In this document: positions 1 to 64,000 of the stretch, in pieces | Numbering within the stretch: position 1 is the first letter of the stretch | Layout of the letters: every line of letters begins with the position of its first letter | NCBI GenBank assembly: GCA_963719855.1 | Contig: CAVRDK010000004.1 | Coordinates: forward strand, 938,776 to 1,002,775 | DNA length: 64,000 nucleotides | Direction: 5' to 3' | DNA from: an uncultured beta proteobacterium | GTDB taxonomy: Bacteria; Pseudomonadota; Gammaproteobacteria; Burkholderiales; Gallionellaceae | Notes under the pieces: generated by a model | What the model saw: the letters and a program-made list of their open reading frames with translations, nothing else | The model's database searches: none | Told to the model about the DNA's origin: nothing | Made by a program: the position numbers and the translations under genes

Positions 1-41
1 TTAGAGGTGTCCTGGATAACAGTTCGAAATGGGAGACGAAT

Positions 42-824
42 GTGGGAAGAGACAATCGTGCGTTGTTTCTGCACGGCGGACCTGGCTTGAGCACCGAAAT
101 CGAGCGGCAGTGGTTCGGGGATAGTCTGCCAGTTGTATGGTGGGATCAGCCGACGGTAACCAGCGGGTCGCCAGCGCCGTTTGGACAGTTGGTAGCCGCT
201 GCTGCGGATCAGCTTCGCGCCATGGCCGACGACACTGGCGAGCCGGTGGCGCTGATTGCCCATTCTTTCGGAGGTCAAATTGCGTATGCACTGGTTCGGG
301 AAGCGCCGGAACTGGTCAAGAGCATCACCCTGCTCGGATGCGCTCCCGATCCTTTTCCGCCGTTATTCCGCCTGTGCCGCAGGCTGACTGAAATCCAAAG
401 TTCCCCGGTGCTCGAAGCTGCCATTGCGGACGCTGAGACGCGCTTGGATCAACGCAGCTTCGAGTCCATGGTTCTCGCCGCCGCAGTCCACCCCGCATAT
501 CCCGCCGTCTATTTCGGCCCCGACTCGGCAGCGGCGCGGGATCGCTTCCTTGTCTTGTTTGCCACAGGGTCGATCCTGAATCTGGAAACTTTTCTGACCG
601 TCATGAACGATTTGCTGAACGCGCCAGCCTTGGCGCCAGTGGACGGCTTCGACGGGGAAGTTACGCTTCTGCTGGGACATTACGACCCGCTCCTGGCCGT
701 GGATGAAGACATCGCAACCTGGCAGCGCATATTCCCGCAACTGCGAGCTCAGGTAGTGGATAGCGGGCATTTTATACATCTGGAATTTCCGCCCGAAATA
801 TGGTGGAGAGGTGGCTACTCGTAG
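42..824 (+). CDS. alpha/beta-fold hydrolase (proline iminopeptidase-like)
   Basis: 260-aa ORF with a GTG start. It has an HGGPG-type motif (LFLHGGPGLS), a nucleophile elbow (AHSFGG) and a late His (DSGHF). Confidence 0.7.
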   Translation: MGRDNRALFLHGGPGLSTEIERQWFGDSLPVVWWDQPTVTSGSPAPFGQLVAAAADQLRAMADDTGEPVALIAHSFGGQIAYALVREAPELVKSITLLGCAPDPFPPLFRLCRRLTEIQSSPVLEAAIADAETRLDQRSFESMVLAAAVHPAYPAVYFGPDSAAARDRFLVLFATGSILNLETFLTVMNDLLNAPALAPVDGFDGEVTLLLGHYDPLLAVDEDIATWQRIFPQLRAQVVDSGHFIHLEFPPEIWWRGGYS

Positions 825-846
825 CGAGTCCCTTCACCCACTCATT

Positions 847-901
847 GGGAGGGTTAGGATGGGGGTAGCGCAGTTGGAATGTTGCGTTTCTACCCCCTCC
901 C
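847..901. repeat. G/C-rich palindromic intergenic repeat (GGGAGGGTTAGGATGGGGGTA ... TACCCCCTCCC)
   Basis: Inverted arms visible directly. The same family occurs at 12541-12647 and 57312-57396, and it flanks the composite inserts in cheA and aceF. Confidence 0.6.
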
Positions 902-939
902 TGATGGATAGCGCTTCGTAAAAAATGTAGGGTACGGCA

Positions 940-1920
940 TTGAATACGCTCAGCAATCTGATTCTGCAAATCTATCGCGCGGCACGCGAGACATCGGTGG
1001 AAGAATATCAGGACTTCGTATTGGGTCTGGTAGGGTCGCTGGTTCCATTTACGTCGAGCCGGTGGGTAACGGTCGAACTGACCGATAATCGTGCCATCAC
1101 GCACTGCGCCCATTTGCAGAACGAGCCGACGGATATTGTGCTCGACTGGGACTCAATCAACCGCAAGGATCGCTTGTTGCATATGGTGGCGGCCAATCCC
1201 GGCAAGGCCTATAGCATCCATACGGAGACGTTTTATGCCGGCTGCGAATTTGCGGAAATGCGTGACTATACCCAGCGCTACCGGCACGCCAACAGCTTGT
1301 GTATCGCCGAATTGACCGCGAAGTCGGGTTACTTGCATGGCATCACCCTGTTCCGTGCCGACCAAAATGCCCATTTCACCGATAGCAACGAGCAACTGCT
1401 GGAGCAGTTGTTCCCCCACATGGTGGAAGCATTGACGCAGAACCGTTTGTTGTCGCTCCGGCAGGCTGGCACTGTTGAAGCTGCGTCGGAACAGGGAACC
1501 GGGGCAATCGCCAGCCATGACGGGCTGCTGCATTACGCCGGTAGCGGGTTTAACCGCTTGCTGCAAAAAGAGTGGACGGACTGGAAAGGGATCAAGTTGC
1601 CCAAGGTCATGCTGGACGCGCTCAACCGTGGCAGTGGCGCCGGTTTCTCGGGAATGGCTATAACGGTCTCGACCGCAAGCATCGGGCAGCTGCTTTTCCT
1701 GCGAGCGGCTCCGCGCTGTCCGTTGAGCCAGCTTTCGCCACGCGAAGCGTCAATCGCGAAACTCTATAGCCAAGGACTATCGCATAAAGAGATCGCCGAA
1801 CGGCTCGATATTTCGCCGGTGACTGTACGCAATGTCATCCAGCGCATTTACACCAAACTCGGCATCAGCGATAAAGCTGAGCTTGCGACCATGATCAGCC
1901 GCAGCGGACAGCTCATCTGA
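940..1920 (+). CDS. LuxR-family transcriptional regulator (C-terminal HTH)
   Basis: 326 aa. The C-terminus LSPREASIAKLYSQGLSHKEIAERLDISPVTVRNVIQRIYTKLGISDKAELATMI is a typical LuxR/GerE HTH. The N-terminal domain is unassigned and the TTG start is uncertain. Confidence 0.8.
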   Translation: MNTLSNLILQIYRAARETSVEEYQDFVLGLVGSLVPFTSSRWVTVELTDNRAITHCAHLQNEPTDIVLDWDSINRKDRLLHMVAANPGKAYSIHTETFYAGCEFAEMRDYTQRYRHANSLCIAELTAKSGYLHGITLFRADQNAHFTDSNEQLLEQLFPHMVEALTQNRLLSLRQAGTVEAASEQGTGAIASHDGLLHYAGSGFNRLLQKEWTDWKGIKLPKVMLDALNRGSGAGFSGMAITVSTASIGQLLFLRAAPRCPLSQLSPREASIAKLYSQGLSHKEIAERLDISPVTVRNVIQRIYTKLGISDKAELATMISRSGQLI

Positions 1921-2163
1921 GGCGTTTGGCAAGCCAATGTTGACTTTACGGCGACATACCGGAAATCTGTTCTTCGACAGAAACCAATCTATGAATCTCC
2001 GAAATTGCGTGAAGGCAAAACCGCGTGGCATCATTCTTTCAAAATTGCCCGGCTCAAACAAATCCGATTCATCAAAATCAGCAATCGTTTCACAACGTCA
2101 GTTGGCTGATCGAATTGGGTTATTAAATGCGTTTGGACGAAGCTAAATAAAACGGGTAATGGC

Positions 2164-2647
2164 ATGAGTGAACCACTTGAAATTCTTCCTTGGGACGAGA
2201 ATTATTTTACCGGGATACCGGAGATGGGCGAGCAGCACAAACGTCCAGTTCATTTGGCGAATTAGCTACTGGCGTAGCCAATCAGTCTGACATTACCGAT
2301 TTGAATTATATTTTACTGAACTTGCGGAATATGCGGTGTATCATTTCAAGACTGAAGAAGATTTATGGCATCAGTTCCTTGCGGATGATTCTTGGGAAGC
2401 CGATCTCAAAATTGAGCACATTAACTTTGTGTCCGTTATGATCAGATTGGAAGATGAAGGAAACGGCAAACCGATAGGCGAAGCAATAGAGAACATCCGC
2501 TCATTTCTGACTCATTGGCTTGCGATCCACATATTGGAATCCGACAAGCGAATGGCCAAGGTTGTGTTGGCAGTGCAATTAGGAATGTTTCTGGAACAGG
2601 CCAAGCAACAGGCTAATCAGGATATGATCGTGGCGAAGGTTGTGTAA
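2164..2647 (+). pseudogene. hemerythrin-like metal-binding protein, interrupted by two frameshifts
   Basis: The N-terminus MSEPLEILPWDENYFTGIPEMGEQHK (frame 1) stops at TAG 2263-2265. The middle ELATGVANQSDITDLNYI lies in frame 3. TELAEYAVYHFKTEEDLW...FLTHWLAIHILESDKRM continues in frame 2 (ORF 2336-2647). The second shift sits at the T-run 2311-2314. Confidence 0.55.
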
Positions 2648-2652
2648 GCCAC

Positions 2653-2689
2653 CAACTGCTCATGTAACTAATAGCTACATGAACAGTTG
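2653..2689 (+). terminator. hairpin downstream of the hemerythrin-like gene (possible terminator)
   Basis: CAACTGCTCATGTA (2653-2666) pairs with TACATGAACAGTTG (2676-2689) at 13 of 14 positions. There is no clear U-tract. Confidence 0.3.
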
Positions 2690-2865
2690 TTCCTCATATC
2701 AAATGAGCATATACATAGCTCGCCAAGGAGTTAGGGTATGGAATCGCTATTTGTATTTACCCGCATTCTTGCCCTCGGTTTGCTGAACTGCTGTCAATTT
2801 ATAAAGCGTATCCCGCGTGTGTTCAGCGCCCTCCGTGGCTTCGAGTTTCGCATTATTAGGTTGAT

Positions 2866-3894
2866 ATGTCCTCCATCCAACCATTGCTGATTTTTGATCT
2901 GGACGACGAGCTTTTCGGCTTGGACGCGACCTTGGTGCGTGAATCGATCTGGTTGCCGGAACTAACTCCGGTTGAGGAAGCACCGCCTTACATCGTTGGT
3001 ATGTTCAGCCTGCGCGATCAACTCATTCCCGTTACCGACCTCAATCTGCGTTTCGGTCATCCCGCCCGTCCCTACAGCCTCAGCGATCAAGTGGTCGTGC
3101 TGGAACAGGATCAGTTGTGGATGGGGCTGATCGTCAGCGAGGTGCGCGAAGTAATTGAATTGCCGCTGGCAGCCATTCAGTCATCACCCCAGCCTGATGT
3201 GGAGACGCATCGCAACACCAATCTGGTAGCGGGTGAGGCACGGGTGGATGACGACATAGTGACGTTACTGGATGTGAGCCAACTGGTACACCAGCCGCAA
3301 AACCTGATGGCTACGGACAGGGAGCATCCCGTCAACCGCTTTTGTCCGGAGGCCACACCGGAACAACACGCGGTGTACCGTGCGCGCGCCAAGGCGTTGC
3401 TGGAGACCCTCACCGATGAGGAAGGCGCGCACCTCCCGTTGGCGGTGGTGGAACTGGACGGCGAATACTTCGGCATCGAGCTTGAGTCGGTGCAGGAGTT
3501 CTGTGAAATCACTCACCCCACCCCGATTCCCTGCTGCCCGCCACACATTCTGGGCGCCATCAGCCTGCGCGGCAATTTGTTCACCCTGCTCGACCTGCGC
3601 GTTGCGCTCAACCTGCCGCCTGCAATGCAGAGCAGCAACAAGGTGGTAATCGTCCGTGCTTCGGCCTGGGGCAGCACAAGCCTCGGCGAGCAAGTGGTAG
3701 GCGTGGCTGTGGACGAGGTGCATGACGTCGTCTATCTGCGCCAGGAGGAATTGCAGGCTGCGCCTGCGGCGTTGCATGAACAGCGCGGAACGGAAATCAA
3801 GGGAACTGTGCCTTACGCCGACAAAATGATGGTGGTATTGGATTTGCCCGCGCTATTGGCGCGGGAGGAATGGATAGTCAACGAAAGCGTTTAA
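2866..3894 (+). CDS. cheW: CheW-like coupling protein with two tandem CheW domains
   Basis: 342 aa. Domain 1 is [20 protein letters not shown]...[17 protein letters not shown]. Domain 2 is [21 protein letters not shown]...[17 protein letters not shown]. Confidence 0.85.
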
Positions 3895-3916
3895 CCAAAC
3901 TGATTGGGAGGTTGTC

Positions 3917-5368
3917 ATGTTCGCAAAACTGAAACTGAGCCAGCGCATCTTGCTGGGTTATCTGGCTCCGCTGCTGCTGCTGCTGGGAGCCATGGTGCTG
4001 GTGTTTGTCAGCCTGCAGGAGGACACGCGCGCGGCTAATGAGCACGATATTGTGCAGTCAACCATGCAAGCAGCACAAGAGATGGCTCTCGACCTGGTCA
4101 GGATGCAGCGCTCGACGCGCGGTTATCTGCTGAATAAAACCCCAGATATGCTTAAAGAGTTTCAGGACAACGAAACCGCATACAAGGTTAAATATGAATT
4201 ACTCCTGCACCAGGTGAAAGACCCGCAACAACGGGACACCCTGCTGCGCATGGGTGAGTCGATTAAAACGCTAGTCCAGCAGCAGCATATGCTGCTGGAT
4301 TTGGTGGATCAGGGCAAGGACGCGACAGCCATTGCACAATATCGGAGCGGGCAAATCCCCAGGATGGCACGCGAACTGGACGATGTGGCGAACAGCTTCC
4401 TGCAACAAGAAAATGAGATCACCAAAGGAATAGGGGAAAAGGAAGACGCAGCCATCCGCATGGTCACCAATTCGATCATCTATGGCATGTTGGGCGCCAT
4501 TGCCATGTCGGTAGCCATCGCCCTCTGGCTCGCAGCGGCGATCAGCCGCAATGTTATCGCCAGCGCCACCCAGCTTTCCGCTGCCAGCAGTGAAATTGCT
4601 GCCACCATCGCCCAGCACGAACGCACCGCCAGCCAGCAAGCGGCCGCCGTTAATGAGACTTCCTCCACCATCGATGAACTGTCGGCCTCCTCGCGCCAGT
4701 CGGCAGAACAGGCGGCAAATTCGGCGACGCTGGCGGAGCGTTCCAGTACCGTCACGGTAGAGGGCAGCGATGCCACTCAGCAAGCGGTGGATGCGATGAG
4801 CAGCCTCAAGGACAAGATTGGCGCCATGGCTGACCAGATACTGCATCTGGGCGAACAGACCGGGCAAATTGGCAATATCGCCACCCTGCTCAAGGACTTG
4901 GCCGGACAGATCAACATGCTGGCACTCAACGCGGCGGTAGAAGCCGCCCGTGCCGGCGAGCATGGCAAGGGTTTCGCCGTCGTGGCGAGCGAAATACGCA
5001 AGCTCGCCGACCAGAGCAAGAAGTCGGCGGAACAGACCGCCGTGCTGGTGACCGACATTCAGAAAGCCACCAATTCCTCGATCATGATGACTGAGGAGGG
5101 CACGCGCACTGTGACCGAGGTGACCCAACTGGTGCGGAAGGTAGCCGATCTGTTCAATAATCTGGCCAGCCTGTCGAATAGCGTCAATGAAAATGCCCAG
5201 CAGATGATGCTGAACACCAAACAGCAGTCCGCTGCTTTTTCCCAAGTGGTGCAGGCGACCAACAGCATCGCAGCCGGAGCCAAGGAGACCGTCGCCGGGA
5301 TCGGGCAGACCAAAATCGGGGTACAGAATTTGAACAATGCGGCTGAGAACCTCAAGGCGATTGTGTAA
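3917..5368 (+). CDS. methyl-accepting chemotaxis protein (CHASE3-like sensor region)
   Basis: 483 aa with two TM segments and a CHASE3-like RSTRGYLL motif. It carries the conserved signalling hairpin [43 protein letters not shown]. Confidence 0.9.
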
Positions 5369-5391
5369 TGAACCCAGATAATTCATTAGGC

Positions 5392-5437
5392 GTAGGTCGG
5401 GCTTTAGCCCGACATGTCGGGTTGAAAACCGACCTAC
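5392..5437. repeat. REP element, GTAG-headed palindrome (GTAGGTCGGGCTTTAGCCCGAC ... GGTTGAAAACCGACCTAC)
   Basis: Imperfect palindrome that starts with GTAGG and ends with CCTAC, located between the mcp gene and cheA. Confidence 0.65.
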
Positions 5438-5459
5438 AATTCTGCATTCCGCAATCAAT

Positions 5460-7805
5460 ATGATTGAAGACCCAGAACTGCGTCAGTTATTCAAGGCGGA
5501 AAGCACGGAGCATCTCGCCCGTCTTGACGACGGCTTGCTGCGCCTTGAAAAAAATTGCACTGACCAAGCGCTGCTGGAAGAGGTATTCCGCGAGGCGCAC
5601 AGCATGAAGGGCGCAGCGCGCATGTTGGAGTTGTCAAAGATCGAAACCGCCGCGCACGGTCTGGAAAGCATCCTGAACACGGCGCGCAAGGGTGAAGCAC
5701 CGCTCACGCCGGACGTGATCGAACGTATGACTATCGTGCTGCGCGATTTGCGCAAGCTGGTGCAGGAGGCGCTGATCGGAGAACCCGCCGGGCGCACAAA
5801 TACTCCTTCCCCCTCCCAGGGGGAAAGTTGGGTAACCAATGACTTGGCTGGTGTTGTTGGACAGCCAAGTCAGATGTCTATAACCAGCCGCTTGCCCCAC
5901 ACTTTGGGGCTTAGCGGAATGGCTAGTAGTTTCATTAGTAGTTCCATCAATGGGGGTAAAAGTTTAGATGGAAGTAAAAATTCTGAGAATTTGACCAGTT
6001 CAATCCCCTCCCTAGCCCTGCCGGGGGGAGGGGACAGAGGGATTGCAGCCGAGCCTTTCCGTATCGAAACTGTGCGGGTGGAGACGCGCAAGCTGGACGA
6101 TCTGCTTACCCTGGCGGGCGAACTCAGCGTGATTCAGGGACGGGCACAGCATCGGCTGTCGCTGATGGATGAGATGCTGGAACAATGGGCAATGCTGGAA
6201 CGCAGCCGCAGGAAATTTCGCTTCCTGCTGCGCAGGACGGAAACCACAGAAACCATGGCTAAGATGAGCGAAACTGTGCGCCAGATGCTGCGCGCAGATG
6301 GCGACATTGTGGCGCTGCTCGGAAGCCGGATCAAGCAAGCGCGCGATGCTTTATACGAGGACGGCGCGAGGCTGGAATCCACGGCCAACACGCTGGAGGA
6401 GCGGGTGCATGATGTCCGCCTGATGCCGCTGTCCTCCGTGTTTTCGCTATTTCCGCGCATGGTACATGATCTCGCCAAGGAGCAGGACAAGGAAGTAGAA
6501 CTGGTGATCGAAGGAGGGGAACTCAACGTGGACAAGCGCGTCCTCGAAGAAATGAAAGACCCGCTGATGCACTTGTTGCGCAATGCCATTGACCACGGCA
6601 TCGAACCGCCTGCCGAACGCGAACGGCAGGGCAAGCCTCGCGGCGGCACGCTGCGGCTGCGCGCGGTGCAGGAAAACAATAGTGTGCTGCTGGAAGTGCG
6701 CGACGATGGACGCGGCATGGATGTTGACGCAATCCGGCATGTGGCGTTGCAGCACGGGCTGAATGACGAGGCAACGCTCGCCACCATGACCCCGGCGCAA
6801 TTGCAGCAACTGATTTTTTTGCCCGGCTTCTCCACCAGCACCTTCATTACCGAGCTGTCCGGGCGCGGCGTTGGACTGGATGTGGTGCGGGTCAACGTGG
6901 AGCGTCTCAAGGGTGACATCCGCATGGAGTCCGCGCCGCATCATGGCACCATGATGCAGTTGCGCCTGCCGCTGGGTCTGTCTACCACGCGCTTGTTGCT
7001 GGTCAGTGTGGGCGACCATCGCTACGGTTTACCGATTGAATTTGTCCACACCTCGCGGCGCGTGCGCGAGGAAGATATTTTCACCCTCGAAGGTCGCCCT
7101 GCCTTCGAGTTGGACGGACAGGCGGTGATCGCTCCGCGCCTCGCCGATCTGCTGGGCTTGCCCGCCGAAAATCAGGGCGACGAAACGGTATGCATCGTGA
7201 TTCAGGTTGGCGACGAACGGCTTGGGTTGCGGGTGAATGAATTACTGGACGAAGAAGAGGTGCTGGCCAAACCGCTGGGCGCACCGTTGCAGCGGGTACG
7301 CAATGTTTCCGGCCTGACCATACTGGGTAGCGGGGAGATTTGTGCGGTGCTGAATCCTGCCGATCTGCTGCGCTCGGCGCACAAACTGGCTGCCGCGCCC
7401 GCCAAGGGCAAACTTGAGCGGTCTGGGCCGCCGGTCAAAACTTGCATCCTGCTGGTGGAAGACTCTGTGTTGGTGCGCGTCATGGAAAAACGTATCCTTG
7501 AAGATGCCGGTTATGAGATAGTCACCGCAGTTGATGGTGTGGATGCCCTCAATGCGCTGAGTAGCCGTTCCTTTGCGGCAGTCGTATCAGATATCATGAT
7601 GCCCAACATGGACGGCCTCTCCCTCACCGCCCGCATCCGCCAGGAACCGCACTACCACGATTTGCCGGTAATTCTGGTAACCTCCCTCGCCTCCGACGAG
7701 GACAAGCGGCGCGGCCTGGAAGTCGGCGCCAATGCCTATATACCCAAGCCCTCATTCGATCAGCACGTGCTGCTGGAAACTTTGCAAAGGTTGATCGTGC
7801 CATGA
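5460..7805 (+). CDS. cheA: hybrid chemotaxis histidine kinase CheA with C-terminal receiver domain
   Basis: 781 aa. Domains are Hpt (EAHSMKGAARM), HATPase_c (LLRNAIDHGIE, GRGVGLDVV), a CheW-like domain and REC (VSDIMMPNMDG). The stop overlaps the cheB start (ATGA). A 240-bp repeat-derived insert lies in the P1-P3 linker. Confidence 0.9.
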   Translation: MIEDPELRQLFKAESTEHLARLDDGLLRLEKNCTDQALLEEVFREAHSMKGAARMLELSKIETAAHGLESILNTARKGEAPLTPDVIERMTIVLRDLRKLVQEALIGEPAGRTNTPSPSQGESWVTNDLAGVVGQPSQMSITSRLPHTLGLSGMASSFISSSINGGKSLDGSKNSENLTSSIPSLALPGGGDRGIAAEPFRIETVRVETRKLDDLLTLAGELSVIQGRAQHRLSLMDEMLEQWAMLERSRRKFRFLLRRTETTETMAKMSETVRQMLRADGDIVALLGSRIKQARDALYEDGARLESTANTLEERVHDVRLMPLSSVFSLFPRMVHDLAKEQDKEVELVIEGGELNVDKRVLEEMKDPLMHLLRNAIDHGIEPPAERERQGKPRGGTLRLRAVQENNSVLLEVRDDGRGMDVDAIRHVALQHGLNDEATLATMTPAQLQQLIFLPGFSTSTFITELSGRGVGLDVVRVNVERLKGDIRMESAPHHGTMMQLRLPLGLSTTRLLLVSVGDHRYGLPIEFVHTSRRVREEDIFTLEGRPAFELDGQAVIAPRLADLLGLPAENQGDETVCIVIQVGDERLGLRVNELLDEEEVLAKPLGAPLQRVRNVSGLTILGSGEICAVLNPADLLRSAHKLAAAPAKGKLERSGPPVKTCILLVEDSVLVRVMEKRILEDAGYEIVTAVDGVDALNALSSRSFAAVVSDIMMPNMDGLSLTARIRQEPHYHDLPVILVTSLASDEDKRRGLEVGANAYIPKPSFDQHVLLETLQRLIVP
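5806..6045 (-). repeat. composite repeat inserted in frame in cheA (G/C-rich palindromes flanking two hairpin units and a 12-bp microsatellite)
   Basis: The span is 240 bp, or 80 codons. Hairpin units at 5831-5928 are the reverse complement of the AGCCAT...GGTTAT units seen at 21490, 23628, 37866 and 48047. The flanks are CCTTCCCCCTCCCAGGGGGAAAG and CAATCCCCTCCC...GGGGAGGGGACAGAGGGATTG. Confidence 0.8.
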
Positions 7806-8860
7806 TCCGGGTTCTGTTAGTAGACGATTCTCCACTCGTGCTGAACATCCTTCAACGCCTGCTGTCTCGCTCACCCGAAATCCAGGTGGTAGGCACCGCA
7901 ACCAACGGCAAGGAGGCGCTCGATCTGTTGCCCGCCTTAAATCCGGATGTGATCTGCACCGACCTGCACATGCCGGTGATGGATGGGCTGGAATTTACTC
8001 GCGAAGTAATGGCCAAGTATCCGCGCCCCATTCTGGTGGTGAGCGTCTCAGTGGAAGCGGGGTCAGCCAACGTGTTCATGCTGCTCGACGCAGGAGCGGT
8101 CGATGTTTTTCCCAAGCCACGCGCCATTCAGGACGCAGACTTTGACAAGGTAGCAGATGAACTGGCCAGCAGAATACGCATTCTGGCCGGTGTGCGGGTG
8201 ATTCACCGCAGCAATGTCATGAACGCCCCCCTTGCATTGCCGCCCACCACTTCTTCCCGCCCGCAATCCTCGCTTCGCATCATAGTAATCGGCGCTTCCA
8301 CCGGCGGCCCGCAGGCCCTGCGCGATATCCTGTCGCACTTGCCCGCCACCTTCCCGCTGCCGGTGGTGTGCGTCCAGCATATCGGCAGCAGTTTTTTGTC
8401 CGGGATGGTGGATTGGCTGGCTGATGCCTGCACACTAACGGTGCGCAAGGCAGCGCATGGTGAGACACCGCAAACGGGCGTGGTTTATTTTGCACCCGAA
8501 GATAATCATCTGGAATTTAATAGCGACGGATGTTTCCTGTTTTCCATTGCACCGCCAGTGGATGGACATCGTCCCTCGGTCACCGTCACCATGCAGGCGG
8601 CGGCGCGTTGTTTTGGTGGCGGCACAGTGGGCGTGTTGCTGACAGGAATGGGAAGCGATGGCGCCGATGGCATGGCGAGCATTGCCACAGCCGGTGGCAT
8701 CACACTCGCCCAGGACGAGGCTAGCAGCGTGGTGTACGGCATGCCTAAAGCGGCTGTAGCACTGGGTGCGGCACAGAAGATACTGCCCTTGGAACAGATC
8801 GCGCCAGCACTGGAAGCGTTGGTGAATAATCATTGCATTGTTGGCAGCAATCATGATTAG
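7802..8860 (+). CDS. cheB: protein-glutamate methylesterase CheB (REC + methylesterase)
   Basis: 352 aa with REC (CTDLHMPVMDG) and a catalytic domain (IVIGASTGGPQAL, LLTGMGSDG). Confidence 0.9.
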   Translation: MIRVLLVDDSPLVLNILQRLLSRSPEIQVVGTATNGKEALDLLPALNPDVICTDLHMPVMDGLEFTREVMAKYPRPILVVSVSVEAGSANVFMLLDAGAVDVFPKPRAIQDADFDKVADELASRIRILAGVRVIHRSNVMNAPLALPPTTSSRPQSSLRIIVIGASTGGPQALRDILSHLPATFPLPVVCVQHIGSSFLSGMVDWLADACTLTVRKAAHGETPQTGVVYFAPEDNHLEFNSDGCFLFSIAPPVDGHRPSVTVTMQAAARCFGGGTVGVLLTGMGSDGADGMASIATAGGITLAQDEASSVVYGMPKAAVALGAAQKILPLEQIAPALEALVNNHCIVGSNHD

Positions 8861-8871
8861 GAGTCCACAAC

Positions 8872-11019
8872 ATGGAAAATAACACGTCAAACGCACCAAC
8901 GGAAATCCTGATTGTTGAAGACAGTTTGGTGGAAGCCGAATTGCTCCGTCGTATTCTGGTCAAGGCAGGCTATCAGGCCAGGCTGGCAAAGGACGGCAAG
9001 GAAGGTTTGCAAGCCTTGAGCGAGCATCCCTGCGCGCTGGTGATCAGCGACATCCAGATGCCACTGATGGACGGCTACGAACTATGCCACGAGATCAAAC
9101 ACAACGAAAAATTATGGAATATTCCAGTCATCCTGGTGTCGGCTCTGTCCGAAACGGAAGACATCATCAAGGCGCTCAATGTCGGTGCCGACAGTTACCT
9201 TGCCAAGCCTTGTGTCGAAGCTAACCTGCTGGCCCGTATCCATTCCCTGCTGGTCATTCCGATCCAAAGGAACCGTTCGGAAGAACGACGTGCCGAACAA
9301 GTGGAATATAACGGCAAAAACTACACCATCACCACCGACAGCCGACAGATGCTGAACCTGCTGCTGTCGGTGTACGAGAATACCCTGTCCCAGAATCAGG
9401 AACTGGTCAGTACCCAAGCCCAGCTCAACCGTCTTAATAATTTTCTGGAGGATCAGGTGCAAAACCGCACTGCGGCACTGCAGGAAAGCGAGGCACGCTA
9501 CAGGCGTATTACCGAGGGACTCACGGATTACCTATATACGGTACGCATCGAAAACGGGCGTGCCGTGGAAACCAATCAAAGCCCAGCCTGCGTGACGGTG
9601 ACTGGGTACAAACCGGAAGATTTTTCCGCAAATCCCGACCTGTGGATACAGATGGTCGTTCCGGAGGATCGTGAATTGGTCAAGGAGCATGTGATCCAGA
9701 TTTTGGCGGGGAATGATGTCTCACCCATGGAGCATCGCATCATCCGGAAAGACGGGGAAATACGCTGGGTGAGCGACACGACCATCCTGTTTAAGAACGC
9801 CTCCGAAAAATTGCTGTCCTATGACGGTGTGATTAAGGACATCACCGAGCACAAGCAGGCGGAAATCGCGCTCAGCCACTCCAACCGCGCTCTTGCTACC
9901 GTAAGTAAGGTAAACCGCAAATTGGTCTATATCACCGACGAGGATGAGCTTTTGCAGGCAATCTGCCAAATCATCGTGGAACACGGTTACCGGATGGCAT
10001 CGATAGGCTATGCACAACAGGACGCGGACAAGACCATCAGGATCATTGCGTATGCCGGTCATGACGGAGGTTATCTGGATGCCCTGCAACTCACTTGGGC
10101 GGAGAGCGAACGCGGCATGGGGCCGAGTGGACGCGCCATCCGCAGCGGCGCGACACAGGTGTGCCAGAACATCGCCAGCGATCCGCGTTATTTGCCTTGG
10201 TTCGATGCGGCGGTGCAACAAGGTTATGCGTCCAGCATTGCGCTGCCGCTGCTGAATGCGGACAACATTGTGTCCGCCGTATTGAACGTATATTCCGATG
10301 AAGCGGATGCCTTCATTCCCAACGAAATTGAACTGTTGGAAGAAATAGCGGGGGATTTGGCATTCGGGCTGCGCACGTTGCATGTCCGTCACGAACGCGA
10401 TCTGGCGGAGGATAAAAACCAGCATTATCTCGCGCAATTGAAAGAGAGTCTGGATGATACTGTGCGGGCGATTGCCGACATCGTTGAAATGCGCGATCCT
10501 TACACTTCAGGTCACCAGACCAAGGTGGCCGATCTGGCCGCAGCCATTGCCAGGCAAATGGGATTGCCGGATGAACAGGTGCAGGCTATTCATCTCGCGA
10601 GCATCGTGCATGACTTGGGAAAAATCAAAATCCCGGCGGAAATACTGAGCAAGCCGGGAAGGCTTAGCGACATCGAGTTCCAGTTTATCAAAGCCCATCC
10701 GCAAGCGGGTTATGACATTTTGAAGGGAGTTCATTTCCCTTGGTCTATCGCGCAGATGGTGTTACAGCACCATGAACGAATCGATGGGTCGGGCTATCCG
10801 CAAGCACTCAAGGGCGATGCCATTATGCTCGAAGCGCGTATTCTCAGTGTGGCGGACGTGGTCGAGGCTATGTCCTCGCACCGCCCCTACCGCCCCGCGT
10901 TGGGTACTGAGGCAGCACTGGAAGAGATTACCAAACATCGCGGCATTTATTTCGACCCGCAAGTGGTGGACGCCTGCCTGATCCTGTTCAGGGGAAATGG
11001 ATTTGCTTTCAAGGCATGA
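8872..11019 (+). CDS. response regulator with REC-PAS-GAF-HD-GYP architecture (predicted c-di-GMP phosphodiesterase)
   Basis: 715 aa. It has REC (ISDIQMPLMDG), PAS (EARYRRITEGLTDYLY...), a GAF-like region, and HD-GYP (IVHDLGKIKIP ... LQHHERIDGSGYP). Confidence 0.85.
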   Translation: MENNTSNAPTEILIVEDSLVEAELLRRILVKAGYQARLAKDGKEGLQALSEHPCALVISDIQMPLMDGYELCHEIKHNEKLWNIPVILVSALSETEDIIKALNVGADSYLAKPCVEANLLARIHSLLVIPIQRNRSEERRAEQVEYNGKNYTITTDSRQMLNLLLSVYENTLSQNQELVSTQAQLNRLNNFLEDQVQNRTAALQESEARYRRITEGLTDYLYTVRIENGRAVETNQSPACVTVTGYKPEDFSANPDLWIQMVVPEDRELVKEHVIQILAGNDVSPMEHRIIRKDGEIRWVSDTTILFKNASEKLLSYDGVIKDITEHKQAEIALSHSNRALATVSKVNRKLVYITDEDELLQAICQIIVEHGYRMASIGYAQQDADKTIRIIAYAGHDGGYLDALQLTWAESERGMGPSGRAIRSGATQVCQNIASDPRYLPWFDAAVQQGYASSIALPLLNADNIVSAVLNVYSDEADAFIPNEIELLEEIAGDLAFGLRTLHVRHERDLAEDKNQHYLAQLKESLDDTVRAIADIVEMRDPYTSGHQTKVADLAAAIARQMGLPDEQVQAIHLASIVHDLGKIKIPAEILSKPGRLSDIEFQFIKAHPQAGYDILKGVHFPWSIAQMVLQHHERIDGSGYPQALKGDAIMLEARILSVADVVEAMSSHRPYRPALGTEAALEEITKHRGIYFDPQVVDACLILFRGNGFAFKA

Positions 11020-11031
11020 CCTTCTCCGTCC

Positions 11032-12444
11032 ATGAACAACACGACTCAACTTGACGAATTTAAGCAACTGCTCGCGCAGAGAATTGGCCTGCGCGTTCCA
11101 CCCGATGCACACGAGCGCTTTGTCGGCATGCTGCATGAGCGTGCTGCACGCCTGGGCTACGCCACACTGGAAGAATACCAAATTTTTCTGGTTGGCGATG
11201 AGGCAGCCGGGGAATGGGAGGAGTTCGCCCGTGTTTTGACCAGCGGCGAGACATTTTTCTTCCGCGATCAAGGGCAATTCGACCTGTTACGCTTGCGCCT
11301 GCTCCCCGAACTGATAGCACGGCATCGCAATGACAAAACCCTGCGTCTGTGGAGTGCGGGCTGCGCCAGCGGCGAGGAGGCTTATTCCTTGTCCATGCTG
11401 ATTGACATGCTGCTGCCGGAACACAGTGATTGGAATGTACTTATACTCGGTACTGACATTGATTCCATGTCGATTGCCAAGGCGCGGCATGGGCGTTATG
11501 GGCAGTGGTCGTTCCGCATGATTCCAGCAGCATTGCAACAGCGTTATTTTCATGAGGAGGGTAACGAGTGGGTGCTAGATGAGCGCATACGCCGCATGGT
11601 GAAGTTCCGTGTTATCAATCTGGTCAGTGAGACGTTTCCAAATTCCGGATCGGAACTGCATGATATGGATTTGATCCTGTGCCGCAATGTATTCATCTAC
11701 TTCGACTCCGCCGCCGTAAAAGCCATCGTGACGAAATTTGCTGCCACCCTTTCCGAGGGCGGTTATCTGATGACAGGACATACTGAACTTATCGGCCAGA
11801 GGGTGCTGGGACTGGAACACAGACTTTTTGCCGAGGGCGTAGTGTATCAACGACATAATTGCCTGCCTGCTTGTGTTGCACCACCTCCTGTCCCGTCAAT
11901 TGCTGCCGAGTGGATTGCGCCTTTCTTGCCGGTGCATACCTTTCCTGTCGACGAGGCTCGAAGCGAGGAGATGCAGGTATTGCCGCAAGCAAGGAACCAT
12001 GACAAAGTGCTCGGGACTTCGGCACGGACATATGCCGACAGGGGTGAGTATGAGCTGGCGGAGCAGATGTGTCGTGAATCGATAGCAACAGACCCGTTGG
12101 CGGCAGCCCCTTATTTTTTATTGGCACAATTATCCCAACTCAAGGGGGACTTCGAACAAGCAAAGGGATGCTTGAACAAAGCCATTTACAACGATCAACG
12201 GTTTGTGGCTGCGTACCTTGAATTGGCGGCTCTACATGAACGCTCTGGGGATATGTCGCGAGCGCTGGCCATGCGGCATGCCGCTTTGAGGATCGTTCGC
12301 ACCATGCCGAACGACGAGCAGATCGAGCAATATGAAAGAACAGCGGGGGAACTGGCGCAATGGCTCGCACAGTTTGATTCGTTGGCGAATAACTACGGCA
12401 GTGCTGACGGGAATCATGTCAGGAGCATGCAACATGGACAATAA
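11032..12444 (+). CDS. cheR: chemotaxis methyltransferase CheR fused to C-terminal TPR repeats
   Basis: 470 aa with CheR motifs (FFFRDQGQF, LRLWSAGCASGEEAYS, LCRNVFIYF). The C-terminus has TPR-like repeats (ADRGEYELAEQMCRESI..., QLKGDFEQAKGCLNKAI...). Confidence 0.85.
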   Translation: MNNTTQLDEFKQLLAQRIGLRVPPDAHERFVGMLHERAARLGYATLEEYQIFLVGDEAAGEWEEFARVLTSGETFFFRDQGQFDLLRLRLLPELIARHRNDKTLRLWSAGCASGEEAYSLSMLIDMLLPEHSDWNVLILGTDIDSMSIAKARHGRYGQWSFRMIPAALQQRYFHEEGNEWVLDERIRRMVKFRVINLVSETFPNSGSELHDMDLILCRNVFIYFDSAAVKAIVTKFAATLSEGGYLMTGHTELIGQRVLGLEHRLFAEGVVYQRHNCLPACVAPPPVPSIAAEWIAPFLPVHTFPVDEARSEEMQVLPQARNHDKVLGTSARTYADRGEYELAEQMCRESIATDPLAAAPYFLLAQLSQLKGDFEQAKGCLNKAIYNDQRFVAAYLELAALHERSGDMSRALAMRHAALRIVRTMPNDEQIEQYERTAGELAQWLAQFDSLANNYGSADGNHVRSMQHGQ

Positions 12445-12540
12445 TTCAGTTGGGTAAATACCCGGCCGGGGGACTCCGTTAGGTTTGACCGTTCCTGCGG
12501 TCATAAATAAAGAGCAACGTTAAAATTTGGCGACATTGTT

Positions 12541-12647
12541 CCCTCCCCCTTGTAGGGGGAGGGTTAGGGTGGGGGTAGAATCCAAGCATGAGCGTAGTCA
12601 AAATTTGTACCCCCATCCCAGCCTTCCCCCTATCAGGGGGAAGGAGG
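12541..12647. repeat. G/C-rich palindromic repeat (CCCTCCCCCTTGTAGGGGGAGGGTTAGGGTGGGGGTA ... TACCCCCATCCCAGCCTTCCCCCTATCAGGGGGAAGGAGG)
   Basis: Long inverted repeat between cheR and ald. The two 60-75-aa ORFs across it are repeat artefacts. Confidence 0.65.
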
Positions 12648-12793
12648 AAAACCAGCCGCCTTGGGCGGCTCACGGTTTTATCTGCCCTTTTGAGGGGTTC
12701 ACCCAATAAGCCTCCAGCTTTGCCGGAGGTAATTTAACTCCATCGGCGCACAGGCTGAGTCTCCAACATAATCCGAGTGAATAGAGGAAATAA

Positions 12794-13906
12794 ATGAAGA
12801 TTGGTGTTCCCAAAGAAATTAAGATGAATGAAAGCCGTGTTGCGCTGGTTCCCGCTGGGGTGGCTGCATTGGTTGCGGCCGGACATTCCGTATGGGTGGA
12901 AAGCGGCGCTGGGCTAGGTAGCGGTTTCAGCGATGAGAAGTATCTGAGCGCAGGTGCGCACATTGCGACCGATGCGGACTCCGTATGGGCTGAGGCGGAA
13001 TTGATCGTCAAGGTCAAGGAGCCGATCAAAACCGAATGGCCGCGTATTCGCGCTGGGCAAATTATTTTCACCTATTTTCATTTTGCGGCTGACCGGGAAT
13101 TGACAGTCGCTCACCTTGCATCTGGTGCGACCTGCATCGCCTACGAGACTGTGACCTTGCCGACGGGCGAATTGCCCTTGCTGACTCCAATGTCGGAAGT
13201 GGCAGGGCGCATGGCGGTACATGAAGGAGCGAAGTATCTGGAGAAATTATACGGTGGGCGCGGAATCCTGCTCGGCGGTGTACCCGGCGTGCTGCCAGCA
13301 CAAGTAGTCGTCCTGGGCGGTGGCGTCGTGGGCAGCAACGCCGCGCGCTTAGCGGCAGGACTCGGTGCACACGTTACGATACTGGATGTGTCGCTGGAGC
13401 GTCTGCGCTATCTTGACGAGGTGTTGCCTGCCAAAGTGCAGACGCTGTTCTCTAATCGCCATAACCTGTTAACGCAGATCGCCACCGCCGATCTCGTCAT
13501 TTGCTGTGTACTCATTCCGGGCGCGGCTGCCCCTAAGTTGATTCTCCGTGAAGATTTGAAGACGATGCGTGAAGGCTCGGTCATCGTGGATGTCGCGGTC
13601 GATCAGGGTGGCTGCGTAGCAACCACACACCCCACCACTCATCAGGATCCGATCTATATTGTCGACGGCGTGGTGCACTACGCTGTGGCTAACATGCCGG
13701 GCTGTCTGCCGCGCACTTCCACCCTTGCGCTCACAAACGCTACTTTCCCTTATCTGCTGCAACTGGCCAACAAGGGTTGGCAGCAGGCTCTACGCGACAG
13801 CATTCCGTTGCGTCAGGGATTGAACCTCATCGGAGGCGAGATTAGCTACCGTGCGGTGGCAGATGCATTTGGCTTGCCCTATTCTGCCGTTGAAGGTTTT
13901 CTCTAG
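12794..13906 (+). CDS. ald: alanine dehydrogenase
   Basis: 370 aa. [23 protein letters not shown] and the NAD-binding [14 protein letters not shown] are typical of Ald. Confidence 0.9.
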
Positions 13907-13919
13907 TGCTGAGAGTTAT

Positions 13920-15497
13920 ATGAAGCGCGATTTCTCCTTGTTGTGCGGCCACCAGTTCGACCTGCTGGTCTGCGGCGGCGGCATTTATGGTGCGTGGACG
14001 GCGTACGATGCAGCCTTGCGCGGCTTGAGTGTAGCCATAGTGGAACAAGGCGATTGGGCCTGTTCGACTTCCTCTGCTTCCAGCAAATTGATTCATGGCG
14101 GCCTGCGTTACCTGGAGACCTATAACTTCAGGCTGGTTAAAAAAGCGTTGCGCGAACGGGAAATGTTGCTGGAAGCGGCGCCGCATCGCGTGTGGCCGCT
14201 ACGCTTCGGTGTGCCGGTGTATGCGGACAGTCGCATCGGCACGGTTCAGTTGATGGCCGGGCTGACTTTGTATGACTTGCTTGCGGGCGGCTTAGGCTCG
14301 GAAATGAGGCATCATCACTTTGACGCTCAGGCTTTTGCAGATCGTTTCCCGTTTCTCAACCCCGGTAATTTGAAAGGCGGCTTTACCTATTCCGATGCAC
14401 AGACCGACGATGCGCGGCTGGTGCTGGAGCTGATAGACGGCGCGATGACGGCGGGGGCGGTGTGCTTGAACTATTGCAAGCTGACCGGCTTTCTCGAAAC
14501 AGATGGTCAGGTTTGCGGCGCAAAGGTTCAGGATCAACTCGATGGCATTGCCGCAGAAATTCTTGCCCATCAAATCGTCAACGCTACCAGTCAGTGGATA
14601 ACGACAACGCAGGAAGGCAGGGGCTGGTGCCGCCTGACCAAGGGCATACATTTGTTGTTGCCGGCGGTGCTGGATGAAGAGGCTTTGCTGCTGACAGCCC
14701 AATCCGATGGCCGGGTTTTCTTCATGATCCCGTGGTATGGACTCACCCTCATCGGCACCACCGATACGGATTATCAGGGCGACATTAATCACGTCGCCGT
14801 CGAAGAGGCCGATGTTGCCTATTTGCTTGCCGAAACCAACCATTATCTCAGGACGGCGTGGACTGAGGCTGACGTCATCGGCAGTTACGCGGGGGTGCGC
14901 GTAATGAAGCATGACGACAAATCATCCCCCTCCGCCTCCAGCCGCGAATGGGAATTAAAAACTGCGAGCAACGGCGTGCATTATTCCGTCGGCGGGAAAA
15001 TTACCTCGGCGCGAGAAGATGCCGCTCACATCGTAAATGCAGTTTGCGCGCAACTCGGCGTTAATGCACCGTGTCCAACTAAAGGAAAGAAATTCCCATG
15101 GGCGCCGGATGAAGATTATTGCGCATGGCTGCCTGCTACAAGCGACCAGGCAAGCCAACTCGACGTTGATGAGGGGAGCGCCAAGTGGCTTATCCGTCGG
15201 CATGGCAAACGAGTAGATGAAATTTTCCGTATTATCGGGAGCAATTCCCAGATGGCAGAACGCATCATGCCTGCGCTGCCGTTCATTTACGCCGACCTGT
15301 TATGGAGCGCACGCAATGAAATGGTCGTTCATCTGGATGACCTGCTACGCCGCCGCATGCCGCTGCTGATTCTGGCGAAGCTAACTGAAAACGATTTACG
15401 GCGTATCGCTGCTTTCGTTGCCACCACGCTTGGCTGGGATGAGGCAGCGCTAAATTATGAAATCGAAGCCTGTCGCCAACTATGGCTACACCCATAA
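13920..15497 (+). CDS. glpD: FAD-dependent glycerol-3-phosphate dehydrogenase-like oxidoreductase
   Basis: DLLVCGGGIYGAWTAYDAALRGLSVAIVEQGDWACSTSSASSKLIHGGLRYLE matches the GlpD N-terminus. ATG 13920 lies just after the ald stop; the ORF-track start at 13851 overlaps ald. Confidence 0.8.
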   Translation: MKRDFSLLCGHQFDLLVCGGGIYGAWTAYDAALRGLSVAIVEQGDWACSTSSASSKLIHGGLRYLETYNFRLVKKALREREMLLEAAPHRVWPLRFGVPVYADSRIGTVQLMAGLTLYDLLAGGLGSEMRHHHFDAQAFADRFPFLNPGNLKGGFTYSDAQTDDARLVLELIDGAMTAGAVCLNYCKLTGFLETDGQVCGAKVQDQLDGIAAEILAHQIVNATSQWITTTQEGRGWCRLTKGIHLLLPAVLDEEALLLTAQSDGRVFFMIPWYGLTLIGTTDTDYQGDINHVAVEEADVAYLLAETNHYLRTAWTEADVIGSYAGVRVMKHDDKSSPSASSREWELKTASNGVHYSVGGKITSAREDAAHIVNAVCAQLGVNAPCPTKGKKFPWAPDEDYCAWLPATSDQASQLDVDEGSAKWLIRRHGKRVDEIFRIIGSNSQMAERIMPALPFIYADLLWSARNEMVVHLDDLLRRRMPLLILAKLTENDLRRIAAFVATTLGWDEAALNYEIEACRQLWLHP

Positions 15498-15545
15498 CGG
15501 TGGCTTGGCTCCCATTTATTTATCATTAACATTTCGGGGTTAACG

Positions 15546-16070
15546 CTACATCCCGATGCCAAACGTTTCCCCTATCAGCGTCAAAAATTCCGCACTGTCC
15601 CATTCATGGGATCCCCGGACTTTCCTGAGCACGCGGCCATGAGCGTCCACCAACAGGGTCAAAGGAATAGTATTGGCGCCCAGCATGTTTTCCAAAAATA
15701 CTTTGCTATCAATAAAGGTCTCAAATGAAACGTTCGCTTGTTTGATATAAGCTGCAGCAGCATTTTCATCGTCGTCGGTCGAGATTCCGATCACCTGAAA
15801 CTTCCTTCCGCCATACTTACGTGCAAGCCGATCCAGTGATCCCATTTCTTCCCGGCAGGAGCCGCACCAGCTGGCCCAGACGTTGATAATCAGGGGCTTC
15901 CCATGGAACTCGGAAAACTTGCGGGATTTGCCAATCAATCCATGCAAGGTCGCTTCGCGCAAGTAGCTGCCAACTATAACCTCGCCGGGCGTGTTCGCAA
16001 ATGCGGGCGTGAAAATTCCGCATAGCCAGAATAGGATGAGAAGGGTTGCTTTCACGTTTCGATTCGCCAA
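15546..16070 (-). CDS. TlpA/ResA-like thiol:disulfide oxidoreductase (thioredoxin fold, secreted)
   Basis: 174 aa with a signal peptide and the CxxC motif WASWCGSC. The start (TTG 16070 or GTG 16055) is uncertain. Confidence 0.75.
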   Translation of the reverse strand: MANRNVKATLLILFWLCGIFTPAFANTPGEVIVGSYLREATLHGLIGKSRKFSEFHGKPLIINVWASWCGSCREEMGSLDRLARKYGGRKFQVIGISTDDDENAAAAYIKQANVSFETFIDSKVFLENMLGANTIPLTLLVDAHGRVLRKVRGSHEWDSAEFLTLIGETFGIGM

Positions 16071-16097
16071 TTTGTTGAATTCTCCTTAATGATATGA

Positions 16098-16238
16098 GGG
16101 AGCCTCTAGAAATTCAATTTTCTAAGTCAGACAAGGCGCGATTAAAAAATTGCGACGACGCATATAATTGATATGTTAGAAGTAATTTTTTATGAGCAAC
16201 GCGGTATGGCGACGAAAATTGGATTTATAGAGGTTCCC
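16098..16238. mobile_element. MITE-like element, copy 1 (141 bp, about 25-bp terminal inverted repeats)
   Basis: The left TIR is GGGAGCCTCTAGAAATTCAATTTTC. The right end GAAAATTGGATTTATAGAGGTTCCC is its reverse complement. The internal sequence is near-identical to 23578-23873. Confidence 0.65.
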
Positions 16239-16255
16239 ATGAGTAAAACAAAAGG

Positions 16256-17071
16256 TTAAAGCGGGGGCGCACCGGTTACGCGCCACGTTAAATATACTGC
16301 GCCTGCCGCGCACGCCAGAGTGACGGTAGACAGTAGCACAGACTGTAACCACAACGCCTGTTTTGCTGGCAGCGGAATTTTGGCGGCTACTGGAATGACG
16401 GCTAGAACCGGCAGCGCATACCACGGTAATTCTGAGGTCAGCACGGCGAGGCAACCGGACAGTCCGGCGATGAGTGACAACGGCAGAGTGTAGCTGCGAC
16501 CACAAGGCAAGGGGCTGTTGGTCAACATCTGGATCAGCAGGTAAGCGCCCGCCGCCGCGCCAAGCGCCAGGCCGAACTGCCCGGGCAGAGCGGAAGCGCC
16601 GAACAGTGCGGCGGTGCCTGTACCCAGCCCCAGCGCCATGCCCGCGCTTCCGGCACGCAGCGATGCGTCATTCAGACCATCGAACCAGAACACCAGCCAG
16701 CCGACATAAAGTGCGCAGCCCGCACCCCACATCAGCATGTGCGTCATTTCCTGTTGTTGCAGGATGCGCAACACCACCCACACTGCCGCACCGCCGCCTG
16801 CCACAGCCAGCAGCGGGCGCAACCAGCGCGGATTGAGCAGCATCAGCGGCAAGGCCAGACCGGCGGAGAGCAAGCCCAGCAACACAATTTTGCGCGAGGC
16901 GGTGAGAGGCTCAATGGAAAAGTCGCTTGCCAAGTAAATAGTGACGGCAAACCCGGCGATGATCGCCAAGCCGCTCAAACGCATGCGCAGAAACAGCTCC
17001 GCCACGATCAAGGCGATGACGAAAGGTGCGAGGCCGCCTTGTACGGCGGGATGGTTTAGCAACTCCTGCAT
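16256..17071 (-). CDS. polytopic inner-membrane protein of unknown function
   Basis: 271 aa, highly hydrophobic (about 8 predicted helices). It lies 13 bp downstream of the CDGSH gene on the same strand. No diagnostic motif was found. Confidence 0.5.
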   Translation of the reverse strand: MQELLNHPAVQGGLAPFVIALIVAELFLRMRLSGLAIIAGFAVTIYLASDFSIEPLTASRKIVLLGLLSAGLALPLMLLNPRWLRPLLAVAGGGAAVWVVLRILQQQEMTHMLMWGAGCALYVGWLVFWFDGLNDASLRAGSAGMALGLGTGTAALFGASALPGQFGLALGAAAGAYLLIQMLTNSPLPCGRSYTLPLSLIAGLSGCLAVLTSELPWYALPVLAVIPVAAKIPLPAKQALWLQSVLLSTVTLACAAGAVYLTWRVTGAPPL

Positions 17072-17083
17072 TTGTTCTCCTGG

Positions 17084-17320
17084 TTACAGCGCTTTATGCG
17101 TGCCGTCGCAGAATGGCGAACCCTTGGTGGCTCGGCAACCGCAAAGATACTTGGTTTCTTTCTCGGCGATGGTGAATTTTACCGGATTAATCTCGGTTCC
17201 AGAATGAGCACCATCGCAGAACGGCTGGTTCTTGGACAGGCCGCACGCGCACCAGTAGTGGTCGCCGGGTTCGAGTTCAACTGCATAAGGGCTTTTTTGT
17301 GTGCATACGGGTTTGGTCAT
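17084..17320 (-). CDS. CDGSH-type iron-sulfur domain protein (two CDGSH motifs)
   Basis: 78 aa with the motifs CACGLSKNQPFCDGAH and CGCRATKGSPFCDGTH. Confidence 0.8.
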   Translation of the reverse strand: MTKPVCTQKSPYAVELEPGDHYWCACGLSKNQPFCDGAHSGTEINPVKFTIAEKETKYLCGCRATKGSPFCDGTHKAL

Positions 17321-17353
17321 GATTTTTCCTTTTTGGTGGTTGCAGGTATTGCA

Positions 17354-17808
17354 TTATGGTACGGGTGAATCTTTGATATTGGCTGCGGAAAGCGCTATGC
17401 GCAGCCGCTGCAGCGCGTCTTTCGTGCTATCCAGATCTTCTTGCGAAAATGTGACAAAAGCCTGCCCAATATGCTTCAGGTGTGCCGGAAATATCTTGGC
17501 AAAAAGTATTTCTCCCTTGCGCGTCAGCTGCACGGTCTGGCTGCGCCCGTCGCAGGGCGACGCGACGCGCCGCACCAGATTCTTGGCCTCCAGGCGATCC
17601 ACCACGCCGGTGAGCGTGCCCTTGGTAATCAGGGTTTTTCGCCCAACTCCTTGAAGTTAATGCCGTCCGTATTGCCCAGCGTGGCAACGATGTCAAACTG
17701 CGACGGGGTAAGACCAAGGGTGCGAATGTGGCTTGCCGAAAAGGACTCAAATTCCTGATAGGCCCTGGCAAGTTCGCGCAGCACCGGAATAAAGGATTTA
17801 TGTGACAT
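17354..17808 (-). pseudogene. MarR-family transcriptional regulator with a frameshift in a homopolymer
   Basis: The N-terminal 59 codons (MSHKSFIPVLRELARAYQEF...NFKELGEKP*) start at 17808. The remainder (TLITKGTLTGVVDRLEAKNLVRRVASPCDGRSQTVQLTRKG...) is in another frame. One base is missing in the run at 17635-17639. Confidence 0.65.
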
Positions 17809-17820
17809 GATCTCTCAACA

Positions 17821-17857
17821 AGTTCTAGTTAGTACATTTTAAGTTCTAGTTAGAACT
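17821..17857. promoter_or_regulatory. putative MarR operator: two copies of AGTTCTAGTTAG, the second a perfect palindrome
   Basis: AGTTCTA-GT-TAGAACT sits at 17842-17857 and a degenerate copy at 17821-17836. Both lie 13-50 bp upstream of the marR start codon. Confidence 0.4.
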
Positions 17858-17938
17858 CAAAGTCAAGAAATCAATGGCAATTAATTTTCACGTAAACGCT
17901 CCAACGTAGCGGATGAATTTGCTGTCTGGATATGACCC

Positions 17939-17966
17939 CTTGAAATTTTTGCGGCTTGCCCAATAT
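17939..17966 (+). promoter_or_regulatory. putative sigma-32 (RpoH)-type promoter of htpX
   Basis: CTTGAAA (17939-17945), a 13-nt spacer, then CCCAATAT (17959-17966). Compare the consensus CTTGAAA-N13/14-CCCCATNT. It lies about 80 bp upstream of htpX. Confidence 0.4.
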
Positions 17967-18045
17967 TGGCTGCTGAGGGTGGTGATGGTAAGCTGCCCGC
18001 GTTTTGTTTTATAGAGGCTCCCTTTGGTTTGATGGAGACAAGAAC

Positions 18046-18927
18046 ATGAAAAGAACTTTTCTGTTTATCGCGACTAACCTCGCAGTGGTTTTTGTTATCA
18101 ATATCACCCTGCGCCTGCTCGGCGTGGATCGGATACTCGACCAGAGCGGTGGTATTAACTTCAATGCGCTGCTGATCATGTCGCTGGTGATCGGCTTTTC
18201 CGGATCGATCATTTCGCTGCTGATGTCCAAGTGGTCGGCCAAGCGCATGGTGGGTGCGCAGGTTATCGAAAATCCAATCGACCCGATCGAGCGCTGGCTG
18301 CTAGAAACAGTGCGCAGGCAGGCGAACGCGGCGGGTATCGGGATGCCGGAAGTGGCGATCTATGATGCGTCGGACGTGAATGCCTTCGCCACCGGCTGGA
18401 ACCGCAACGCTGCGCTGGTGGCGGTGAGTACCGGTCTGCTGCATAACATGAGCAAGGATGAAATCGAGGCAGTGCTGGGGCATGAAATGAGCCATGTCTC
18501 CAACGGCGACATGGTGACGTTGGCGCTGATTCAGGGCGTGGTGAACACCTTCGTGATTTTCTTCGCCAAGTTGTTCGGCATTCTGGTGGATCGCGTGCTG
18601 CTCAAGAACGACGAGCGCAACGGCCCCGGCATCGGCGCATTCGTAGCCGAGATCGCGGCGCAACTGGTGCTGGGCGTGCTGGCCAGTGTCATCGTCATGT
18701 GGTTCTCGCGCCAGCGCGAATTCCGCGCCGATGCGGGCGGTGCCAACCTGGCCGGTCGCAACAAGATGATCGCCGCGCTGGAGCGCCTGAAAATAAACCA
18801 TGAGCAAACCGTTCTGCCGGCCAAGATGGCCGCCTTCGGTATCTCAGGCGGTAAAGGAATGATGCGCCTGTTCATGACCCACCCGCCGCTGGAAGAACGC
18901 ATAGCGGCGCTACGCGCGGGCGGCTAA
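18046..18927 (+). CDS. htpX: zinc metalloprotease HtpX
   Basis: It has the [10 protein letters not shown] (HExxH) motif and TM helices. The start at [15 protein letters not shown] fits HtpX N-termini. Confidence 0.9.
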
Positions 18928-18940
18928 TCCAGCACCCGCA

Positions 18941-18978
18941 CAGCAAAAAGGCTTGCAGCGCTGCAAGCCTTTTTGCTG
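18941..18978. terminator. bidirectional rho-independent terminator between htpX and mlaA
   Basis: Perfect palindrome CAGCAAAAAGGCTTGCAG-CG-CTGCAAGCCTTTTTGCTG with A/T tracts on both sides of a GC stem. Confidence 0.7.
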
Positions 18979-18994
18979 TGCATAGCCTGGAATG

Positions 18995-19918
18995 TCAGCG
19001 TATCCCTTCGTCTTGCGACACCCATATCCGCAACACGGCGGGGATTTGTTTCGGTTCTGACGGTTCGATACTGATAGCAGCGACGGGCGATCCAATGGGC
19101 AACGTTTCATTCACAACGGGTGCGGCAACAGGGGCCGCTTCGGCGGTGGCGGGTTGCGCGTTTTCCACCTTATCGTTGGACGAGCCCTTGTCCGGTTTGC
19201 TGTCCTCTTCCTCGTCGTCATATTTTTCGCGCGGCGGATTGCCGTCATATACCAGACTTTGGCGGTGTTGCAGATAGGCGTCACGGATGAAGGCATAGCG
19301 GTCAATCGCCGCCTCATCCAGCACGTTTTCCTGGTCCAGCAAGGAGGCACGTTTTCCAATAAAATTTGTTACGTATGCCTCATTGCGCGTGTCCACATTC
19401 GAGACCTTCCTTATCGGGCTGGCAAGGGAGTCCGCATACAGCCCTACGCCGTCGCGCACGGAACTTGGGCCAAACAGGGGCAACACGAGGTAAGGGCCGC
19501 TGCCTATCCCCCAGTAGCCCAGAGTCTGGCCGAAGTCCTCGTTGTGTTTTTTCAGTCCTATTGCTGTGGCAACGTCGGCCACTCCGAAGAGTCCGAAGGT
19601 GGTATTCACGACTATGCGCCCAGTATCCGAAACTGCTTGCACTACCTTGAATTGCAGCAAGTCGTTGGCCGCAACGATGACATCGTCCAGATTGGAGAAA
19701 AAATTGGATAGCATCATCCTTCCCGGTTCTGGAACGACCTTGTTGTAGCCCTTTGCCGCCGGTTTGGCCACGGCCTTGTCCAGCGTGTCGTTGAACCGGT
19801 ACATGCCACGGTTGAACGACTCGAACGGATCTTTCGGGTTGTGTCCGGTCGAAGCGCAACCGCCCAGCGCGAGACTGGTGAGCAGTAAGGAGAGCTGGAT
19901 TTTTGGTTTGTGTATCAT
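18995..19918 (-). CDS. mlaA: MlaA/VacJ outer-membrane lipoprotein
   Basis: 307 aa with lipobox LALGGC and the VacJ core DPFESFNRGMYRFNDTLDKAVAKPAAKGY. The C-terminal tail is acidic and Pro-rich. Confidence 0.85.
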   Translation of the reverse strand: MIHKPKIQLSLLLTSLALGGCASTGHNPKDPFESFNRGMYRFNDTLDKAVAKPAAKGYNKVVPEPGRMMLSNFFSNLDDVIVAANDLLQFKVVQAVSDTGRIVVNTTFGLFGVADVATAIGLKKHNEDFGQTLGYWGIGSGPYLVLPLFGPSSVRDGVGLYADSLASPIRKVSNVDTRNEAYVTNFIGKRASLLDQENVLDEAAIDRYAFIRDAYLQHRQSLVYDGNPPREKYDDEEEDSKPDKGSSNDKVENAQPATAEAAPVAAPVVNETLPIGSPVAAISIEPSEPKQIPAVLRIWVSQDEGIR

Positions 19919-19972
19919 TGAAAGTTCTTGGTTCGTCGCTGTGATTATAGGGGGAATGACCGTTCAGGAAAG

Positions 19973-20521
19973 CTATGCCGAGCGTGACGGAGCCGCCAAG
20001 TCGCCTATACGGAATTGAAAATTGCCCACCTTGCGGTCGGCGAAGTAGTGTTGCAGGGTAAAGCACACAGGACGGAAGGCCAGTTCGTCCCACGGAGTGT
20101 CTTGCTCCTCGAATAGCTTAACTTCCAGGCTTTCTGCGCCGGGTGAGAAATCCAGATCGAGCAATCTGGCGCGAAAAAAAAGTTGCACCTGATTGATGTA
20201 GGGCAGGTTGTACATCGAATACAGATCACCGATGGCGATGCGCGCATTGGCTTCTTCCTGTGTCTCGCGTATCGCAGCTTCGGTAGTGGTCTCGCCGTTT
20301 TCCATGAAACCTGCGGGTAGCGTCCACAGCCCATAGCGCGGCTCGATGGCTCGGCGGCACAACAGGATGCGGCCATCTTCCCATTCCGGGATGGCACCGA
20401 TCACCAAGTTGGGATTCTGGTAGTGGATGGTGGAACAAATGGTGCAGACGTGACGCAGGCGATTGTCATCCGGCGGCTGGCGTAGTTCGACCGGCGCGCC
20501 GCATGCACTGCAAAACTTCAT
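19973..20521 (-). CDS. NUDIX hydrolase with N-terminal zinc ribbon
   Basis: Nudix box GFMENGETTTEAAIRETQEEANA and zinc ribbon CSACG...CTIC. ATG at 20521 (MKFCSACG) overlaps the bamD stop by 4 nt. Confidence 0.8.
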   Translation of the reverse strand: MKFCSACGAPVELRQPPDDNRLRHVCTICSTIHYQNPNLVIGAIPEWEDGRILLCRRAIEPRYGLWTLPAGFMENGETTTEAAIRETQEEANARIAIGDLYSMYNLPYINQVQLFFRARLLDLDFSPGAESLEVKLFEEQDTPWDELAFRPVCFTLQHYFADRKVGNFQFRIGDLAAPSRSA

Positions 20522-21396
20522 TTCCAGAATTCCCACCACGAATTCTCGTTTTGGGATGACGGCTTAACGGCAGGTGCTGTTGTATTTTTCCAGAATTCCC
20601 ACCACGAATTCTCGTTTTGGGGTGACGGCTTGACGCCAGGTGCTATTGTACCATCCTTGGCAATGTTTTTGTCTAGCACCCGCTGCGCATCGTCGCGCAA
20701 ATCCTTCATGCCCATGGCGTCATAGGCCTGCACCATGATCTGCAGCGCATCGAGCGTAGACGGAGTTTGCGGGTAATTAGTGAGCACACCTTTGGCACGG
20801 TTGGCTGCTGCCACATACGCGCCACGGCGCAAATAAAAACTGGCGACATGAATTTCGTAGTGCGCCAAGACGTTGACCAAGTATTGCATGCGCAGCCTGG
20901 AGTCTGGCGCATATTTGCTGTCGGGAAAACGCGTCACCAACTCCTTGAATGCATCGAAGGAATCACGCGCCGCCTTCGGGTCTTTCTCGGAGAGGTCCTG
21001 TTTAACTGTAACTATGCGGGCCAGCAGGCCCAGATCTTCGTTGAAATTGATCAACCCTTTCAGATAATAGGCGTAATCCACATGCGGATTGTTGGGGTAT
21101 TGCTTGATGAAACGGTCGGTAGCGGCGAGGGCTGCGTCCGGTTCCTTCTGTTTGAAATTCGCATAAGCGATTTCCAATTCTGCTTGCTGCGCATAGCGGC
21201 CATAGGGGTAGCGCGATTGCAGCGTTTCAAAAGACTTCACGGCTTTTTCATAATTGTTGTCGTTCATTTCCTCCATGGCATCGGCGTAGAGCTTTTCGAC
21301 GGGAGCAGATTTCGATGCCCCTTTATCGTCCGACGATGAAAAAATGCCACAAGCAGTTAACGTGAGCAACAGGATTAAGGCTAAACTATGGCGCAT
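20518..21396 (-). CDS. bamD: outer membrane protein assembly factor BamD
   Basis: 292 aa with lipobox LTACG and TPR-like YfiO/BamD sequence (LYADAMEEMNDNNYEKAVKSFETLQSRYPYGRYAQQAELEIAYANFK). It is divergent from rluD, as in many proteobacteria. Confidence 0.85.
   Translation of the reverse strand: MRHSLALILLLTLTACGIFSSSDDKGASKSAPVEKLYADAMEEMNDNNYEKAVKSFETLQSRYPYGRYAQQAELEIAYANFKQKEPDAALAATDRFIKQYPNNPHVDYAYYLKGLINFNEDLGLLARIVTVKQDLSEKDPKAARDSFDAFKELVTRFPDSKYAPDSRLRMQYLVNVLAHYEIHVASFYLRRGAYVAAANRAKGVLTNYPQTPSTLDALQIMVQAYDAMGMKDLRDDAQRVLDKNIAKDGTIAPGVKPSPQNENSWWEFWKNTTAPAVKPSSQNENSWWEFWK
20521..20650. repeat. 66-bp tandem duplication at the 3' end of bamD
   Basis: CCAGAATTCCCACCACGAATTCTCGTTTTGGG recurs at 20524 and 20590. 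It encodes KPSPQNENSWWEFWK twice. Confidence 0.8.
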
Positions 21397-21429
21397 GACT
21401 GAACCCGAAAATATTTTGCGCGATTATAA

Positions 21430-21775
21430 CAAAGTTAGGCAATCCACTATGCGACATTTAAAAGACAAGCAATCGGCTGATGAACTAACTAGCCATTCCA
21501 CTAGGCTGCCCAAAAACGGCAACCAAGTGGCTGGTTATATTCACCAAGGCGATAGTGATGTTGTTACAGTCGCATGCACCAAAGTTAGGCAATCCGCTGA
21601 TGGAACTACCGGTGAAACTACTGGTGAAACTACTAGCCATCTGACTAAGCTGCAAAAACCGCAGCAAGTCATTGGTTATAGCCATTTGACTTGGCTGTCA
21701 AAAGACGCCAGCCAAGTCGCTGGTTATAGGCAATCAAAAAACGATTGCCAAGTGGCTGGTTATACCCAGCAAGCT
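21430..21775 (+). repeat. array of codon-phased hairpin repeat units plus microsatellite (bamD-rluD intergenic region)
   Basis: Four AGCCAT...GGTTAT units of 48, 45, 48 and 36 bp, a (GGTGAAACTACT)x2 microsatellite, and the duplicated AAAGTTAGGCAATCC at 21431 and 21581. Confidence 0.8.
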
Positions 21776-21829
21776 GAATACGGAATTGACACTGGAGTTG
21801 ATACTACCGCAAATTCCGCCCCCCTAAGT

Positions 21830-22768
21830 TTGCTCACATTCAAGACGCCTGACGAATATGCCGGGATGCGCCTCGACCAAGTATTGGCCAAGCTGCTGCC
21901 GGAATATTCGCGCGGCCGCCTGCAAGACTGGATCGCGCATGAACAGGTCAAGGTTGATGGCGCAGCCGCCACCATCAAACGGAAAGTGTGGGGCGGCGAA
22001 ACCATCGAAGTCATGCCGCAATCGAATCCGTCCGAACAGCCGCATCAGGCCGAGGACATCGCGCTGAATGTCGTGTTCGAGGACGACAGCATCCTCATTA
22101 TCAACAAACCGGCCGGACTGGTGGTTCACCCCGGCAGCGGCAATTGGGAAGGAACACTGCTCAACGCCCTGCTGCACCATGCGCCGCAACTCTCAGAAAT
22201 TCCGCGCGCCGGCATCGTGCATCGGCTGGACAAGGACACCAGCGGCTTGCTGGTGGTGACCAAGACCATCATTGCGCAAACAGCGCTGGTGCGCCAGTTG
22301 CAGGCACGCACCGTGCATCGCGAATATTATGCGCTGGTCTACGGCGAAGTGGAACGCAGTGGCACCGTGGATGCAGCCATGGGTCGCCATCCCACGCAAC
22401 GCACCAAGATGGCCATCGTGGAAGACGGCAAGCCTGCGGTTACGCATTACGGCGTGGCGGAACGTTTCCCCGGCTGCACCCTGCTGCGCTGCAAGCTGGA
22501 AACCGGACGCACCCACCAGATCCGCGTACATCTCGCCTCCATCCGTCATCCACTGGTCGGCGACAGCACCTACATCAAGGGCGCACAAAAATGCGCGCCA
22601 CAATTGCGCGCCCTGCTCGCCGCTTTTCCGCGCCAGGCACTGCACGCGGCGCAACTTGGGCTGGAGCACCCGGAGACGGGCGAGTGGCTGGAATGGCAGG
22701 CTCCGTTGCCGAACGACATGGCGCAATTGCTGGCACAGATCAGAAGCACATCGCATGAGCTTGCTTGA
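21830..22768 (+). CDS. rluD: 23S rRNA pseudouridine synthase RluD
   Basis: It has an S4 domain (MRLDQVLAKLLPEYSRGRLQDWI) and the catalytic motif HRLDKDTSGLLVV. TTG 21830 is only a guess at the start. The frame stays open back to 21344, but through repeat DNA and into bamD. Confidence 0.8.
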   Translation: MLTFKTPDEYAGMRLDQVLAKLLPEYSRGRLQDWIAHEQVKVDGAAATIKRKVWGGETIEVMPQSNPSEQPHQAEDIALNVVFEDDSILIINKPAGLVVHPGSGNWEGTLLNALLHHAPQLSEIPRAGIVHRLDKDTSGLLVVTKTIIAQTALVRQLQARTVHREYYALVYGEVERSGTVDAAMGRHPTQRTKMAIVEDGKPAVTHYGVAERFPGCTLLRCKLETGRTHQIRVHLASIRHPLVGDSTYIKGAQKCAPQLRALLAAFPRQALHAAQLGLEHPETGEWLEWQAPLPNDMAQLLAQIRSTSHELA

Positions 22769-23492
22769 GCATTGCATCATCCCCGATTGGCCAGCACCAA
22801 AGAATGTGCGTGCCTTGCAAACCACTCGCAATAGCGGTTTCAGCGTTGCTCCCTACGCCAGTTTCAACCTTGGCGACCATGTCGGAGATGCGCCGCTGGC
22901 GGTGGAGCGCAACCGCATGTTGCTGCAACCCCTGCTGCCCAGCGAACCCGTGTGGCTCAAACAGGTACATGGCACGGTGGTGGCGGACGCCGGACAAGCC
23001 TCATGTTGGCCGCAGGCCGATGCCTGCATCACTTCACATTCCGGCGCAGTATGCGTGGTGATGACAGCGGATTGTCTGCCTGTGCTGCTGTGCGATGAAC
23101 AGGGCAGCGTGGTCGGCGCGGCACATGCCGGTTGGCGCGGATTGTGCGACGGCGTAATTGAACAAACCGTGTACGCCATGAACGTAGTGCCACCTTTCCT
23201 CATGGCATGGCTGGGGCCAGCCATCGGCCCGCAGGCATTCGAAGTGGGCGAAGAAGTTCGCGCGGCCTTTGTGGCACAGCAGCCGGAAGCCGCTGCTGCT
23301 TTCGTACCGGGAGTTTCCGGCAAATGGTATGCCGACATTTACCAACTCGCGCGCCTGCGCCTGCACTCACTGGGCATCACGCGCATTTACGGCGGTGAAC
23401 TGTGCACCTATACCGACTATCAACGATTCTTCTCCTATCGTCGTGATGGTGTGACAGGAAGAATGGGAACGTTTATCTGGATAACGGAGTAA
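22755..23492 (+). CDS. pgeF: YfiH/PgeF family laccase-domain protein (peptidoglycan editing factor / purine nucleoside phosphorylase)
   Basis: It starts MSLLEHCIIPDWPAP at ATG 22755, and has VMTADCLPVLL and AHAGWRG motifs. The upstream part of ORF 22272-23492 overlaps rluD out of frame. Confidence 0.85.
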   Translation: MSLLEHCIIPDWPAPKNVRALQTTRNSGFSVAPYASFNLGDHVGDAPLAVERNRMLLQPLLPSEPVWLKQVHGTVVADAGQASCWPQADACITSHSGAVCVVMTADCLPVLLCDEQGSVVGAAHAGWRGLCDGVIEQTVYAMNVVPPFLMAWLGPAIGPQAFEVGEEVRAAFVAQQPEAAAAFVPGVSGKWYADIYQLARLRLHSLGITRIYGGELCTYTDYQRFFSYRRDGVTGRMGTFIWITE

Positions 23493-23577
23493 TCTCTGGG
23501 TATCCGTAATATGTGACAAATTGCCGCACCTCTTTGAGTTATCCGTTCTGCGCCAACTGTTATTTGGAGTGTCTTTA

Positions 23578-23873
23578 GGGAGCCTTTATAAATCCAATTT
23601 TCTGATGAAACTACTGATGGAACTACTAGCCATCTCACTAAGCTGCACAAACCGCAGCAAGTGATTGGTTATAGCCATTCCACTAGGTTGTCAAAAGACG
23701 CCAACCAAGTGGCTGGTTATAAGTCAGACAAGGCGCGATTAAAAATTGCGACGACGCATATACCTGATATGTTAGGAGTAATTTTTTATGAGCAACGCAG
23801 TATGGCGACGAAGTGGGGTAAGCAGGCAATCCGCAAAGCGGATGCTCGCAAAATTGGATTTATAGAAGCTCCC
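23578..23873. mobile_element. MITE-like element, copy 2, carrying two nested insertions
   Basis: TIRs are GGGAGCCTTTATAAATCCAATTTTC and GAAAATTGGATTTATAGAAGCTCCC. Compared with copy 1 it has a 117-bp hairpin-unit insert (23604-23720) and a 39-bp hairpin insert (about 23813-23851). Confidence 0.7.
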
Positions 23874-23920
23874 TTTAGATGACGAACATTTTCGGGAGAT
23901 AAGAACTGCTCCTCTGAGAT

Positions 23921-24469
23921 TTACATCACAGGCAGTTTTGCCAGCTTGCGTTGCAGGGTGCGGCGGTGCATGTTTAGGGCTCGCGCAGTTGATGAGATAT
24001 TGCCTTCGTGTTCAAGCAATACGCGATTGATGTGCTCCCACTCCAGACGATCCACTGTCGTAACCTGGGCATCGAAATGAAGGTCAGGGCTTGGATGATG
24101 ACCAAACGCTGCCGCGATTTCGTCGGCATTCGCCGGTTTGGCAAGATATTGCGTCGCACCCAGTTTAATCGCTTCCACTGCCGTGGCAATGCTGGCATAA
24201 CCAGTCAGCATCACGATGCGTGTTGCCGGATCGAGTTCATGGAGTGCTTGCACCAGCGTCAATCCAGACGCCCCGTCCATCTTCAAGTCCACCACCGCAT
24301 ATTCCGGTGGATTTGCCTTCGCCAGCGGAATAGCCTGCTCAACGCTATGCGCCACGGTTATGGTGTAACCCCGTCTTTGTAGTGCCTGACAAAGCACCTG
24401 ACAAAAGACAACATCGTCATCCACCAGTAGCAGCGATGCTTGTTCGTTGAGAAAAGTGTTCACAATCAT
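23921..24469 (-). CDS. RegA/PrrA/ActR-type response regulator (REC + Fis-type HTH)
   Basis: 182 aa with REC (AVVDLKMDGASG) and C-terminal NISSTARALNMHRRTLQRKLAK. There is no adjacent kinase gene. Confidence 0.8.
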   Translation of the reverse strand: MIVNTFLNEQASLLLVDDDVVFCQVLCQALQRRGYTITVAHSVEQAIPLAKANPPEYAVVDLKMDGASGLTLVQALHELDPATRIVMLTGYASIATAVEAIKLGATQYLAKPANADEIAAAFGHHPSPDLHFDAQVTTVDRLEWEHINRVLLEHEGNISSTARALNMHRRTLQRKLAKLPVM

Positions 24470-24522
24470 TTTCCTGAAATGCTAATGAGAAAAGAGTAGC
24501 TCACTTCGCAAAATATTACCAT

Positions 24523-24552
24523 GCGACAAATTGTCGCGCGACATCATGTCGC
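24523..24552. promoter_or_regulatory. two abutting GCGACA-N3-TGTCGC palindromes (candidate RegA/ActR-type boxes)
   Basis: GCGACAAATTGTCGC (24523-24537) is followed directly by GCGACATCATGTCGC (24538-24552). They lie 54-83 bp upstream of the regulator start and fit a GCGNC-N5-GNCGC pattern. Confidence 0.45.
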
Positions 24553-24895
24553 ATCCCAAATTATCGAATCATGCATTAAATTGCGACTCTGCCAAGTCGT
24601 TGCCGAGTTCTAATCAGTATCTGCATCATTTATAATGGTTGGTTTTTTACTCCTCCCGCATGCGACGATTTGGTTTTTTACAATTCTCGTGGTACGACGC
24701 AATATCTTGCCATCTGCATAATAAACGCGGCTTTCAAGTCCGGAATGGAGTATGATTTAAGCTCATTCAAGTTCCCCTCACCTATTGACGGTGTATGCGG
24801 GAGATCGCTTCAACCCATTTCTTCCCCACTTATTCCAGATCGAAGTTGGCGCCATTTTTCGGCTGGCACGCTTGTTTCAAAAAGGAGGTTGCATT

Positions 24896-25853
24896 ATGGA
24901 TCATGGCAAACATTTTCACAGCTTCACCCAAGGCATCCATCATGCCTTCGCCCATGTGGTAATTACCCTGCTGGCGGTTGGTATCGCTTTTTCCCTGCCG
25001 GTAGTGGCGAAGTACATCCTGTTTTATTGGTGGCCGAAGGTTGAAGCCAACTCGCAACTGCTGATGATCACAGAAATCTGCTTTGCCACGGTACTGGTGC
25101 TGCTGTTCAATATCTCGAAGATCGCTTGGGATGGACGGCGCAGCATGCATATGAACAAGATCGCATCGCTTGTGTATGCACGGGAGGGGCTTGGCTGGAT
25201 GTCGCGCTGGAAGGAGCGGGATATGCGCAAGAAGATCGCCAGCGTACGTGACGTGTACATCATGTCGATCACCGGCGACACGTTCAGCGCGGAAAACAGC
25301 GATTTACAGAAGACGCTGGAGATGGCGTATGAAATTCGCGTAATGCTGGCAAATCCCTACGGCAAAGGTGTCGTTAGCCGTGCCCAGTCGTCGGATGACC
25401 CGGAAGCCTGCTCGCTCAGGCCTACCGCCAGGAAACAGAGTTGAGCATCGCATATCTGCGCAAGCTTGCCTCCGCAGGAAAAAAAGTCAAGCTTAAGTTC
25501 TATGAAGAGCCGCCGTTTTGGAAGCTGGTGGTGACCGGAGAATATGTCTGGGTCCAGTATTGTCATGATGGTCACGAGGTCAAGACCCAGCCGGAGTATG
25601 TGTTCGGACTGCAGCATGATAACCCCCAGCGGGGTTTTTTCGACCCTTTTACAAGTATTTTCTCGATCAGTGGAAAAATTCGCACCGCGCAGAGTTCAAT
25701 TTCGAAACCAGCGAACTGATCTATCGCAATGGGGACGGCAACGAAACCAGCCGGGTCAGCTTTCCGCCGGACATGGAGTCGTCCACGTCGCTGCCCGATT
25801 TGAGTCCGGTTCCGCCTCCGGTGGCAGGAGGGGCAGACTTGACGACGAACTAA
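24896..25853 (+). pseudogene. hypothetical membrane-anchored protein, interrupted by two frameshifts
   Basis: There is a good RBS (AAAGGAGG) before ATG 24896, and two TM helices. The reading frame moves at about 25405-25440 and again at the T6 run 25635-25640 (....NPQRGFF / PFYKYFLDQWKNSHRAEF...). The stop is at 25851-25853. Confidence 0.5.
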
Positions 25854-26067
25854 ACGGTCGCGGGGTCACCCATTAAGAGCGCAATTCTTAACGAGTTTTG
25901 TGCCGTACCAAATAGTCACCACAGCATTTTTTTCACATTTCGAGACGAAATTTCACTGGATACTGCGCGTATTTAGTCTCTCAAAGCGAGTTGATAATCC
26001 TGCTACAGTCCAATAAATACGTGGCTTTTGAAGGGGTGGGATGTAACGTTTGATGACCAATTTTACT

Positions 26068-26144
<77 letters not shown>

Positions 26145-26168
26145 AATCTTGAGAAATAGAAGCTGCTT

Positions 26169-27137
26169 CTAAAATTGCCGCGTGGCGGCAAAGTCTGCTA
26201 ATTGTAACAGGGATTGTTTGTAATTCGTATCAGGCAATGCAATCAGCGCCGCACATGCCACATCCGACTCGTGTTGCGCCTGCTGCCGGGTGTATTCCAG
26301 CGCGCCGGTCTGCTTGATTACCTGCAACACATCGGCAAAACGCGTGATGTCGCCCTGCTCGATAGCCTCGCGCACCACTGCAGCCTGCTTTGAATTGCCG
26401 TGCTGCATGGCGTAAATCAGCGGCAAAGTCGGCTTGCCTTCCGCCAGGTCGTCGCCGAGATTTTTGCCGGTGTCTTGCTCGTCACCGGAATAATCCAGCA
26501 CGTCGTCCACCAACTGGAACGACGTTCCCAAGTGCATGCCATATTTCGCTGCAGCCAGTTCCACTGTTTCGTCCGCCCCCGCCAGAATCGCCCCCAGACG
26601 CATCGCAGCCTCGAACAGCTTGGCAGTTTTGCAGTGGATTACATGCAGATAATTTGCCGCGTCCACATTCGCATCGTGGCAATTCAGCAATTGCAGAACC
26701 TCGCCCTCGGCAATGATGTTTGTGGCATCCGCCAGCGTCTGCATCACGCGCATATCGCCCACTTCCACCATCATCTGGAAGGCGCGCGAATACAGGAAAT
26801 CGCCGACCAGCACGCTGGCTGCATTGCCGAACAGGGAATTGGAGGTGGCCCGCCCACGGCGCAGATCGGATTCGTCTACGACATCGTCATGCAGCAACGT
26901 AGCGGTATGGATGAACTCGACTACAGCAGCCAGGTCGTGATGATATTTTCCCATGTAACCGAATGCCTTGGCGGATAGCACCACCAGCGCCGGGCGTAAG
27001 CGCTTGCCGCCGCTGTTGACGATATACTCTCCCACCTGATTGACCAGCGCCACTTCGGAATGCAAACGGGAACGGATTACTTCGTCCACGGCGGACATAT
27101 CTGAAGCGAGTAACTGCTTAATGGTTTCGAACGACAC
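26169..27137 (-). CDS. ispB: octaprenyl diphosphate synthase
   Basis: 322 aa with the two polyprenyl synthase Asp-rich motifs LLHDDVVDE and FQLVDDVLDY. Confidence 0.9.
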   Translation of the reverse strand: MSFETIKQLLASDMSAVDEVIRSRLHSEVALVNQVGEYIVNSGGKRLRPALVVLSAKAFGYMGKYHHDLAAVVEFIHTATLLHDDVVDESDLRRGRATSNSLFGNAASVLVGDFLYSRAFQMMVEVGDMRVMQTLADATNIIAEGEVLQLLNCHDANVDAANYLHVIHCKTAKLFEAAMRLGAILAGADETVELAAAKYGMHLGTSFQLVDDVLDYSGDEQDTGKNLGDDLAEGKPTLPLIYAMQHGNSKQAAVVREAIEQGDITRFADVLQVIKQTGALEYTRQQAQHESDVACAALIALPDTNYKQSLLQLADFAATRQF

Positions 27138-27231
27138 GAAGATTCCCGAAAAAGGCGGCGATGTTATAAATTATGCGGACACGGTGTCAAGCAAACGGAA
27201 TATCAGGCAGTATTGTCGCACAAAAATTTAC

Positions 27232-28515
27232 CTAGCCTGAACTCTGTTTTGCCGCCAGCATCTCCACCCTGTCTTGCCACCACAAATACATCCCCACCAG
27301 CACACCCAGCGCGCTCAGCGCTACCACATAATGCGCGGGTGCCATGGGGTCGCGTGCCAGCAACAGGCTGACAAAAACCGGCGTCAACCCGCCAAATATG
27401 GCATAAGCGACATTATAGGAAAACGACAATCCGGAAAACCGCACCGCCGCCGGAAATGCCCGAACTGCGGCACCAGGCACTACACCGATCACCCCGACAA
27501 AAAATCCGCAAAGTGCATAAAGTTCATTGATGTTTTGCGGCGCCACCGACATCTGCTGGTAAAACTGTAGCGACACCCATCCCAGTGCCACGCAACCGAA
27601 GGCAAGAACCGGCCCCGCTCCTACTCGGTCTGCCAACGCTCCGAATACAATACAACCCAGGCTCAAAAATAATGTTGCAATACTACTTGCTTCCAACGCA
27701 GTTGCAGGCGGAATGGCATAGAGCTTTTGTATCAGCGTGGGCGTCATCAGGATCATCACTATAATCGCGGCGGAAAGAAGCCAGGTCATCAGCATAACCA
27801 GCAACACGGCAGCGCGGTGCTCGCGCACAACCTTTTTCAACGGCATTTCGTCAGCCAAGGTCTGGGCAGCCTCCATTTCGCGAAAAACCGGCGTTTCGTG
27901 CAACCACTGGCGCAACCACACCGAGAGCAAACCGAACAGACCGCCGATGATAAATGGCACGCGCCAGCCTTCGGCGAGCATCTCGGCAGGCGGGTACGCC
28001 TTATTTACCGCAGTGGCTACCAGCGAACCCAGCAGGATGCCGCCAGTCAAGCCTGCGGTCAAAGTGCCGCAAGCAAAACCGACATGGCGCGGTTGCACAT
28101 GTTCGGCGACGAACACCCAGGCACCGGGCACTTCTCCACCTATGGCCGCTCCTTGCAATATGCGCAACAACAACAACAGCAATGGCGCCCAAATGCCGAT
28201 AACCGCATAGGTTGGCAACAAACCGATGGCTAGCGTCGGCACAGCCATCAAGAAGATGCTCAACATGAACATGCGCTTGCGTCCCAGAAGATCGCCGAAA
28301 TGCGCCATCACCATGCCGCCCAACGGGCGCGCCAGATATCCGGCTGCGAAGATGGAAAAAGTCTGGAGCTGCCGTAACCAATCCGGCATGTCTGGAGGGA
28401 AAAATAATTGCCCGATCACCACCGCAAAAAATACGAATATGATGAAATCGTAAAATTCCAGCGCCCCACCCAGGGCGGCCAACAACAGGGTCCGGTAATC
28501 CTGGCGTGTTAGCAT
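27232..28515 (-). CDS. MFS transporter (metabolite:H+ symporter family-like)
   Basis: 427 aa with 12 predicted TM helices and the MFS loop motif GDLLGRKR. Confidence 0.85.
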   Translation of the reverse strand: MLTRQDYRTLLLAALGGALEFYDFIIFVFFAVVIGQLFFPPDMPDWLRQLQTFSIFAAGYLARPLGGMVMAHFGDLLGRKRMFMLSIFLMAVPTLAIGLLPTYAVIGIWAPLLLLLLRILQGAAIGGEVPGAWVFVAEHVQPRHVGFACGTLTAGLTGGILLGSLVATAVNKAYPPAEMLAEGWRVPFIIGGLFGLLSVWLRQWLHETPVFREMEAAQTLADEMPLKKVVREHRAAVLLVMLMTWLLSAAIIVMILMTPTLIQKLYAIPPATALEASSIATLFLSLGCIVFGALADRVGAGPVLAFGCVALGWVSLQFYQQMSVAPQNINELYALCGFFVGVIGVVPGAAVRAFPAAVRFSGLSFSYNVAYAIFGGLTPVFVSLLLARDPMAPAHYVVALSALGVLVGMYLWWQDRVEMLAAKQSSG

Positions 28516-28548
28516 CGGCGTCGTCTCAATTTATGATCGAGTGAATAA

Positions 28549-29640
28549 TTAGACGTTAAACAGGAAATTCATTACGTCGCCGTCATGCACCACGTATTCC
28601 TTGCCTTCCACGCGCATTTTGCCTTTTTCCTTGGCGCCCGCTTCGCCGCCGCAGGCGATGAAGTCGGCATAGGAAATAGTTTGCGCACGGATGAAGCCTT
28701 TCTCGAAATCTGTGTGGATGACGCCTGCTGCCTTGGGCGCGGTGTCGCCCTTATGAATGGTCCAGGCGCGCACTTCTTTCACTCCGGCGGTGAAATAAGT
28801 TTGCAAGCCGAGCAACTCGTAACCCACACGAATCAAGCGATTCAGCCCCGGTTCTTCGAGACCTAAATCAGCCAGAAATTCCATTTTGTCTGCATCGTCG
28901 AGATCGGCCAGTTCTGCTTCGATCTTGGCGCACAGCGCCACCACCGGAGCACCCTCTTTGGCGGCATATTCGCGCAGCCGGTCGAGAAAGGGGTTGTTGT
29001 CGAAGCCGTCTTCCAGCACGTTGCCGACGTACATCGCGGGCTTGATGGTAAGCAGGCACAGCGGCTTGATGATTTCTTTCTCTTCGTCGCTCAGTTTGAG
29101 CGTCCGCGCGAGCTGCCCCTGGTTCAGGTGCGGCGTGAGCTTGTCCAGTACGGCTATCAGCTTCAGGGCTTCCTTGTCGCCGGATTTGGCCTTCTTGCCT
29201 TCGCGTTGTATGGCTTTCTCCACGGTGGATAGGTCGGCCAGCGCCAGTTCGGTGACGATGGTTTCGATGTCGGCCAATGGATCAACCTTCCCCGCCACAT
29301 GTACCACGTTGGGGTCGTCGAAACAGCGTACCACGTTGACGATGGCATCAGTCTCGCGGATGTTGGCGAGAAACTGGTTACCCAGCCCTTCACCCTTGGA
29401 CGCGCCCGCCACCAAGCCTGCAATGTCTACGAACTCGACGATAGCCGGTTGCATGCGTTGCGGTTTGACGATTTTCGCCAACTCGTCCATGCGCGGATCG
29501 GGCACTTCCACGATGCCGACATTTGGTTCGATGGTGCAGAAGGGATAATTTTCCGCCGCGATGCCCGCTTTAGTCAGCGCATTAAACAGGGTGGATTTGC
29601 CGACGTTGGGCAGACCGACGATACCGCATTTCAAACTCAT
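28549..29640 (-). CDS. ychF: redox-regulated ATPase YchF
   Basis: 363 aa with G1 motif [12 protein letters not shown] and a conserved YchF C-terminus (...[12 protein letters not shown]). Confidence 0.95.
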
Positions 29641-29897
29641 GGTTGTTCCTCGATAATCAAGCAGTTGTTATACACACAGATACATTATTGAACTGTTTAT
29701 CGTCTAAATCTTTGGAAGTCAGGCGAGTGTGCGAGGGAAGACAAAACAGTGCAAAATCGGAGTGATTTTTAATGAGTTGTGCTGGATTGCCCTATATTTT
29801 GTAATAATTATAACACTCGCAGCTAGCTTGCTCAAAAGGCTAAGGGCAGGATGAAAATTGACTGGCTCATTGCTCAGCAGAAAGGAAAGCTGGTAGC

Positions 29898-31361
29898 ATG
29901 TCCATTCCTTTTGGAAGACAAAAAACCGAGGGGACCTCAAAAACAATTTCCCCTGCTGTTCACTTGCTTAGCCGCGTGCCAAAAAAATTCTACATTAAAA
30001 CCTTCGGTTGCCAGATGAACGAGTACGACTCGGACAAGATGGCGGACGTGTTGCGTGCCTGCGAAGGCATGGAGCAGACCGAGACGCCGGAAGATGCCGA
30101 CGTCATCTTGTTCAACACTTGCTCGGTACGAGAGAAGGCGCAGGAGAAGGTGTTCTCCGACCTGGGGCGGATGCGCCCGCTGAAGGAGGCGCGGCCCGAT
30201 CTTATCATCGGCGTGGGTGGTTGCGTCGCCAGCCAGGAGGGCGACGCGATTGTAAAACGCGCACCGTATGTGGACGTGGTGTTCGGGCCGCAGACGCTGC
30301 ACCGTCTGCCGCAACTGATTGCGACGCGCCGCGCGAGTGGGCGCTCACAGGTGGATATCAGTTTTCCCGAGATAGAAAAGTTCGATCACCTGCCAACACC
30401 TGTCCTGAGCAATGTCGAAGGGGCACAAACCACAGCCGGTTCGGCTTTTGTTTCCATCATGGAAGGGTGTAGTAAATTCTGTACTTATTGCGTGGTGCCC
30501 TATACGCGCGGCGACGAAGTGTCGCGTCCGTTCGCCGATGTAATGCGTGAGGTGGCTGCGCTAGTAGCGCAGGGAGTGGGAGAAATTACTGTGCTGGGGC
30601 AAAATGTAAATGCTTACTGCGGCGTCATGGACGATGGCGATACTGTCGATCTCGCCTTCTTGTTGCAGGAGATCGCGGCACTGGAGGGCGTAAAGCGGCT
30701 GCGCTACACCACTTCGCATCCCAGAGAAATGAGCCAGCGCTTGATCGATCTGTATGTCACCCAGCCCAAGCTGGCGAGCCATTTGCACCTGCCGGTGCAG
30801 TCTGGTTCGGATCGCATTCTGGCGGCAATGAAGCGCGGTTACACTACACTGGAATACAAGTCCGTCATTCGCAAACTGCGTGCGGCGCGTCCGGATATTG
30901 TGCTGACTTCCGACTTCATCGTAGGCTTTCCCGGCGAGACCGAGCGCGATTTCGAGGCGACCATCAAGTTGATCGAAGAGGTGGGTTTTGATGCCAGCTT
31001 CAGTTTTTTGTATAGCCCACGCCCCGGAACGCCCGCTGCCGAAATGCCGGACGAAGTGCCACACGATGTCAAGGTCGCGCGCCTGAAACGCTTGCAGGAT
31101 CTGGTGACAATGCAGGCTGAGTCTTTGTCTGCAAGCCTGCCGGACACCGTGCAGCGCGTGCTGGTAGAAAGTGTGTCGCGTAAAAATTCACAAGAATTGG
31201 CGGGCCGGATGGATAATAATCGCATTGTAAATTTTGCCGGATCGCCCGGCATGCTGGGGCGTTTTGTGGATGTGAAAATTACCGCCGTATGGGCGTATAC
31301 GTTGCGCGGTGAGGTGGTGACGAAAATATGCGAGCCAGATTTAGCCTTCCCTGAAAAATGA
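29898..31361 (+). CDS. miaB: tRNA-2-methylthio-N6-dimethylallyladenosine synthase MiaB
   Basis: [24 protein letters not shown], a radical-SAM cluster ([11 protein letters not shown]) and a TRAM domain. An alternative GTG start exists at 29976. Confidence 0.9.
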
Positions 31362-32329
31362 ACAGCCCCGTCATTCAATTTGCACTGGAGCCAGCGGACA
31401 ACGCCCGCCTGAACAGGTTGTGCGGTGCGCTCGACGAAAACCTGCGCCAGATCGAGACGGCGTTGGAAGTAATCATTGCGCGGCGCGGCGAATATTTCAG
31501 CGTGCGGGGCGAAGCGCACAAGGCCGAACTGGCGCGTCAGGTATTGCAGGATTTCTACCGGGACGCGACGCACGACATCAGTCTGGAAAAACTGCAGCTC
31601 GGATTGATCGAAGCCATGCGCAACGACGGCGAGCCGAATGCGCAAAGCGAATTCGTGCCGCTGCTGATGACGCGCAAATCCGAAGTACGCGGCCGCACCC
31701 CGCGCCAGAACGATTACCTGCAAGCTATCCAGCAACACGACATCACTTTCGGCGTCGGCCCCGCCGGAACCGGCAAGACTTATCTTGCCGTGGCCAGTGC
31801 GGTGGATGCGCTGCAACGCGATGCGGTGCAGCGTCTGGTATTGGTGCGTCCGGCGGTGGAGGCGGGGGAGCATCTCGGCTTTCTGCCCGGCGATCTGGCA
31901 CAAAAAGTTGATCCCTACCTGCGTCCGTTGTATGACGCGCTATATGACTTGATGGGGCCGGACAAGGTGGTCAAGGCGTTCGAGCGCGGTGTGATCGAGA
32001 TCGCGCCGCTTGCCTACATGCGTGGGCGCACCATAAACCATTCCTTCATCATACTCGACGAGGCGCAAAACACTACGCCGGAGCAGATGAAAATGTTCCT
32101 CACCCGTATTGGCTTCGGCAGCAAGGCCGTCATCACCGGCGATGTGACACAGATCGACTTGGCGCGCGGACAAAAGAGCGGCTTGGTCGAAGTGCGCACC
32201 GTGCTCAAGGATGTGCGCGGCATTGCCTTCCGGGATTTTCTCGCCGAGGATGTGGTGCGCCATCCACTGGTGCAGAAGATCGTTACGGCTTACGAACGTT
32301 ACGAACATGAAAAAAGACAGCGACCATGA
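31358..32329 (+). CDS. ybeZ: PhoH-like ATPase (YbeZ)
   Basis: 323 aa with Walker [13 protein letters not shown] overlaps with both miaB and ybeY. Confidence 0.9.
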
Positions 32330-32793
32330 GCGCCGCGCACAAACTTCCTCCGTATAAGTTTTCTTTGGCGGTGCAGTACGCGGCCAACGCAGAAAATCTG
32401 CCCACGCGCCACCAGCTCCGCCGCTGGATAAAGGCCGCGTTACAGCGCAATGTGCAAATCGTATTGCGTATCGTGGATGAGATCGAGGGGCGGGAACTGA
32501 ATAAAAACTTTCGCGGCAAGGACTACGCCACCAACGTGCTCACTTTCGTGTATGACGACAGTGATTCGCTATCCGGTGACGTGGTGATCTGCGCACCGGT
32601 GGTGCAACGTGAGGCGCATGAACAACACAAAGACTTGTTTGCGCACTACGCTCATCTCGCCATCCACGCCGCCTTGCACTTGCAGGGTTACGACCACGAA
32701 AAAGAACAGGATGCCGCCGTGATGGAAGCGCGCGAGACTGCAATTATGATGAAATTAGGGTATGCTGATCCTTACCAAGTTGTAATTGTGTAA
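32326..32793 (+). CDS. ybeY: rRNA maturation endoribonuclease YbeY
   Basis: 155 aa with the zinc motif HAALHLQGYDH. Confidence 0.9.
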   Translation: MSAAHKLPPYKFSLAVQYAANAENLPTRHQLRRWIKAALQRNVQIVLRIVDEIEGRELNKNFRGKDYATNVLTFVYDDSDSLSGDVVICAPVVQREAHEQHKDLFAHYAHLAIHAALHLQGYDHEKEQDAAVMEARETAIMMKLGYADPYQVVIV

Positions 32794-32803
32794 TAAATTA
32801 AAG

Positions 32804-33655
32804 ATGGACCAACCCGAAAGTAACAAGCCAACCCTGCTGGAACGGCTTTCCACGATGCTGTTGCGTGAGCCGGAAGACCGTGAACAACTGATAGTTCTGC
32901 TGCACTCAGCTTTTGAGCGCAACCTGTTGGATGCCGATGCCCTGTCCATGATGGAAGGGGTGATTCAGGTGTCGGAACGGCATGTGCGCGAAATCATGAT
33001 CCCGCGCGCGCAGATGGATGTTATCGACATCAGCCAGCCTCCGGAAAAATTCATCCCTTTCGTCATCGAGACTGCACACTCGCGTTTTCCCGTCATCGAT
33101 GGTGACAAGGACAATATCGTCGGTATCCTGCTCGCCAAGGATCTGTTGCGCTATTACGCGGGTGAGGAATTTGAAGTGCGCGACATGTTGCGTCCCGCCA
33201 TATTTGTACCTGAATCAAAGCGCCTCAACGTGCTGCTGCGCGACTTCCGCAGCAACCACAATCACATCGCGCTGGTGGTGGATGAATACGGCGGTGTGTG
33301 CGGCATGGCCACCATCGAAGACGTGCTGGAACAAATCGTCGGCGACATCGAGGACGAATACGATTTCGATGAGGATGAAGACAATCTCATTCCGGATGGC
33401 GCGGGCCACTGGCGCGTCAAAGCCGCAACCGAAATCGCCGACTTCAACGAGGCGCTGGGTACGGAGTTCAGCGACGAAGAATGCGACACCGTCGGCGGAC
33501 TGGTACTCAAAGCCGCAGGACAACTCCCTAAACGCGGCGACCGCATCCCCCTCGGCGATCTCATTTTTATCGTCCTGCGCGCCGACAGCCGCAGGCTTTA
33601 TTCTGTGCTGGTGGAGCGCAAGCCGGTAAAGGAAAATTCGGGGAACGGTTCGTAG
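32804..33655 (+). CDS. corC: CBS-domain magnesium/cobalt efflux-associated protein CorC (YbeX)
   Basis: A CBS pair plus a CorC_HlyC C-terminal domain. ATG 32804 (MDQPESNKP) is preferred over the TTG at 32786. Confidence 0.9.
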   Translation: MDQPESNKPTLLERLSTMLLREPEDREQLIVLLHSAFERNLLDADALSMMEGVIQVSERHVREIMIPRAQMDVIDISQPPEKFIPFVIETAHSRFPVIDGDKDNIVGILLAKDLLRYYAGEEFEVRDMLRPAIFVPESKRLNVLLRDFRSNHNHIALVVDEYGGVCGMATIEDVLEQIVGDIEDEYDFDEDEDNLIPDGAGHWRVKAATEIADFNEALGTEFSDEECDTVGGLVLKAAGQLPKRGDRIPLGDLIFIVLRADSRRLYSVLVERKPVKENSGNGS

Positions 33656-33740
33656 GGGCGTATTAGGTGAAACAACTAGCCATTCGACTAGGCTGGCAAA
33701 CAACGCCAACCAAGTCGCTGGTTATGCCATACGCCCCTAC
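33652..33740. repeat. REP (GTAGGGGCGTAT ... ATACGCCCCTAC) enclosing one 48-bp hairpin unit
   Basis: Perfect 12-bp inverted arms at 33652-33663 and 33729-33740. The interior contains ACTAGCCATTCGACTAGGCTGG...CCAACCAAGTCGCTGGTTAT. The corC stop TAG lies in the left arm. Confidence 0.75.
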
Positions 33741-33748
33741 GATACCCG

Positions 33749-34078
33749 CTACATTCCTGACTGAGGAGTAAAAACTAGCACGTCCCCCGAACCCAGCCGC
33801 ACCAATTCCCTCAGCGTGCAAAATAATTCGCTGCCGTCGCGCCTGCTCAGCCACTGTCCATCCTGCATTGCGTAGTGGAAACCGCCGGACTTGGCGGCAA
33901 GCCAGATTTCCTGATTGGGGCCGTGGCGATTGATGATGACTTTTGAGCCATCCTCGAATTCCAGTTCGAGCACCGGTCCGTTGAGGTTACATTCGATGTC
34001 TGTTCCGCTGGCATCTATGGTTTGCTCGATGCGCTCGAATACCGCATCAGCCAATTCGTTGAATTCGTTTTCCGTCAT
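33749..34078 (-). CDS. cyaY: frataxin-like iron donor CyaY
   Basis: MTENEFNELADAVFERIEQTID...INRHGPNQEIWLAAKSGGFHY. The start is at ATG 34078. The longer ORF to 34264 is antisense to the small lipoprotein gene. Confidence 0.8.
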   Translation of the reverse strand: MTENEFNELADAVFERIEQTIDASGTDIECNLNGPVLELEFEDGSKVIINRHGPNQEIWLAAKSGGFHYAMQDGQWLSRRDGSELFCTLRELVRLGSGDVLVFTPQSGM

Positions 34079-34115
34079 ATAATCTCGCCTGTTCAATTTA
34101 GTTGAGGGTGTAGTT

Positions 34116-34259
34116 ATGCGTGTGATCGGTATTATGTTGCTGTTGGCACTGCTACTGCAAGGCTGCGGGCATAAGGGGCCGTTAGTTCTGCCGCAGGCGA
34201 AACCCGCAACGCAACCTGCGGCGCAACAACCAATAACACAACAGCCCGCAGCGCAATAG
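34116..34259 (+). CDS. lptM: small lipoprotein, LptM (YifL)-like
   Basis: 47 aa: MRVIGIMLLLALLLQGCGHKGPLVLPQAKPATQPAAQQPITQQPAAQ. It has a lipobox LLQGC followed by GxKGPL, an RBS (GAGGG), and the position just upstream of lysA typical of this family. It is below the ORF-track size cutoff. Confidence 0.6.
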   Translation: MRVIGIMLLLALLLQGCGHKGPLVLPQAKPATQPAAQQPITQQPAAQ

Positions 34260-34279
34260 CCCAACCAGAGCCAATAAAC

Positions 34280-35530
34280 ATGTCAGACTATTTCAGTTAC
34301 CAGAATAACCAGCTTTGCGTTGAGCAAGTGCCGCTTGCTGAAATCGCACATCGCTTCGGTACACCTTGTTATGTGTATTCCCTCGCGGCGTTGACAGAGG
34401 GATATCTCCAGTTCAAGACCGCCTTTGCCGGGCGCGAGCATTTGATCTGCTATGCGGTGAAGGCGAATTCAAATCTTGCCATTCTCCATTTATTGGCGCG
34501 GATGGGGGCGGGTTTCGATATTGTTTCCGGCGGCGAGTTGCAGCGCGTGCTGGCGGCAGGCGGCGCTGCCAGCAAGGTGGTGTTCTCAGGTGTGGGCAAG
34601 ACGGTCGCTGAAATGCGCTTGGCGCTCAATGCGGAGATACTCTGCTTCAACGTGGAATCGGAAGCGGAACTGATGCGCTTGAACGAAGTGGCGGGCAGTA
34701 TGGGCAAGGTCGCGCCAATAAGTTTGCGAGTGAACCCGGACGTGGACGCGAAGACGCATCCCTATATTTCCACCGGGCTGAAGCAGAATAAATTTGGCGT
34801 GGCTTATACCGAGGCGCTGGCGCTATACCGCAAGGCAAGCGAATTGCCGCACTTGCGCGTGACCGGCATGGATTGCCACATCGGCTCGCAACTGACCGAG
34901 GTTAGCCCGTTCATCGCGGCGACGGAAAAGGTGCTGGCGCTGGTGGACAGCCTTTCGGCTGAAGGCATCGCTCTGGAACATCTCGATCTGGGTGGCGGTT
35001 TGGGTATATGTTATGACGATGAAACTCCGCCCTCGATTGCCGACTATGCCGCTACGCTGCTTACCGCTTTGCAGGGGCGCAGCGAAAAGATCATCGTCGA
35101 GCCGGGACGCGTCCTGGTGGGCAATGCGGGGGTGTTGCTGACCTGCGTGGAATATCTCAAGCACGGCGAGGAAAAAAACTTCGCCATCGTGGACGCGGCG
35201 ATGAATGACCTGATGCGTCCGGCCTTGTACGATGCTTATCATCACATCCAGGCGGTGCGGCGCAGTGCTGTTCCAGTGCAGCAATATGAGGTGGTGGGGC
35301 CGGTGTGCGAGACCGGCGATTTCCTCGGACATGCCCGTGAATTGGCTATCTCGCAAGGTGACTTGCTGGCAGTGATGTCGGCCGGAGCATATGGCATGAG
35401 CATGAGTTCCAACTACAACACGCGCCCTCGTGCAGCCGAAGTCATGGTGTCCGGAACGGTCGTGCAACTCATCCGCGAACGCGAAACGGTGCAGCATTTG
35501 TTCGCGGGCGAAAAAACTTTTTTGTTGTAA
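34280..35530 (+). CDS. lysA: diaminopimelate decarboxylase
   Basis: 416 aa with the PLP-lysine context CYAVKANSN, plus EPGR and CETGD motifs. Confidence 0.95.
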   Translation: MSDYFSYQNNQLCVEQVPLAEIAHRFGTPCYVYSLAALTEGYLQFKTAFAGREHLICYAVKANSNLAILHLLARMGAGFDIVSGGELQRVLAAGGAASKVVFSGVGKTVAEMRLALNAEILCFNVESEAELMRLNEVAGSMGKVAPISLRVNPDVDAKTHPYISTGLKQNKFGVAYTEALALYRKASELPHLRVTGMDCHIGSQLTEVSPFIAATEKVLALVDSLSAEGIALEHLDLGGGLGICYDDETPPSIADYAATLLTALQGRSEKIIVEPGRVLVGNAGVLLTCVEYLKHGEEKNFAIVDAAMNDLMRPALYDAYHHIQAVRRSAVPVQQYEVVGPVCETGDFLGHARELAISQGDLLAVMSAGAYGMSMSSNYNTRPRAAEVMVSGTVVQLIRERETVQHLFAGEKTFLL

Positions 35531-35685
35531 AACGCAAAAATCTGTTGCACTATAATTTTAATCGCGCATAGAATGCGAGCACCAAACGCATAGTTAGAAA
35601 AAATGGTAGGGGAGTTGAGTGTTTGGGAGTGCAGTGGTTGCACGCAATGTAGTGCCTAGTTTGAGTTAATTAATTTTTACAAGGA

Positions 35686-36090
35686 ATGAAAATGGCTACA
35701 ACCACCAAGAAACCCGCAGCAAAAAAACCCGCAGCAAAAAAAGTAGCAGCCAAGAAACCGGCCGCCAAAAAAGTTGTAGCTAAAAAGCCAGCGGCCAAAA
35801 AGCCAGCAGCTAAGAAAGCAGTCGCCAAGAAACCGGCTGCCAAAAAAGTTGTAGCTAAAAAGCCAGCGGCCAAAAAGCCAGCAGCTAAGAAAGCAGCCGC
35901 CAAGAAACCGGTCGCCAAAAAAGTTGTAGCTAAAAAGCCAGCAGCCAAAAAGCCAGCAGCTAAGAAAGCAGCCGCCAAGAAACCGGCTGCCAAAAAAGCT
36001 GTAGCCAAAAAGCCAGCGGCCAAAAAGCCAGCAGCTAAGAAAGTAGCCGCCAAGAAACCGGCAGCGAAAAAAGGCATTCTCGGCGCCTAA
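35686..36090 (+). CDS. histone H1-like lysine/alanine-rich nucleoid protein (KKPAA repeats)
   Basis: 134 aa, almost entirely (A/V)AKKPAAKK pentads. The pentads are organised in 75-bp higher-order repeats (CAAAAAAGTTGTAGCTAAAAAGCCA at 35766, 35841, 35916). Confidence 0.7.
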
Positions 36091-36138
36091 TCACCCGTAG
36101 ATTGGGGCGGGCGCCGAGTTGCGTTTCCGCCCTTTCTT
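36080..36138 (+). terminator. GC-rich stem-loops with T-tract downstream of the H1-like gene
   Basis: CTCGGCGCC pairs with GGCGCCGAG, and GGGCGG (36105-36110) pairs with CCGCCC (36127-36132). TTTCTT follows. Confidence 0.45.
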
Positions 36139-36508
36139 GGGTTGCACTTCCTCATGTCATGAGGTGTGACTGGATTTTGTTTTCTCTTCTGGTTTGTTGA
36201 AAACATACAACAAGCTGACTATCCCCGTCTTCTTTAGAAGATGGGAGTTTGCCGTCCTAAAAATTTTCTTCCATATTTCCCGTAGCTGAATCATGCCGAG
36301 TGATGGCGTGAATATTTGGCAGCAGTCTTCCTGTATGCCGGGTCGGTAGAGCCTCACGTTGTTGTACCCGCAGCGTTCGTCGAATTGCGTGCTAAATTGA
36401 AATGCTTTTCCCTCCTTATTCAAGATACCCCTATAGCTGCCGATAAGTTTTAATAGGCATTATAGAGTTCCGAAATGATGGATATGGATCCAAGAAGGGG
36501 ATGATGAA

Positions 36509-37795
36509 TTGAACAAGAAGAATTTAAACGGGAGCCATGTCAAGCAGCGCCAACTGATTGTTGCGCTCCTCACAGCCGCAAGTTGTGCGGCAGGGGTTTA
36601 CCTGTTTTATGTGCCATTCCACGGTTGGCTGCTTGATGCTGTAGGCACGTCGGCCAAGATCGCCGACACGACGGGAACCTTCGTCATCGTCCTGTTCAGT
36701 TTTGTGGTCAACAGCCTGGTTTCCATGGCGATTTTCAAGGACATCTCGCTGGGGATGCGCGCTGTCCAACAGCAACTCAGCCAGAAGATATCCGGTGACG
36801 AAGCTATTCTTAACAGCGCAGCCAACGACCTTGGTGATCTGCCTGCACTGACCAAGTTGCTCAATGAGCAATTGCATGCCATCACCGTGGAAACAGAGCG
36901 TTCCGCATACTCCATCATGGAGCGCTTGCAGGCCATCGATGGAGTCATCAACGAACTGATGTCCACCGTCACTGCCAGCGCCCAGGAATCGGAAGTCATG
37001 ATCCAGGCTGGCGAAAAAAGCATCGGATCGAACGTGGATCTGATCGAAAACCTCAACCTGTACATTCACGAGCGCGTTACCGAAACCGATGCCGACCGCG
37101 CAAGCATATCCATCGTGGTGCAACAGGCAAAATCGCTGTCTTCCCTGGTGGAACTGATCAAAAATATTTCTTCGCAGACCAACCTGCTCGCACTCAACGC
37201 GGCTATCGAAGCGGCGCGCGCCGGCGATGTGGGACGAGGGTTCGCGGTGGTGGCGGACGAGGTGCGCAAGCTGTCCGGTGAAACCGACCATGCTGTATCT
37301 AAAATACAGGAAGGTATTGGCAACGTAGCCAAAACCATAGAGGAACAGTTCCGCAACAAGCTCGAAAACTCCAAAATCCAGCAACAGAGAGAAGTGCTGA
37401 CGAATTTTTCCAAACACCTCGACAGCATGGGCAGCAACTACCACAAGCTGATGAAGCGCGATGAAGAAACGCTTGCCAACCTCAGTAACACCAGTCAAAA
37501 ACTGTCTTCGATGTTCATGGAGGTGCTGGCGAGCATCCAGTTTCAGGATGTCACGCGGCAACAGATCGAGCAAGTGCAGAACGCGCTTACCCGCCTCGAC
37601 ACGCATGTGGTGCAGATGGTGGAAATGATGCGCAGCAAAGACTTCTCCAATGCGGCTTCGATCAAGGAGCACATCGACCAGATATACGAAGGCTATGTCA
37701 TGGATAAGCAGCGCGATGTCCACGCTTCTGCGATGGGCGGAACTTCCCAGACTGGCGGTGCGGCAGCTGCGCCGCAGAAAATCGAGTTGTTCTAG
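36509..37795 (+). CDS. methyl-accepting chemotaxis protein (membrane-anchored, no periplasmic domain)
   Basis: 428 aa with two N-terminal TM helices and the signalling hairpin [41 protein letters not shown] start. Confidence 0.85.
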
Positions 37796-37811
37796 GTAAA
37801 ACGGCTGGTGG

Positions 37812-38000
37812 GTCTACTGGTGAAGCTACTGATAGAACTACTGATAAGACTACTGATGGAACTACTAGCCATTCCGCTAAGCCCAAAAGTGCCGGGCAAG
37901 CGGCTGGTTATAGCCATCTCACTAAGGCAGCAAGCTGCCAAGTGATTGGTTATAGCCATTCCGCTAAGCCCCAAAGTGCGGGGCAAATGGCTGGTATAGG
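37812..38000 (+). repeat. intergenic array: 12-bp microsatellite (ACTACTGATNNN) plus three hairpin units
   Basis: TACTGGTGAAGCTACTGATAGAACTACTGATAAGACTACTGATGGAACTACT is followed by AGCCAT...GGTTAT units of 45 and 42 bp and a degenerate third unit. Confidence 0.8.
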
Positions 38001-38208
38001 TTGCCCATAGCTGCCCAACATAGATTTTGCACCTGATACCCTACTACACATTCTGATGATCCAACGTCATAACCTATCTTGATGGGAGTGGCCATTGGCA
38101 TATTTGGGTTAAAAAATGCCCGACTGGCAGTCGGCTGCTTTCCAAAAACTTTTAGATGACGCGCAAATCCTGATAACCTTAGCGGAATTATCGTTCCCGA
38201 GAATCAAT

Positions 38209-39717
38209 ATGCAAAGTTATTTGAAACGTATCCTGACCGCCCGCGTCTATGACGTGGCCATCGAAAGCCCGCTGGAAGTCGCACCCAACCTGTCCGCGCG
38301 TATCGGCAACCATGTGCTGTTGAAGCGCGAAGACATGCAGCCGGTGTTTTCGTTCAAGCTGCGCGGCGCTTACAACAAGATGGCGCAATTGACTCCGGCG
38401 CAACTCAAGCACGGCGTGATCGCCGCCTCGGCAGGCAACCACGCGCAGGGCGTGGCACTTTCCGCAAAGAAGCTGGGCTGCAAGGCCATCATCGTGATGC
38501 CCGCCACCACGCCGCAAATCAAGCTGCAAGCGGTCGCCAGCCGGGGCGCTGAAGTAGTGCTGCACGGCGATTCGTATTCCGATGCCTACGCCCATGCGCT
38601 GGTGCTGGAGAAAAAACACAAGCTGACTTTTGTGCATCCCTACGACGATCCCGATGTAATCGCCGGGCAAGGCACCATCGGCATGGAAATCCTGCGCCAG
38701 CATAACCAGCCTATCCACGCCATCTTCTGCGCCATCGGCGGCGGCGGCCTGATCTCCGGCGTGGCGGCTTACGTCAAACAGGTGCGCCCGGACATCAAAA
38801 TCATCGGCGTGCAGCCGGTGGATTCCGATGCTATGTACCAGTCGCTCAAGAACCAGAAGCGCATGGTGCTTGAACATGTCGGCCTGTTTGCCGATGGCGT
38901 GGCGGTGAAGCAAGTCGGGCAGGAAACTTTCCGCCTGTGCCGCGAACTGGTTGACGAAGTCATTCTGGTGGACACCGATGCCATCTGTGCCGCGATCAAG
39001 GACGTGTTCGAAGATACCCGCTCTATCCTCGAACCGGCGGGCGCGCTCGCCATCGCCGGAGCCAAACTGTATGCGGCGCGCGAGAAGCTCAAGGACAAGA
39101 CACTGGTTGCAGTCGCCAGCGGCGCCAACATGAATTTCGACCGTCTGCGCTTCGTCTCCGAAAGCGCCGAAGTCGGCGAAAAGCGCGAAGCCATCCTCAC
39201 CGTCACCATCCCGGAAACGCCGGGCAGCTTCCGCGAATTCTGTTCTTTGCTGGGCAACCGCAACATCACCGAATTCAACTATCGTTACGCCGACTCCAAG
39301 GAAGCGCATGTGTTCGTTGGTGTGCAAGTGCGCGACCAGAGCGAGACCGCCAAACTGGTCGCTAGTCTGAAAAAGCACAAGTTGCGCACGCTGGATTTCA
39401 CCGACAACGAAATGGCCAAGCTGCACGTGCGCCATCTGGTTGGCGGCCGTGCTCCCGGTGCCAAGGACGAAATCATGTTCCGCTTCGAATTTCCGGAACG
39501 CCCCGGCGCGCTGATGAATTTCCTCAACAGCATGAACCACAACTGGAACATCAGCCTGTTCCACTATCGCAACCACGGTGCGGACTACGGTCGCGTGCTG
39601 GTCGGCATGCAAGTGCCGCACCACGACAAGAAAGCGTTGCGCACCTTCCTCGACACCCTCGGCTACCGCTACTGGGACGAGAGCGACAATCCGGCGTACC
39701 GGCTGTTTCTCGGATAA
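38209..39717 (+). CDS. ilvA: biosynthetic threonine dehydratase
   Basis: MQSYLKRILTARVYDVAIESPLE, PLP motif FSFKLRGAYN and C-terminal regulatory domains. ATG at 38209. Confidence 0.95.
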   Translation: MQSYLKRILTARVYDVAIESPLEVAPNLSARIGNHVLLKREDMQPVFSFKLRGAYNKMAQLTPAQLKHGVIAASAGNHAQGVALSAKKLGCKAIIVMPATTPQIKLQAVASRGAEVVLHGDSYSDAYAHALVLEKKHKLTFVHPYDDPDVIAGQGTIGMEILRQHNQPIHAIFCAIGGGGLISGVAAYVKQVRPDIKIIGVQPVDSDAMYQSLKNQKRMVLEHVGLFADGVAVKQVGQETFRLCRELVDEVILVDTDAICAAIKDVFEDTRSILEPAGALAIAGAKLYAAREKLKDKTLVAVASGANMNFDRLRFVSESAEVGEKREAILTVTIPETPGSFREFCSLLGNRNITEFNYRYADSKEAHVFVGVQVRDQSETAKLVASLKKHKLRTLDFTDNEMAKLHVRHLVGGRAPGAKDEIMFRFEFPERPGALMNFLNSMNHNWNISLFHYRNHGADYGRVLVGMQVPHHDKKALRTFLDTLGYRYWDESDNPAYRLFLG

Positions 39718-39749
39718 AATCTGCACATCGTAAGCATGGGAGGTGGAAA

Positions 39750-39974
39750 ATGAATGCTCGCATCACCATTGATCCCGCAATTTGCCATGGCAAACCTTGC
39801 ATTCGAGGGCTACGCTATCCGGTGAAGAATGTGCTCGAATGGCTGGCTAGCGGCATGAGGGTTGAGGAAATTCTCGCTGACTACGAAGATTTTGAACGTG
39901 AAGATATTCTCGCCACGCTTTCTTTTGCTGCGCGACTGGCGCACGTTAAACGGCTGGAACGTTTGGCCGCATGA
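39750..39974 (+). CDS. DUF433 domain protein (antitoxin-like small DNA-binding protein)
   Basis: 74 aa. [57 protein letters not shown] is a typical DUF433 sequence. Its stop overlaps the next start (ATGA). Confidence 0.75.
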
Positions 39975-41105
39975 AACTCGAATCTTTCAAGGCGGGCGTA
40001 TGGCGGCAGCAATACCAATACAAAAGTTTTCAGCCAACGCTGGTTAATCAGTTGTGGACGTGGGAAGACCCCGTCATTAACACGCTACTCGAACAAGCGA
40101 CCAAGGCACTGGGCGAGTTGAATGCTTTTTCGCTGATTGTGCCGGACATTGATTTGTTCATTGAGATGCACGTAGTAAAGGAAGCGCAAACTTCCAGCCG
40201 CATCGAGGGAACGCAGACCGGCATTGAAGATGCTTTGATGCCGGAAGAACAAATTCAGCCGGAGAAACGCGATGACTGGCGCGAGGTGCGCAATTACATC
40301 GAGGCGGTGAATGCTGCTGTTGCCGAGTTGAAAAATCTACCACTATCAAACCGTTTGTTGAAGCGAGCTCATGAGATTCTGATGCAGGGTGTGCGAGGAG
40401 AACATAAGTTGCCGGGGGAATTTCGCACCAGTCAGAAACTGGATCGGGGGTTCGAGTTTGACCGATGCGGTATTTATTCCCTCGCACCATCAGGATGTAC
40501 CGGACTTGATGGGTGATCTGGAAAAATTCTGGCATAACGAAGAAATCACTGTCCCGCATCTGGTACGCATTGCCATCAGCCATTATCAGTTTGAGACAAT
40601 TCACCCGTTTTGCGACGGCAATGGTCGTATTGGTCGTCTGTTGATTCCTTTGTACCTGATGAGTCATGGCTTGTTAGCAAAGCCTTCGCTTTACTTATCG
40701 GATTTCTTTGAGCGTAACCGAACCAGCTATTACGATGCATTGATGCGGGTGCGCCAAACCGGCGACTTGATTCACTGGATTCGATTTTTTCTAAAGGGCG
40801 TGGAAGAGACATCCACCAAGGGGCGCGACACGTTTCAGAAAATTCTTGCTCTGCGCACCGAGGTGGAGCAAAAAATTTTGGGGCTGGGGAAGCGCGCGCC
40901 GAATGCGCGGCGAGCACTCAACCTGCTTTACCAAAGGCCGGTAATTGTGGCATCCCATCTGGAGCGCGAATTGGAAATCAGTACGCCTGCGGCGAATGCC
41001 CTGATTCGTGACTTGGGTAATTTGGGTATCGTGACCGAGATATCCGGGCGACAAAAGGGACGGGTATATGCGTTTGAACGTTACCTTAATCTGTTCGTAA
41101 GTTAA
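39971..41105 (+). pseudogene. Fic family protein (Fic_N + Fic + C-terminal wHTH), single frameshift
   Basis: The inhibitory-helix motif SSRIEG lies in the N-terminal part and the active site HPFCDGNGRIGRLL in the second ORF. The frames join at GEFRTSQ/NWIGGSS. An extra A sits in the A-run 40436-40438. Confidence 0.75.
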
Positions 41106-41308
41106 CGGAAATCAATTTGCGTTAACTTACGAAGGAGCTAAGGAAACGTTGGATCGAGAGTAAAAATACCGATTTGTTTATCCAACATATTGACTAATAT
41201 AAAATAAATATCAGAAAAGGCCTTTGAATCTTACCTTGAGCAAATGCTGACCGAGGTGCAATGCTCTTAGAGCGCACCATAACCTACGCGAACAATCATG
41301 AATAACTC

Positions 41309-44119
41309 ATGCCATTAAGCTGGAACGAAATCCGCAACCGTGCCCACGAATTCTCCAAGCGCTGGGAACATGAAACCTCGGAAGATGCCGAGGCCAAACC
41401 ATTCTGGACGGAGTTCTTCAACGTCTTCGGCATAGACCGCAAGCGCGTCGCCAGCTTCGAGGAGCCGGTCAAAAAACTCGGCGACAAGCAAGGCTATATC
41501 GACCTATTCTGGAAAGGCATGCTGCTGGTCGAGCACAAGTCGCGCGGCAAGGATTTGGACAAAGCCTACACACAGGCGCTCGATTACTTCCCCGGCATCA
41601 AAGAACGCGACCTGCCAAAATACGTGCTGGTATCCGACTTCGCCCGCTTTCGTCTGTACGACCTGGAAGAAGGCACGCAACAAGAATTCAAACTCGCCGA
41701 TCTGCACAAGCGCATCAAGCATTTCGCCTTTATCGCTGGTTACCGCACACAAACCATCGCGCCGCAAAACCCGGTCAACATCAAAGCCGCCGAGCGCATG
41801 GGCAAGCTGCACGATGCGCTCAAGGCGGCGGGCTATGCAGGCCATCCGCTCGAAGTGCTGCTGGTGCGCCTGCTGTTCTGCCTGTTCGCGGAAGACACCG
41901 GCATCTTCCAGCCCGCCAGCGCCTTCCGTGCCTGGATAGAAGAGCGCACCGCGCCCGATGGCTCCGATCTCGGGCCGCAGCTCGCGCAATTATTCCAGGT
42001 GCTCAACACGCCGGAAAACCGCCGCGCGAAAATGCTGGACGAACAGAGCGCCGCCTTCCCCTACGTCAACGGCAAACTGTTCGAGGAAATGCTGCCCATC
42101 GCCTCCTTCGATCTCGCCATGCGCGAAGCCCTGCTCGATTGCTGCGCGCTCGACTGGAGCGCAATCTCGCCCGCCATCTTTGGCGCGCTGTTCCAGAGCA
42201 TCATGGATGCCAAGGCGCGACGCAACATCGGCGCGCACTACACCAGCGAAGAAAATATCCTCAAACTCATTCAGCCGCTGTTCTTGGACAGCCTATGGGA
42301 AGAATTTAACCGCGTAAAAAGTAACAAGAACAAGCTGTTCGAGTTCCATAAAAAACTGCGCACGCTGACCTTCTTCGACCCCGCCTGCGGCTGCGGCAAC
42401 TTCCTGGTGATCGCCTACCGCGAGCTGCGCAAGCTGGAACTGGACGTGTTGCGCACCGTGCATGAAGGTCCCGGCTCGCGCTTCCTCGACATCCATCAGG
42501 AAATCAGCGTAGACGTAGATCAGTTCTACGGCATCGAGATCGAAGAATTCCCGGCGCAAATCGCGCAAGTCGCAATGTGGCTGATGGATCACCAGATGAA
42601 CGTGCGCGTGTCCGAAGAATTCGGCATGTACTTCGCGCGCATCCCGCTCAAGACCTCGCCGCACATTGTTAACGGCAACGCGCTTAGGATTGAATGGAAC
42701 GATGTGCTGCCAGCGGAGCGGGCAAGTTATGTGTTGGGAAATCCGCCGTTCATAGGTAAACAGATTCAAAACACCCAACAAAAAGACGACATGGAGCGCA
42801 TTTTCCACAGCATGAAAGGTGCGGGCGTGCTGGATTACGTCGCTGCATGGTATGTAAAAGCAGCGCGGTATATGAATACCGTTCGCCCTGAGCTTGTCGA
42901 AGGGCTGCGCGCCGCTCATGCTTCGACAAGCTCAGCACGAACGGAAATTCGTTGTGCTTTCGTCTCCACCAACTCCATCACCCAAGGTGAACAGGTGGGC
43001 GTGCTGTGGAGTTGGCTGCTCGCGCAAGGTATCCACATCCATTTCGCTCATCGCACTTTTCAGTGGAGCAACGAAGCAAAAGGTATGGCGGCGGTGCATT
43101 GCGTCATCATCGGCTTCGGTACGTTCGACGTGGAGAAAAAAGCAATTTACGAATATGCGGACATCTGCAGCGAATCGCACGCCGTCGTCGCACGCAACAT
43201 CAATCCCTATCTGGTGGACGCGCCAAACGTGAGCCTGGCTAATCGCCGCCAGCCTATTTCGCCAGTGCCGGAAATCGTATTTGGCAGTATGCCCAATGAT
43301 GGAGGGCATTTGCTGCTGACCGATGCTGAAAAGCACGAGTTACTCTCAAAGGAGCCAGCCGCAGGAAAATATGTCCGCCCATTCATGAGCGCGAAAGAAT
43401 TTCTCAACAACGAACAACGCTGGTGCTTATGGCTCGTGGATATTGCTCCGCATGAACTGCGGCAACTGCCGGAAATTGCGCGGCGCGTGCAGGCGGTAAA
43501 ACAACTGCGCGAAGCCAGTGATCGTCCGACCACGCGCGAACTGGCGGCATTCCCAACTTTGTTTGGGGAGAATCGCCAGCCAACATCGCACTACGTTCTT
43601 GTGCCAAGGCACTCATCCGAGAACCGTTCCTATATTCCTTGCGGTTTTTTCGATGAAAATTACGTTGCCGCAGATAGCTGCCTTGCCATTCCCAACGCCA
43701 CGCTCTATCACTTCGGCATCCTCACTTCCATCATGCACATGGCGTGGGTGCGCTTCACCTGCGGACGACTAGAAAGCCGTTACCGCTATTCGGCGGGCAT
43801 CGTCTATAACAACTACCCGTGGCCTGACGAGCCGACAGACAAACAGCGCGCAACCGTAGAAACCGCCGCACAAGCCGTGCTGGATGCCCGCGCACAATTT
43901 CCGCAAAGCTCGCTCGCCGACCTCTACGACCCGCTCACCATGCCGCCCCCACTGGTCAAAGCCCATCATGCCCTCGACCGCGCCGTGGACACCTGCTACC
44001 GCAAAGCGGCCTTCACAAACGATGCACAGCGCGTGGAATTCCTGTTCGAGCGCTACCAGCAACTCACCAGCCTGTTGCCGACGGATAAATCCGCCAAGGC
44101 TCAAAAGAAAAGGCCGTGA
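41309..44119 (+). CDS. MmeI-family type IIL restriction-modification enzyme (endonuclease + N6-adenine methyltransferase + TRD)
   Basis: 936 aa, collinear from recollection with MmeI: MPLSWNEIRNRAHEFSKRWE, nuclease IDLFW...LLVEHKSRGKDLDKAYTQALDYF, FFDPACGCGNFLV, NPPF motif VLGNPPFIGK, IRCAFVSTNSITQGEQV and GRLESRYRYSAGIVYNNYPWP. Confidence 0.9.
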   Translation: MPLSWNEIRNRAHEFSKRWEHETSEDAEAKPFWTEFFNVFGIDRKRVASFEEPVKKLGDKQGYIDLFWKGMLLVEHKSRGKDLDKAYTQALDYFPGIKERDLPKYVLVSDFARFRLYDLEEGTQQEFKLADLHKRIKHFAFIAGYRTQTIAPQNPVNIKAAERMGKLHDALKAAGYAGHPLEVLLVRLLFCLFAEDTGIFQPASAFRAWIEERTAPDGSDLGPQLAQLFQVLNTPENRRAKMLDEQSAAFPYVNGKLFEEMLPIASFDLAMREALLDCCALDWSAISPAIFGALFQSIMDAKARRNIGAHYTSEENILKLIQPLFLDSLWEEFNRVKSNKNKLFEFHKKLRTLTFFDPACGCGNFLVIAYRELRKLELDVLRTVHEGPGSRFLDIHQEISVDVDQFYGIEIEEFPAQIAQVAMWLMDHQMNVRVSEEFGMYFARIPLKTSPHIVNGNALRIEWNDVLPAERASYVLGNPPFIGKQIQNTQQKDDMERIFHSMKGAGVLDYVAAWYVKAARYMNTVRPELVEGLRAAHASTSSARTEIRCAFVSTNSITQGEQVGVLWSWLLAQGIHIHFAHRTFQWSNEAKGMAAVHCVIIGFGTFDVEKKAIYEYADICSESHAVVARNINPYLVDAPNVSLANRRQPISPVPEIVFGSMPNDGGHLLLTDAEKHELLSKEPAAGKYVRPFMSAKEFLNNEQRWCLWLVDIAPHELRQLPEIARRVQAVKQLREASDRPTTRELAAFPTLFGENRQPTSHYVLVPRHSSENRSYIPCGFFDENYVAADSCLAIPNATLYHFGILTSIMHMAWVRFTCGRLESRYRYSAGIVYNNYPWPDEPTDKQRATVETAAQAVLDARAQFPQSSLADLYDPLTMPPPLVKAHHALDRAVDTCYRKAAFTNDAQRVEFLFERYQQLTSLLPTDKSAKAQKKRP
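42879..42944. repeat. 66-bp palindromic REP inserted in frame in the MmeI-like gene
   Basis: CCGTTCGCCCTGAGCTTGTCGAAG...CTTCGACAAGCTCAGCACGAACGG. It adds 22 codons (VRPELVEGLRAAHASTSSART) where MmeI itself reads ...TNANIRCAF. Confidence 0.75.
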
Positions 44120-44241
44120 CCGTGAGCAAAGATGCTGACTTTCCAGAAACGTAGGATGTGGTGAGGAACGAACCGCATCAATCGCGAACGATGCGGTTGT
44201 CACCGCATCCTACTGCGCTGTGGTAGCGCGAAGGCACAACC

Positions 44242-44850
44242 ATGACAACGCAAGGGCTGAAACAATCCATCCGGCAACGTATACTCTCCGAACGCGAACA
44301 TCTGTCCGCCGGGTTGCGGGCGCAGTACAGCGCCGAGATCGTACAACGCATCGTACAGTTACCGGAATATCAGACGGCGCGCGTGGTGCTTGGCTACATG
44401 AATTTTGGTGCGGAATTCGAGAGCGAACTCTGGGTGCGGCAGGTGCTGGCGGATGGCAAGCAGTTGCTGCTACCCAAGGTGAACCGCGCCACGAATGAGC
44501 TGGATGTATATCGTGTAACAAACTTGTCGCATGATCTGGCACCCGGCCTATGGAATATCCGCGAGCCGTTGCCTGGCCGCTGCACCAAGGTGGATGCGCT
44601 GGAGCAAGTGGATTTCATCCTGCTGCCCGGTGTGGCCTTCGGACGCGACGGCGCGCGGCTGGGCTACGGTGGCGGTTTTTACGACAAACTGATAGCGCGA
44701 CTGGATGAAAATAGCGGGGTAGCGCACAGTCTTGCGCTGGTCGCTGGTGCATATTCCATGCAGCTCGTCGAGGGCATTCCACAGGAAGCCACCGATTGCA
44801 AGGTGCAATGGCTGGTGACGGAAAACGAAACCATTAATTGCGGCAGGTAG
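44242..44850 (+). CDS. 5-formyltetrahydrofolate cyclo-ligase
   Basis: 202 aa with LLLPKV...WNIREP...DFILLPGVAFGRDGARLGYGGGFYDK. Confidence 0.85.
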   Translation: MTTQGLKQSIRQRILSEREHLSAGLRAQYSAEIVQRIVQLPEYQTARVVLGYMNFGAEFESELWVRQVLADGKQLLLPKVNRATNELDVYRVTNLSHDLAPGLWNIREPLPGRCTKVDALEQVDFILLPGVAFGRDGARLGYGGGFYDKLIARLDENSGVAHSLALVAGAYSMQLVEGIPQEATDCKVQWLVTENETINCGR

Positions 44851-44918
44851 GGTGTGCAGGGAATTTTCTGCCCACACGATTATGAATCCGCGTGGGCACG
44901 AAGGCGTGTCCACCCTAC
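44847..44918. repeat. REP element (GTAGGGTGTGCAGGG ... GTGTCCACCCTAC)
   Basis: GTAG-headed imperfect palindrome with internal GCCCAC/GTGGGC arms. The cyclo-ligase stop TAG lies in its first 4 bases. It is related to 56001-56062. Confidence 0.65.
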
Positions 44919-44946
44919 CAAACTTGAGGTAATGGAAAGCTGAAGA

Positions 44947-47625
44947 ATGGCAAATTTACCCGACATCGATGCATCCGATTCCGACCCGCTAGAAACTCAA
45001 GAGTGGCTGGATGCGCTCGATTCCGTGCTGCATAACGAAGGCCCGGAACGCGCCCAATACCTGATCAGTTTGTTGATCGACAAGGCGCATCTGGTTAGCA
45101 CCGACTTGCAAATCTGCGCGATGTCGCCTTACATGAACACCATCCCGCACGACCAAGAAGAACGTTCCAGCGGCAGCCATGAGTTGGAACATCGCATCTG
45201 CGCACTGATGCGATGGAATGCGATGGCGCTGGTGATGAACGCTAACCGCGAATCGTCCGAACTGGGCGGCCACATCGCCACCTTCGCTTCGGCGGCCAAG
45301 CTGTACGACGTGGGCTTCAACCATTTTTTCCACGGCAAGACCGACACGCATGGCGGCGATCTGGTGTATTTTCAGGGACACTCCTCGCCCGGCATGTATG
45401 CGCGCGCCTTCCTCGAAGGACGCCTCAGCGAAGAACAGATGTACAAGTTCCGCCAGGAAGTGGACGGTGGCGGCCTGTCCTCTTACCCGCATCCATGGCT
45501 GATGCCAAACTTCTGGCAATTCCCCACGGTATCCATGGGACTGGGGCCACTCATGGCGATTTATCAGGCGCGTTTCATGCGCTACCTGCAACATCGCGGC
45601 CTCGCCAATACCGATGGACGCAAGGTATGGGCCTTCGTTGGCGACGGCGAAACCGATGAGCCGGAATCGCTGGGAGCGATTTCCATGGCCGGGCGCGAAA
45701 AGCTCGACAATCTGATTTTCGTGGTCAATTGTAATTTGCAGCGGCTGGATGGCCCGGTGCGCGGCAATGGCAAGATCATTCAGGAACTGGAAGGCGTGTT
45801 TCGCGGCGCGGGCTGGAATGTAATCAAGCTGGTCTGGGGCGGCAAGTGGGATCGCCTGCTGGACAAGGACAAGAGCGGGCTGCTGCTCAAGCGTATGGAT
45901 GAAGTGGTGGACGGCGAATACCAGACTTACAAGGCCAGGGACGGAGCTTACGTGCGTCAGCATTTCTTCGGCAAATATCCCGAGTTGCTGGATCTGGTTG
46001 CTGACATGTCAGATGATGAAATATGGCGTCTCAACCGTGGCGGTCACGATCCGTATAAAGTGTACGCGGCCTACGCGGCAGCGGTGAAGCATACGGGCCA
46101 GCCTACCGTCATCCTGGCCAAGACGGTCAAGGGTTACGGCATGGGCGCTTCCGGCGAGGCGCAGAACCCGACTCATCAGCAGAAGAAGATGGACGTGGAA
46201 TCGCTACGCAGTTTCCGCGACCGCTTTAACATTCCGGTGACCGATGAACAATTGCCGCAACTGCCATTCTGCCGTCCGGCGGAAGACAGCCAGGAAATGA
46301 AATACCTGCGCGAGCGTATGGCCGCGATGGGCACGGTACCGTTACGCAAGCCGTTAGCGCAGCCTTTGCAAATACCGGGGCTGGATGCCTTCGAGGTGTT
46401 GCTGAAAGGCACGGATGACCGTGAAATTTCTACCACGATGGCATTCGTGCGTATGCTCGGCATACTGGTGAAGGACAAGAACATCGGCAAACAAATTGTG
46501 CCCATCGTGCCGGACGAATCGCGCACCTTCGGCATGGAAGGCATGTTCCGCCAGCTTGGTATTTTCTCGCAGGTGGGCCAGCTTTACACGCCGCAGGATG
46601 CCGACCAACTGATGTTTTACAAGGAGTCCGAGACCGGGCAAATTTTGCAGGAAGGCATCAACGAAGCGGGCGGCATGGCCGACTGGATTGCCGCCGCCAC
46701 TTCCTACGCCAATCACGGCACGGCGATGATCCCCTTCTTTATCTATTACTCTATGTTCGGTTTCCAGCGCGTCGGCGACCTCGCCTGGGCGGCGGGCGAC
46801 ATGCGCTCGCGCGGATTCCTGATGGGCGGCACCGCCGGACGCACGACGCTGAACGGCGAAGGCTTGCAGCATCAGGACGGCCACAGCCACATCCAGGCGT
46901 CGTTGATTCCCAACTGCGTGTCCTACGATCCGACCTTTGCCTACGAAGTGGCGGTCATCATTCATGACGGCATGCGTCGCATGCATGTCGAACAGGAAGA
47001 TGTGTTTTATTACATTACGGTGATGAATGAAAACTATGTCCACCCGGCCATGCCAAAAGGCATGGAGATGGGCATCATCAAGGGGATGTATCTCTTGAAT
47101 GAAAGAACAAGAAGAGGGCAAGGGAAAAAACCGGCGGTGCAGTTGATGGGCAGCGGGACGATTTTGCGCGAAGTGATCGCGGCGGCAGAATTGCTGGAGA
47201 AGGATTTCGGCGTGTCCGCCGACGTATGGAGCGTGACCAGTTTCAACGAACTGCGCCGCGAGGGGTTGGACTGCGAGCGCTGGAACATGTTGCATCCGGA
47301 AGCCAATCGGCGCGCGAGTTATGTCGAGCAATGTCTGGCTGATCGTAGCGGCCCGGTAATTGCCGCTACCGATTACATCAAGGCCTATGCCGACCAGATA
47401 CGTCCCTACATTCCGGGGCGTTACAAGGTGTTGGGTACGGACGGTTTCGGGCGTTCTGACACGCGCAAAAAGCTGCGCCATTTCTTCGAAGTGGATCGCT
47501 ATTACGTTGCAGTCGCCGCGCTGAAAGCACTGGCAGACGAGGGCACAATCAACGCGAAGGAAGTCAGCAAGGCGATCAAACTATACAAAATCAATCCCGA
47601 CAAACCTAATCCAGTGACGGTCTAA
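44947..47625 (+). CDS. aceE: pyruvate dehydrogenase E1 component (homodimeric type)
   Basis: 892 aa with the ThDP motif FVGDGETDEPES. It is typical AceE length and sequence throughout. Confidence 0.95.
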   Translation: MANLPDIDASDSDPLETQEWLDALDSVLHNEGPERAQYLISLLIDKAHLVSTDLQICAMSPYMNTIPHDQEERSSGSHELEHRICALMRWNAMALVMNANRESSELGGHIATFASAAKLYDVGFNHFFHGKTDTHGGDLVYFQGHSSPGMYARAFLEGRLSEEQMYKFRQEVDGGGLSSYPHPWLMPNFWQFPTVSMGLGPLMAIYQARFMRYLQHRGLANTDGRKVWAFVGDGETDEPESLGAISMAGREKLDNLIFVVNCNLQRLDGPVRGNGKIIQELEGVFRGAGWNVIKLVWGGKWDRLLDKDKSGLLLKRMDEVVDGEYQTYKARDGAYVRQHFFGKYPELLDLVADMSDDEIWRLNRGGHDPYKVYAAYAAAVKHTGQPTVILAKTVKGYGMGASGEAQNPTHQQKKMDVESLRSFRDRFNIPVTDEQLPQLPFCRPAEDSQEMKYLRERMAAMGTVPLRKPLAQPLQIPGLDAFEVLLKGTDDREISTTMAFVRMLGILVKDKNIGKQIVPIVPDESRTFGMEGMFRQLGIFSQVGQLYTPQDADQLMFYKESETGQILQEGINEAGGMADWIAAATSYANHGTAMIPFFIYYSMFGFQRVGDLAWAAGDMRSRGFLMGGTAGRTTLNGEGLQHQDGHSHIQASLIPNCVSYDPTFAYEVAVIIHDGMRRMHVEQEDVFYYITVMNENYVHPAMPKGMEMGIIKGMYLLNERTRRGQGKKPAVQLMGSGTILREVIAAAELLEKDFGVSADVWSVTSFNELRREGLDCERWNMLHPEANRRASYVEQCLADRSGPVIAATDYIKAYADQIRPYIPGRYKVLGTDGFGRSDTRKKLRHFFEVDRYYVAVAALKALADEGTINAKEVSKAIKLYKINPDKPNPVTV

Positions 47626-47626
47626 C

Positions 47627-49057
47627 GTGGCAGCTATCAAACAAGTGCTAGTGCCGGACATCGGCAATTTTAAGGACGTGGAGATCATCGAAGTGATGGT
47701 CAAGGCGGGCGACACGGTGCAGGCGGAAGATTCCCTCATCACGATCGAGACCGACAAGGCCACCATGGACGTACCCGCGCCTTTCTCCGGCGCGGTGAAA
47801 GAACTCAAGGTCAAGGTGGGCGACAAGGTTTCGGAAGGGGTGCTGATTGCGCTGATTGAGACTAGCGGTGATGTGTCGGCAATCTCCAGCGCTCCCGCCA
47901 CTGCCGCGCCTATCGTAGCAATAGCGACTGCGCCAAAACTGGAAGCAGTTCCTGTTACCCAAATCTCCAACCCCTCCCAGCCTCCCCTTGTCAGGGGAGG
48001 AGAAAACGCGGCTCCCTCCCTTGATGGAACTACTGATAAAACTACTAGCCATTCCGCTAAGCCCCAAAGCACGGAGCAAGCGGCTGGTTATAGCCATTCG
48101 ACTAGGCCGTCAAAAAACGACGACCAAGTCGCTGGTTATGATAAGGGGAGGGTTGGGGAGGGGTTAGCTCACGCCAGTCCCTCCATCCGCCGCTTCGCAC
48201 GCGAACTGGGCGTCAATCTACCGCAGCTAACAGGCAGCGGCATCAAGGGTCGCGTTACCAAAGAAGATGTGCAAAATTTCGTCAAGACCGCTTTGGCACA
48301 GCCGCGCGGCACAGGCGGCTTGCAAGTCGCGGAAATGCCGGCAGTGGACTTCGCTCAGTTCGGCGCAATCGAGAGCAAGCCGCTGTCGCGCATCCAGAAA
48401 CTTTCCGGTGCATGGCTGCACCGCAACTGGGTTTCCATTCCGCACATCACCCAGCACGACGAGGCTGACATTACGGACATGGAAGCTTTCCGCAAACAAC
48501 TCGGCACGGAATATGCCGCGCAGGGCATCAAGATTACCCCGCTGGCTTTTCTGCTCAAGGCGGTGATGGAGGTCTTGCAGCAATTCCCGGATTTCAACGC
48601 TTCGCTGGATGCCAACGGCGAAAATCTGATCCTGAAAAAATATTTCCACATTGGTGTAGCGGTAGATACCCCGGACGGGCTGGTGGTGCCGGTGTTGCGC
48701 GACGTGAATCAGAAGGGCATCGTGCAACTAGCCAAGGAACTGGCCGAAATAAGCGGACGGGCACGCGAGAAAAAAATCTCCGCCGCCGAAATGCAGGGCG
48801 GCTGCTTTACCATTTCCAGCCTGGGCGGCATTGGCGGCACCGCTTTCACGCCGATTATCAATGCGCCGGAGGTAGCGATTCTGGGTGTGTCCAGATCGAG
48901 CATGAAACCGGTGTGGAAGGACGGAAAATTCGAACCACGTTTGATGCTGCCGTTTTCGCTTTCATACGACCACCGCGTGATAGACGGCGCGGTGGGCGCG
49001 CGCTTTACCACTTATCTGGCGCAGGTGCTGGCAGACGTGCGCAGGCTGGCGCTGTAA
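47627..49057 (+). CDS. aceF: dihydrolipoamide acetyltransferase E2 (single lipoyl domain)
   Basis: It has a lipoyl site IETDKATMDVP, an E3-binding domain ASPSIRRFARELGV and the catalytic DHRVIDG. The linker carries a repeat-derived insert of about 200 bp. Confidence 0.95.
   Translation: MAAIKQVLVPDIGNFKDVEIIEVMVKAGDTVQAEDSLITIETDKATMDVPAPFSGAVKELKVKVGDKVSEGVLIALIETSGDVSAISSAPATAAPIVAIATAPKLEAVPVTQISNPSQPPLVRGGENAAPSLDGTTDKTTSHSAKPQSTEQAAGYSHSTRPSKNDDQVAGYDKGRVGEGLAHASPSIRRFARELGVNLPQLTGSGIKGRVTKEDVQNFVKTALAQPRGTGGLQVAEMPAVDFAQFGAIESKPLSRIQKLSGAWLHRNWVSIPHITQHDEADITDMEAFRKQLGTEYAAQGIKITPLAFLLKAVMEVLQQFPDFNASLDANGENLILKKYFHIGVAVDTPDGLVVPVLRDVNQKGIVQLAKELAEISGRAREKKISAAEMQGGCFTISSLGGIGGTAFTPIINAPEVAILGVSRSSMKPVWKDGKFEPRLMLPFSLSYDHRVIDGAVGARFTTYLAQVLADVRRLAL
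47968..48170 (+). repeat. composite repeat inserted in frame in the aceF inter-domain linker
   Basis: The outer arms are CCAACCCCTCCCAGCCTCCCC and GGGGAGGGTTGGGGAGGGGTTAG. The interior holds GATGGAACTACTGATAAAACTACT plus two AGCCAT...GGTTAT hairpin units (45 and 48 bp). Confidence 0.8.
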
Positions 49058-49081
49058 CCAGCCAATAACGTCAACACGCAA

Positions 49082-51805
49082 ATGGCGTCTACTGTTTTTT
49101 TTGATAACGTCGCGCGCCACATTCTGGCGCAGCACGCGCACGCAATCCCTGACTTACGCCGCGCGGTCGTGTTGCTGCCCAACTACCATGTGGCGCAGCC
49201 GCTGGCGCAAGCTCTTGCCCGAGTGGCACAACGGCCCGCTTTATTGCTGCCCCAAATGGTTACGCTCAACGAATGGGCGCAATCAGTCTCCCTCTCAGAT
49301 CCTGTAGTTCCCGACACTTGCCGCGCCGCCACCTTATATCAGGCGCTGCGCGCACGCCGTTGGTTTGCCGACGCCGATCTGTGGGGTATCGCCAGCGAGT
49401 TGCTTAGTCTGCTGGATGAGCTTACGCAGCATCACGTCACACTGCCGCAAAACGAAGAAGATTTCCTCACGCAACTGGAACGCGCGTATCAGTCCAAGCG
49501 CAACGCCGCGATGCAGTTCGAAGCACGCGTGGTGCATGAGTTGTGGTATGCGATGAGCGTCAGCGGTGAACTGAATGCCGCGCGCGCTTACCAGCAACGC
49601 TTGGCGCAGCTTGCGCAGCAGGCGGATGTGCCGTTGGTCGTGTTGCTGGCTTCCAATCTTGCTGCGCCGGAAGCGCGCTTTCTGGAGGTGTATGCGGAAC
49701 ATGCGCCGGTTAAGGTTTTTGATTTGAAAGAGATGGCGGCGCATGAGGCAAGTTGTGCGGTGCTGCACACGGCGTTGCAAGCCCCATCTTCCCATTTGCG
49801 CGATCAAGCCGCTCACCTGCACGAACATTTTCCCCATGCCGCATTAAACCGTCCTTCGACAGGCTCAGGCGGGTGCCCGACCAAAAGCTCTATGGGGCGA
49901 ACGGGACGGAGGTTAAGTTTGTTTGGCGCGCATAGTCTGGAACAGGAAGCGCGCGCCGCCGAGGTGCAGGTGCGGCGCTGGTTGCTGGCGGGAAAACATA
50001 ATATCGCCATCGTCGCACAAGACCGTCTGGTGGCGCGGCGCGTGCGCGCTTTGCTGGAGCGCGCCGGGGTGCTGGTGACTGATGAGTCCGGCTGGACGCT
50101 ATCCACGCTGGCGGTGAGCACGGTGCTGATGCGCTGGCTGGATGCGCTGCAAAGCGATTTTTATTATCAGGATTTGCTCGACCTGCTCAAGTCGCCGTTC
50201 ATCTTCGCCGACCAGCTAGCGCAAGAACGCAAGCAGGCGGTGTATCAGCTCGAACAACTGGTGCGCAAACACGGCGTGGCTTCGCATCTCGATGCCTTTC
50301 TCGATCTGGCGCACGGCGAGGACGAAGTACAGGTGACGCTGGTACGGCTGCGGCAGGCGGCGGAGGTGTTGCGTAAAAATAGCGATACCTTGAGCGGCTG
50401 GCTGCGTGCGCTGGATGATAGCCTTGCCATTCTCGGCGTCACACAAGGGCTGGCGGCTGATGTGGCGGGCGCGCAGTTGTTGCAGACATTGCAAACCTGG
50501 CAGCAGGAGCTGGCGGCGGACAACACGCGTTTCAGTCGCGCCGAATGGCGGCACTGGCTGGCGCAACAACTCGACGCGCACACCTTCCGCGATTCCGCGA
50601 TAGACAGCCCGGTGCTGCTCACACATCTCGCCGCCACGCGCTGGCGCAGTTTCGATGCGGTGCTGCTGCTCGGTAGCGATGCCACACATCTGCCCAGCGG
50701 AGACAACGGCAGCGTGTGGTTCAACGACGCGGTGCGCAGCACGCTCGGCCTGCCGACGCGCGAGGTGCATCTGGCGCAGCAGCGCGATGATCTGCTGGCG
50801 CTGCTGGCTATGAACGACACTGTGCTGGTCACCTGGCAAGCCAGCAAAAGCGGAGAGCAGAATCTGCTGAGTCCTTACCTAGAAATGCTGCGCGCACTGC
50901 ATGAGTTGGCTTATGGCGATGATCTGGCGGAACATGAGTTGGGCGCACTGCTGGAAGATGCGCAGGTGCGCGGAACTGATTTTCCCTTGCCGGAAGCGGC
51001 TGCCATGCCCGCGCCTGCCGTGCCGCAAAACCTTATACCAAGCCGCATTTCAGCCAGCGGCTATAACAGTCTCGTCGCTTGCCCGTACCAGTATTATGCG
51101 CGCCACATGCTGCGCCTGAATGAAATGGACGAGGTGCGCGAGGGCGTGGAGAAGCGCGATTATGGCGAGTGGGTGCATGACATTTTGCATCGCTTCCATC
51201 AGCAGTTTCCGGTGCTCGGTGAACATGCTCAAGCAGAATTGGAACAGGCGTTGCAGCGCATCAGCAGCGAGGTGTTCGCGCCCACCGTGGAGCGCGACTA
51301 TCTGGCGCGCGCCTGGCTGCTGCGCTGGCAACAGGCGATCCCCGCCTATCTGGATGCGCAGATGAAAAGCGAAGCAGAAGGCTGGCATTACCAAAACGGC
51401 GAAGTGCCGTTTGAATTGCCGTTGACCGGCGAACTGACCCTGCACGGGCGCATAGATCGCGTGGATGTGCAGAGCGAAGGCTCTGCGAAGGTGTTGGACT
51501 ACAAGATGATGGATGCGACCCGGCTGCGCAACAAGCTCAAGGAAGCGGGCGAGGACGTGCAGTTGGCCTGCTACGCCCATGTGTACGAGGCCGACGAGGC
51601 GGCTTTCATCAGCATCGAAAAAGGCAAGGTGATTGCCGTTGCGCCGCCGCAGGATTTGCCGGAACTGGCACAGGCCAACATAGCGCGCCTGACAGAATTG
51701 TTTGCGCAAATGCGAAACGGCGCGGCGATGCCCGCGCACGGTGTGGACGAGGCATGCACGTATTGCGAGATGCGCGGCTTGTGCCGCAAGAGTGAGTGGA
51801 AATGA
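49082..51805 (+). CDS. addB: AddB-type PD-(D/E)XK nuclease subunit (no Walker A; C-terminal Fe-S cysteines)
   Basis: 907 aa with nuclease motif RIDRVDV...KVLDYK. One Cys (LVACPYQYY) plus CTYCEMRGLC suggest an iron-staple cluster. It is paired with the downstream UvrD-like gene. Confidence 0.75.
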   Translation: MASTVFFDNVARHILAQHAHAIPDLRRAVVLLPNYHVAQPLAQALARVAQRPALLLPQMVTLNEWAQSVSLSDPVVPDTCRAATLYQALRARRWFADADLWGIASELLSLLDELTQHHVTLPQNEEDFLTQLERAYQSKRNAAMQFEARVVHELWYAMSVSGELNAARAYQQRLAQLAQQADVPLVVLLASNLAAPEARFLEVYAEHAPVKVFDLKEMAAHEASCAVLHTALQAPSSHLRDQAAHLHEHFPHAALNRPSTGSGGCPTKSSMGRTGRRLSLFGAHSLEQEARAAEVQVRRWLLAGKHNIAIVAQDRLVARRVRALLERAGVLVTDESGWTLSTLAVSTVLMRWLDALQSDFYYQDLLDLLKSPFIFADQLAQERKQAVYQLEQLVRKHGVASHLDAFLDLAHGEDEVQVTLVRLRQAAEVLRKNSDTLSGWLRALDDSLAILGVTQGLAADVAGAQLLQTLQTWQQELAADNTRFSRAEWRHWLAQQLDAHTFRDSAIDSPVLLTHLAATRWRSFDAVLLLGSDATHLPSGDNGSVWFNDAVRSTLGLPTREVHLAQQRDDLLALLAMNDTVLVTWQASKSGEQNLLSPYLEMLRALHELAYGDDLAEHELGALLEDAQVRGTDFPLPEAAAMPAPAVPQNLIPSRISASGYNSLVACPYQYYARHMLRLNEMDEVREGVEKRDYGEWVHDILHRFHQQFPVLGEHAQAELEQALQRISSEVFAPTVERDYLARAWLLRWQQAIPAYLDAQMKSEAEGWHYQNGEVPFELPLTGELTLHGRIDRVDVQSEGSAKVLDYKMMDATRLRNKLKEAGEDVQLACYAHVYEADEAAFISIEKGKVIAVAPPQDLPELAQANIARLTELFAQMRNGAAMPAHGVDEACTYCEMRGLCRKSEWK
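49845..49918. repeat. REP-like palindrome inserted in frame in addB
   Basis: AACCGTCCTTCGACAGGCTCAGG...GCGAACGGGACGGAGGTT shares the TTCGACA(A/G)GCTCAG core with the element in the MmeI-like gene. Confidence 0.55.
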
Positions 51806-51821
51806 TGACTAATTTAAAACA

Positions 51822-52032
51822 CTTCACCACAGAGGCACAGAGACACAGAGGAAAACAACAAGATTGTTTTATCGAATATGCATCGCTACGAGGCGAATGG
51901 ACCGTTCTGAAGTACGGCATATTCTTGTGTGTTTATGAGCCGTTCTCTGTGTCTCTGATGAAACTACTAGCCATTCGACTAAGGCTGGCAAAAGCGCCAG
52001 CCAAGTCGCTGGTTATGTGTCTCTGTGGTGGA
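51822..52032. mobile_element. MITE-like element between addB and addA (CACCACAGAG...CACAGAGA-type inverted ends) with a nested hairpin unit
   Basis: The left end is CTTCACCACAGAGGCACAGAGACACAGAGG and the right end CTCTGTGTCTCTG[58-bp insert]TGTGTCTCTGTGGTGGA. The insert spans 51958-52015. Confidence 0.55.
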
Positions 52033-52037
52033 TTTTT

Positions 52038-55000
52038 ATGAACAACAACATCGCACTCAATCCGCAAAACAGCGTCGTGGTCGAAGCCTGCGCGGGCAGC
52101 GGCAAGACCTGGTTGCTGGTGTCGCGCATCGTGCGCTTGCTGCTGGATGGCGTGAAGCCAGGCGAAATACTCGCCATCACTTTCACGCGCAAAGCCGCGC
52201 AGGAGATGCAAGCACGCTTGCACGAGTGGCTGCATCTGCTCGCAGTGCAGGACGACGATAGCGTGCGCCAATTTATGCGCGAACGCGCCGTCGATGACAT
52301 CGATGGTGTGCTGCTTGAAAAAGCGCGCGGCCTGTACCGCGACGCATTGCTGGCGCAACCGGCTATCACCATCAGCACTTTCCACGGCTGGTTCATGCAA
52401 ATTATCCAGCGCGCGCCACTGAATGCCGGAGTGCCGGTCGGGATGCAATTGCTGGAACGTACCTCGGCAATGCGCGATGAGGCGTGGCAGGCATTTGCCG
52501 ATAGTTTGCGCGCCGCGCCCGATGGCGAAACCGCGCAGTTCATGCAATGGCTGTTCACCGAATATGGATTGCACAGCACGCGTGCATTGCTGGAAAATTT
52601 TGTGCATAAGCGCGCCGAGTGGTGGGCGTACTCGCAGGGGCAGGGCGATGCGGTGGCATGGGCAGTAGACCAATTGCACGCGGAGCTCGAAGTGGATATT
52701 GATTCCGATCCAATTGCCGATGCCTGTTCCGATACATCATTACAAACCGCTGTGCATTCCTTTGCGCGGGCGCTGGCGACCGGCACGGAGACGCAGTGCA
52801 ATAATGCCGACAAGCTGCAAGCCGCTTGGGAGGTGACAGATCCCCACCAGCGCTTTGCGGCATTGTCGCTCGCGCTGTACACCCAGGCCGATGAGCCGCG
52901 CAGTTTCAAGCCGACCAAAAAACAGGATGCAGAATCTTTCCTGTTTGCGCGCGATGTGTTGTTCGACAAGATGCAAGCCGTGCGCGATGCACTGACCGAA
53001 CTTGCAGCCTTGCACATGAACGAAGCCGCGCTGCATTGCGGTGCGGCGCTGCTGGAACACTATCAGGAATTGAAATTGCGCTCGCAGCAGATGGACTTTA
53101 CCGATCTGGAATGGCAAGTGTGCCGCGTGCTCAACCAGAGCGATTGCGCCGAGTACATGCAATACAAACTGGATAGCCGCTACCGCCATGTGCTGCTTGA
53201 CGAATTTCAGGACACCAACCCGTTGCAGTGGCAAATACTGCAATCGTGGTTTTCCGCCGCCGCCGCAGTGGACTCGCGGCCCACCGTGTTTGTGGTGGGC
53301 GATCCAAAACAATCTATCTACCGCTTCCGTCGTGCCGATGCGCGATTATTTGAGGAGGTACGCAAATTTTTGCAGCGCGAATTCGGCGCGCATTACCTCA
53401 CGCAGAACGAGACGCGGCGCAACGCTCCGGCGGTGCTGAATGCAGTGAACAGCGTATTTTGCGAGCATCCGGACGGCTTCGTGGATTTCGAGAAGCATAT
53501 TGCCCATCATCAAGACTTGCCTGGCCGTGTCGAGGTGCTGCCATTGGCCGTGGTCGAAAATGCAGGGCTAGCAGTATCGCCGGACAGTCAATTTAGTTTG
53601 CGCAATCCGCTCATCAATCCGCGTGAAGAAAATGAAGGCGTTGTGCGCGAAATTGAAGCCGAGCAATTTGCCGCGCACATCGCCGACATCGTGACGAACT
53701 GGAGCGTGCAAGGAGAGGGCGGCACACTGCGCCGCGCCGAGTACGGCGACATCATGGTGCTGGTGCGAAAGCGCACGCATCTGCGCGTGTATGAGCACGC
53801 TTTGCGCGCACGCCATATTCCGTTTTTAACCTCGCGGCGCGGCGGTCTGCTCGATACGCTGGAAGCGGAAGACATTCAGGCGCTGCTGACTTTCCTGATT
53901 ACCCCGTTCGCCGATCTCGAACTGGCGCAAGCGTTGCGCTCGCCGCTGTTCGCCTGTTCGGATGAGGATTTGATGCAAATAGCAGAAGCAAGGGACAAGG
54001 GACAAGGGACAAGGGGTTTTCTTGAGCCTTGCACCTTGAACCTTGCACCTGAAAGCTGGTGGTCACGGCTACAACGCATCGCACAAGACAACACTGCCTC
54101 CGCCGAACTGCAGCGCGCCCACCGCCTGCTGCGCGACTGGCTGGCACTCGCCGACAAACTTCCGGTACACGATTTGCTCGACCGTATTTATTTCGAAGGC
54201 GATCTGCTGCATCGCTATGCGGCGGCGCTGCCTGCCGAGATGCATGAAACGGTGCGCGCCAACCAGCAAGCTTTCATGGAAATCGCGCTCAACGTGGACG
54301 CCGGGCGCTATCCCAGCCTGCCGCGCTTCCTCGCCGAGTTGCGGGAATTGCGCGCGGCGGAAAACGAATCGCCGGACGAGGGCAAGGTGGGGGAGGTCGG
54401 CAACGCGCTGCGCATTTACACCGTGCACGAGGCAAAAGGGTTGGAAGCGCCCATCGTCTGGCTGCTGGATGCCAACGACACGCAGCGCAAAGCCGACAGC
54501 TACGGCGTGTTGCTCGACTGGCAGCCCAATGAGCCGCGCCCGGCGCATTTCTCCCTGTTCAGCGACAAACGCGGACGCGGTGCGAAGCGCGCGCCTTACT
54601 TCGATGCGGATGAAGCTTATGCGCGGCGCGAAGAAATGAATCTGCTGTACGTCGCCATGACGCGCGCCAAACAGGCGTTGCTGGTGAGCGGGAACGGCGA
54701 ACCGGCAGAGACATCCTGGTATGGGCGCATCGCGGCTACGGTGCAACCAAGTGAAAATTCGCTTCATGCAGAGGCTTCTTCCTCTACCCCTGAACCCCAG
54801 GCTGATGTACGCTCCCATGAATTGGATGGGGCGCAAGCTGAGTATTTGGCTTCCGATCTCACTGCGTTGCGCCAACCAATTCCAACAGGCCAGCGCGCAG
54901 TACGCGCCACTTCTGAGCAGCGCCGGGGCACTTGGCTACACGCGCTGTTGCAGCACCTCGTTCCGCCACAAGCAGTGAACGATATGGCTGAATTACAACA

Positions 55001-55346
55001 ACGCTGTGGCATTCCACCCAGTGAAATGGACTCGCTCTGGCAACAGGCGCAACATTGGCTTGCGCTGCCGCAACTGCAACGCTTCTTTGATTCGCAACAC
55101 TACCGCAATGCTTGCAATGAAATGCCCTACGTCAACGCGCACGGCGAATTGAAGCGAATAGATCGTCTGGTGGAATTCGACGATGAAGTGTGGGTGCTGG
55201 ATTACAAGACCGGAGCCAAGCCGGACGTTGCGCCGTATCGAGCGCAGATGCAGGAATATCGCATTGCCATGCAGGCCGTGTATGCGGGCAAGACGGTACG
55301 CTGCGCCTTGCTGTTTGCGAATGGGGCGTTGTGCGAGGTGGAATGA
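52038..55346 (+). CDS. addA: AddA-type UvrD/Rep helicase-nuclease subunit
   Basis: Walker A ACAGSGKTW, UvrD helicase motifs, and C-terminal nuclease RIDRLVEFDDEVWVLDYKTG. ATG at 52038. Confidence 0.85.
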   Translation: MNNNIALNPQNSVVVEACAGSGKTWLLVSRIVRLLLDGVKPGEILAITFTRKAAQEMQARLHEWLHLLAVQDDDSVRQFMRERAVDDIDGVLLEKARGLYRDALLAQPAITISTFHGWFMQIIQRAPLNAGVPVGMQLLERTSAMRDEAWQAFADSLRAAPDGETAQFMQWLFTEYGLHSTRALLENFVHKRAEWWAYSQGQGDAVAWAVDQLHAELEVDIDSDPIADACSDTSLQTAVHSFARALATGTETQCNNADKLQAAWEVTDPHQRFAALSLALYTQADEPRSFKPTKKQDAESFLFARDVLFDKMQAVRDALTELAALHMNEAALHCGAALLEHYQELKLRSQQMDFTDLEWQVCRVLNQSDCAEYMQYKLDSRYRHVLLDEFQDTNPLQWQILQSWFSAAAAVDSRPTVFVVGDPKQSIYRFRRADARLFEEVRKFLQREFGAHYLTQNETRRNAPAVLNAVNSVFCEHPDGFVDFEKHIAHHQDLPGRVEVLPLAVVENAGLAVSPDSQFSLRNPLINPREENEGVVREIEAEQFAAHIADIVTNWSVQGEGGTLRRAEYGDIMVLVRKRTHLRVYEHALRARHIPFLTSRRGGLLDTLEAEDIQALLTFLITPFADLELAQALRSPLFACSDEDLMQIAEARDKGQGTRGFLEPCTLNLAPESWWSRLQRIAQDNTASAELQRAHRLLRDWLALADKLPVHDLLDRIYFEGDLLHRYAAALPAEMHETVRANQQAFMEIALNVDAGRYPSLPRFLAELRELRAAENESPDEGKVGEVGNALRIYTVHEAKGLEAPIVWLLDANDTQRKADSYGVLLDWQPNEPRPAHFSLFSDKRGRGAKRAPYFDADEAYARREEMNLLYVAMTRAKQALLVSGNGEPAETSWYGRIAATVQPSENSLHAEASSSTPEPQADVRSHELDGAQAEYLASDLTALRQPIPTGQRAVRATSEQRRGTWLHALLQHLVPPQAVNDMAELQQRCGIPPSEMDSLWQQAQHWLALPQLQRFFDSQHYRNACNEMPYVNAHGELKRIDRLVEFDDEVWVLDYKTGAKPDVAPYRAQMQEYRIAMQAVYAGKTVRCALLFANGALCEVE
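53989..54050. repeat. short repeat (GGGACAAG x3 ... CCTTGCACC x2) inserted in frame in addA
   Basis: AAGGGACAAGGGACAAGGGACAAGGGG-TTTTCTTGAG-CCTTGCACCTTGAACCTTGCACC encodes RDKGQGTRGFLEPCTLNLAP inside an otherwise conserved region. Confidence 0.5.
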
Positions 55347-55403
55347 CCTGTGGGCAGTTGAAAAGTTATAATGCAAGGCTCGTTATTCACTCCACCAAAA
55401 ACC

Positions 55404-55991
55404 ATGCAAAAATTAGTTCTCGCTTCCAACAACCCCGGCAAGCTGCGCGAATTCCAATTCTTGTTGCAGCCGCTCGGCATCGAAGTGCTGACACAGGCAC
55501 AACTCGGCATCTCCGAAGCAGAGGAGCCGCACGTCACCTTCGTCGAAAATGCCCTCGCCAAGGCGCGTCACGTCAGCCGTTTGAGCGGCTTGCCCGCGCT
55601 GGCGGATGATTCAGGCATCTGCGTTGCCGCGCTGGACGGCGCGCCCGGTGTCTACTCTGCGCGTTATGCCGGAGACAACCCCAAATCGGATACGCGCAAC
55701 AATGAAAAGCTGCTGCAAGACATGCAAGGCGTGGCGGATCGCCGCGCGCATTACTACTGCGTGCTGGTGTTGCTGCACAACGCCGACGATCCGCAGCCTC
55801 TGATCGCAGAAGGCGAGTGGCACGGCGAGATCGCGCATGAAGAATGCGGTGACGGCGGCTTTGGCTACGATCCGTTGTTCTGGTTGCCGGATTTCGGCAA
55901 GACCAGCGCGCAACTGGAACATGAACAAAAACACGCCATCAGCCATCGCGGCAAAGCGTTAAGGGTGTTGTTGGAGAAGTTGAAGAAATGA
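55404..55991 (+). CDS. rdgB: dITP/XTP pyrophosphatase RdgB (HAM1 family)
   Basis: MQKLVLASNNPGKLREF with a typical RdgB core. ATG at 55404. Confidence 0.9.
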   Translation: MQKLVLASNNPGKLREFQFLLQPLGIEVLTQAQLGISEAEEPHVTFVENALAKARHVSRLSGLPALADDSGICVAALDGAPGVYSARYAGDNPKSDTRNNEKLLQDMQGVADRRAHYYCVLVLLHNADDPQPLIAEGEWHGEIAHEECGDGGFGYDPLFWLPDFGKTSAQLEHEQKHAISHRGKALRVLLEKLKK

Positions 55992-56000
55992 TTTAAAAGT

Positions 56001-56062
56001 GTAGGGTGGGCAAGACTTACATGCCCACACGGGGAATCGGTGGGCAATATTGCCCACCCTAC
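56001..56062. repeat. REP element (GTAGGGTGGGCA ... TGCCCACCCTAC)
   Basis: Near-perfect outer arms with an inner GCCCAC/GTGGGC pair, located between rdgB and hemW. Confidence 0.7.
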
Positions 56063-56076
56063 AAAATCCAAAACCC

Positions 56077-57273
56077 ATGACCACACATCTCCTGCAACCC
56101 ACCGCCCTTAAATCGCAAGCGGTCAATTTTAAGGCTTTGCCGCCGCTGTCGTTGTACATCCACATCCCGTGGTGCGTGCGCAAATGTCCGTATTGCGATT
56201 TCAATTCGCATGAGGCGTGCGGGGCATTTTCGGAGCAGGAATATGTCGCGGCGTTGATCCGCGATCTGGAGTTGGCTTTGCCGCTGATTTGGGGGCGTAA
56301 GGTTTATACGGTGTTTTTTGGCGGAGGTACGCCTAGTTTGTTGAGCGGAGAAAGTGTCGCGGAGATATTGCGCCAAGTGCGCATGTTGTTGCCTCTGGAC
56401 ATGAACGCAGAGATCACGCTGGAGGCGAATCCCGGCACGGTGGAGGCGGCGCGTTTTGCGGTTTATCGTGAGGCGGGGGTGAATCGTTTGTCGATGGGCA
56501 TCCAGAGTTTCAACGATGCGCATCTGCAAGCGCTGGGGCGCATCCACTCTGCCGCTGAGGCCAAGCACGCGATCACCATTGCGCAGCAGCATTTCGACAA
56601 TATAAACCTCGATTTGATGTATGCGCTGCCCGATCAAACATTGGAGGAGGCGTTGCAGGATGTGCAAGCTGCGCTGTTATTTTCGCCGCAGCATCTGTCC
56701 TGTTATCACCTGACGCTGGAGCCGAACACGCTGTTTTATCGCAACCCGCCCTCGTTGCCGGACGATGATGCGAGCAGCGACATGCAGCAGCGTATCGAAG
56801 AGTTCCTGGCAGCAAGCGGCTATCAGCACTACGAGACTTCAGCATTTGCGCAACCTAAAAGGCGCTCGCGTCACAACCTCAACTACTGGCAGTTCGGCGA
56901 TTATCTGGGCATAGGCGCGGGGGCGCACAGCAAACTGAGTTTTCCCGATAAGGTGATCCGCCAGGTGCGCTACAAGCAGCCGCAGGAGTATATGCAACAA
57001 GCAGCCAAGGGCGCACCGATACAAAAAGAACATGAAGTGAGCCGCGACGAGCTGGCGTTTGAATTCATGATGAATGCGTTGCGCCTGAACGAAGGCTTTG
57101 ACAGTGCATTGTTCGGGGAGCGCACCAGCCTGCCGCTGCTTGTCATCAGACGCGAACTGGAAGAGGCGGAACGGCGCGGGTTGTTGTTCATCGACCATCA
57201 GCGTATCGCGCCGACGCAATTGGGGCAACGGTTTTTGAATGATTTACTAGAGATATTTTTGGCGGATATGTAG
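56077..57273 (+). CDS. hemW: radical SAM heme chaperone HemW (HemN-like)
   Basis: LSLYIHIPWCVRKCPYCDF contains the radical-SAM CxxxCxxC motif. ATG 56077 lies just after the REP. The stop TAG lies in GTAGGTTGGGC. Confidence 0.9.
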   Translation: MTTHLLQPTALKSQAVNFKALPPLSLYIHIPWCVRKCPYCDFNSHEACGAFSEQEYVAALIRDLELALPLIWGRKVYTVFFGGGTPSLLSGESVAEILRQVRMLLPLDMNAEITLEANPGTVEAARFAVYREAGVNRLSMGIQSFNDAHLQALGRIHSAAEAKHAITIAQQHFDNINLDLMYALPDQTLEEALQDVQAALLFSPQHLSCYHLTLEPNTLFYRNPPSLPDDDASSDMQQRIEEFLAASGYQHYETSAFAQPKRRSRHNLNYWQFGDYLGIGAGAHSKLSFPDKVIRQVRYKQPQEYMQQAAKGAPIQKEHEVSRDELAFEFMMNALRLNEGFDSALFGERTSLPLLVIRRELEEAERRGLLFIDHQRIAPTQLGQRFLNDLLEIFLADM

Positions 57274-57311
57274 GTTGGGCTTTGCCCGATAACCATGTCC
57301 GGCGTGCAGCA

Positions 57312-57396
57312 CCTATCCCCTACCCCTGCATGGGGGAAGGGACAATCGGCTCTAATGGATTTTTTGGGATAAAGGTTACGGGGAGGGGATATGGGG
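57312..57396. repeat. G/C-rich palindromic repeat (CTATCCCCTACCCCTGCATGGGGGAAGGG ... GGGGAGGGGATATGGGG)
   Basis: Same family as 847-901 and 12541-12647. Confidence 0.5.
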
Positions 57397-57397
57397 T

Positions 57398-58252
57398 TTA
57401 GAGATTCGCGGACGCTTCACCGTTGGGGCGCATCGTTTCGGTCACATCCTTGCCGATCCCGCGATAGCCGATAAAGCGGCCGGAGGGGTCGAACATCGGT
57501 TCTCCGCTTACCATTAAATATTGCAGCAAGCCGTCTGGATTGGTTCGGCTGTAGACAAAATCCAGGAATGGCCGCCTGGCGGCCAGGTGAGCTTCAAGGA
57601 TTTCTCGCTCGGCCTCATTCCAGAGCGCTCCCTGGTCATCCTTTGTATAGCCCAAGGCATCGTCGATCCGGACCCCGAGCATTTCAAGCACCGGACCAAA
57701 AATTTTGGTGAAATGTCCGTTTTCGTCCTGTTCCCAATACCAGTCGGACGACAGCTCGGTTAGACGGCGAAAACGCGCTTCGCTTGCACGAAGTTCGGCG
57801 GTGCGTTCCAGCACCGTTTGTTCCAGCAACTTGTTGTAATTTTCGAGTTTTCTGTACAACAGCCGCACTTCCAGCATGTTATGGATACGTGTCTGTACTT
57901 CGACCACATCAAACGGTTTGGCTACAAAATCCTTTGCGCCTGCGGCGAGCGCACGCAGCTTGTGATCCGGTTGAGCCGTAATCACGAGTACGGGAAGGTA
58001 GCCATCCGTTTCAATTTTCTTCAGTTCTTCCATCACCTTGAAGCCATCCATGCCGGGCATCTGCAAATCGAGCAGGATCAGGTCGTAGCTGTTTTTTTGG
58101 TGAAGCGTGCAAACTTCATAGGGATCATTTGTCGACGCTATGCGCGCATAGCCGACATCACGCAGCATTTCCTCAAGCAGAAGCACATTGGCTTGTTGAT
58201 CGTCAACGATCAGAATGCTGGCGTTAAGAATTTCTTGTTTGCTTATCATCAT
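57398..58252 (-). CDS. response regulator, REC + PAS, no recognisable output domain
   Basis: The REC domain is nearly identical to that of the upstream paralog (ILIVDDQQANVLLLEEMLRD, LLDLQMPGMDGF). It is followed by a coiled coil and PAS (EARFRRLTELSSDWYWEQD). The start is at one of the two adjacent ATGs (58252 or 58249). Confidence 0.75.
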   Translation of the reverse strand: MMISKQEILNASILIVDDQQANVLLLEEMLRDVGYARIASTNDPYEVCTLHQKNSYDLILLDLQMPGMDGFKVMEELKKIETDGYLPVLVITAQPDHKLRALAAGAKDFVAKPFDVVEVQTRIHNMLEVRLLYRKLENYNKLLEQTVLERTAELRASEARFRRLTELSSDWYWEQDENGHFTKIFGPVLEMLGVRIDDALGYTKDDQGALWNEAEREILEAHLAARRPFLDFVYSRTNPDGLLQYLMVSGEPMFDPSGRFIGYRGIGKDVTETMRPNGEASANL

Positions 58253-58288
58253 AATTTGTCCAGTTTCGTTTATGAGCACTTCTAAAGT

Positions 58289-59345
58289 CTATGCCGAGTA
58301 TGCCTCGAAGATACTGCAAAAGGTTTGGTGGTTTTTCTGGAAGGCCGCAAAAATAACCGGGTCGAAATGCTCCGGCTGAGTGCGGCCATCGCCGTGCGTA
58401 ATGATATCCATCGCCTTCAGATGGTCGAGTACGGGCTTGTAGGGCCGCTTGCTGCGGAGGGCATCGTAGATGTCGCAGATATTCATAATACGCGCCGACA
58501 GAGGAATTTCTTCACCCCGCTTGCCATTCGGATACCCGCTGCCGTCCCAGCGCTCGTGGTGATTGAGTGCGATCTCGGCGCCCATCTTGAGGTAGGGTGA
58601 CTTGTTGTTGCCGAGGATCTTTGCGCCCATAGCGGCGTGCCCCTTCATGATTTCCCACTCATCCGGCGTGAAACCGCTCGGCTTGAGCAGGACATGATCG
58701 TGGATGCCTATCTTGCCTATATCATGCATGGGGCTTGCGAAAAATATCCGTTCGACGAATTCTTCATCCATGCCGAGGATTCTGGCAAGCTCGCGGCTGT
58801 AATAGCTGATGCGTTGCACGTGGGCGCCGGTGTCTGCATCTTTGTGTTCCGCCGCGCGCGTCAAGGTAAAAATGGTTTCCAGATAACTTTCCTGAAGATC
58901 GGCGGTTCTTTCGCGCACTCGTTGTTCCAGCTCATCGTTGTAATTGTGCAATTTCTTGTGCAACAGCCGCACTTCCAGCATGTTATGGATGCGCGTCCGC
59001 ACTTCGACCAGATCAAACGGTTTACTGACAAAATCCTTCGCGCCGGCTGCCAATGCACGCAGCTTGTGGCCCGGCTGGGCAGTGATTACGAGTACCGGAA
59101 GGTAGTCATCCGTTTCGATTTCCTTCAGACTTTCCATCACCTGGAAGCCATCCATGCCGGGCATCTGCAGATCGAGCAGGATCATATCGTAGCGGTTAGT
59201 GCGATGCAGCTCGCAGACTGCATAGGGATCAATCGTCGATGCAATGCCAACATAGCCGATATCACGCAACATTTCCTCAAGCAGAAGCACATTGGCTTGC
59301 TGATCGTCAACGATCAGAATGCTGGCATCAAGAATTTCCTGTTCG

Positions 59346-59353
<8 letters not shown>
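58289..59353 (-). CDS. response regulator with HD-GYP domain (RpfG-like c-di-GMP phosphodiesterase)
   Basis: 354 aa with REC plus HD-GYP (SPMHDIGKIGI ... LNHHERWDGSGYP). There is a good RBS (GAGGAAA). The start overlaps the end of the kinase gene. Confidence 0.9.

Positions 59354-64000
<4,647 letters not shown>

Follow-up and report, generated by a model that had tools for sequence, protein, structure and literature searches.

The window, meaning the whole 64-kb stretch of DNA that was analysed, comes from an uncultured Gallionellaceae bacterium and carries at 2866-12444 six tightly spaced + strand open reading frames that encode a chemosensory core set (MCP, CheA, CheW, CheR and CheB) together with an HD-GYP response regulator. 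The gene order is CheW-CheW, CHASE3 chemoreceptor, CheA-REC, CheB, REC-PAS-GAF-HD-GYP and CheR-TPR, and the cluster is bordered by traces of two further genes:

2164..2647, + strand: hemerythrin-like gene, broken by one or more frameshifts, just upstream of the cluster (three-frame translations)
2648..2865, + strand: AT-rich intergenic region, presumed operon promoter and leader, a 218-nt gap before the first che gene
2866..3894, + strand: coupling protein of 342 aa with two CheW domains (Pfam CheW matched in two stretches, E 1.7e-57)
3917..5368, + strand: methyl-accepting chemoreceptor with TM1, periplasmic CHASE3, TM2 and signalling domain (Pfam)
5460..7805, + strand: CheA-REC hybrid histidine kinase with Hpt, H-kinase_dim, HATPase_c, CheW and REC domains (Pfam)
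7802..8860, + strand: CheB methylesterase with N-terminal REC (Pfam CheB_methylest E 8.6e-62, plus REC)
8872..11019, + strand: response regulator REC-PAS-GAF-HD-GYP, 715 aa, predicted c-di-GMP phosphodiesterase (Pfam HD_5 E 2.5e-42)
11032..12444, + strand: CheR methyltransferase with C-terminal TPR repeats (Pfam CheR E 8.9e-51, several TPR families)
12434..12457, + strand: remnant of a lost seventh gene, comprising ribosome-binding site and start, with the mini-ORF MDNNSVG-stop (alignment with relatives)
12458..12793, strand not assigned: deletion scar or intergenic spacer holding REP-like hairpins at two places, 12544-12560 and 12625-12641

The gaps between the six genes are, in order, 22, 91, -4, 11 and 12 nt, the third being a 4-nt overlap of the cheB start with the cheA stop, and GC content is even across them (0.53-0.61). 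Our ORF check placed the frames at exactly the coordinates of the original prediction, which had described a contiguous same-strand set lacking CheY, CheZ, flagellar and pilus genes; none of these, and no GGDEF gene, occurs within the whole 64-kb window either. A Pfam profile search agreed with its domain calls for all six proteins, with scores for the core set far above cut-off, and the catalytic and phospho-acceptor motifs read from the translations are all intact. The double CheW is 61-89% identical to its counterparts in related loci. The receptor has a CHASE3 domain (46.1 bits, cut-off 28), an MCPsignal domain (118 bits) and a hairpin at residue 348 of 483, with no HAMP domain detected. 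In CheA, the Hpt histidine (in EAHSMKGAA) and the Asp and Lys residues of the REC domain are present, and Pfam gave no match to a P2 domain; CheB scored 375 bits against its NCBIfam subfamily (cut-off 342). The kilobase containing the intergenic region at 2648..2865 has a GC of 0.45, and the promoter of the che operon would be expected in that region, where a scan for the sigma-70 consensus found no match.

The HD-GYP regulator matches the Pfam domains REC, PAS_3, GAF_2 and HD_5/HD, the HD_5 match spanning positions 2-170 of the 170 in the profile. Its REC domain has the acidic pocket E16/D17, the phospho-acceptor D60 and K112-P113, with S90 or S93 likely at the conserved Ser/Thr position. The HD-GYP motifs, which were predicted to be intact, indeed read HDLGK and HHERIDGSGYP. 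Among 26 orthologues (49-100% identity), E16, D17, D60, K112 and P113 are invariant, as are H548, H580, D581, K584, H609, H633, H634, G641-Y642-P643 and D662, and by this measure the catalytic and phospho-acceptor residues are evidently under purifying selection. Alignment with PmGH (4MCW) shows seven of the eight metal ligands conserved; the third-metal Glu (E185) is replaced by a Tyr that is invariant among the orthologues, so that the metal site is probably binuclear. The c-di-GMP-contacting motifs of HD-GYP enzymes, KPG and RxY[K/R] (Galperin & Chou), are also present (SKPGRL and HRPYRP).

These motifs do not decide the substrate, because the best PDB sequence match of the regulator is V-cGAP3 (E 2.3e-42, versus 4.6e-37 for PmGH), a 3'3'-cGAMP-specific HD-GYP enzyme that yet also reads RPYR. 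The regulator could accordingly be the output of the pathway and still act mainly by other means than lowering c-di-GMP, either through 3'3'-cGAMP hydrolysis or by binding other proteins in a phosphorylation-dependent manner. Some HD-GYP proteins cleave cGAMP or work by protein-protein contacts (Galperin & Chou), and some RpfG-family proteins bind GGDEF or PilZ proteins. We consider this unlikely, since the RPYR of the regulator is of the c-di-GMP type and not the cGAMP-linked RxxQ/RxxN, and the invariance of all catalytic residues in the orthologues argues against a purely scaffolding role. We infer c-di-GMP as the substrate.

To place the cluster among its relatives, we recovered orthologous clusters from Gallionellaceae, Methylococcaceae and Burkholderiales assemblies (49-82% identity). 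The HD-GYP gene adjoins cheB in every one of them, lying between cheB and cheR in L001, L002, L014, L015, L017, L019, L020, L021, L022, L105 and L106 and, in the single exception (L104), directly after cheB but not between cheB and cheR. The identities of the six proteins drop together across the loci, which points to co-inheritance. A recent, unrelated insertion of the regulator gene into a che operon had been named beforehand as an outcome that would overturn the original prediction; it fails because the place beside cheB is kept in all orthologous clusters, and on these comparisons the regulator is evidently a member of the cluster. An exact look-up of the window's HD-GYP protein returned no contig, and context was taken from relatives and from the cluster member P0121. 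A tblastn search of the regulator against plasmid records gave only distant Deinococcus-type matches with no useful annotated context. A metagenome scan by orthologue alignment and generic HD-GYP peptide patterns gave 80 loci, almost all of them PAS/GAF-HD-GYP genes beside classical kinases, with only L085 in a che cluster, of a different family. Since the scan yielded mostly such ordinary HD-GYP genes, the census rests on 12 distinct loci and not on a large sample.

The conserved arrangement also bears on the phosphodonor. The regulator might be phosphorylated by another kinase, or by acetyl phosphate only, in which case its position in the che cluster would be irrelevant to its donor; the window does encode a second hybrid kinase system, which includes a REC-HD-GYP of its own (57398-63961), and orphan kinases abound in such genomes (PMC3770913). 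We nonetheless regard an outside donor as very improbable, given that synteny is kept across two proteobacterial classes with unrelated flanking genes, that the HD-GYP gene starts 11 nt past the cheB stop and cheR 12 nt past the HD-GYP stop, that the cluster has no single-domain CheY and the regulator and CheB are its only separate REC proteins, and that the REC of the window's other REC-HD-GYP is just 28% identical to that of the regulator. Phosphotransfer would instead come from the CheA of the cluster.

Downstream sequence could be read in 12 distinct clusters, and 10 of them have a seventh gene just 3' of cheR. It encodes REC-PAS-GGDEF-hemerythrin in eight, a hybrid kinase in one and a cut-off REC gene in one. 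Between the seventh-gene regulators and the HD-GYP regulator, REC identity is 67-81%, and these RECs have 41% identity to CheA-REC and 28% to CheB-REC; together with the low identity to the window's other REC-HD-GYP, this pattern argues for a single phosphodonor shared by both regulators. The seventh-gene proteins of L001 and L014, the two sequences read, have a canonical GGDEF motif, an RxxD I-site and Asn/Asp guanine-binding residues that we take to be those of ordinary c-di-GMP cyclases. These canonical-looking partners support c-di-GMP as the currency of the module and count further against a different nucleotide as the target of the hydrolase. The prediction of an HD-GYP phosphodiesterase (PDE) rather than a diguanylate cyclase as output therefore stands for the window and for L020, a six-gene, PDE-only version in a Burkholderiales MAG at 49% identity, but not for the family, in which eight of the 12 clusters carry the cyclase after cheR. 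The PDE-only wiring is real in the window, and it reflects a recent loss in the window's lineage.

The trace of this loss is preserved. The first four codons of the seventh gene survive at 12434-12445 (ATGGACAATAAT), and the window aligns with its relatives through AGGAG...ATGGACAATAAT, after which the frame that opens with MDNN runs on in the relatives to encode either REC-PAS-GGDEF-hemerythrin or the hybrid kinase. By blastn, homology to seven loci stops at window positions 12445-12448. A tblastn search of the scar at 12458..12793 found no trace of the cyclase; positions 12539-12646 resemble the Gallionellaceae-type locus L006 (80%, in both orientations). A regular-expression search located three copies of the REP-like hairpin, the two in the scar and one at 5808-5824, within the linker-coding region of cheA. 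An alanine dehydrogenase gene follows the scar. We rejected an assembly artefact as the reason for the missing cyclase, as an independent assembly of a near-identical strain (L103) has the identical junction. Judged by these alignments, the window strain has deleted its seventh gene recently.

Hemerythrin accompanies the module repeatedly, as a fusion to the cyclase in eight loci, as a stand-alone gene downstream in L104 and as a broken gene upstream in the window. The pieces of the window's gene lie in different frames (N-terminal W..TGI..EQHK versus HF..EE...H...D); after frame correction the reconstructed protein reaches 28.7 bits against Pfam Hemerythrin (cut-off 25.3), and its 103-aa ORF alone has no Pfam match. 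We rejected an origin of the fragment by relocation from the lost cyclase gene, since it shows only ~30% similarity to the cyclase's hemerythrin domain. We consider it peripheral, and its tie to the che cluster is uncertain.

The scar at the seventh-gene position with its REP-like elements, the further such element within the cheA linker and the adjacent frameshifted hemerythrin gene could together be taken as signs of decay, with the genes of the window strain no longer selected as a pathway after the cyclase was lost and without a coherent output. This seems to us quite unlikely. All six genes retain their full length and their catalytic motifs, the near-identical strain in the second assembly has the same intact genes beside the same junction, and the insert in cheA sits in a variable linker with the frame preserved. 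Moreover, the PDE-only wiring is viable, because the Burkholderiales MAG retains it at such a distance.

We next consider how the six-gene cluster relates to known systems. The cluster has proxy features tied to the ACF class (PMC3447774, PMC10782961): a CheA with C-terminal REC and without P2, a multidomain regulator, a neighbourhood free of flagellar and pilus genes, and CheR-TPR, itself a marker of ACF-type clusters (PMC3447774). NCBIfam gave only generic matches to the CheA, below equivalog cut-offs, and by the proxy features the cluster fits the broader ACF / CheR-TPR type. Wsp sensu stricto is defined by wspA-wspF synteny (MCP, CheW, CheR, CheW, CheA-REC, CheB) with WspR (REC-GGDEF) or WspH (a hybrid kinase), one or the other of which was present in 794 of 794 surveyed Wsp clusters (PMC8552884). 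The window cluster departs from this synteny, and its only regulator is the REC-PAS-GAF-HD-GYP protein. Similarly to Pseudomonas Wsp, it is a non-motility operon with one receptor, two CheW domains, CheR-TPR, CheA-REC, CheB and a dedicated multidomain regulator predicted to act on c-di-GMP, and the choice of cyclase or hybrid kinase as extra regulator in the relatives mirrors the split between WspR and Burkholderia WspH. The label "Wsp-like" thus applies loosely, at the level of the ACF / CheR-TPR type; the gene order differs (W-W, MCP, A, B, RR, R, against A, B, C, D, E, F, R in Wsp), the two CheW domains form a single protein, CHASE3 takes the place of a four-helix bundle as sensor, and the regulator within the operon combines HD-GYP with PAS and GAF.

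REC-controlled HD-GYP enzymes, including ones with sensory domains between REC and HD-GYP, are known from the RpfC/RpfG, RpfX and RpfY families (Galperin & Chou), where the partner is a classical or hybrid sensor kinase; the predicted partner here is a CheA array that adapts by methylation. Among REC-PAS-HD-GYP proteins only DVU2933 has been tested, and the combined REC-PAS-GAF-HD-GYP architecture is unstudied (Galperin & Chou). Chemosensory clusters that likewise pair CheR-TPR with a multidomain regulator were catalogued by Munoz-Martinez et al. in 2012 and already include uncharacterised REC-EAL regulators and one REC-HD regulator, the 'REC - HDc metal dependent phosphohydrolase' of Desulfatibacillum alkenivorans AK-01 (PMC3447774). 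The AK-01 entry, also uncharacterised, was classed among the protein phosphatases without being identified as a c-di-GMP enzyme; unlike the window family, it lacks PAS and GAF domains and comes with no description of a paired cyclase. The original table of ACF regulators (Wuichet & Zhulin 2010) aside, our literature search, in line with the original prediction, turned up no chemosensory pathway with HD-GYP output that has been characterised experimentally. Hemerythrin serves as an oxygen or redox sensor joined to c-di-GMP enzymes in Vibrio cholerae Bhr-DGC (PMC9388753) and Ferrovum Bhr-HD-GYP (Galperin & Chou). The seventh gene of the relatives resembles these in bearing the domain and differs in carrying it C-terminally on a REC-PAS-GGDEF regulator within a che operon; the window keeps only the broken stand-alone gene.

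Collectively, the data favour, with a probability of roughly 0.6, an intact non-motility pathway of the ACF / CheR-TPR type whose HD-GYP output lowers c-di-GMP, ancestrally paired with a cyclase and PDE-only here. The CHASE3 receptor, double CheW and CheA-REC would assemble an array that adapts through methylation by CheR-TPR and CheB, and CheA would pass phosphoryl groups to the REC of the regulator, which, further gated by its PAS and GAF domains, would turn on c-di-GMP hydrolysis, so that receptor activation would lower c-di-GMP. A precedent is the RpfG family, in which PDE activity requires phosphorylation of REC; against the proposal, two full-length Desulfovibrio vulgaris proteins with REC-PAS or REC-GAF-like HD-GYP architecture were inactive unless truncated (Galperin & Chou). 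Activation rather than inhibition is what we infer for the window's regulator, although near-identical RECs on a synthase and a hydrolase mean that the sign of phospho-control cannot be deduced for each enzyme. In the ancestral and still commonest form of the module, the same kinase would also feed REC-PAS-GGDEF-hemerythrin through its near-identical REC, giving a synthase and a hydrolase that oppose each other, with oxygen, iron or redox state as the probable gating cue. The window strain would be a natural PDE-only derivative of this form. We advance only tentatively, at somewhat less than even odds, the fuller version of this proposal, namely that the array drives a PAS-GAF-gated HD-GYP hydrolase and a PAS-gated, hemerythrin-coupled cyclase as an adapting push-pull switch tuned to oxygen and iron gradients, with the window strain as a natural PDE-only knockout.

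To our knowledge, Wsp is the sole well-studied chemosensory pathway acting on c-di-GMP, and it raises the messenger. A conserved module with an embedded c-di-GMP-lowering regulator would be a different design, more so where a cyclase is fed as well, and adaptation by methylation would then extend to second-messenger control in both directions. It suggests how iron- and methane-oxidising bacteria might link oxygen, iron and redox cues to attachment versus motility. Practical value will be limited until a cultivable carrier and enzymology are at hand, and the naturally occurring versions of the module, in which the PDE is joined by a cyclase, joined by a hybrid kinase or alone, offer a ready experimental system. 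Gallionellaceae and methanotrophs inhabit oxygen and iron gradients.

ORF calls resolve the chemosensory cluster at 2866-12444 into six genes on the + strand, separated from 5' to 3' by 22, 91, -4, 11, and 12 nt and bordered by an AT-rich 218-nt gap upstream and a 349-nt gap downstream, with GC content level along the whole cluster. Their Pfam domain content is:

2866-3894, +, two CheW domains
3917-5368, +, CHASE3 and MCPsignal (receptor)
5460-7805, +, Hpt, dimerisation, HATPase_c, CheW, and REC, no P2 (CheA)
7802-8860, +, REC and CheB methylesterase (CheB)
8872-11019, +, REC, PAS_3, GAF_2, and HD_5/HD (the HD-GYP regulator)
11032-12444, +, CheR and TPR (CheR)

In translation, the Hpt histidine and the REC-domain residues of CheA are both intact, the receptor has two hydrophobic segments, one on each side of CHASE3, and the regulator carries HDLGK and HHERIDGSGYP motifs together with REC residues E16/D17, D60, and K112-P113. 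No HAMP domain was detected in the receptor, and the 64-kb window lacks genes for CheY, CheZ, GGDEF proteins, flagella, and pili. The Pfam, ORF, and motif checks agree in all details with the gene set, domains, motifs, and layout described in the original prediction.

When 26 regulator orthologues are aligned, none departs from the REC phospho-acceptor residues or from the metal and GYP residues of the HD-GYP domain. Sequence alignment with the Persephonella PmGH structure retains seven of the eight metal ligands, the third-metal-site Glu being replaced by a Tyr that is likewise invariant among orthologues, and the c-di-GMP-contacting KPG and RxY[K/R] motifs are both present. Because the best PDB match is V-cGAP3, which is cGAMP-specific, we only infer that c-di-GMP is the substrate, a choice favored by the canonical cyclase paired with the regulator in relatives. 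Few of the best matches to the regulator come with a source name; Gallionella-type proteins are among them. The pyruvate dehydrogenase E1 of the window is 82-85% identical to proteins of Gallionellaceae MAGs, Ferrigenium, Ferriphaselus, and Sideroxydans, and exact protein matches lie on an NCBI/ENA contig of 1.5 Mb.

To place the regulator in its gene context, orthologues with 49-82% identity were followed to their contigs. The gene sits between cheB and cheR in loci L001 (a Methylococcaceae MAG), L002 (an uncultured betaproteobacterium), L014, L015/L016, L017/L018, L019, L020 (a Burkholderiales MAG), L021, L022, L105, and L106, and directly 3' of cheB in L104, where the order is Wsp-like, with cheR-TPR first and a receptor with a four-helix bundle. 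A recent, unrelated insertion of the regulator gene into a che operon is thus not what the comparison reveals, as the place beside cheB is kept in all orthologous clusters traced. The identity of all six proteins drops in parallel from locus to locus, and the flanking genes vary among loci, indicating that the cluster moves as one unit.

Small, selfish-looking genes appear to invade the operon: L014, the closest long relative, has a gene for a 119-aa 23S_rRNA_IVP (Pfam) protein inserted between cheA and cheB (8541-8900), and L020 has a DUF559/MTES_1575 gene between the receptor gene and cheA. In the L002 MAG, the HD-GYP regulator is split into two overlapping frames (12613-12629), through a frameshift or else an error in the long-read assembly.

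The relatives commonly carry a further regulator gene just after cheR. Among 12 distinct clusters with readable sequence 3' of cheR, this seventh gene is present in 10 and absent in two (the lineage of the window and L020); in eight of the 12 it encodes a REC-PAS-GGDEF-hemerythrin protein and starts at or overlapping the cheR stop. The full seventh-gene proteins of L001 and L014 have GGDEF, an RxxD site, and Asn/Asp, read here, by comparison with PleD-type cyclases, as canonical c-di-GMP synthase residues, and by these residues the cyclase of both loci looks canonical. In L022 (regulator 79% identical), the seventh gene (6472-8946) instead encodes a hybrid kinase, REC-PAS-HisKA-HATPase-REC, whose N-terminal ~250 residues share 66% identity with the L014 cyclase regulator; the output domain has been swapped in place. 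In L106 (81%), the closest relative with data, the seventh gene is cut off and carries a REC of this kind as well.

The REC of the HD-GYP regulator is 67-71% identical to that of the cyclase and 69-75% identical to that of the hybrid kinase, compared with 41% to the CheA REC, 28% to the CheB REC, and 28% to the other REC-HD-GYP protein of the window. Partner specificity is set by this domain, and paralogy this close argues for a single CheA as the phosphoryl donor of both regulators. We propose that CheA, controlled by the receptor array, would phosphorylate CheB to bring about adaptation and the HD-GYP regulator to produce the output; in most relatives, the regulator with cyclase or kinase domains would be a further target. 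If the regulator behaves like the RpfG family, in which activity depends on REC phosphorylation, phosphorylation would raise its hydrolysis, and PAS and GAF may act as additional gates. The seven-gene form would then apply one input to two opposing enzymes, which would have to respond in opposite directions or be kept apart by accessory sensors, one enzyme having GAF and the other hemerythrin.

In the lineage of the window, the seventh gene has been lost. Seven related loci are homologous to the window at the DNA level through cheR, and the homology ends at 12445-12448; alignment with relatives shows that the window retains the AGGAG ribosome-binding site and ATGGACAATAAT. Relatives read MDNN and go on into REC, but the window departs from them and reaches a stop after seven codons. 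No cyclase remnant is detectable in the scar at 12458-12793. The loss is real, because the junction between cheR and the alanine dehydrogenase gene recurs in a near-identical strain assembled independently (Logan), and recent, because relatives at 81% still carry the gene. The scar contains two of three copies of a GC-rich, REP-like hairpin with the consensus CC(T/C)TCCCCCT..(C)AGGGGGA(A/G)GG:

5808-5824, hairpin in frame in the part of cheA that codes for the variable P1-P3 linker, encoding ..PSPSQGES..
12544-12560, scar hairpin of the form CCTTCCCCCT..CAGGGGGAAGG
12625-12641, scar hairpin of the same form

The scar element has 80% matches, one in each orientation, to the Gallionellaceae-type locus L006, and by this resemblance looks like a REP-type repeat of the lineage.

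The claim that a phosphodiesterase replaces the cyclase holds for the strain of the window, but only through this recent deletion. The description of the cluster as Wsp-like is apt for how it would work in outline but not for membership: the definition of Wsp, which 794 clusters fit, calls for wspA-F synteny together with WspR or WspH (PMC8552884), and the present cluster departs from it in the order of the genes, the format of CheW, the sensor domain, and the regulator. By its gene content, the cluster fits the broader ACF / CheR-TPR group, whose 2012 catalogue includes REC fused to GGDEF, EAL, kinases, and others, as well as one REC-HDc regulator from Desulfatibacillum alkenivorans, placed under phosphatases (PMC3447774). 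Reviews of c-di-GMP sensing and HD-GYP proteins make no mention of a chemosensory pathway with an HD-GYP output, and full-text literature searches returned none. The module is real, intact, and conserved, and is not a new category; the paired, opposing outputs at the family level are a more interesting object than the phosphodiesterase-only strain, and the alternation of cyclase and hybrid kinase (L022) as seventh gene parallels the WspR/WspH split.

Genes for c-di-GMP phosphodiesterases were also noted in three unrelated chemosensory clusters. In L008 (a Treponema MAG), CheB and a hybrid kinase with REC-PAS and Hpt precede REC-HD-GYP; in L010 (a Methylobacter MAG), the series CheR, CheW, two MCPs, CheA, CheB, and a hybrid kinase (REC-GAF-PAS, 1457 aa) ends with REC-EAL; and L085 has CHASE3-HAMP-MCP, CheA, CheB, REC, REC-GAF-kinase, and a protein with four PAS domains and HD-GYP without REC.

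Hemerythrin accompanies the module in three ways: as a fusion with the cyclase (eight loci), as a stand-alone gene 3' of the regulator (L104), and as a gene at 2164-2647 (+) in the window, 218 nt 5' of the cluster and split among reading frames by one or more frameshifts. With the frame of the last reconstructed by hand, its translation scores 28.7 bits and so reaches the Hemerythrin threshold of Pfam; the break could mark a pseudogene or come from a sequencing error. Multidomain hemerythrins of Gallionellaceae sit among chemotaxis/sensing gene clusters, and oxygen sensing has been proposed (Emerson et al., PMC3770913).

The remaining window genes are housekeeping genes, an orphan methyl-accepting chemotaxis protein (36509-37795, +; MCPsignal only, 428 aa) with housekeeping neighbors and no che genes nearby, a Fic/DOC family protein and, after it, a complete restriction-modification enzyme of the MmeI type (40389-44119, +; 936 aa, five of five MmeI Pfam domains), and a second signaling cluster (57398-63961, -). 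The latter is a classical kinase-driven HD-GYP system, in which a 1136-aa protein with about eight PAS domains is followed by HisKA-HATPase-REC, two overlapping ORFs that may be one frameshift-split gene, together with:

58289-59353, -, REC-HD-GYP
57398-58279, -, REC-PAS

Follow-up and report, generated by a model that had tools for sequence, protein, structure and literature searches.

The described elements that come closest to the repeat studied here are the Rickettsia palindromic elements (RPEs). As far as the published accounts extend, RPEs are about 100-150 bp long, occur only in Rickettsia and carry a CGTC end tag (Ogata et al., 2000, 2002, via PMC10969869 and PMC3733652). Within the reach of the same accounts, they are palindromic selfish repeats found between genes and often in frame in unrelated housekeeping genes, where they add a conserved peptide and do not destroy the host protein; our element does likewise, and no transposase is known for either. 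The initial annotation of the window (the whole analysed stretch of 64,000 nt of Gallionellaceae DNA) had drawn this analogy, which is apt: 23% of units lie within long open frames, Pfam confirms the host genes, and recurrent in-frame palindromic insertion, the RPE-type trait, was found in AceF, CheA, PolA, MutS, CysS, GlnE, an RND pump, and nitrogenase-type and molybdopterin enzymes. The RPE descriptions, as far as they go, nevertheless set our element apart by its size of 54-60 nt, its lack of a terminal CGTC and its residence in Betaproteobacteria; unlike RPEs, it also has a 12-nt repeatable leader and nested tandem arrays, and the two appear to have no sequence in common.

With the REP, BIME and REPIN elements, which are mobilised by RAYT (TnpAREP), it shares the nature of a short imperfect palindrome of high copy number whose subfamilies differ by compensatory stem changes (PMC3333891, PMC8266576, PMC3116915, PMC3733652). 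TnpAREP recognises REPs as folded single strands, in a strand-specific manner, and its cleavage site is a CT dinucleotide (PMC8266576). Further common features are the retention of unpaired bases, an apparently strand-specific recognition, a C-T junction, the absence of target duplication, and intragenic copies in replication and repair genes. However, REP hairpins carry a GTAG (or CGTC) tag at their 5' foot, which our element lacks: its top strand reads CTAC-T 5' of the hairpin, and GTAG appears solely in the complementary strand, on the 3' side of the hairpin and 1 nt away from it, the mirror image of a REP. REPs measure 20-40 bp and are mostly extragenic, whereas our units measure 42-48 nt plus a 13-nt leader, form head-to-tail arrays rather than inverted doublets, and have a much higher intragenic fraction of about one quarter. 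The window holds 7 loci of this imperfect palindrome in its 64 kb. REPs typically flank a cognate RAYT (Y1 HUH) gene; no such gene was seen among the small ORFs of the window or as a recurrent neighbour in the fetched loci.

Elements of the IS200/IS605 group and their miniature derivatives (PATEs) have no terminal inverted repeats and produce no target duplication. Our element resembles them in lacking both terminal inverted repeats (TIR) and target-site duplication (TSD), in the direct-orientation hairpins near its ends, in a left end that lies a fixed distance 5' of the hairpin, and in insertion next to a short preferred sequence that is also present at its own left junction, which would explain self-nesting. 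It differs in being far smaller, with a single hairpin being enough, in showing no GC-skew orientation bias, and in that no TnpA gene was seen in the window ORFs or the fetched loci; its specificity is at the dinucleotide level only, the left flank being mostly C and the right mostly T. A further parallel is offered by the small dispersed repeats SDR4-6 of Nostoc and relatives, cyanobacterial repeats reportedly of 21-27 nt (Elhai et al., 2008). SDRs are likewise mobile, shorter than 100 nt and without coding capacity; they invade each other as well as further repeats, and short tandem repeats accompany them, but in-frame residence in genes is reportedly not one of their hallmarks. Two other classes were considered and rejected: a classical MITE, as TGATG... 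at one end and ...GGTTA at the other do not form inverted repeats and no duplication is seen at three empty sites, and an integron attC site, as the ends TGATGRAAC and GGTTAT misfit RYYYAAC...GTTRRRY and the elements lie in genes and repeats, not at cassette boundaries. Our element thus resembles REPs, RPEs and IS200/IS605-derived elements while having the defining features of none.

We conclude that this hairpin-forming repeat of 54-60 nt is a genuine family, apparently new to description. Genomes of Gallionella, Sideroxydans, Ferrigenium and Sideroxyarcus carry it in at least 119 stretches, and it is specific to, or at least centred on, the Gallionellaceae, whose members hosting the repeat are iron oxidisers. 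One 42-mer recurs unchanged in about 10 different genomes. In the basic element of about 60 nt, a 13-nt leader, T-GATGRAACWACT, precedes the hairpin unit AGCCAT...GGTTA; the leader equals the unit ends in conservation, and its 12-mer can be repeated in 1-6 copies. The unit forms one long imperfect hairpin with an outer stem AGCCA/TGGTT, a 5-bp basal stem and an apical stem-loop of 15, 18, 20 or 21 nt.

A covariance model run over the whole window with filters off recovered all seven loci of the initial annotation and no unit beyond them. They hold 15 units: 13 are complete (seven of 48 nt, five of 45 nt, one of 42 nt), one, at 37954-37997, has decayed to 44 nt, and one is a fragment (21728-21750). 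Searching with the strict pattern AGCCAT-N20-50-GGTTAT yields 14 matches, of which 12 are true units; chance would give 0.09. Of the lengths of complete units annotated initially (36, 42, 45 or 48 bp), those of 42, 45 and 48 nt stand, whereas the "36-bp unit" (21728-21763) represents what is left, on the 3' side, of a unit split by another element, its 5' part AGGCAATCCGC lying at about 21588-21598. Pairwise identity among the window copies is only 78-91%.

Three loci are 117-nt dimers. In cheA (5833-5949, minus strand), the element occupies the linker between Hpt and kinase domains and reads, on its own strand, T + GATGGAACTACT + AATGAAACTACT, then a 45-nt unit (5880-5924) and a unit of the 48-nt class (5832-5879), the final base of which is host sequence. 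In aceF (48022-48139, plus strand), two leaders, a 45-nt unit (48047-48091) and a 48-nt unit (48092-48139) lie in the linker that joins the lipoyl domain to the E3-binding domain. The dimer at 23603-23720 (plus strand) consists of T, two leaders, a 45-nt unit (23628-23672) and a 48-nt unit (23673-23720). It had been placed inside a MITE; its host, at most a putative MITE, is a segment of which the window has two copies (16100-16216 and 23560-23812). Monomers on the plus strand are found at 21478-21538 in the bamD-rluD region (T, leader GATGAACTAACT and a 48-nt unit, 21491-21538), at 33666-33725 (leader GGTGAAACAACT and a 48-nt unit, 33678-33725) and at 51956-52016 (T, GATGAAACTACT and a 48-nt unit, 51969-52016). 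The second of these, annotated as nested in a GTAG-headed REP, occupies the loop of a GTAG-headed REP-like palindrome GTAGGGGCGTAT...ATACGCCCCTAC (33652-33740); the host of the third is a CTCTGTGTCTC-type repeat just upstream of a gene starting near 52038, and similar hosts are found in L041, L064, L071 and L101. An intergenic array (37806-37997, plus strand) directly follows the stop codon at 37793-37795, with five 12-mers (37807-37866), a 45-nt unit (37867-37911), a 42-nt unit (37912-37953) and the decayed unit, which has a 1-nt deletion in GGTTAT. Finally, in the nested complex at 21588-21763 (plus strand), an array of three 12-mers (21599-21634), a 45-nt unit (21635-21679) and a 48-nt unit (21680-21727) interrupts a host unit at position 11|12, separating its 5' part, which ends at 21598, from its 3' part TAGGCAATC...GGTTAT (21728-21763). 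The array region, 21430-21775, lies inside an ORF in frame with rluD; its setting is most likely the divergent bamD-rluD spacer.

The in-frame position of the cheA and aceF copies, noted initially, is confirmed, the former being translated in reverse frame R1 as VTNDLAGVVGQPSQMSITSRLPHTLGLSGMASSFISSSIN and the latter in frame F1 as DGTTDKTTSHSAKPQSTEQAAGYSHSTRPSKNDDQVAGY. Alignment with orthologs identifies both as lineage-specific 117-nt insertions: CheA orthologs (e.g. P0130) are without the 39 aa, AceF orthologs P0002 and P0003 lack exactly the 39 aa of the insert, and at the DNA level the cheA ortholog (L122) reads ...CTGGG|ATGGGGG with nothing between, making the boundaries unambiguous, and the aceF ortholog (L123) reads ...TCCTT|TGATAAGGGG, the boundaries being ambiguous here within a shared TGAT. 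As the closest orthologs are without them, these segments are not ancestral linker. A third empty site is the uninterrupted paralogous copy at 16100-16216 (plus strand), which aligns with the 23603-23720 copy as ttttc(t)|aagtcag and so limits any target duplication to 1 nt. All three DNA-level empty sites thus document precise 117-nt insertions without target duplication. In other species, independent in-frame copies occur at other linker positions of AceF (P0014) and CheA (P0143, P0159), and Pfam domains flank the insert in PolA, MutS, CysS, GlnE, AcrB/CusA-type, nitrogenase-type and molybdopterin oxidoreductase proteins.

The usual insertion point has a pyrimidine, mostly C, on one side and T on the other: the left flank has T at -1 in 120 of 134 arrays and C at -2 in 91 of 134, and T follows GGTTA in 31 of 36 non-index units. 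Landing sites are often other palindromic repeats, the preference for palindromic targets being modest (mean folding energy, MFE, -6.8 vs -5.8 kcal/mol). Self-nesting at unit position 11|12 recurs in L098, L105 and L115; the flanks indicate it for L065, L083 and position 21598 of the window as well.

The window sequence directly shows all the stems reported initially, apical ones as well as the five variants of the basal stem, and their compensatory change was tested in 74 distinct 48-mers from many genomes. Stem cells pair in 94.8% of cases (8-41% in slid controls), with double-sided changes in 8 pairs and 130 cells, and the covariation score of 0.274 (0.089 in shuffles) was reached by none of 500 shuffles; covariation is thus far above both kinds of control. 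Both strands fold well (z -3.9 and -5.1). The strand signals are opposed, the invariant G.T of the outer stem favouring the top strand and the apical-stem mismatches the bottom strand; in the free stem columns, A.C mismatches outnumber G.T by 29 to 1, and by DNA parameters the bottom strand is more stable in 118 of 122 units. The asymmetry of mismatches and stability fits strand-specific recognition.

These observations argue for a very small, non-autonomous selfish mobile DNA whose folded single strand is recognised by a trans-acting enzyme, a reading to which we assign a probability of about 0.6. The block has been copied precisely into new sites without target-site duplication. Recognition of the folded strand would explain the covarying stems with their constant unpaired and bulged bases, the loop pattern and the leader. 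The junction of the element's own leader and hairpin may constitute a second fixed target, which would explain nested arrays of the form [leader]n[unit]m, the 117-nt dimer being one example. The likeliest candidate for the enzyme would be a single-strand HUH/Y1-type transposase of the IS200/IS605-RAYT kind; no mobilising enzyme was seen among the small ORFs of the window (64 kb of the source genome), nor a recurrent transposase-like neighbour in 119 loci (8-kb pieces of other genomes). Orientation relative to local GC skew, for which 8 kb is a rough proxy, is unbiased (61 vs 51 loci, p = 0.4), which counts against a strict lagging-strand-template mechanism of the IS608 kind, as that predicts a bias. 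In-frame copies in linkers, loops and N-termini are tolerated and persist because they are short, mostly 3n variants, and hydrophilic and almost always stop-free in F1. The lack of a mobilising enzyme among these ORFs and loci, the 78-91% identity in the window, the missing GTAG tag, the opposed strand signals and the modest palindrome preference count against this best explanation.

How far the element is fitted to coding sequence is a separate matter. All intact window units are multiples of 3, and a strong 3n excess is seen in the census (122 of 144 units, 114 of 136 arrays), but the initial rule that every length is 3n fails family-wide: the lengths are four inherited classes of 42, 45, 47 and 48 nt, the 47-nt units making up about 16% in other genomes, and 59-nt elements exist, none of them seen inside an ORF. 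In one variant, the 1-nt loop deletion of a 47-nt unit is offset by a 1-nt longer leader, restoring 60 nt. The designation "codon-phased", based on few independent events, is partly supported. Similarly, of the several stop-free frames annotated on both strands, F1 is open in 72 of 74 units and is the only frame almost always open, encoding a hydrophilic peptide ..TTSHSTRLxKxxxQVAGY, but three open frames of six are about chance for 48 nt, and permutation tests found no significant stop avoidance in F1 or F2. It is conceivable, if rather unlikely, that the family is a mobile DNA lineage adapted to life inside coding sequence, with 3n modules of 12, 42, 45 and 48 nt, an open, hydrophilic, linker-like frame and perhaps an undescribed hairpin-recognising enzyme. 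The absence of GTAG, TIR, TSD and replication-strand bias, together with self-nesting at fixed positions, would be the evidence for such an enzyme. If true, linkers of housekeeping proteins across the Gallionellaceae would be under active remodelling.

Could the repeat do without a dedicated enzyme? In DNA palindromes, templated correction is well established as a source of apparent covariation, and the compensatory pattern could be a by-product of such repair, with intrastrand template switching turning imperfect inverted repeats into perfect ones, arrays growing by slippage and recombination and dispersed copies being old relics. The microsatellite-like behaviour of the 12-mer leader (1-6 copies), the divergence of the window copies (78-91% identical) and the failure to see a transposase among small window ORFs or as a recurrent neighbour in 119 loci agree with this. 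Nevertheless, we consider it improbable, as precise, equal-length insertions at unrelated sites, including two housekeeping genes, and an unchanged 42-mer in about 10 genomes speak against it, and templated repair would erase the conserved unpaired positions, leader and bulges rather than keep them, and does not predict the strong excess of A.C over G.T.

Alternatively, the hairpin could be a functional RNA (an mRNA stabiliser, a processing or attenuation signal, or a small RNA), spread or retained for a role in transcripts, as REPs can act as RNA elements (PMC3733652), and both its covarying structure and the location of some copies, immediately downstream of a stop codon (37806) or within a 5' leader (23603, 51956), would suit this. 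We give this little credence, as position and orientation relative to genes are inconstant: between tandem genes, 21 copies are co-oriented and 15 anti, others lie between convergent and divergent genes, both orientations are found in intergenic and genic settings alike, and many copies lie inside coding sequence in either orientation. Moreover, the strand indicated by the wobble asymmetry is the antisense one for most host genes, a terminator-type U-tract is absent, and Rfam 15 covariance models found no match, reporting in the window only a tRNA at gathering score and nothing at E<=1 in 21400-23900.

That the units are a protein-coding module, a peptide repeat selected for linker function whose non-coding copies are decayed gene fragments, is highly implausible in spite of the hydrophilic peptide, its location in linkers and the F1 frame, open in 72/74 units and preferred in genes (22 of 33 embedded units), as 77% of units lie outside long ORFs, some nested in other non-coding repeats, genic copies use three different frames in both orientations, stem changes alter the peptide freely, the host proteins are unrelated, their closest orthologs work without the insert, and most of the 278 protein clusters that match the peptide consist of ORFans of 40-220 aa.

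What can be discerned from the sequences about the build of this element? Every hairpin unit or run of units has on its 5' side at least one copy of a 12-mer (GATGRAACWACT), with a T in front in about 90% of cases, and this leader is as well conserved as the ends of the units themselves. On the strand reading AGCCAT...GGTTAT, here the element strand or top strand, the 48-nt unit starts from an outer stem AGCCA/TGGTT with an invariant G.T, continues inward through a 2x1 internal loop, a 5-bp basal stem and an A.A mismatch, and is capped by a 7-bp apical stem whose A-rich loop has 7 nt; only in this apical stem-loop do the 45-, 42- and 47-nt classes depart from it. Written as the lengths of successive leaders and units, the arrays of the window and of 119 loci from other genomes comprise [12][48] (60 nt, n=55), [12][42] (54 nt, n=30), [12][47] (59 nt, n=19), [12][12][45][48] (117 nt, n=4 by automatic count; hereafter the dimer) and a few longer ones.

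The fold is substantiated by covariation. Across 74 distinct 48-mers, standard pairs fill 94.8% of stem cells, as against 84.5% in column shuffles, none of 500 of which reached the observed level; the search pattern had left complementarity at the tested columns unconstrained, and in a control with the structure slid by 1-3 columns just 8-41% of cells pair. Both-sided changes are found in 8 of the 17 pairs (130 cells), pair 19-29 using four pair types. The compensatory changes proposed in the initial annotation are thus upheld, and the basal stems on which it drew (CCACT/AGTGG, CCGCT/AGCGG, TCACT/AGTGA, TGACT/AGTCA and CGACT/AGTCG), like the apical stems it quoted, can be read directly in the window. 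With DNA parameters, a 118-nt dimer folds far better than its shuffles on both strands (z = -3.9 top, -5.1 bottom). In the freely varying apical columns, the non-Watson-Crick cells of the element strand are A.C in 29 cases versus G.T in one, an unexpected asymmetry, such A.C cells being G.T wobbles on the complementary strand. That strand is also predicted to fold more stably, under DNA parameters in 118 and under RNA parameters in 85 of 122 units, but the outer stem with its invariant G.T favours the top strand. Pairing of the leader GATG with CAT(T/C) of the unit showed no real covariation (G.T 100, G-C 18, A-T 5).

In the window, AGCCAT-N(20-50)-GGTTAT matches 14 times where 0.09 matches are expected, and 12 of the 14 are plainly related units. 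A covariance model built from 74 distinct family members and run with filters off finds 13 complete units (seven of 48, five of 45 and one of 42 nt), one decayed unit and one fragment, all at the seven loci originally listed and none elsewhere in the window. The decayed unit (37954-37997, 44 nt) is intergenic and a case of ordinary decay, while a supposed 36-bp unit turned out to be the 3' remainder of a unit split by a self-nested element at 21598. Read by eye, the dimer arrangement occurs four times: in cheA, in reverse orientation; at 21611-21727, where a third 12-mer in front makes the automatic count score 129 nt; at 23604-23720; and in aceF. The array at 21430-21775 is in frame with rluD inside a 474-codon ORF, but as the S4 domain begins no earlier than codon 175 and the first part of the ORF runs into the divergent bamD gene, it probably sits in the spacer.

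Three empty sites argue for movement. A segment duplicated in the window (16100-16216 and 23560-23812) is continuous in one copy, and the other is interrupted between ...TTTTC(T) and AAGTCAG by the 117-nt dimer and nothing else. In AceF, precisely the 39 residues DGTT...VAGY are missing from the two nearest orthologs (88-89% identical), and the DNA of one reads ...TCCTT|TGATAAGGGG at the insert site. In CheA, the 39 residues VTND...SSIN are missing from orthologs such as P0130; the P0130 DNA runs ...CTGGG|ATGGGGG with no insert, which leaves no doubt that the inserted block, read along the element strand, is 5'-TGATGG...GGTTA-3' (window 5833-5949). The in-frame insertions claimed for both genes are therefore borne out by their closest orthologs; peptides predicted from them include SHSTRPSKNDDQVAGY in AceF and ITSRLPHTLGLSGMASSFISSSINGGK in CheA. 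No target duplication is present at any of the three sites, and the cheA junction CAT|TGATG...GGTTA|CCC excludes even a 1-nt duplication of T. Independent copies occur in other species, elsewhere in the same linker of AceF P0014 (DGTTSHSTKLSKDDSQVAGY) and at different linker positions of CheA P0143 (TTSHSTRLPKDGNQVAGY) and P0159 (TTSHSIRLAKDASQVAGY).

Insertion favours the step between C and T, with C in 68% of cases at the base before the leading T, and the base after GGTTA is T in 31 of 36 units outside ascertainment. Some copies sit within other palindromic repeats, either in the loop or in the 5' arm. Self-nesting uses one fixed place in the unit, positions 11|12 (..C|TARG), in three loci from other genomes (L098, L105 and L115) and, by flank reading, in two more (L065 and L083) and at window 21598. 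The leader-unit junction CTAC|TAGCC resembles this target, and a nested insertion there would give exactly the array order [leader][leader][unit][unit]. For the array at 37806 no clean empty site was found, since its neighbours in L031 and L109 show different synteny. Five further loci from four assemblies (L001, L005, L009, L058 and L060) share the context ...GAAAAACTTT[element]GGCCGGGCACCCG, which reflects either one insertion inherited from long ago or a site that is hit repeatedly; the L009 copy lies in frame, close to the N-terminal end of an ORF.

How does the element relate to coding sequence? Units whose frame stays free of stops for 60 codons or more to either side number 33 of 144 (23%), compared with 59% for random positions. 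Among these 33, frame F1 of the element strand (..TTSHSTRLxKxxxQVAGY) is used by 22, F2 (LAIRLGxQTTPAKSLV) by five and the reverse frame R1 (ITSDLAGVVxQPSRMASS) by five or six. Pfam domains flank the insert on both sides in DNA polymerase I, MutS, CysS, GlnE, an AcrB/CusA-type pump, a nitrogenase-type oxidoreductase and a molybdopterin oxidoreductase; in an eighth host, an FtsX-like permease, the sole Pfam match is on one side. Of the 74 distinct 48-mers, 72 are stop-free in F1, 60 in F2 and 52 in R1, the other three frames being nearly always stopped. The reported read-through on both strands is thus real but, as about 46% of random 16-codon frames are expected to be open, three open frames of six are unremarkable. 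Stop avoidance in F1 and F2 was not significant under column and pair permutation; R1 has fewer stops than this null, for which subfamily linkage may account.

Unit length was likewise said to be a multiple of three in all 14 complete units delimited at first. Such lengths are seen in 122 of 144 units and 114 of 136 arrays in the window and other genomes, counts that represent copies of a few length classes and not independent trials, but not in 22 of 132 units outside the window, which have 47 nt, nor in the 44-nt unit within it. Eleven or 12 of the 47-nt units have a leader longer by one base, restoring a total of 60 nt; among them are all six that lie in long ORFs, which read SHSTRLQKTAAKSLVI and switch from F1 to F2 inside the unit; 59-nt elements (n=8) are never found in ORFs. 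This compensation is compatible with a frame filter; element lineages may also have been selected for a length of 3n.

The family is at least centred on one lineage. Window genes include a proteobacterial aceE-aceF operon, a CheA-type hybrid kinase, BamD and RluD, and the named closest homologs of the window proteins are from Gallionella or Gallionellaceae. A scan of 185,579 species-representative genomes with the family pattern matched at least 119 stretches, virtually all from MAGs or genomes labelled Gallionella, Sideroxydans, Ferrigenium, Sideroxyarcus or Nitrosomonadales/Burkholderiales; only two viral contigs carry the pattern, giving no link to phages. No Rfam family matches the element, and a literature search retrieved no description of such repeats in Gallionellaceae. 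Among 1.84 billion representative proteins, 278 clusters match the F1 dimer peptide, mostly ORFans of 40-220 residues, intergenic arrays evidently having been turned into ORFans by gene callers; as true hosts cluster with insert-free homologs, this search is uninformative on the frequency within genes. The elements thus inflate gene calls, both by extending ORFs at the N-terminus, as with rluD, and by adding short ORFan 'proteins' to public databases in their hundreds. In metagenomes with Gallionellaceae, the elements could be used to mark lineages and strains.

The simplest account is that of a non-autonomous selfish DNA that serves, as a folded single strand, as substrate for a putative trans-acting enzyme. 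Stems would be free to change provided that pairing is kept, while bulges, loop pattern and leader would be held fixed; insertion would occur precisely and without duplication beside a C-T step, the element's own sequence being a further possible target. Among known enzymes, this profile appears closest to the single-strand HUH/Y1 transposases, of which TnpAREP recognizes folded REPs strand-specifically and cleaves at CT (PMC8266576), although canonical REPs of this type have GTAG at the 5' foot, which the element lacks. Also against a canonical member of this group, orientation showed no bias relative to local GC skew, a proxy for the replication strand (61 vs 51), and no transposase came to light: Pfam revealed none in ten small or adjacent window ORFs, nor is a transposase-like family among the recurrent neighbours in the 119 loci, which are only an RND-pump ORF family, a 1509-aa ORF and similar large ORFs. 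We give a chance of roughly one in five to the boldest reading, in which the element is adapted to coding sequence and is moved by a hitherto undescribed enzyme that recognizes hairpins.

Of the other explanations, palindrome-templated correction could contribute to stem complementarity, but leaves the precise dispersed insertions and the conserved unpaired bases unexplained. A functional RNA is disfavoured, because the element keeps no constant position or orientation to genes (21 co-oriented versus 15 anti-oriented between tandem genes) and the wobble asymmetry favours the strand antisense to most host genes. Origin as a protein module is disfavoured too, as three quarters of the units lie outside coding sequence, those in genes are read in three frames, and their host proteins have no kinship with one another.

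The selfish hairpin reading places the element beside the Rickettsia palindromic elements (RPEs), selfish palindromes in frame within housekeeping genes (PMC10969869), and the analogy drawn initially is apt in that the phenomenon is functionally the same, while size, tag and lineage all differ. Intragenic REPs have also been described, many in replication and repair genes (PMC3733652). The family nevertheless falls outside REPs, RPEs, classical MITEs and attC sites: it lacks the 5' GTAG of REPs, the terminal inverted repeats and target duplication of classical MITEs and the core sites of attC. Set beside IS200/IS605-derived elements, the picture is mixed: terminal inverted repeats and a target duplication are absent and a hairpin is present, with a flanking specificity of only a dinucleotide. 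What sets the family apart is a leader of 12 nt that can be repeated, arrays nested head to tail, self-insertion at fixed positions and a high share of in-gene copies in a lineage that is free-living. If the selfish hairpin reading is right, it would extend an RPE-like phenomenon, hitherto best known from an obligate intracellular genus, to free-living, environmentally important iron oxidisers, in which selfish hairpin DNA would repeatedly lengthen linkers of central enzymes (pyruvate dehydrogenase E2, CheA, DNA polymerase I, MutS and CysS) by about 20-40 residues. Being small and modular, with clear empty sites, fixed self-insertion positions and strand-asymmetric mismatches, the element lends itself to a search for the enzyme that mobilizes REP-like DNA and to asking which strand is recognized.

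Other repeats accompany the element. C-rich palindromes of the type CCCCTCCC...GGGGAGGG lie at 828-868 and 12538-12578, within cheA (5806-5832, 5995-6045) and within aceF (47975-48021, 48140-48170); in the two gene linkers they are in frame, encode PSPSQGESW, PSLALPGGGDRG, SNPSQPPLVRGGENAAPSL and DKGRVGEGL, and are common to the closest orthologs. In other genomes they are the commonest host of the hairpin element. The AceF orthologs P0015 (...VRPELVEGLVPQRGMVRQAHHERSNGLSG) and P0030 (LREGGGEASGYPSAYSLRV) of other Gallionellaceae carry unrelated further in-frame inserts; small repeats seem to collect in the E2 linker quite generally. The host of the copy at 33664 is, as first described, a GTAG-headed REP-like palindrome (33652-33740, GTAGGGGCGTAT...ATACGCCCCTAC) with the element in its loop; it has a single full copy and four half-sites with one mismatch elsewhere in the window, and hints that a RAYT-type system may exist in the source genome. 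The host at 23604, which is present twice, had been called a MITE; it could instead be a leader or regulatory module. The two copies are 94% identical over 72 nt, with promoter-like TTGCGA...TATAAT boxes and the start of a short ORF (MSNAVWRR...), which at 16188 would encode just 12 residues.

Elsewhere in the window, a lysine/alanine-rich protein gene with 15-nt and 75-nt tandem repeats (35686-36090, plus strand) looks like that of a histone H1-like or AlgP-like nucleoid protein, and a 1136-codon ORF (60551-63961, minus strand) holds four to five tandem 426-nt (142-residue) repeats of 86-95% identity. A perfect-phase 66-nt tandem duplication (20521-20650, 93-94% identical) lies in the 3' end of the bamD ORF and overlaps the beginning of the neighbouring Nudix gene. 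Apart from one tRNA gene (26071-26144, minus strand), nothing in the window matches Rfam.
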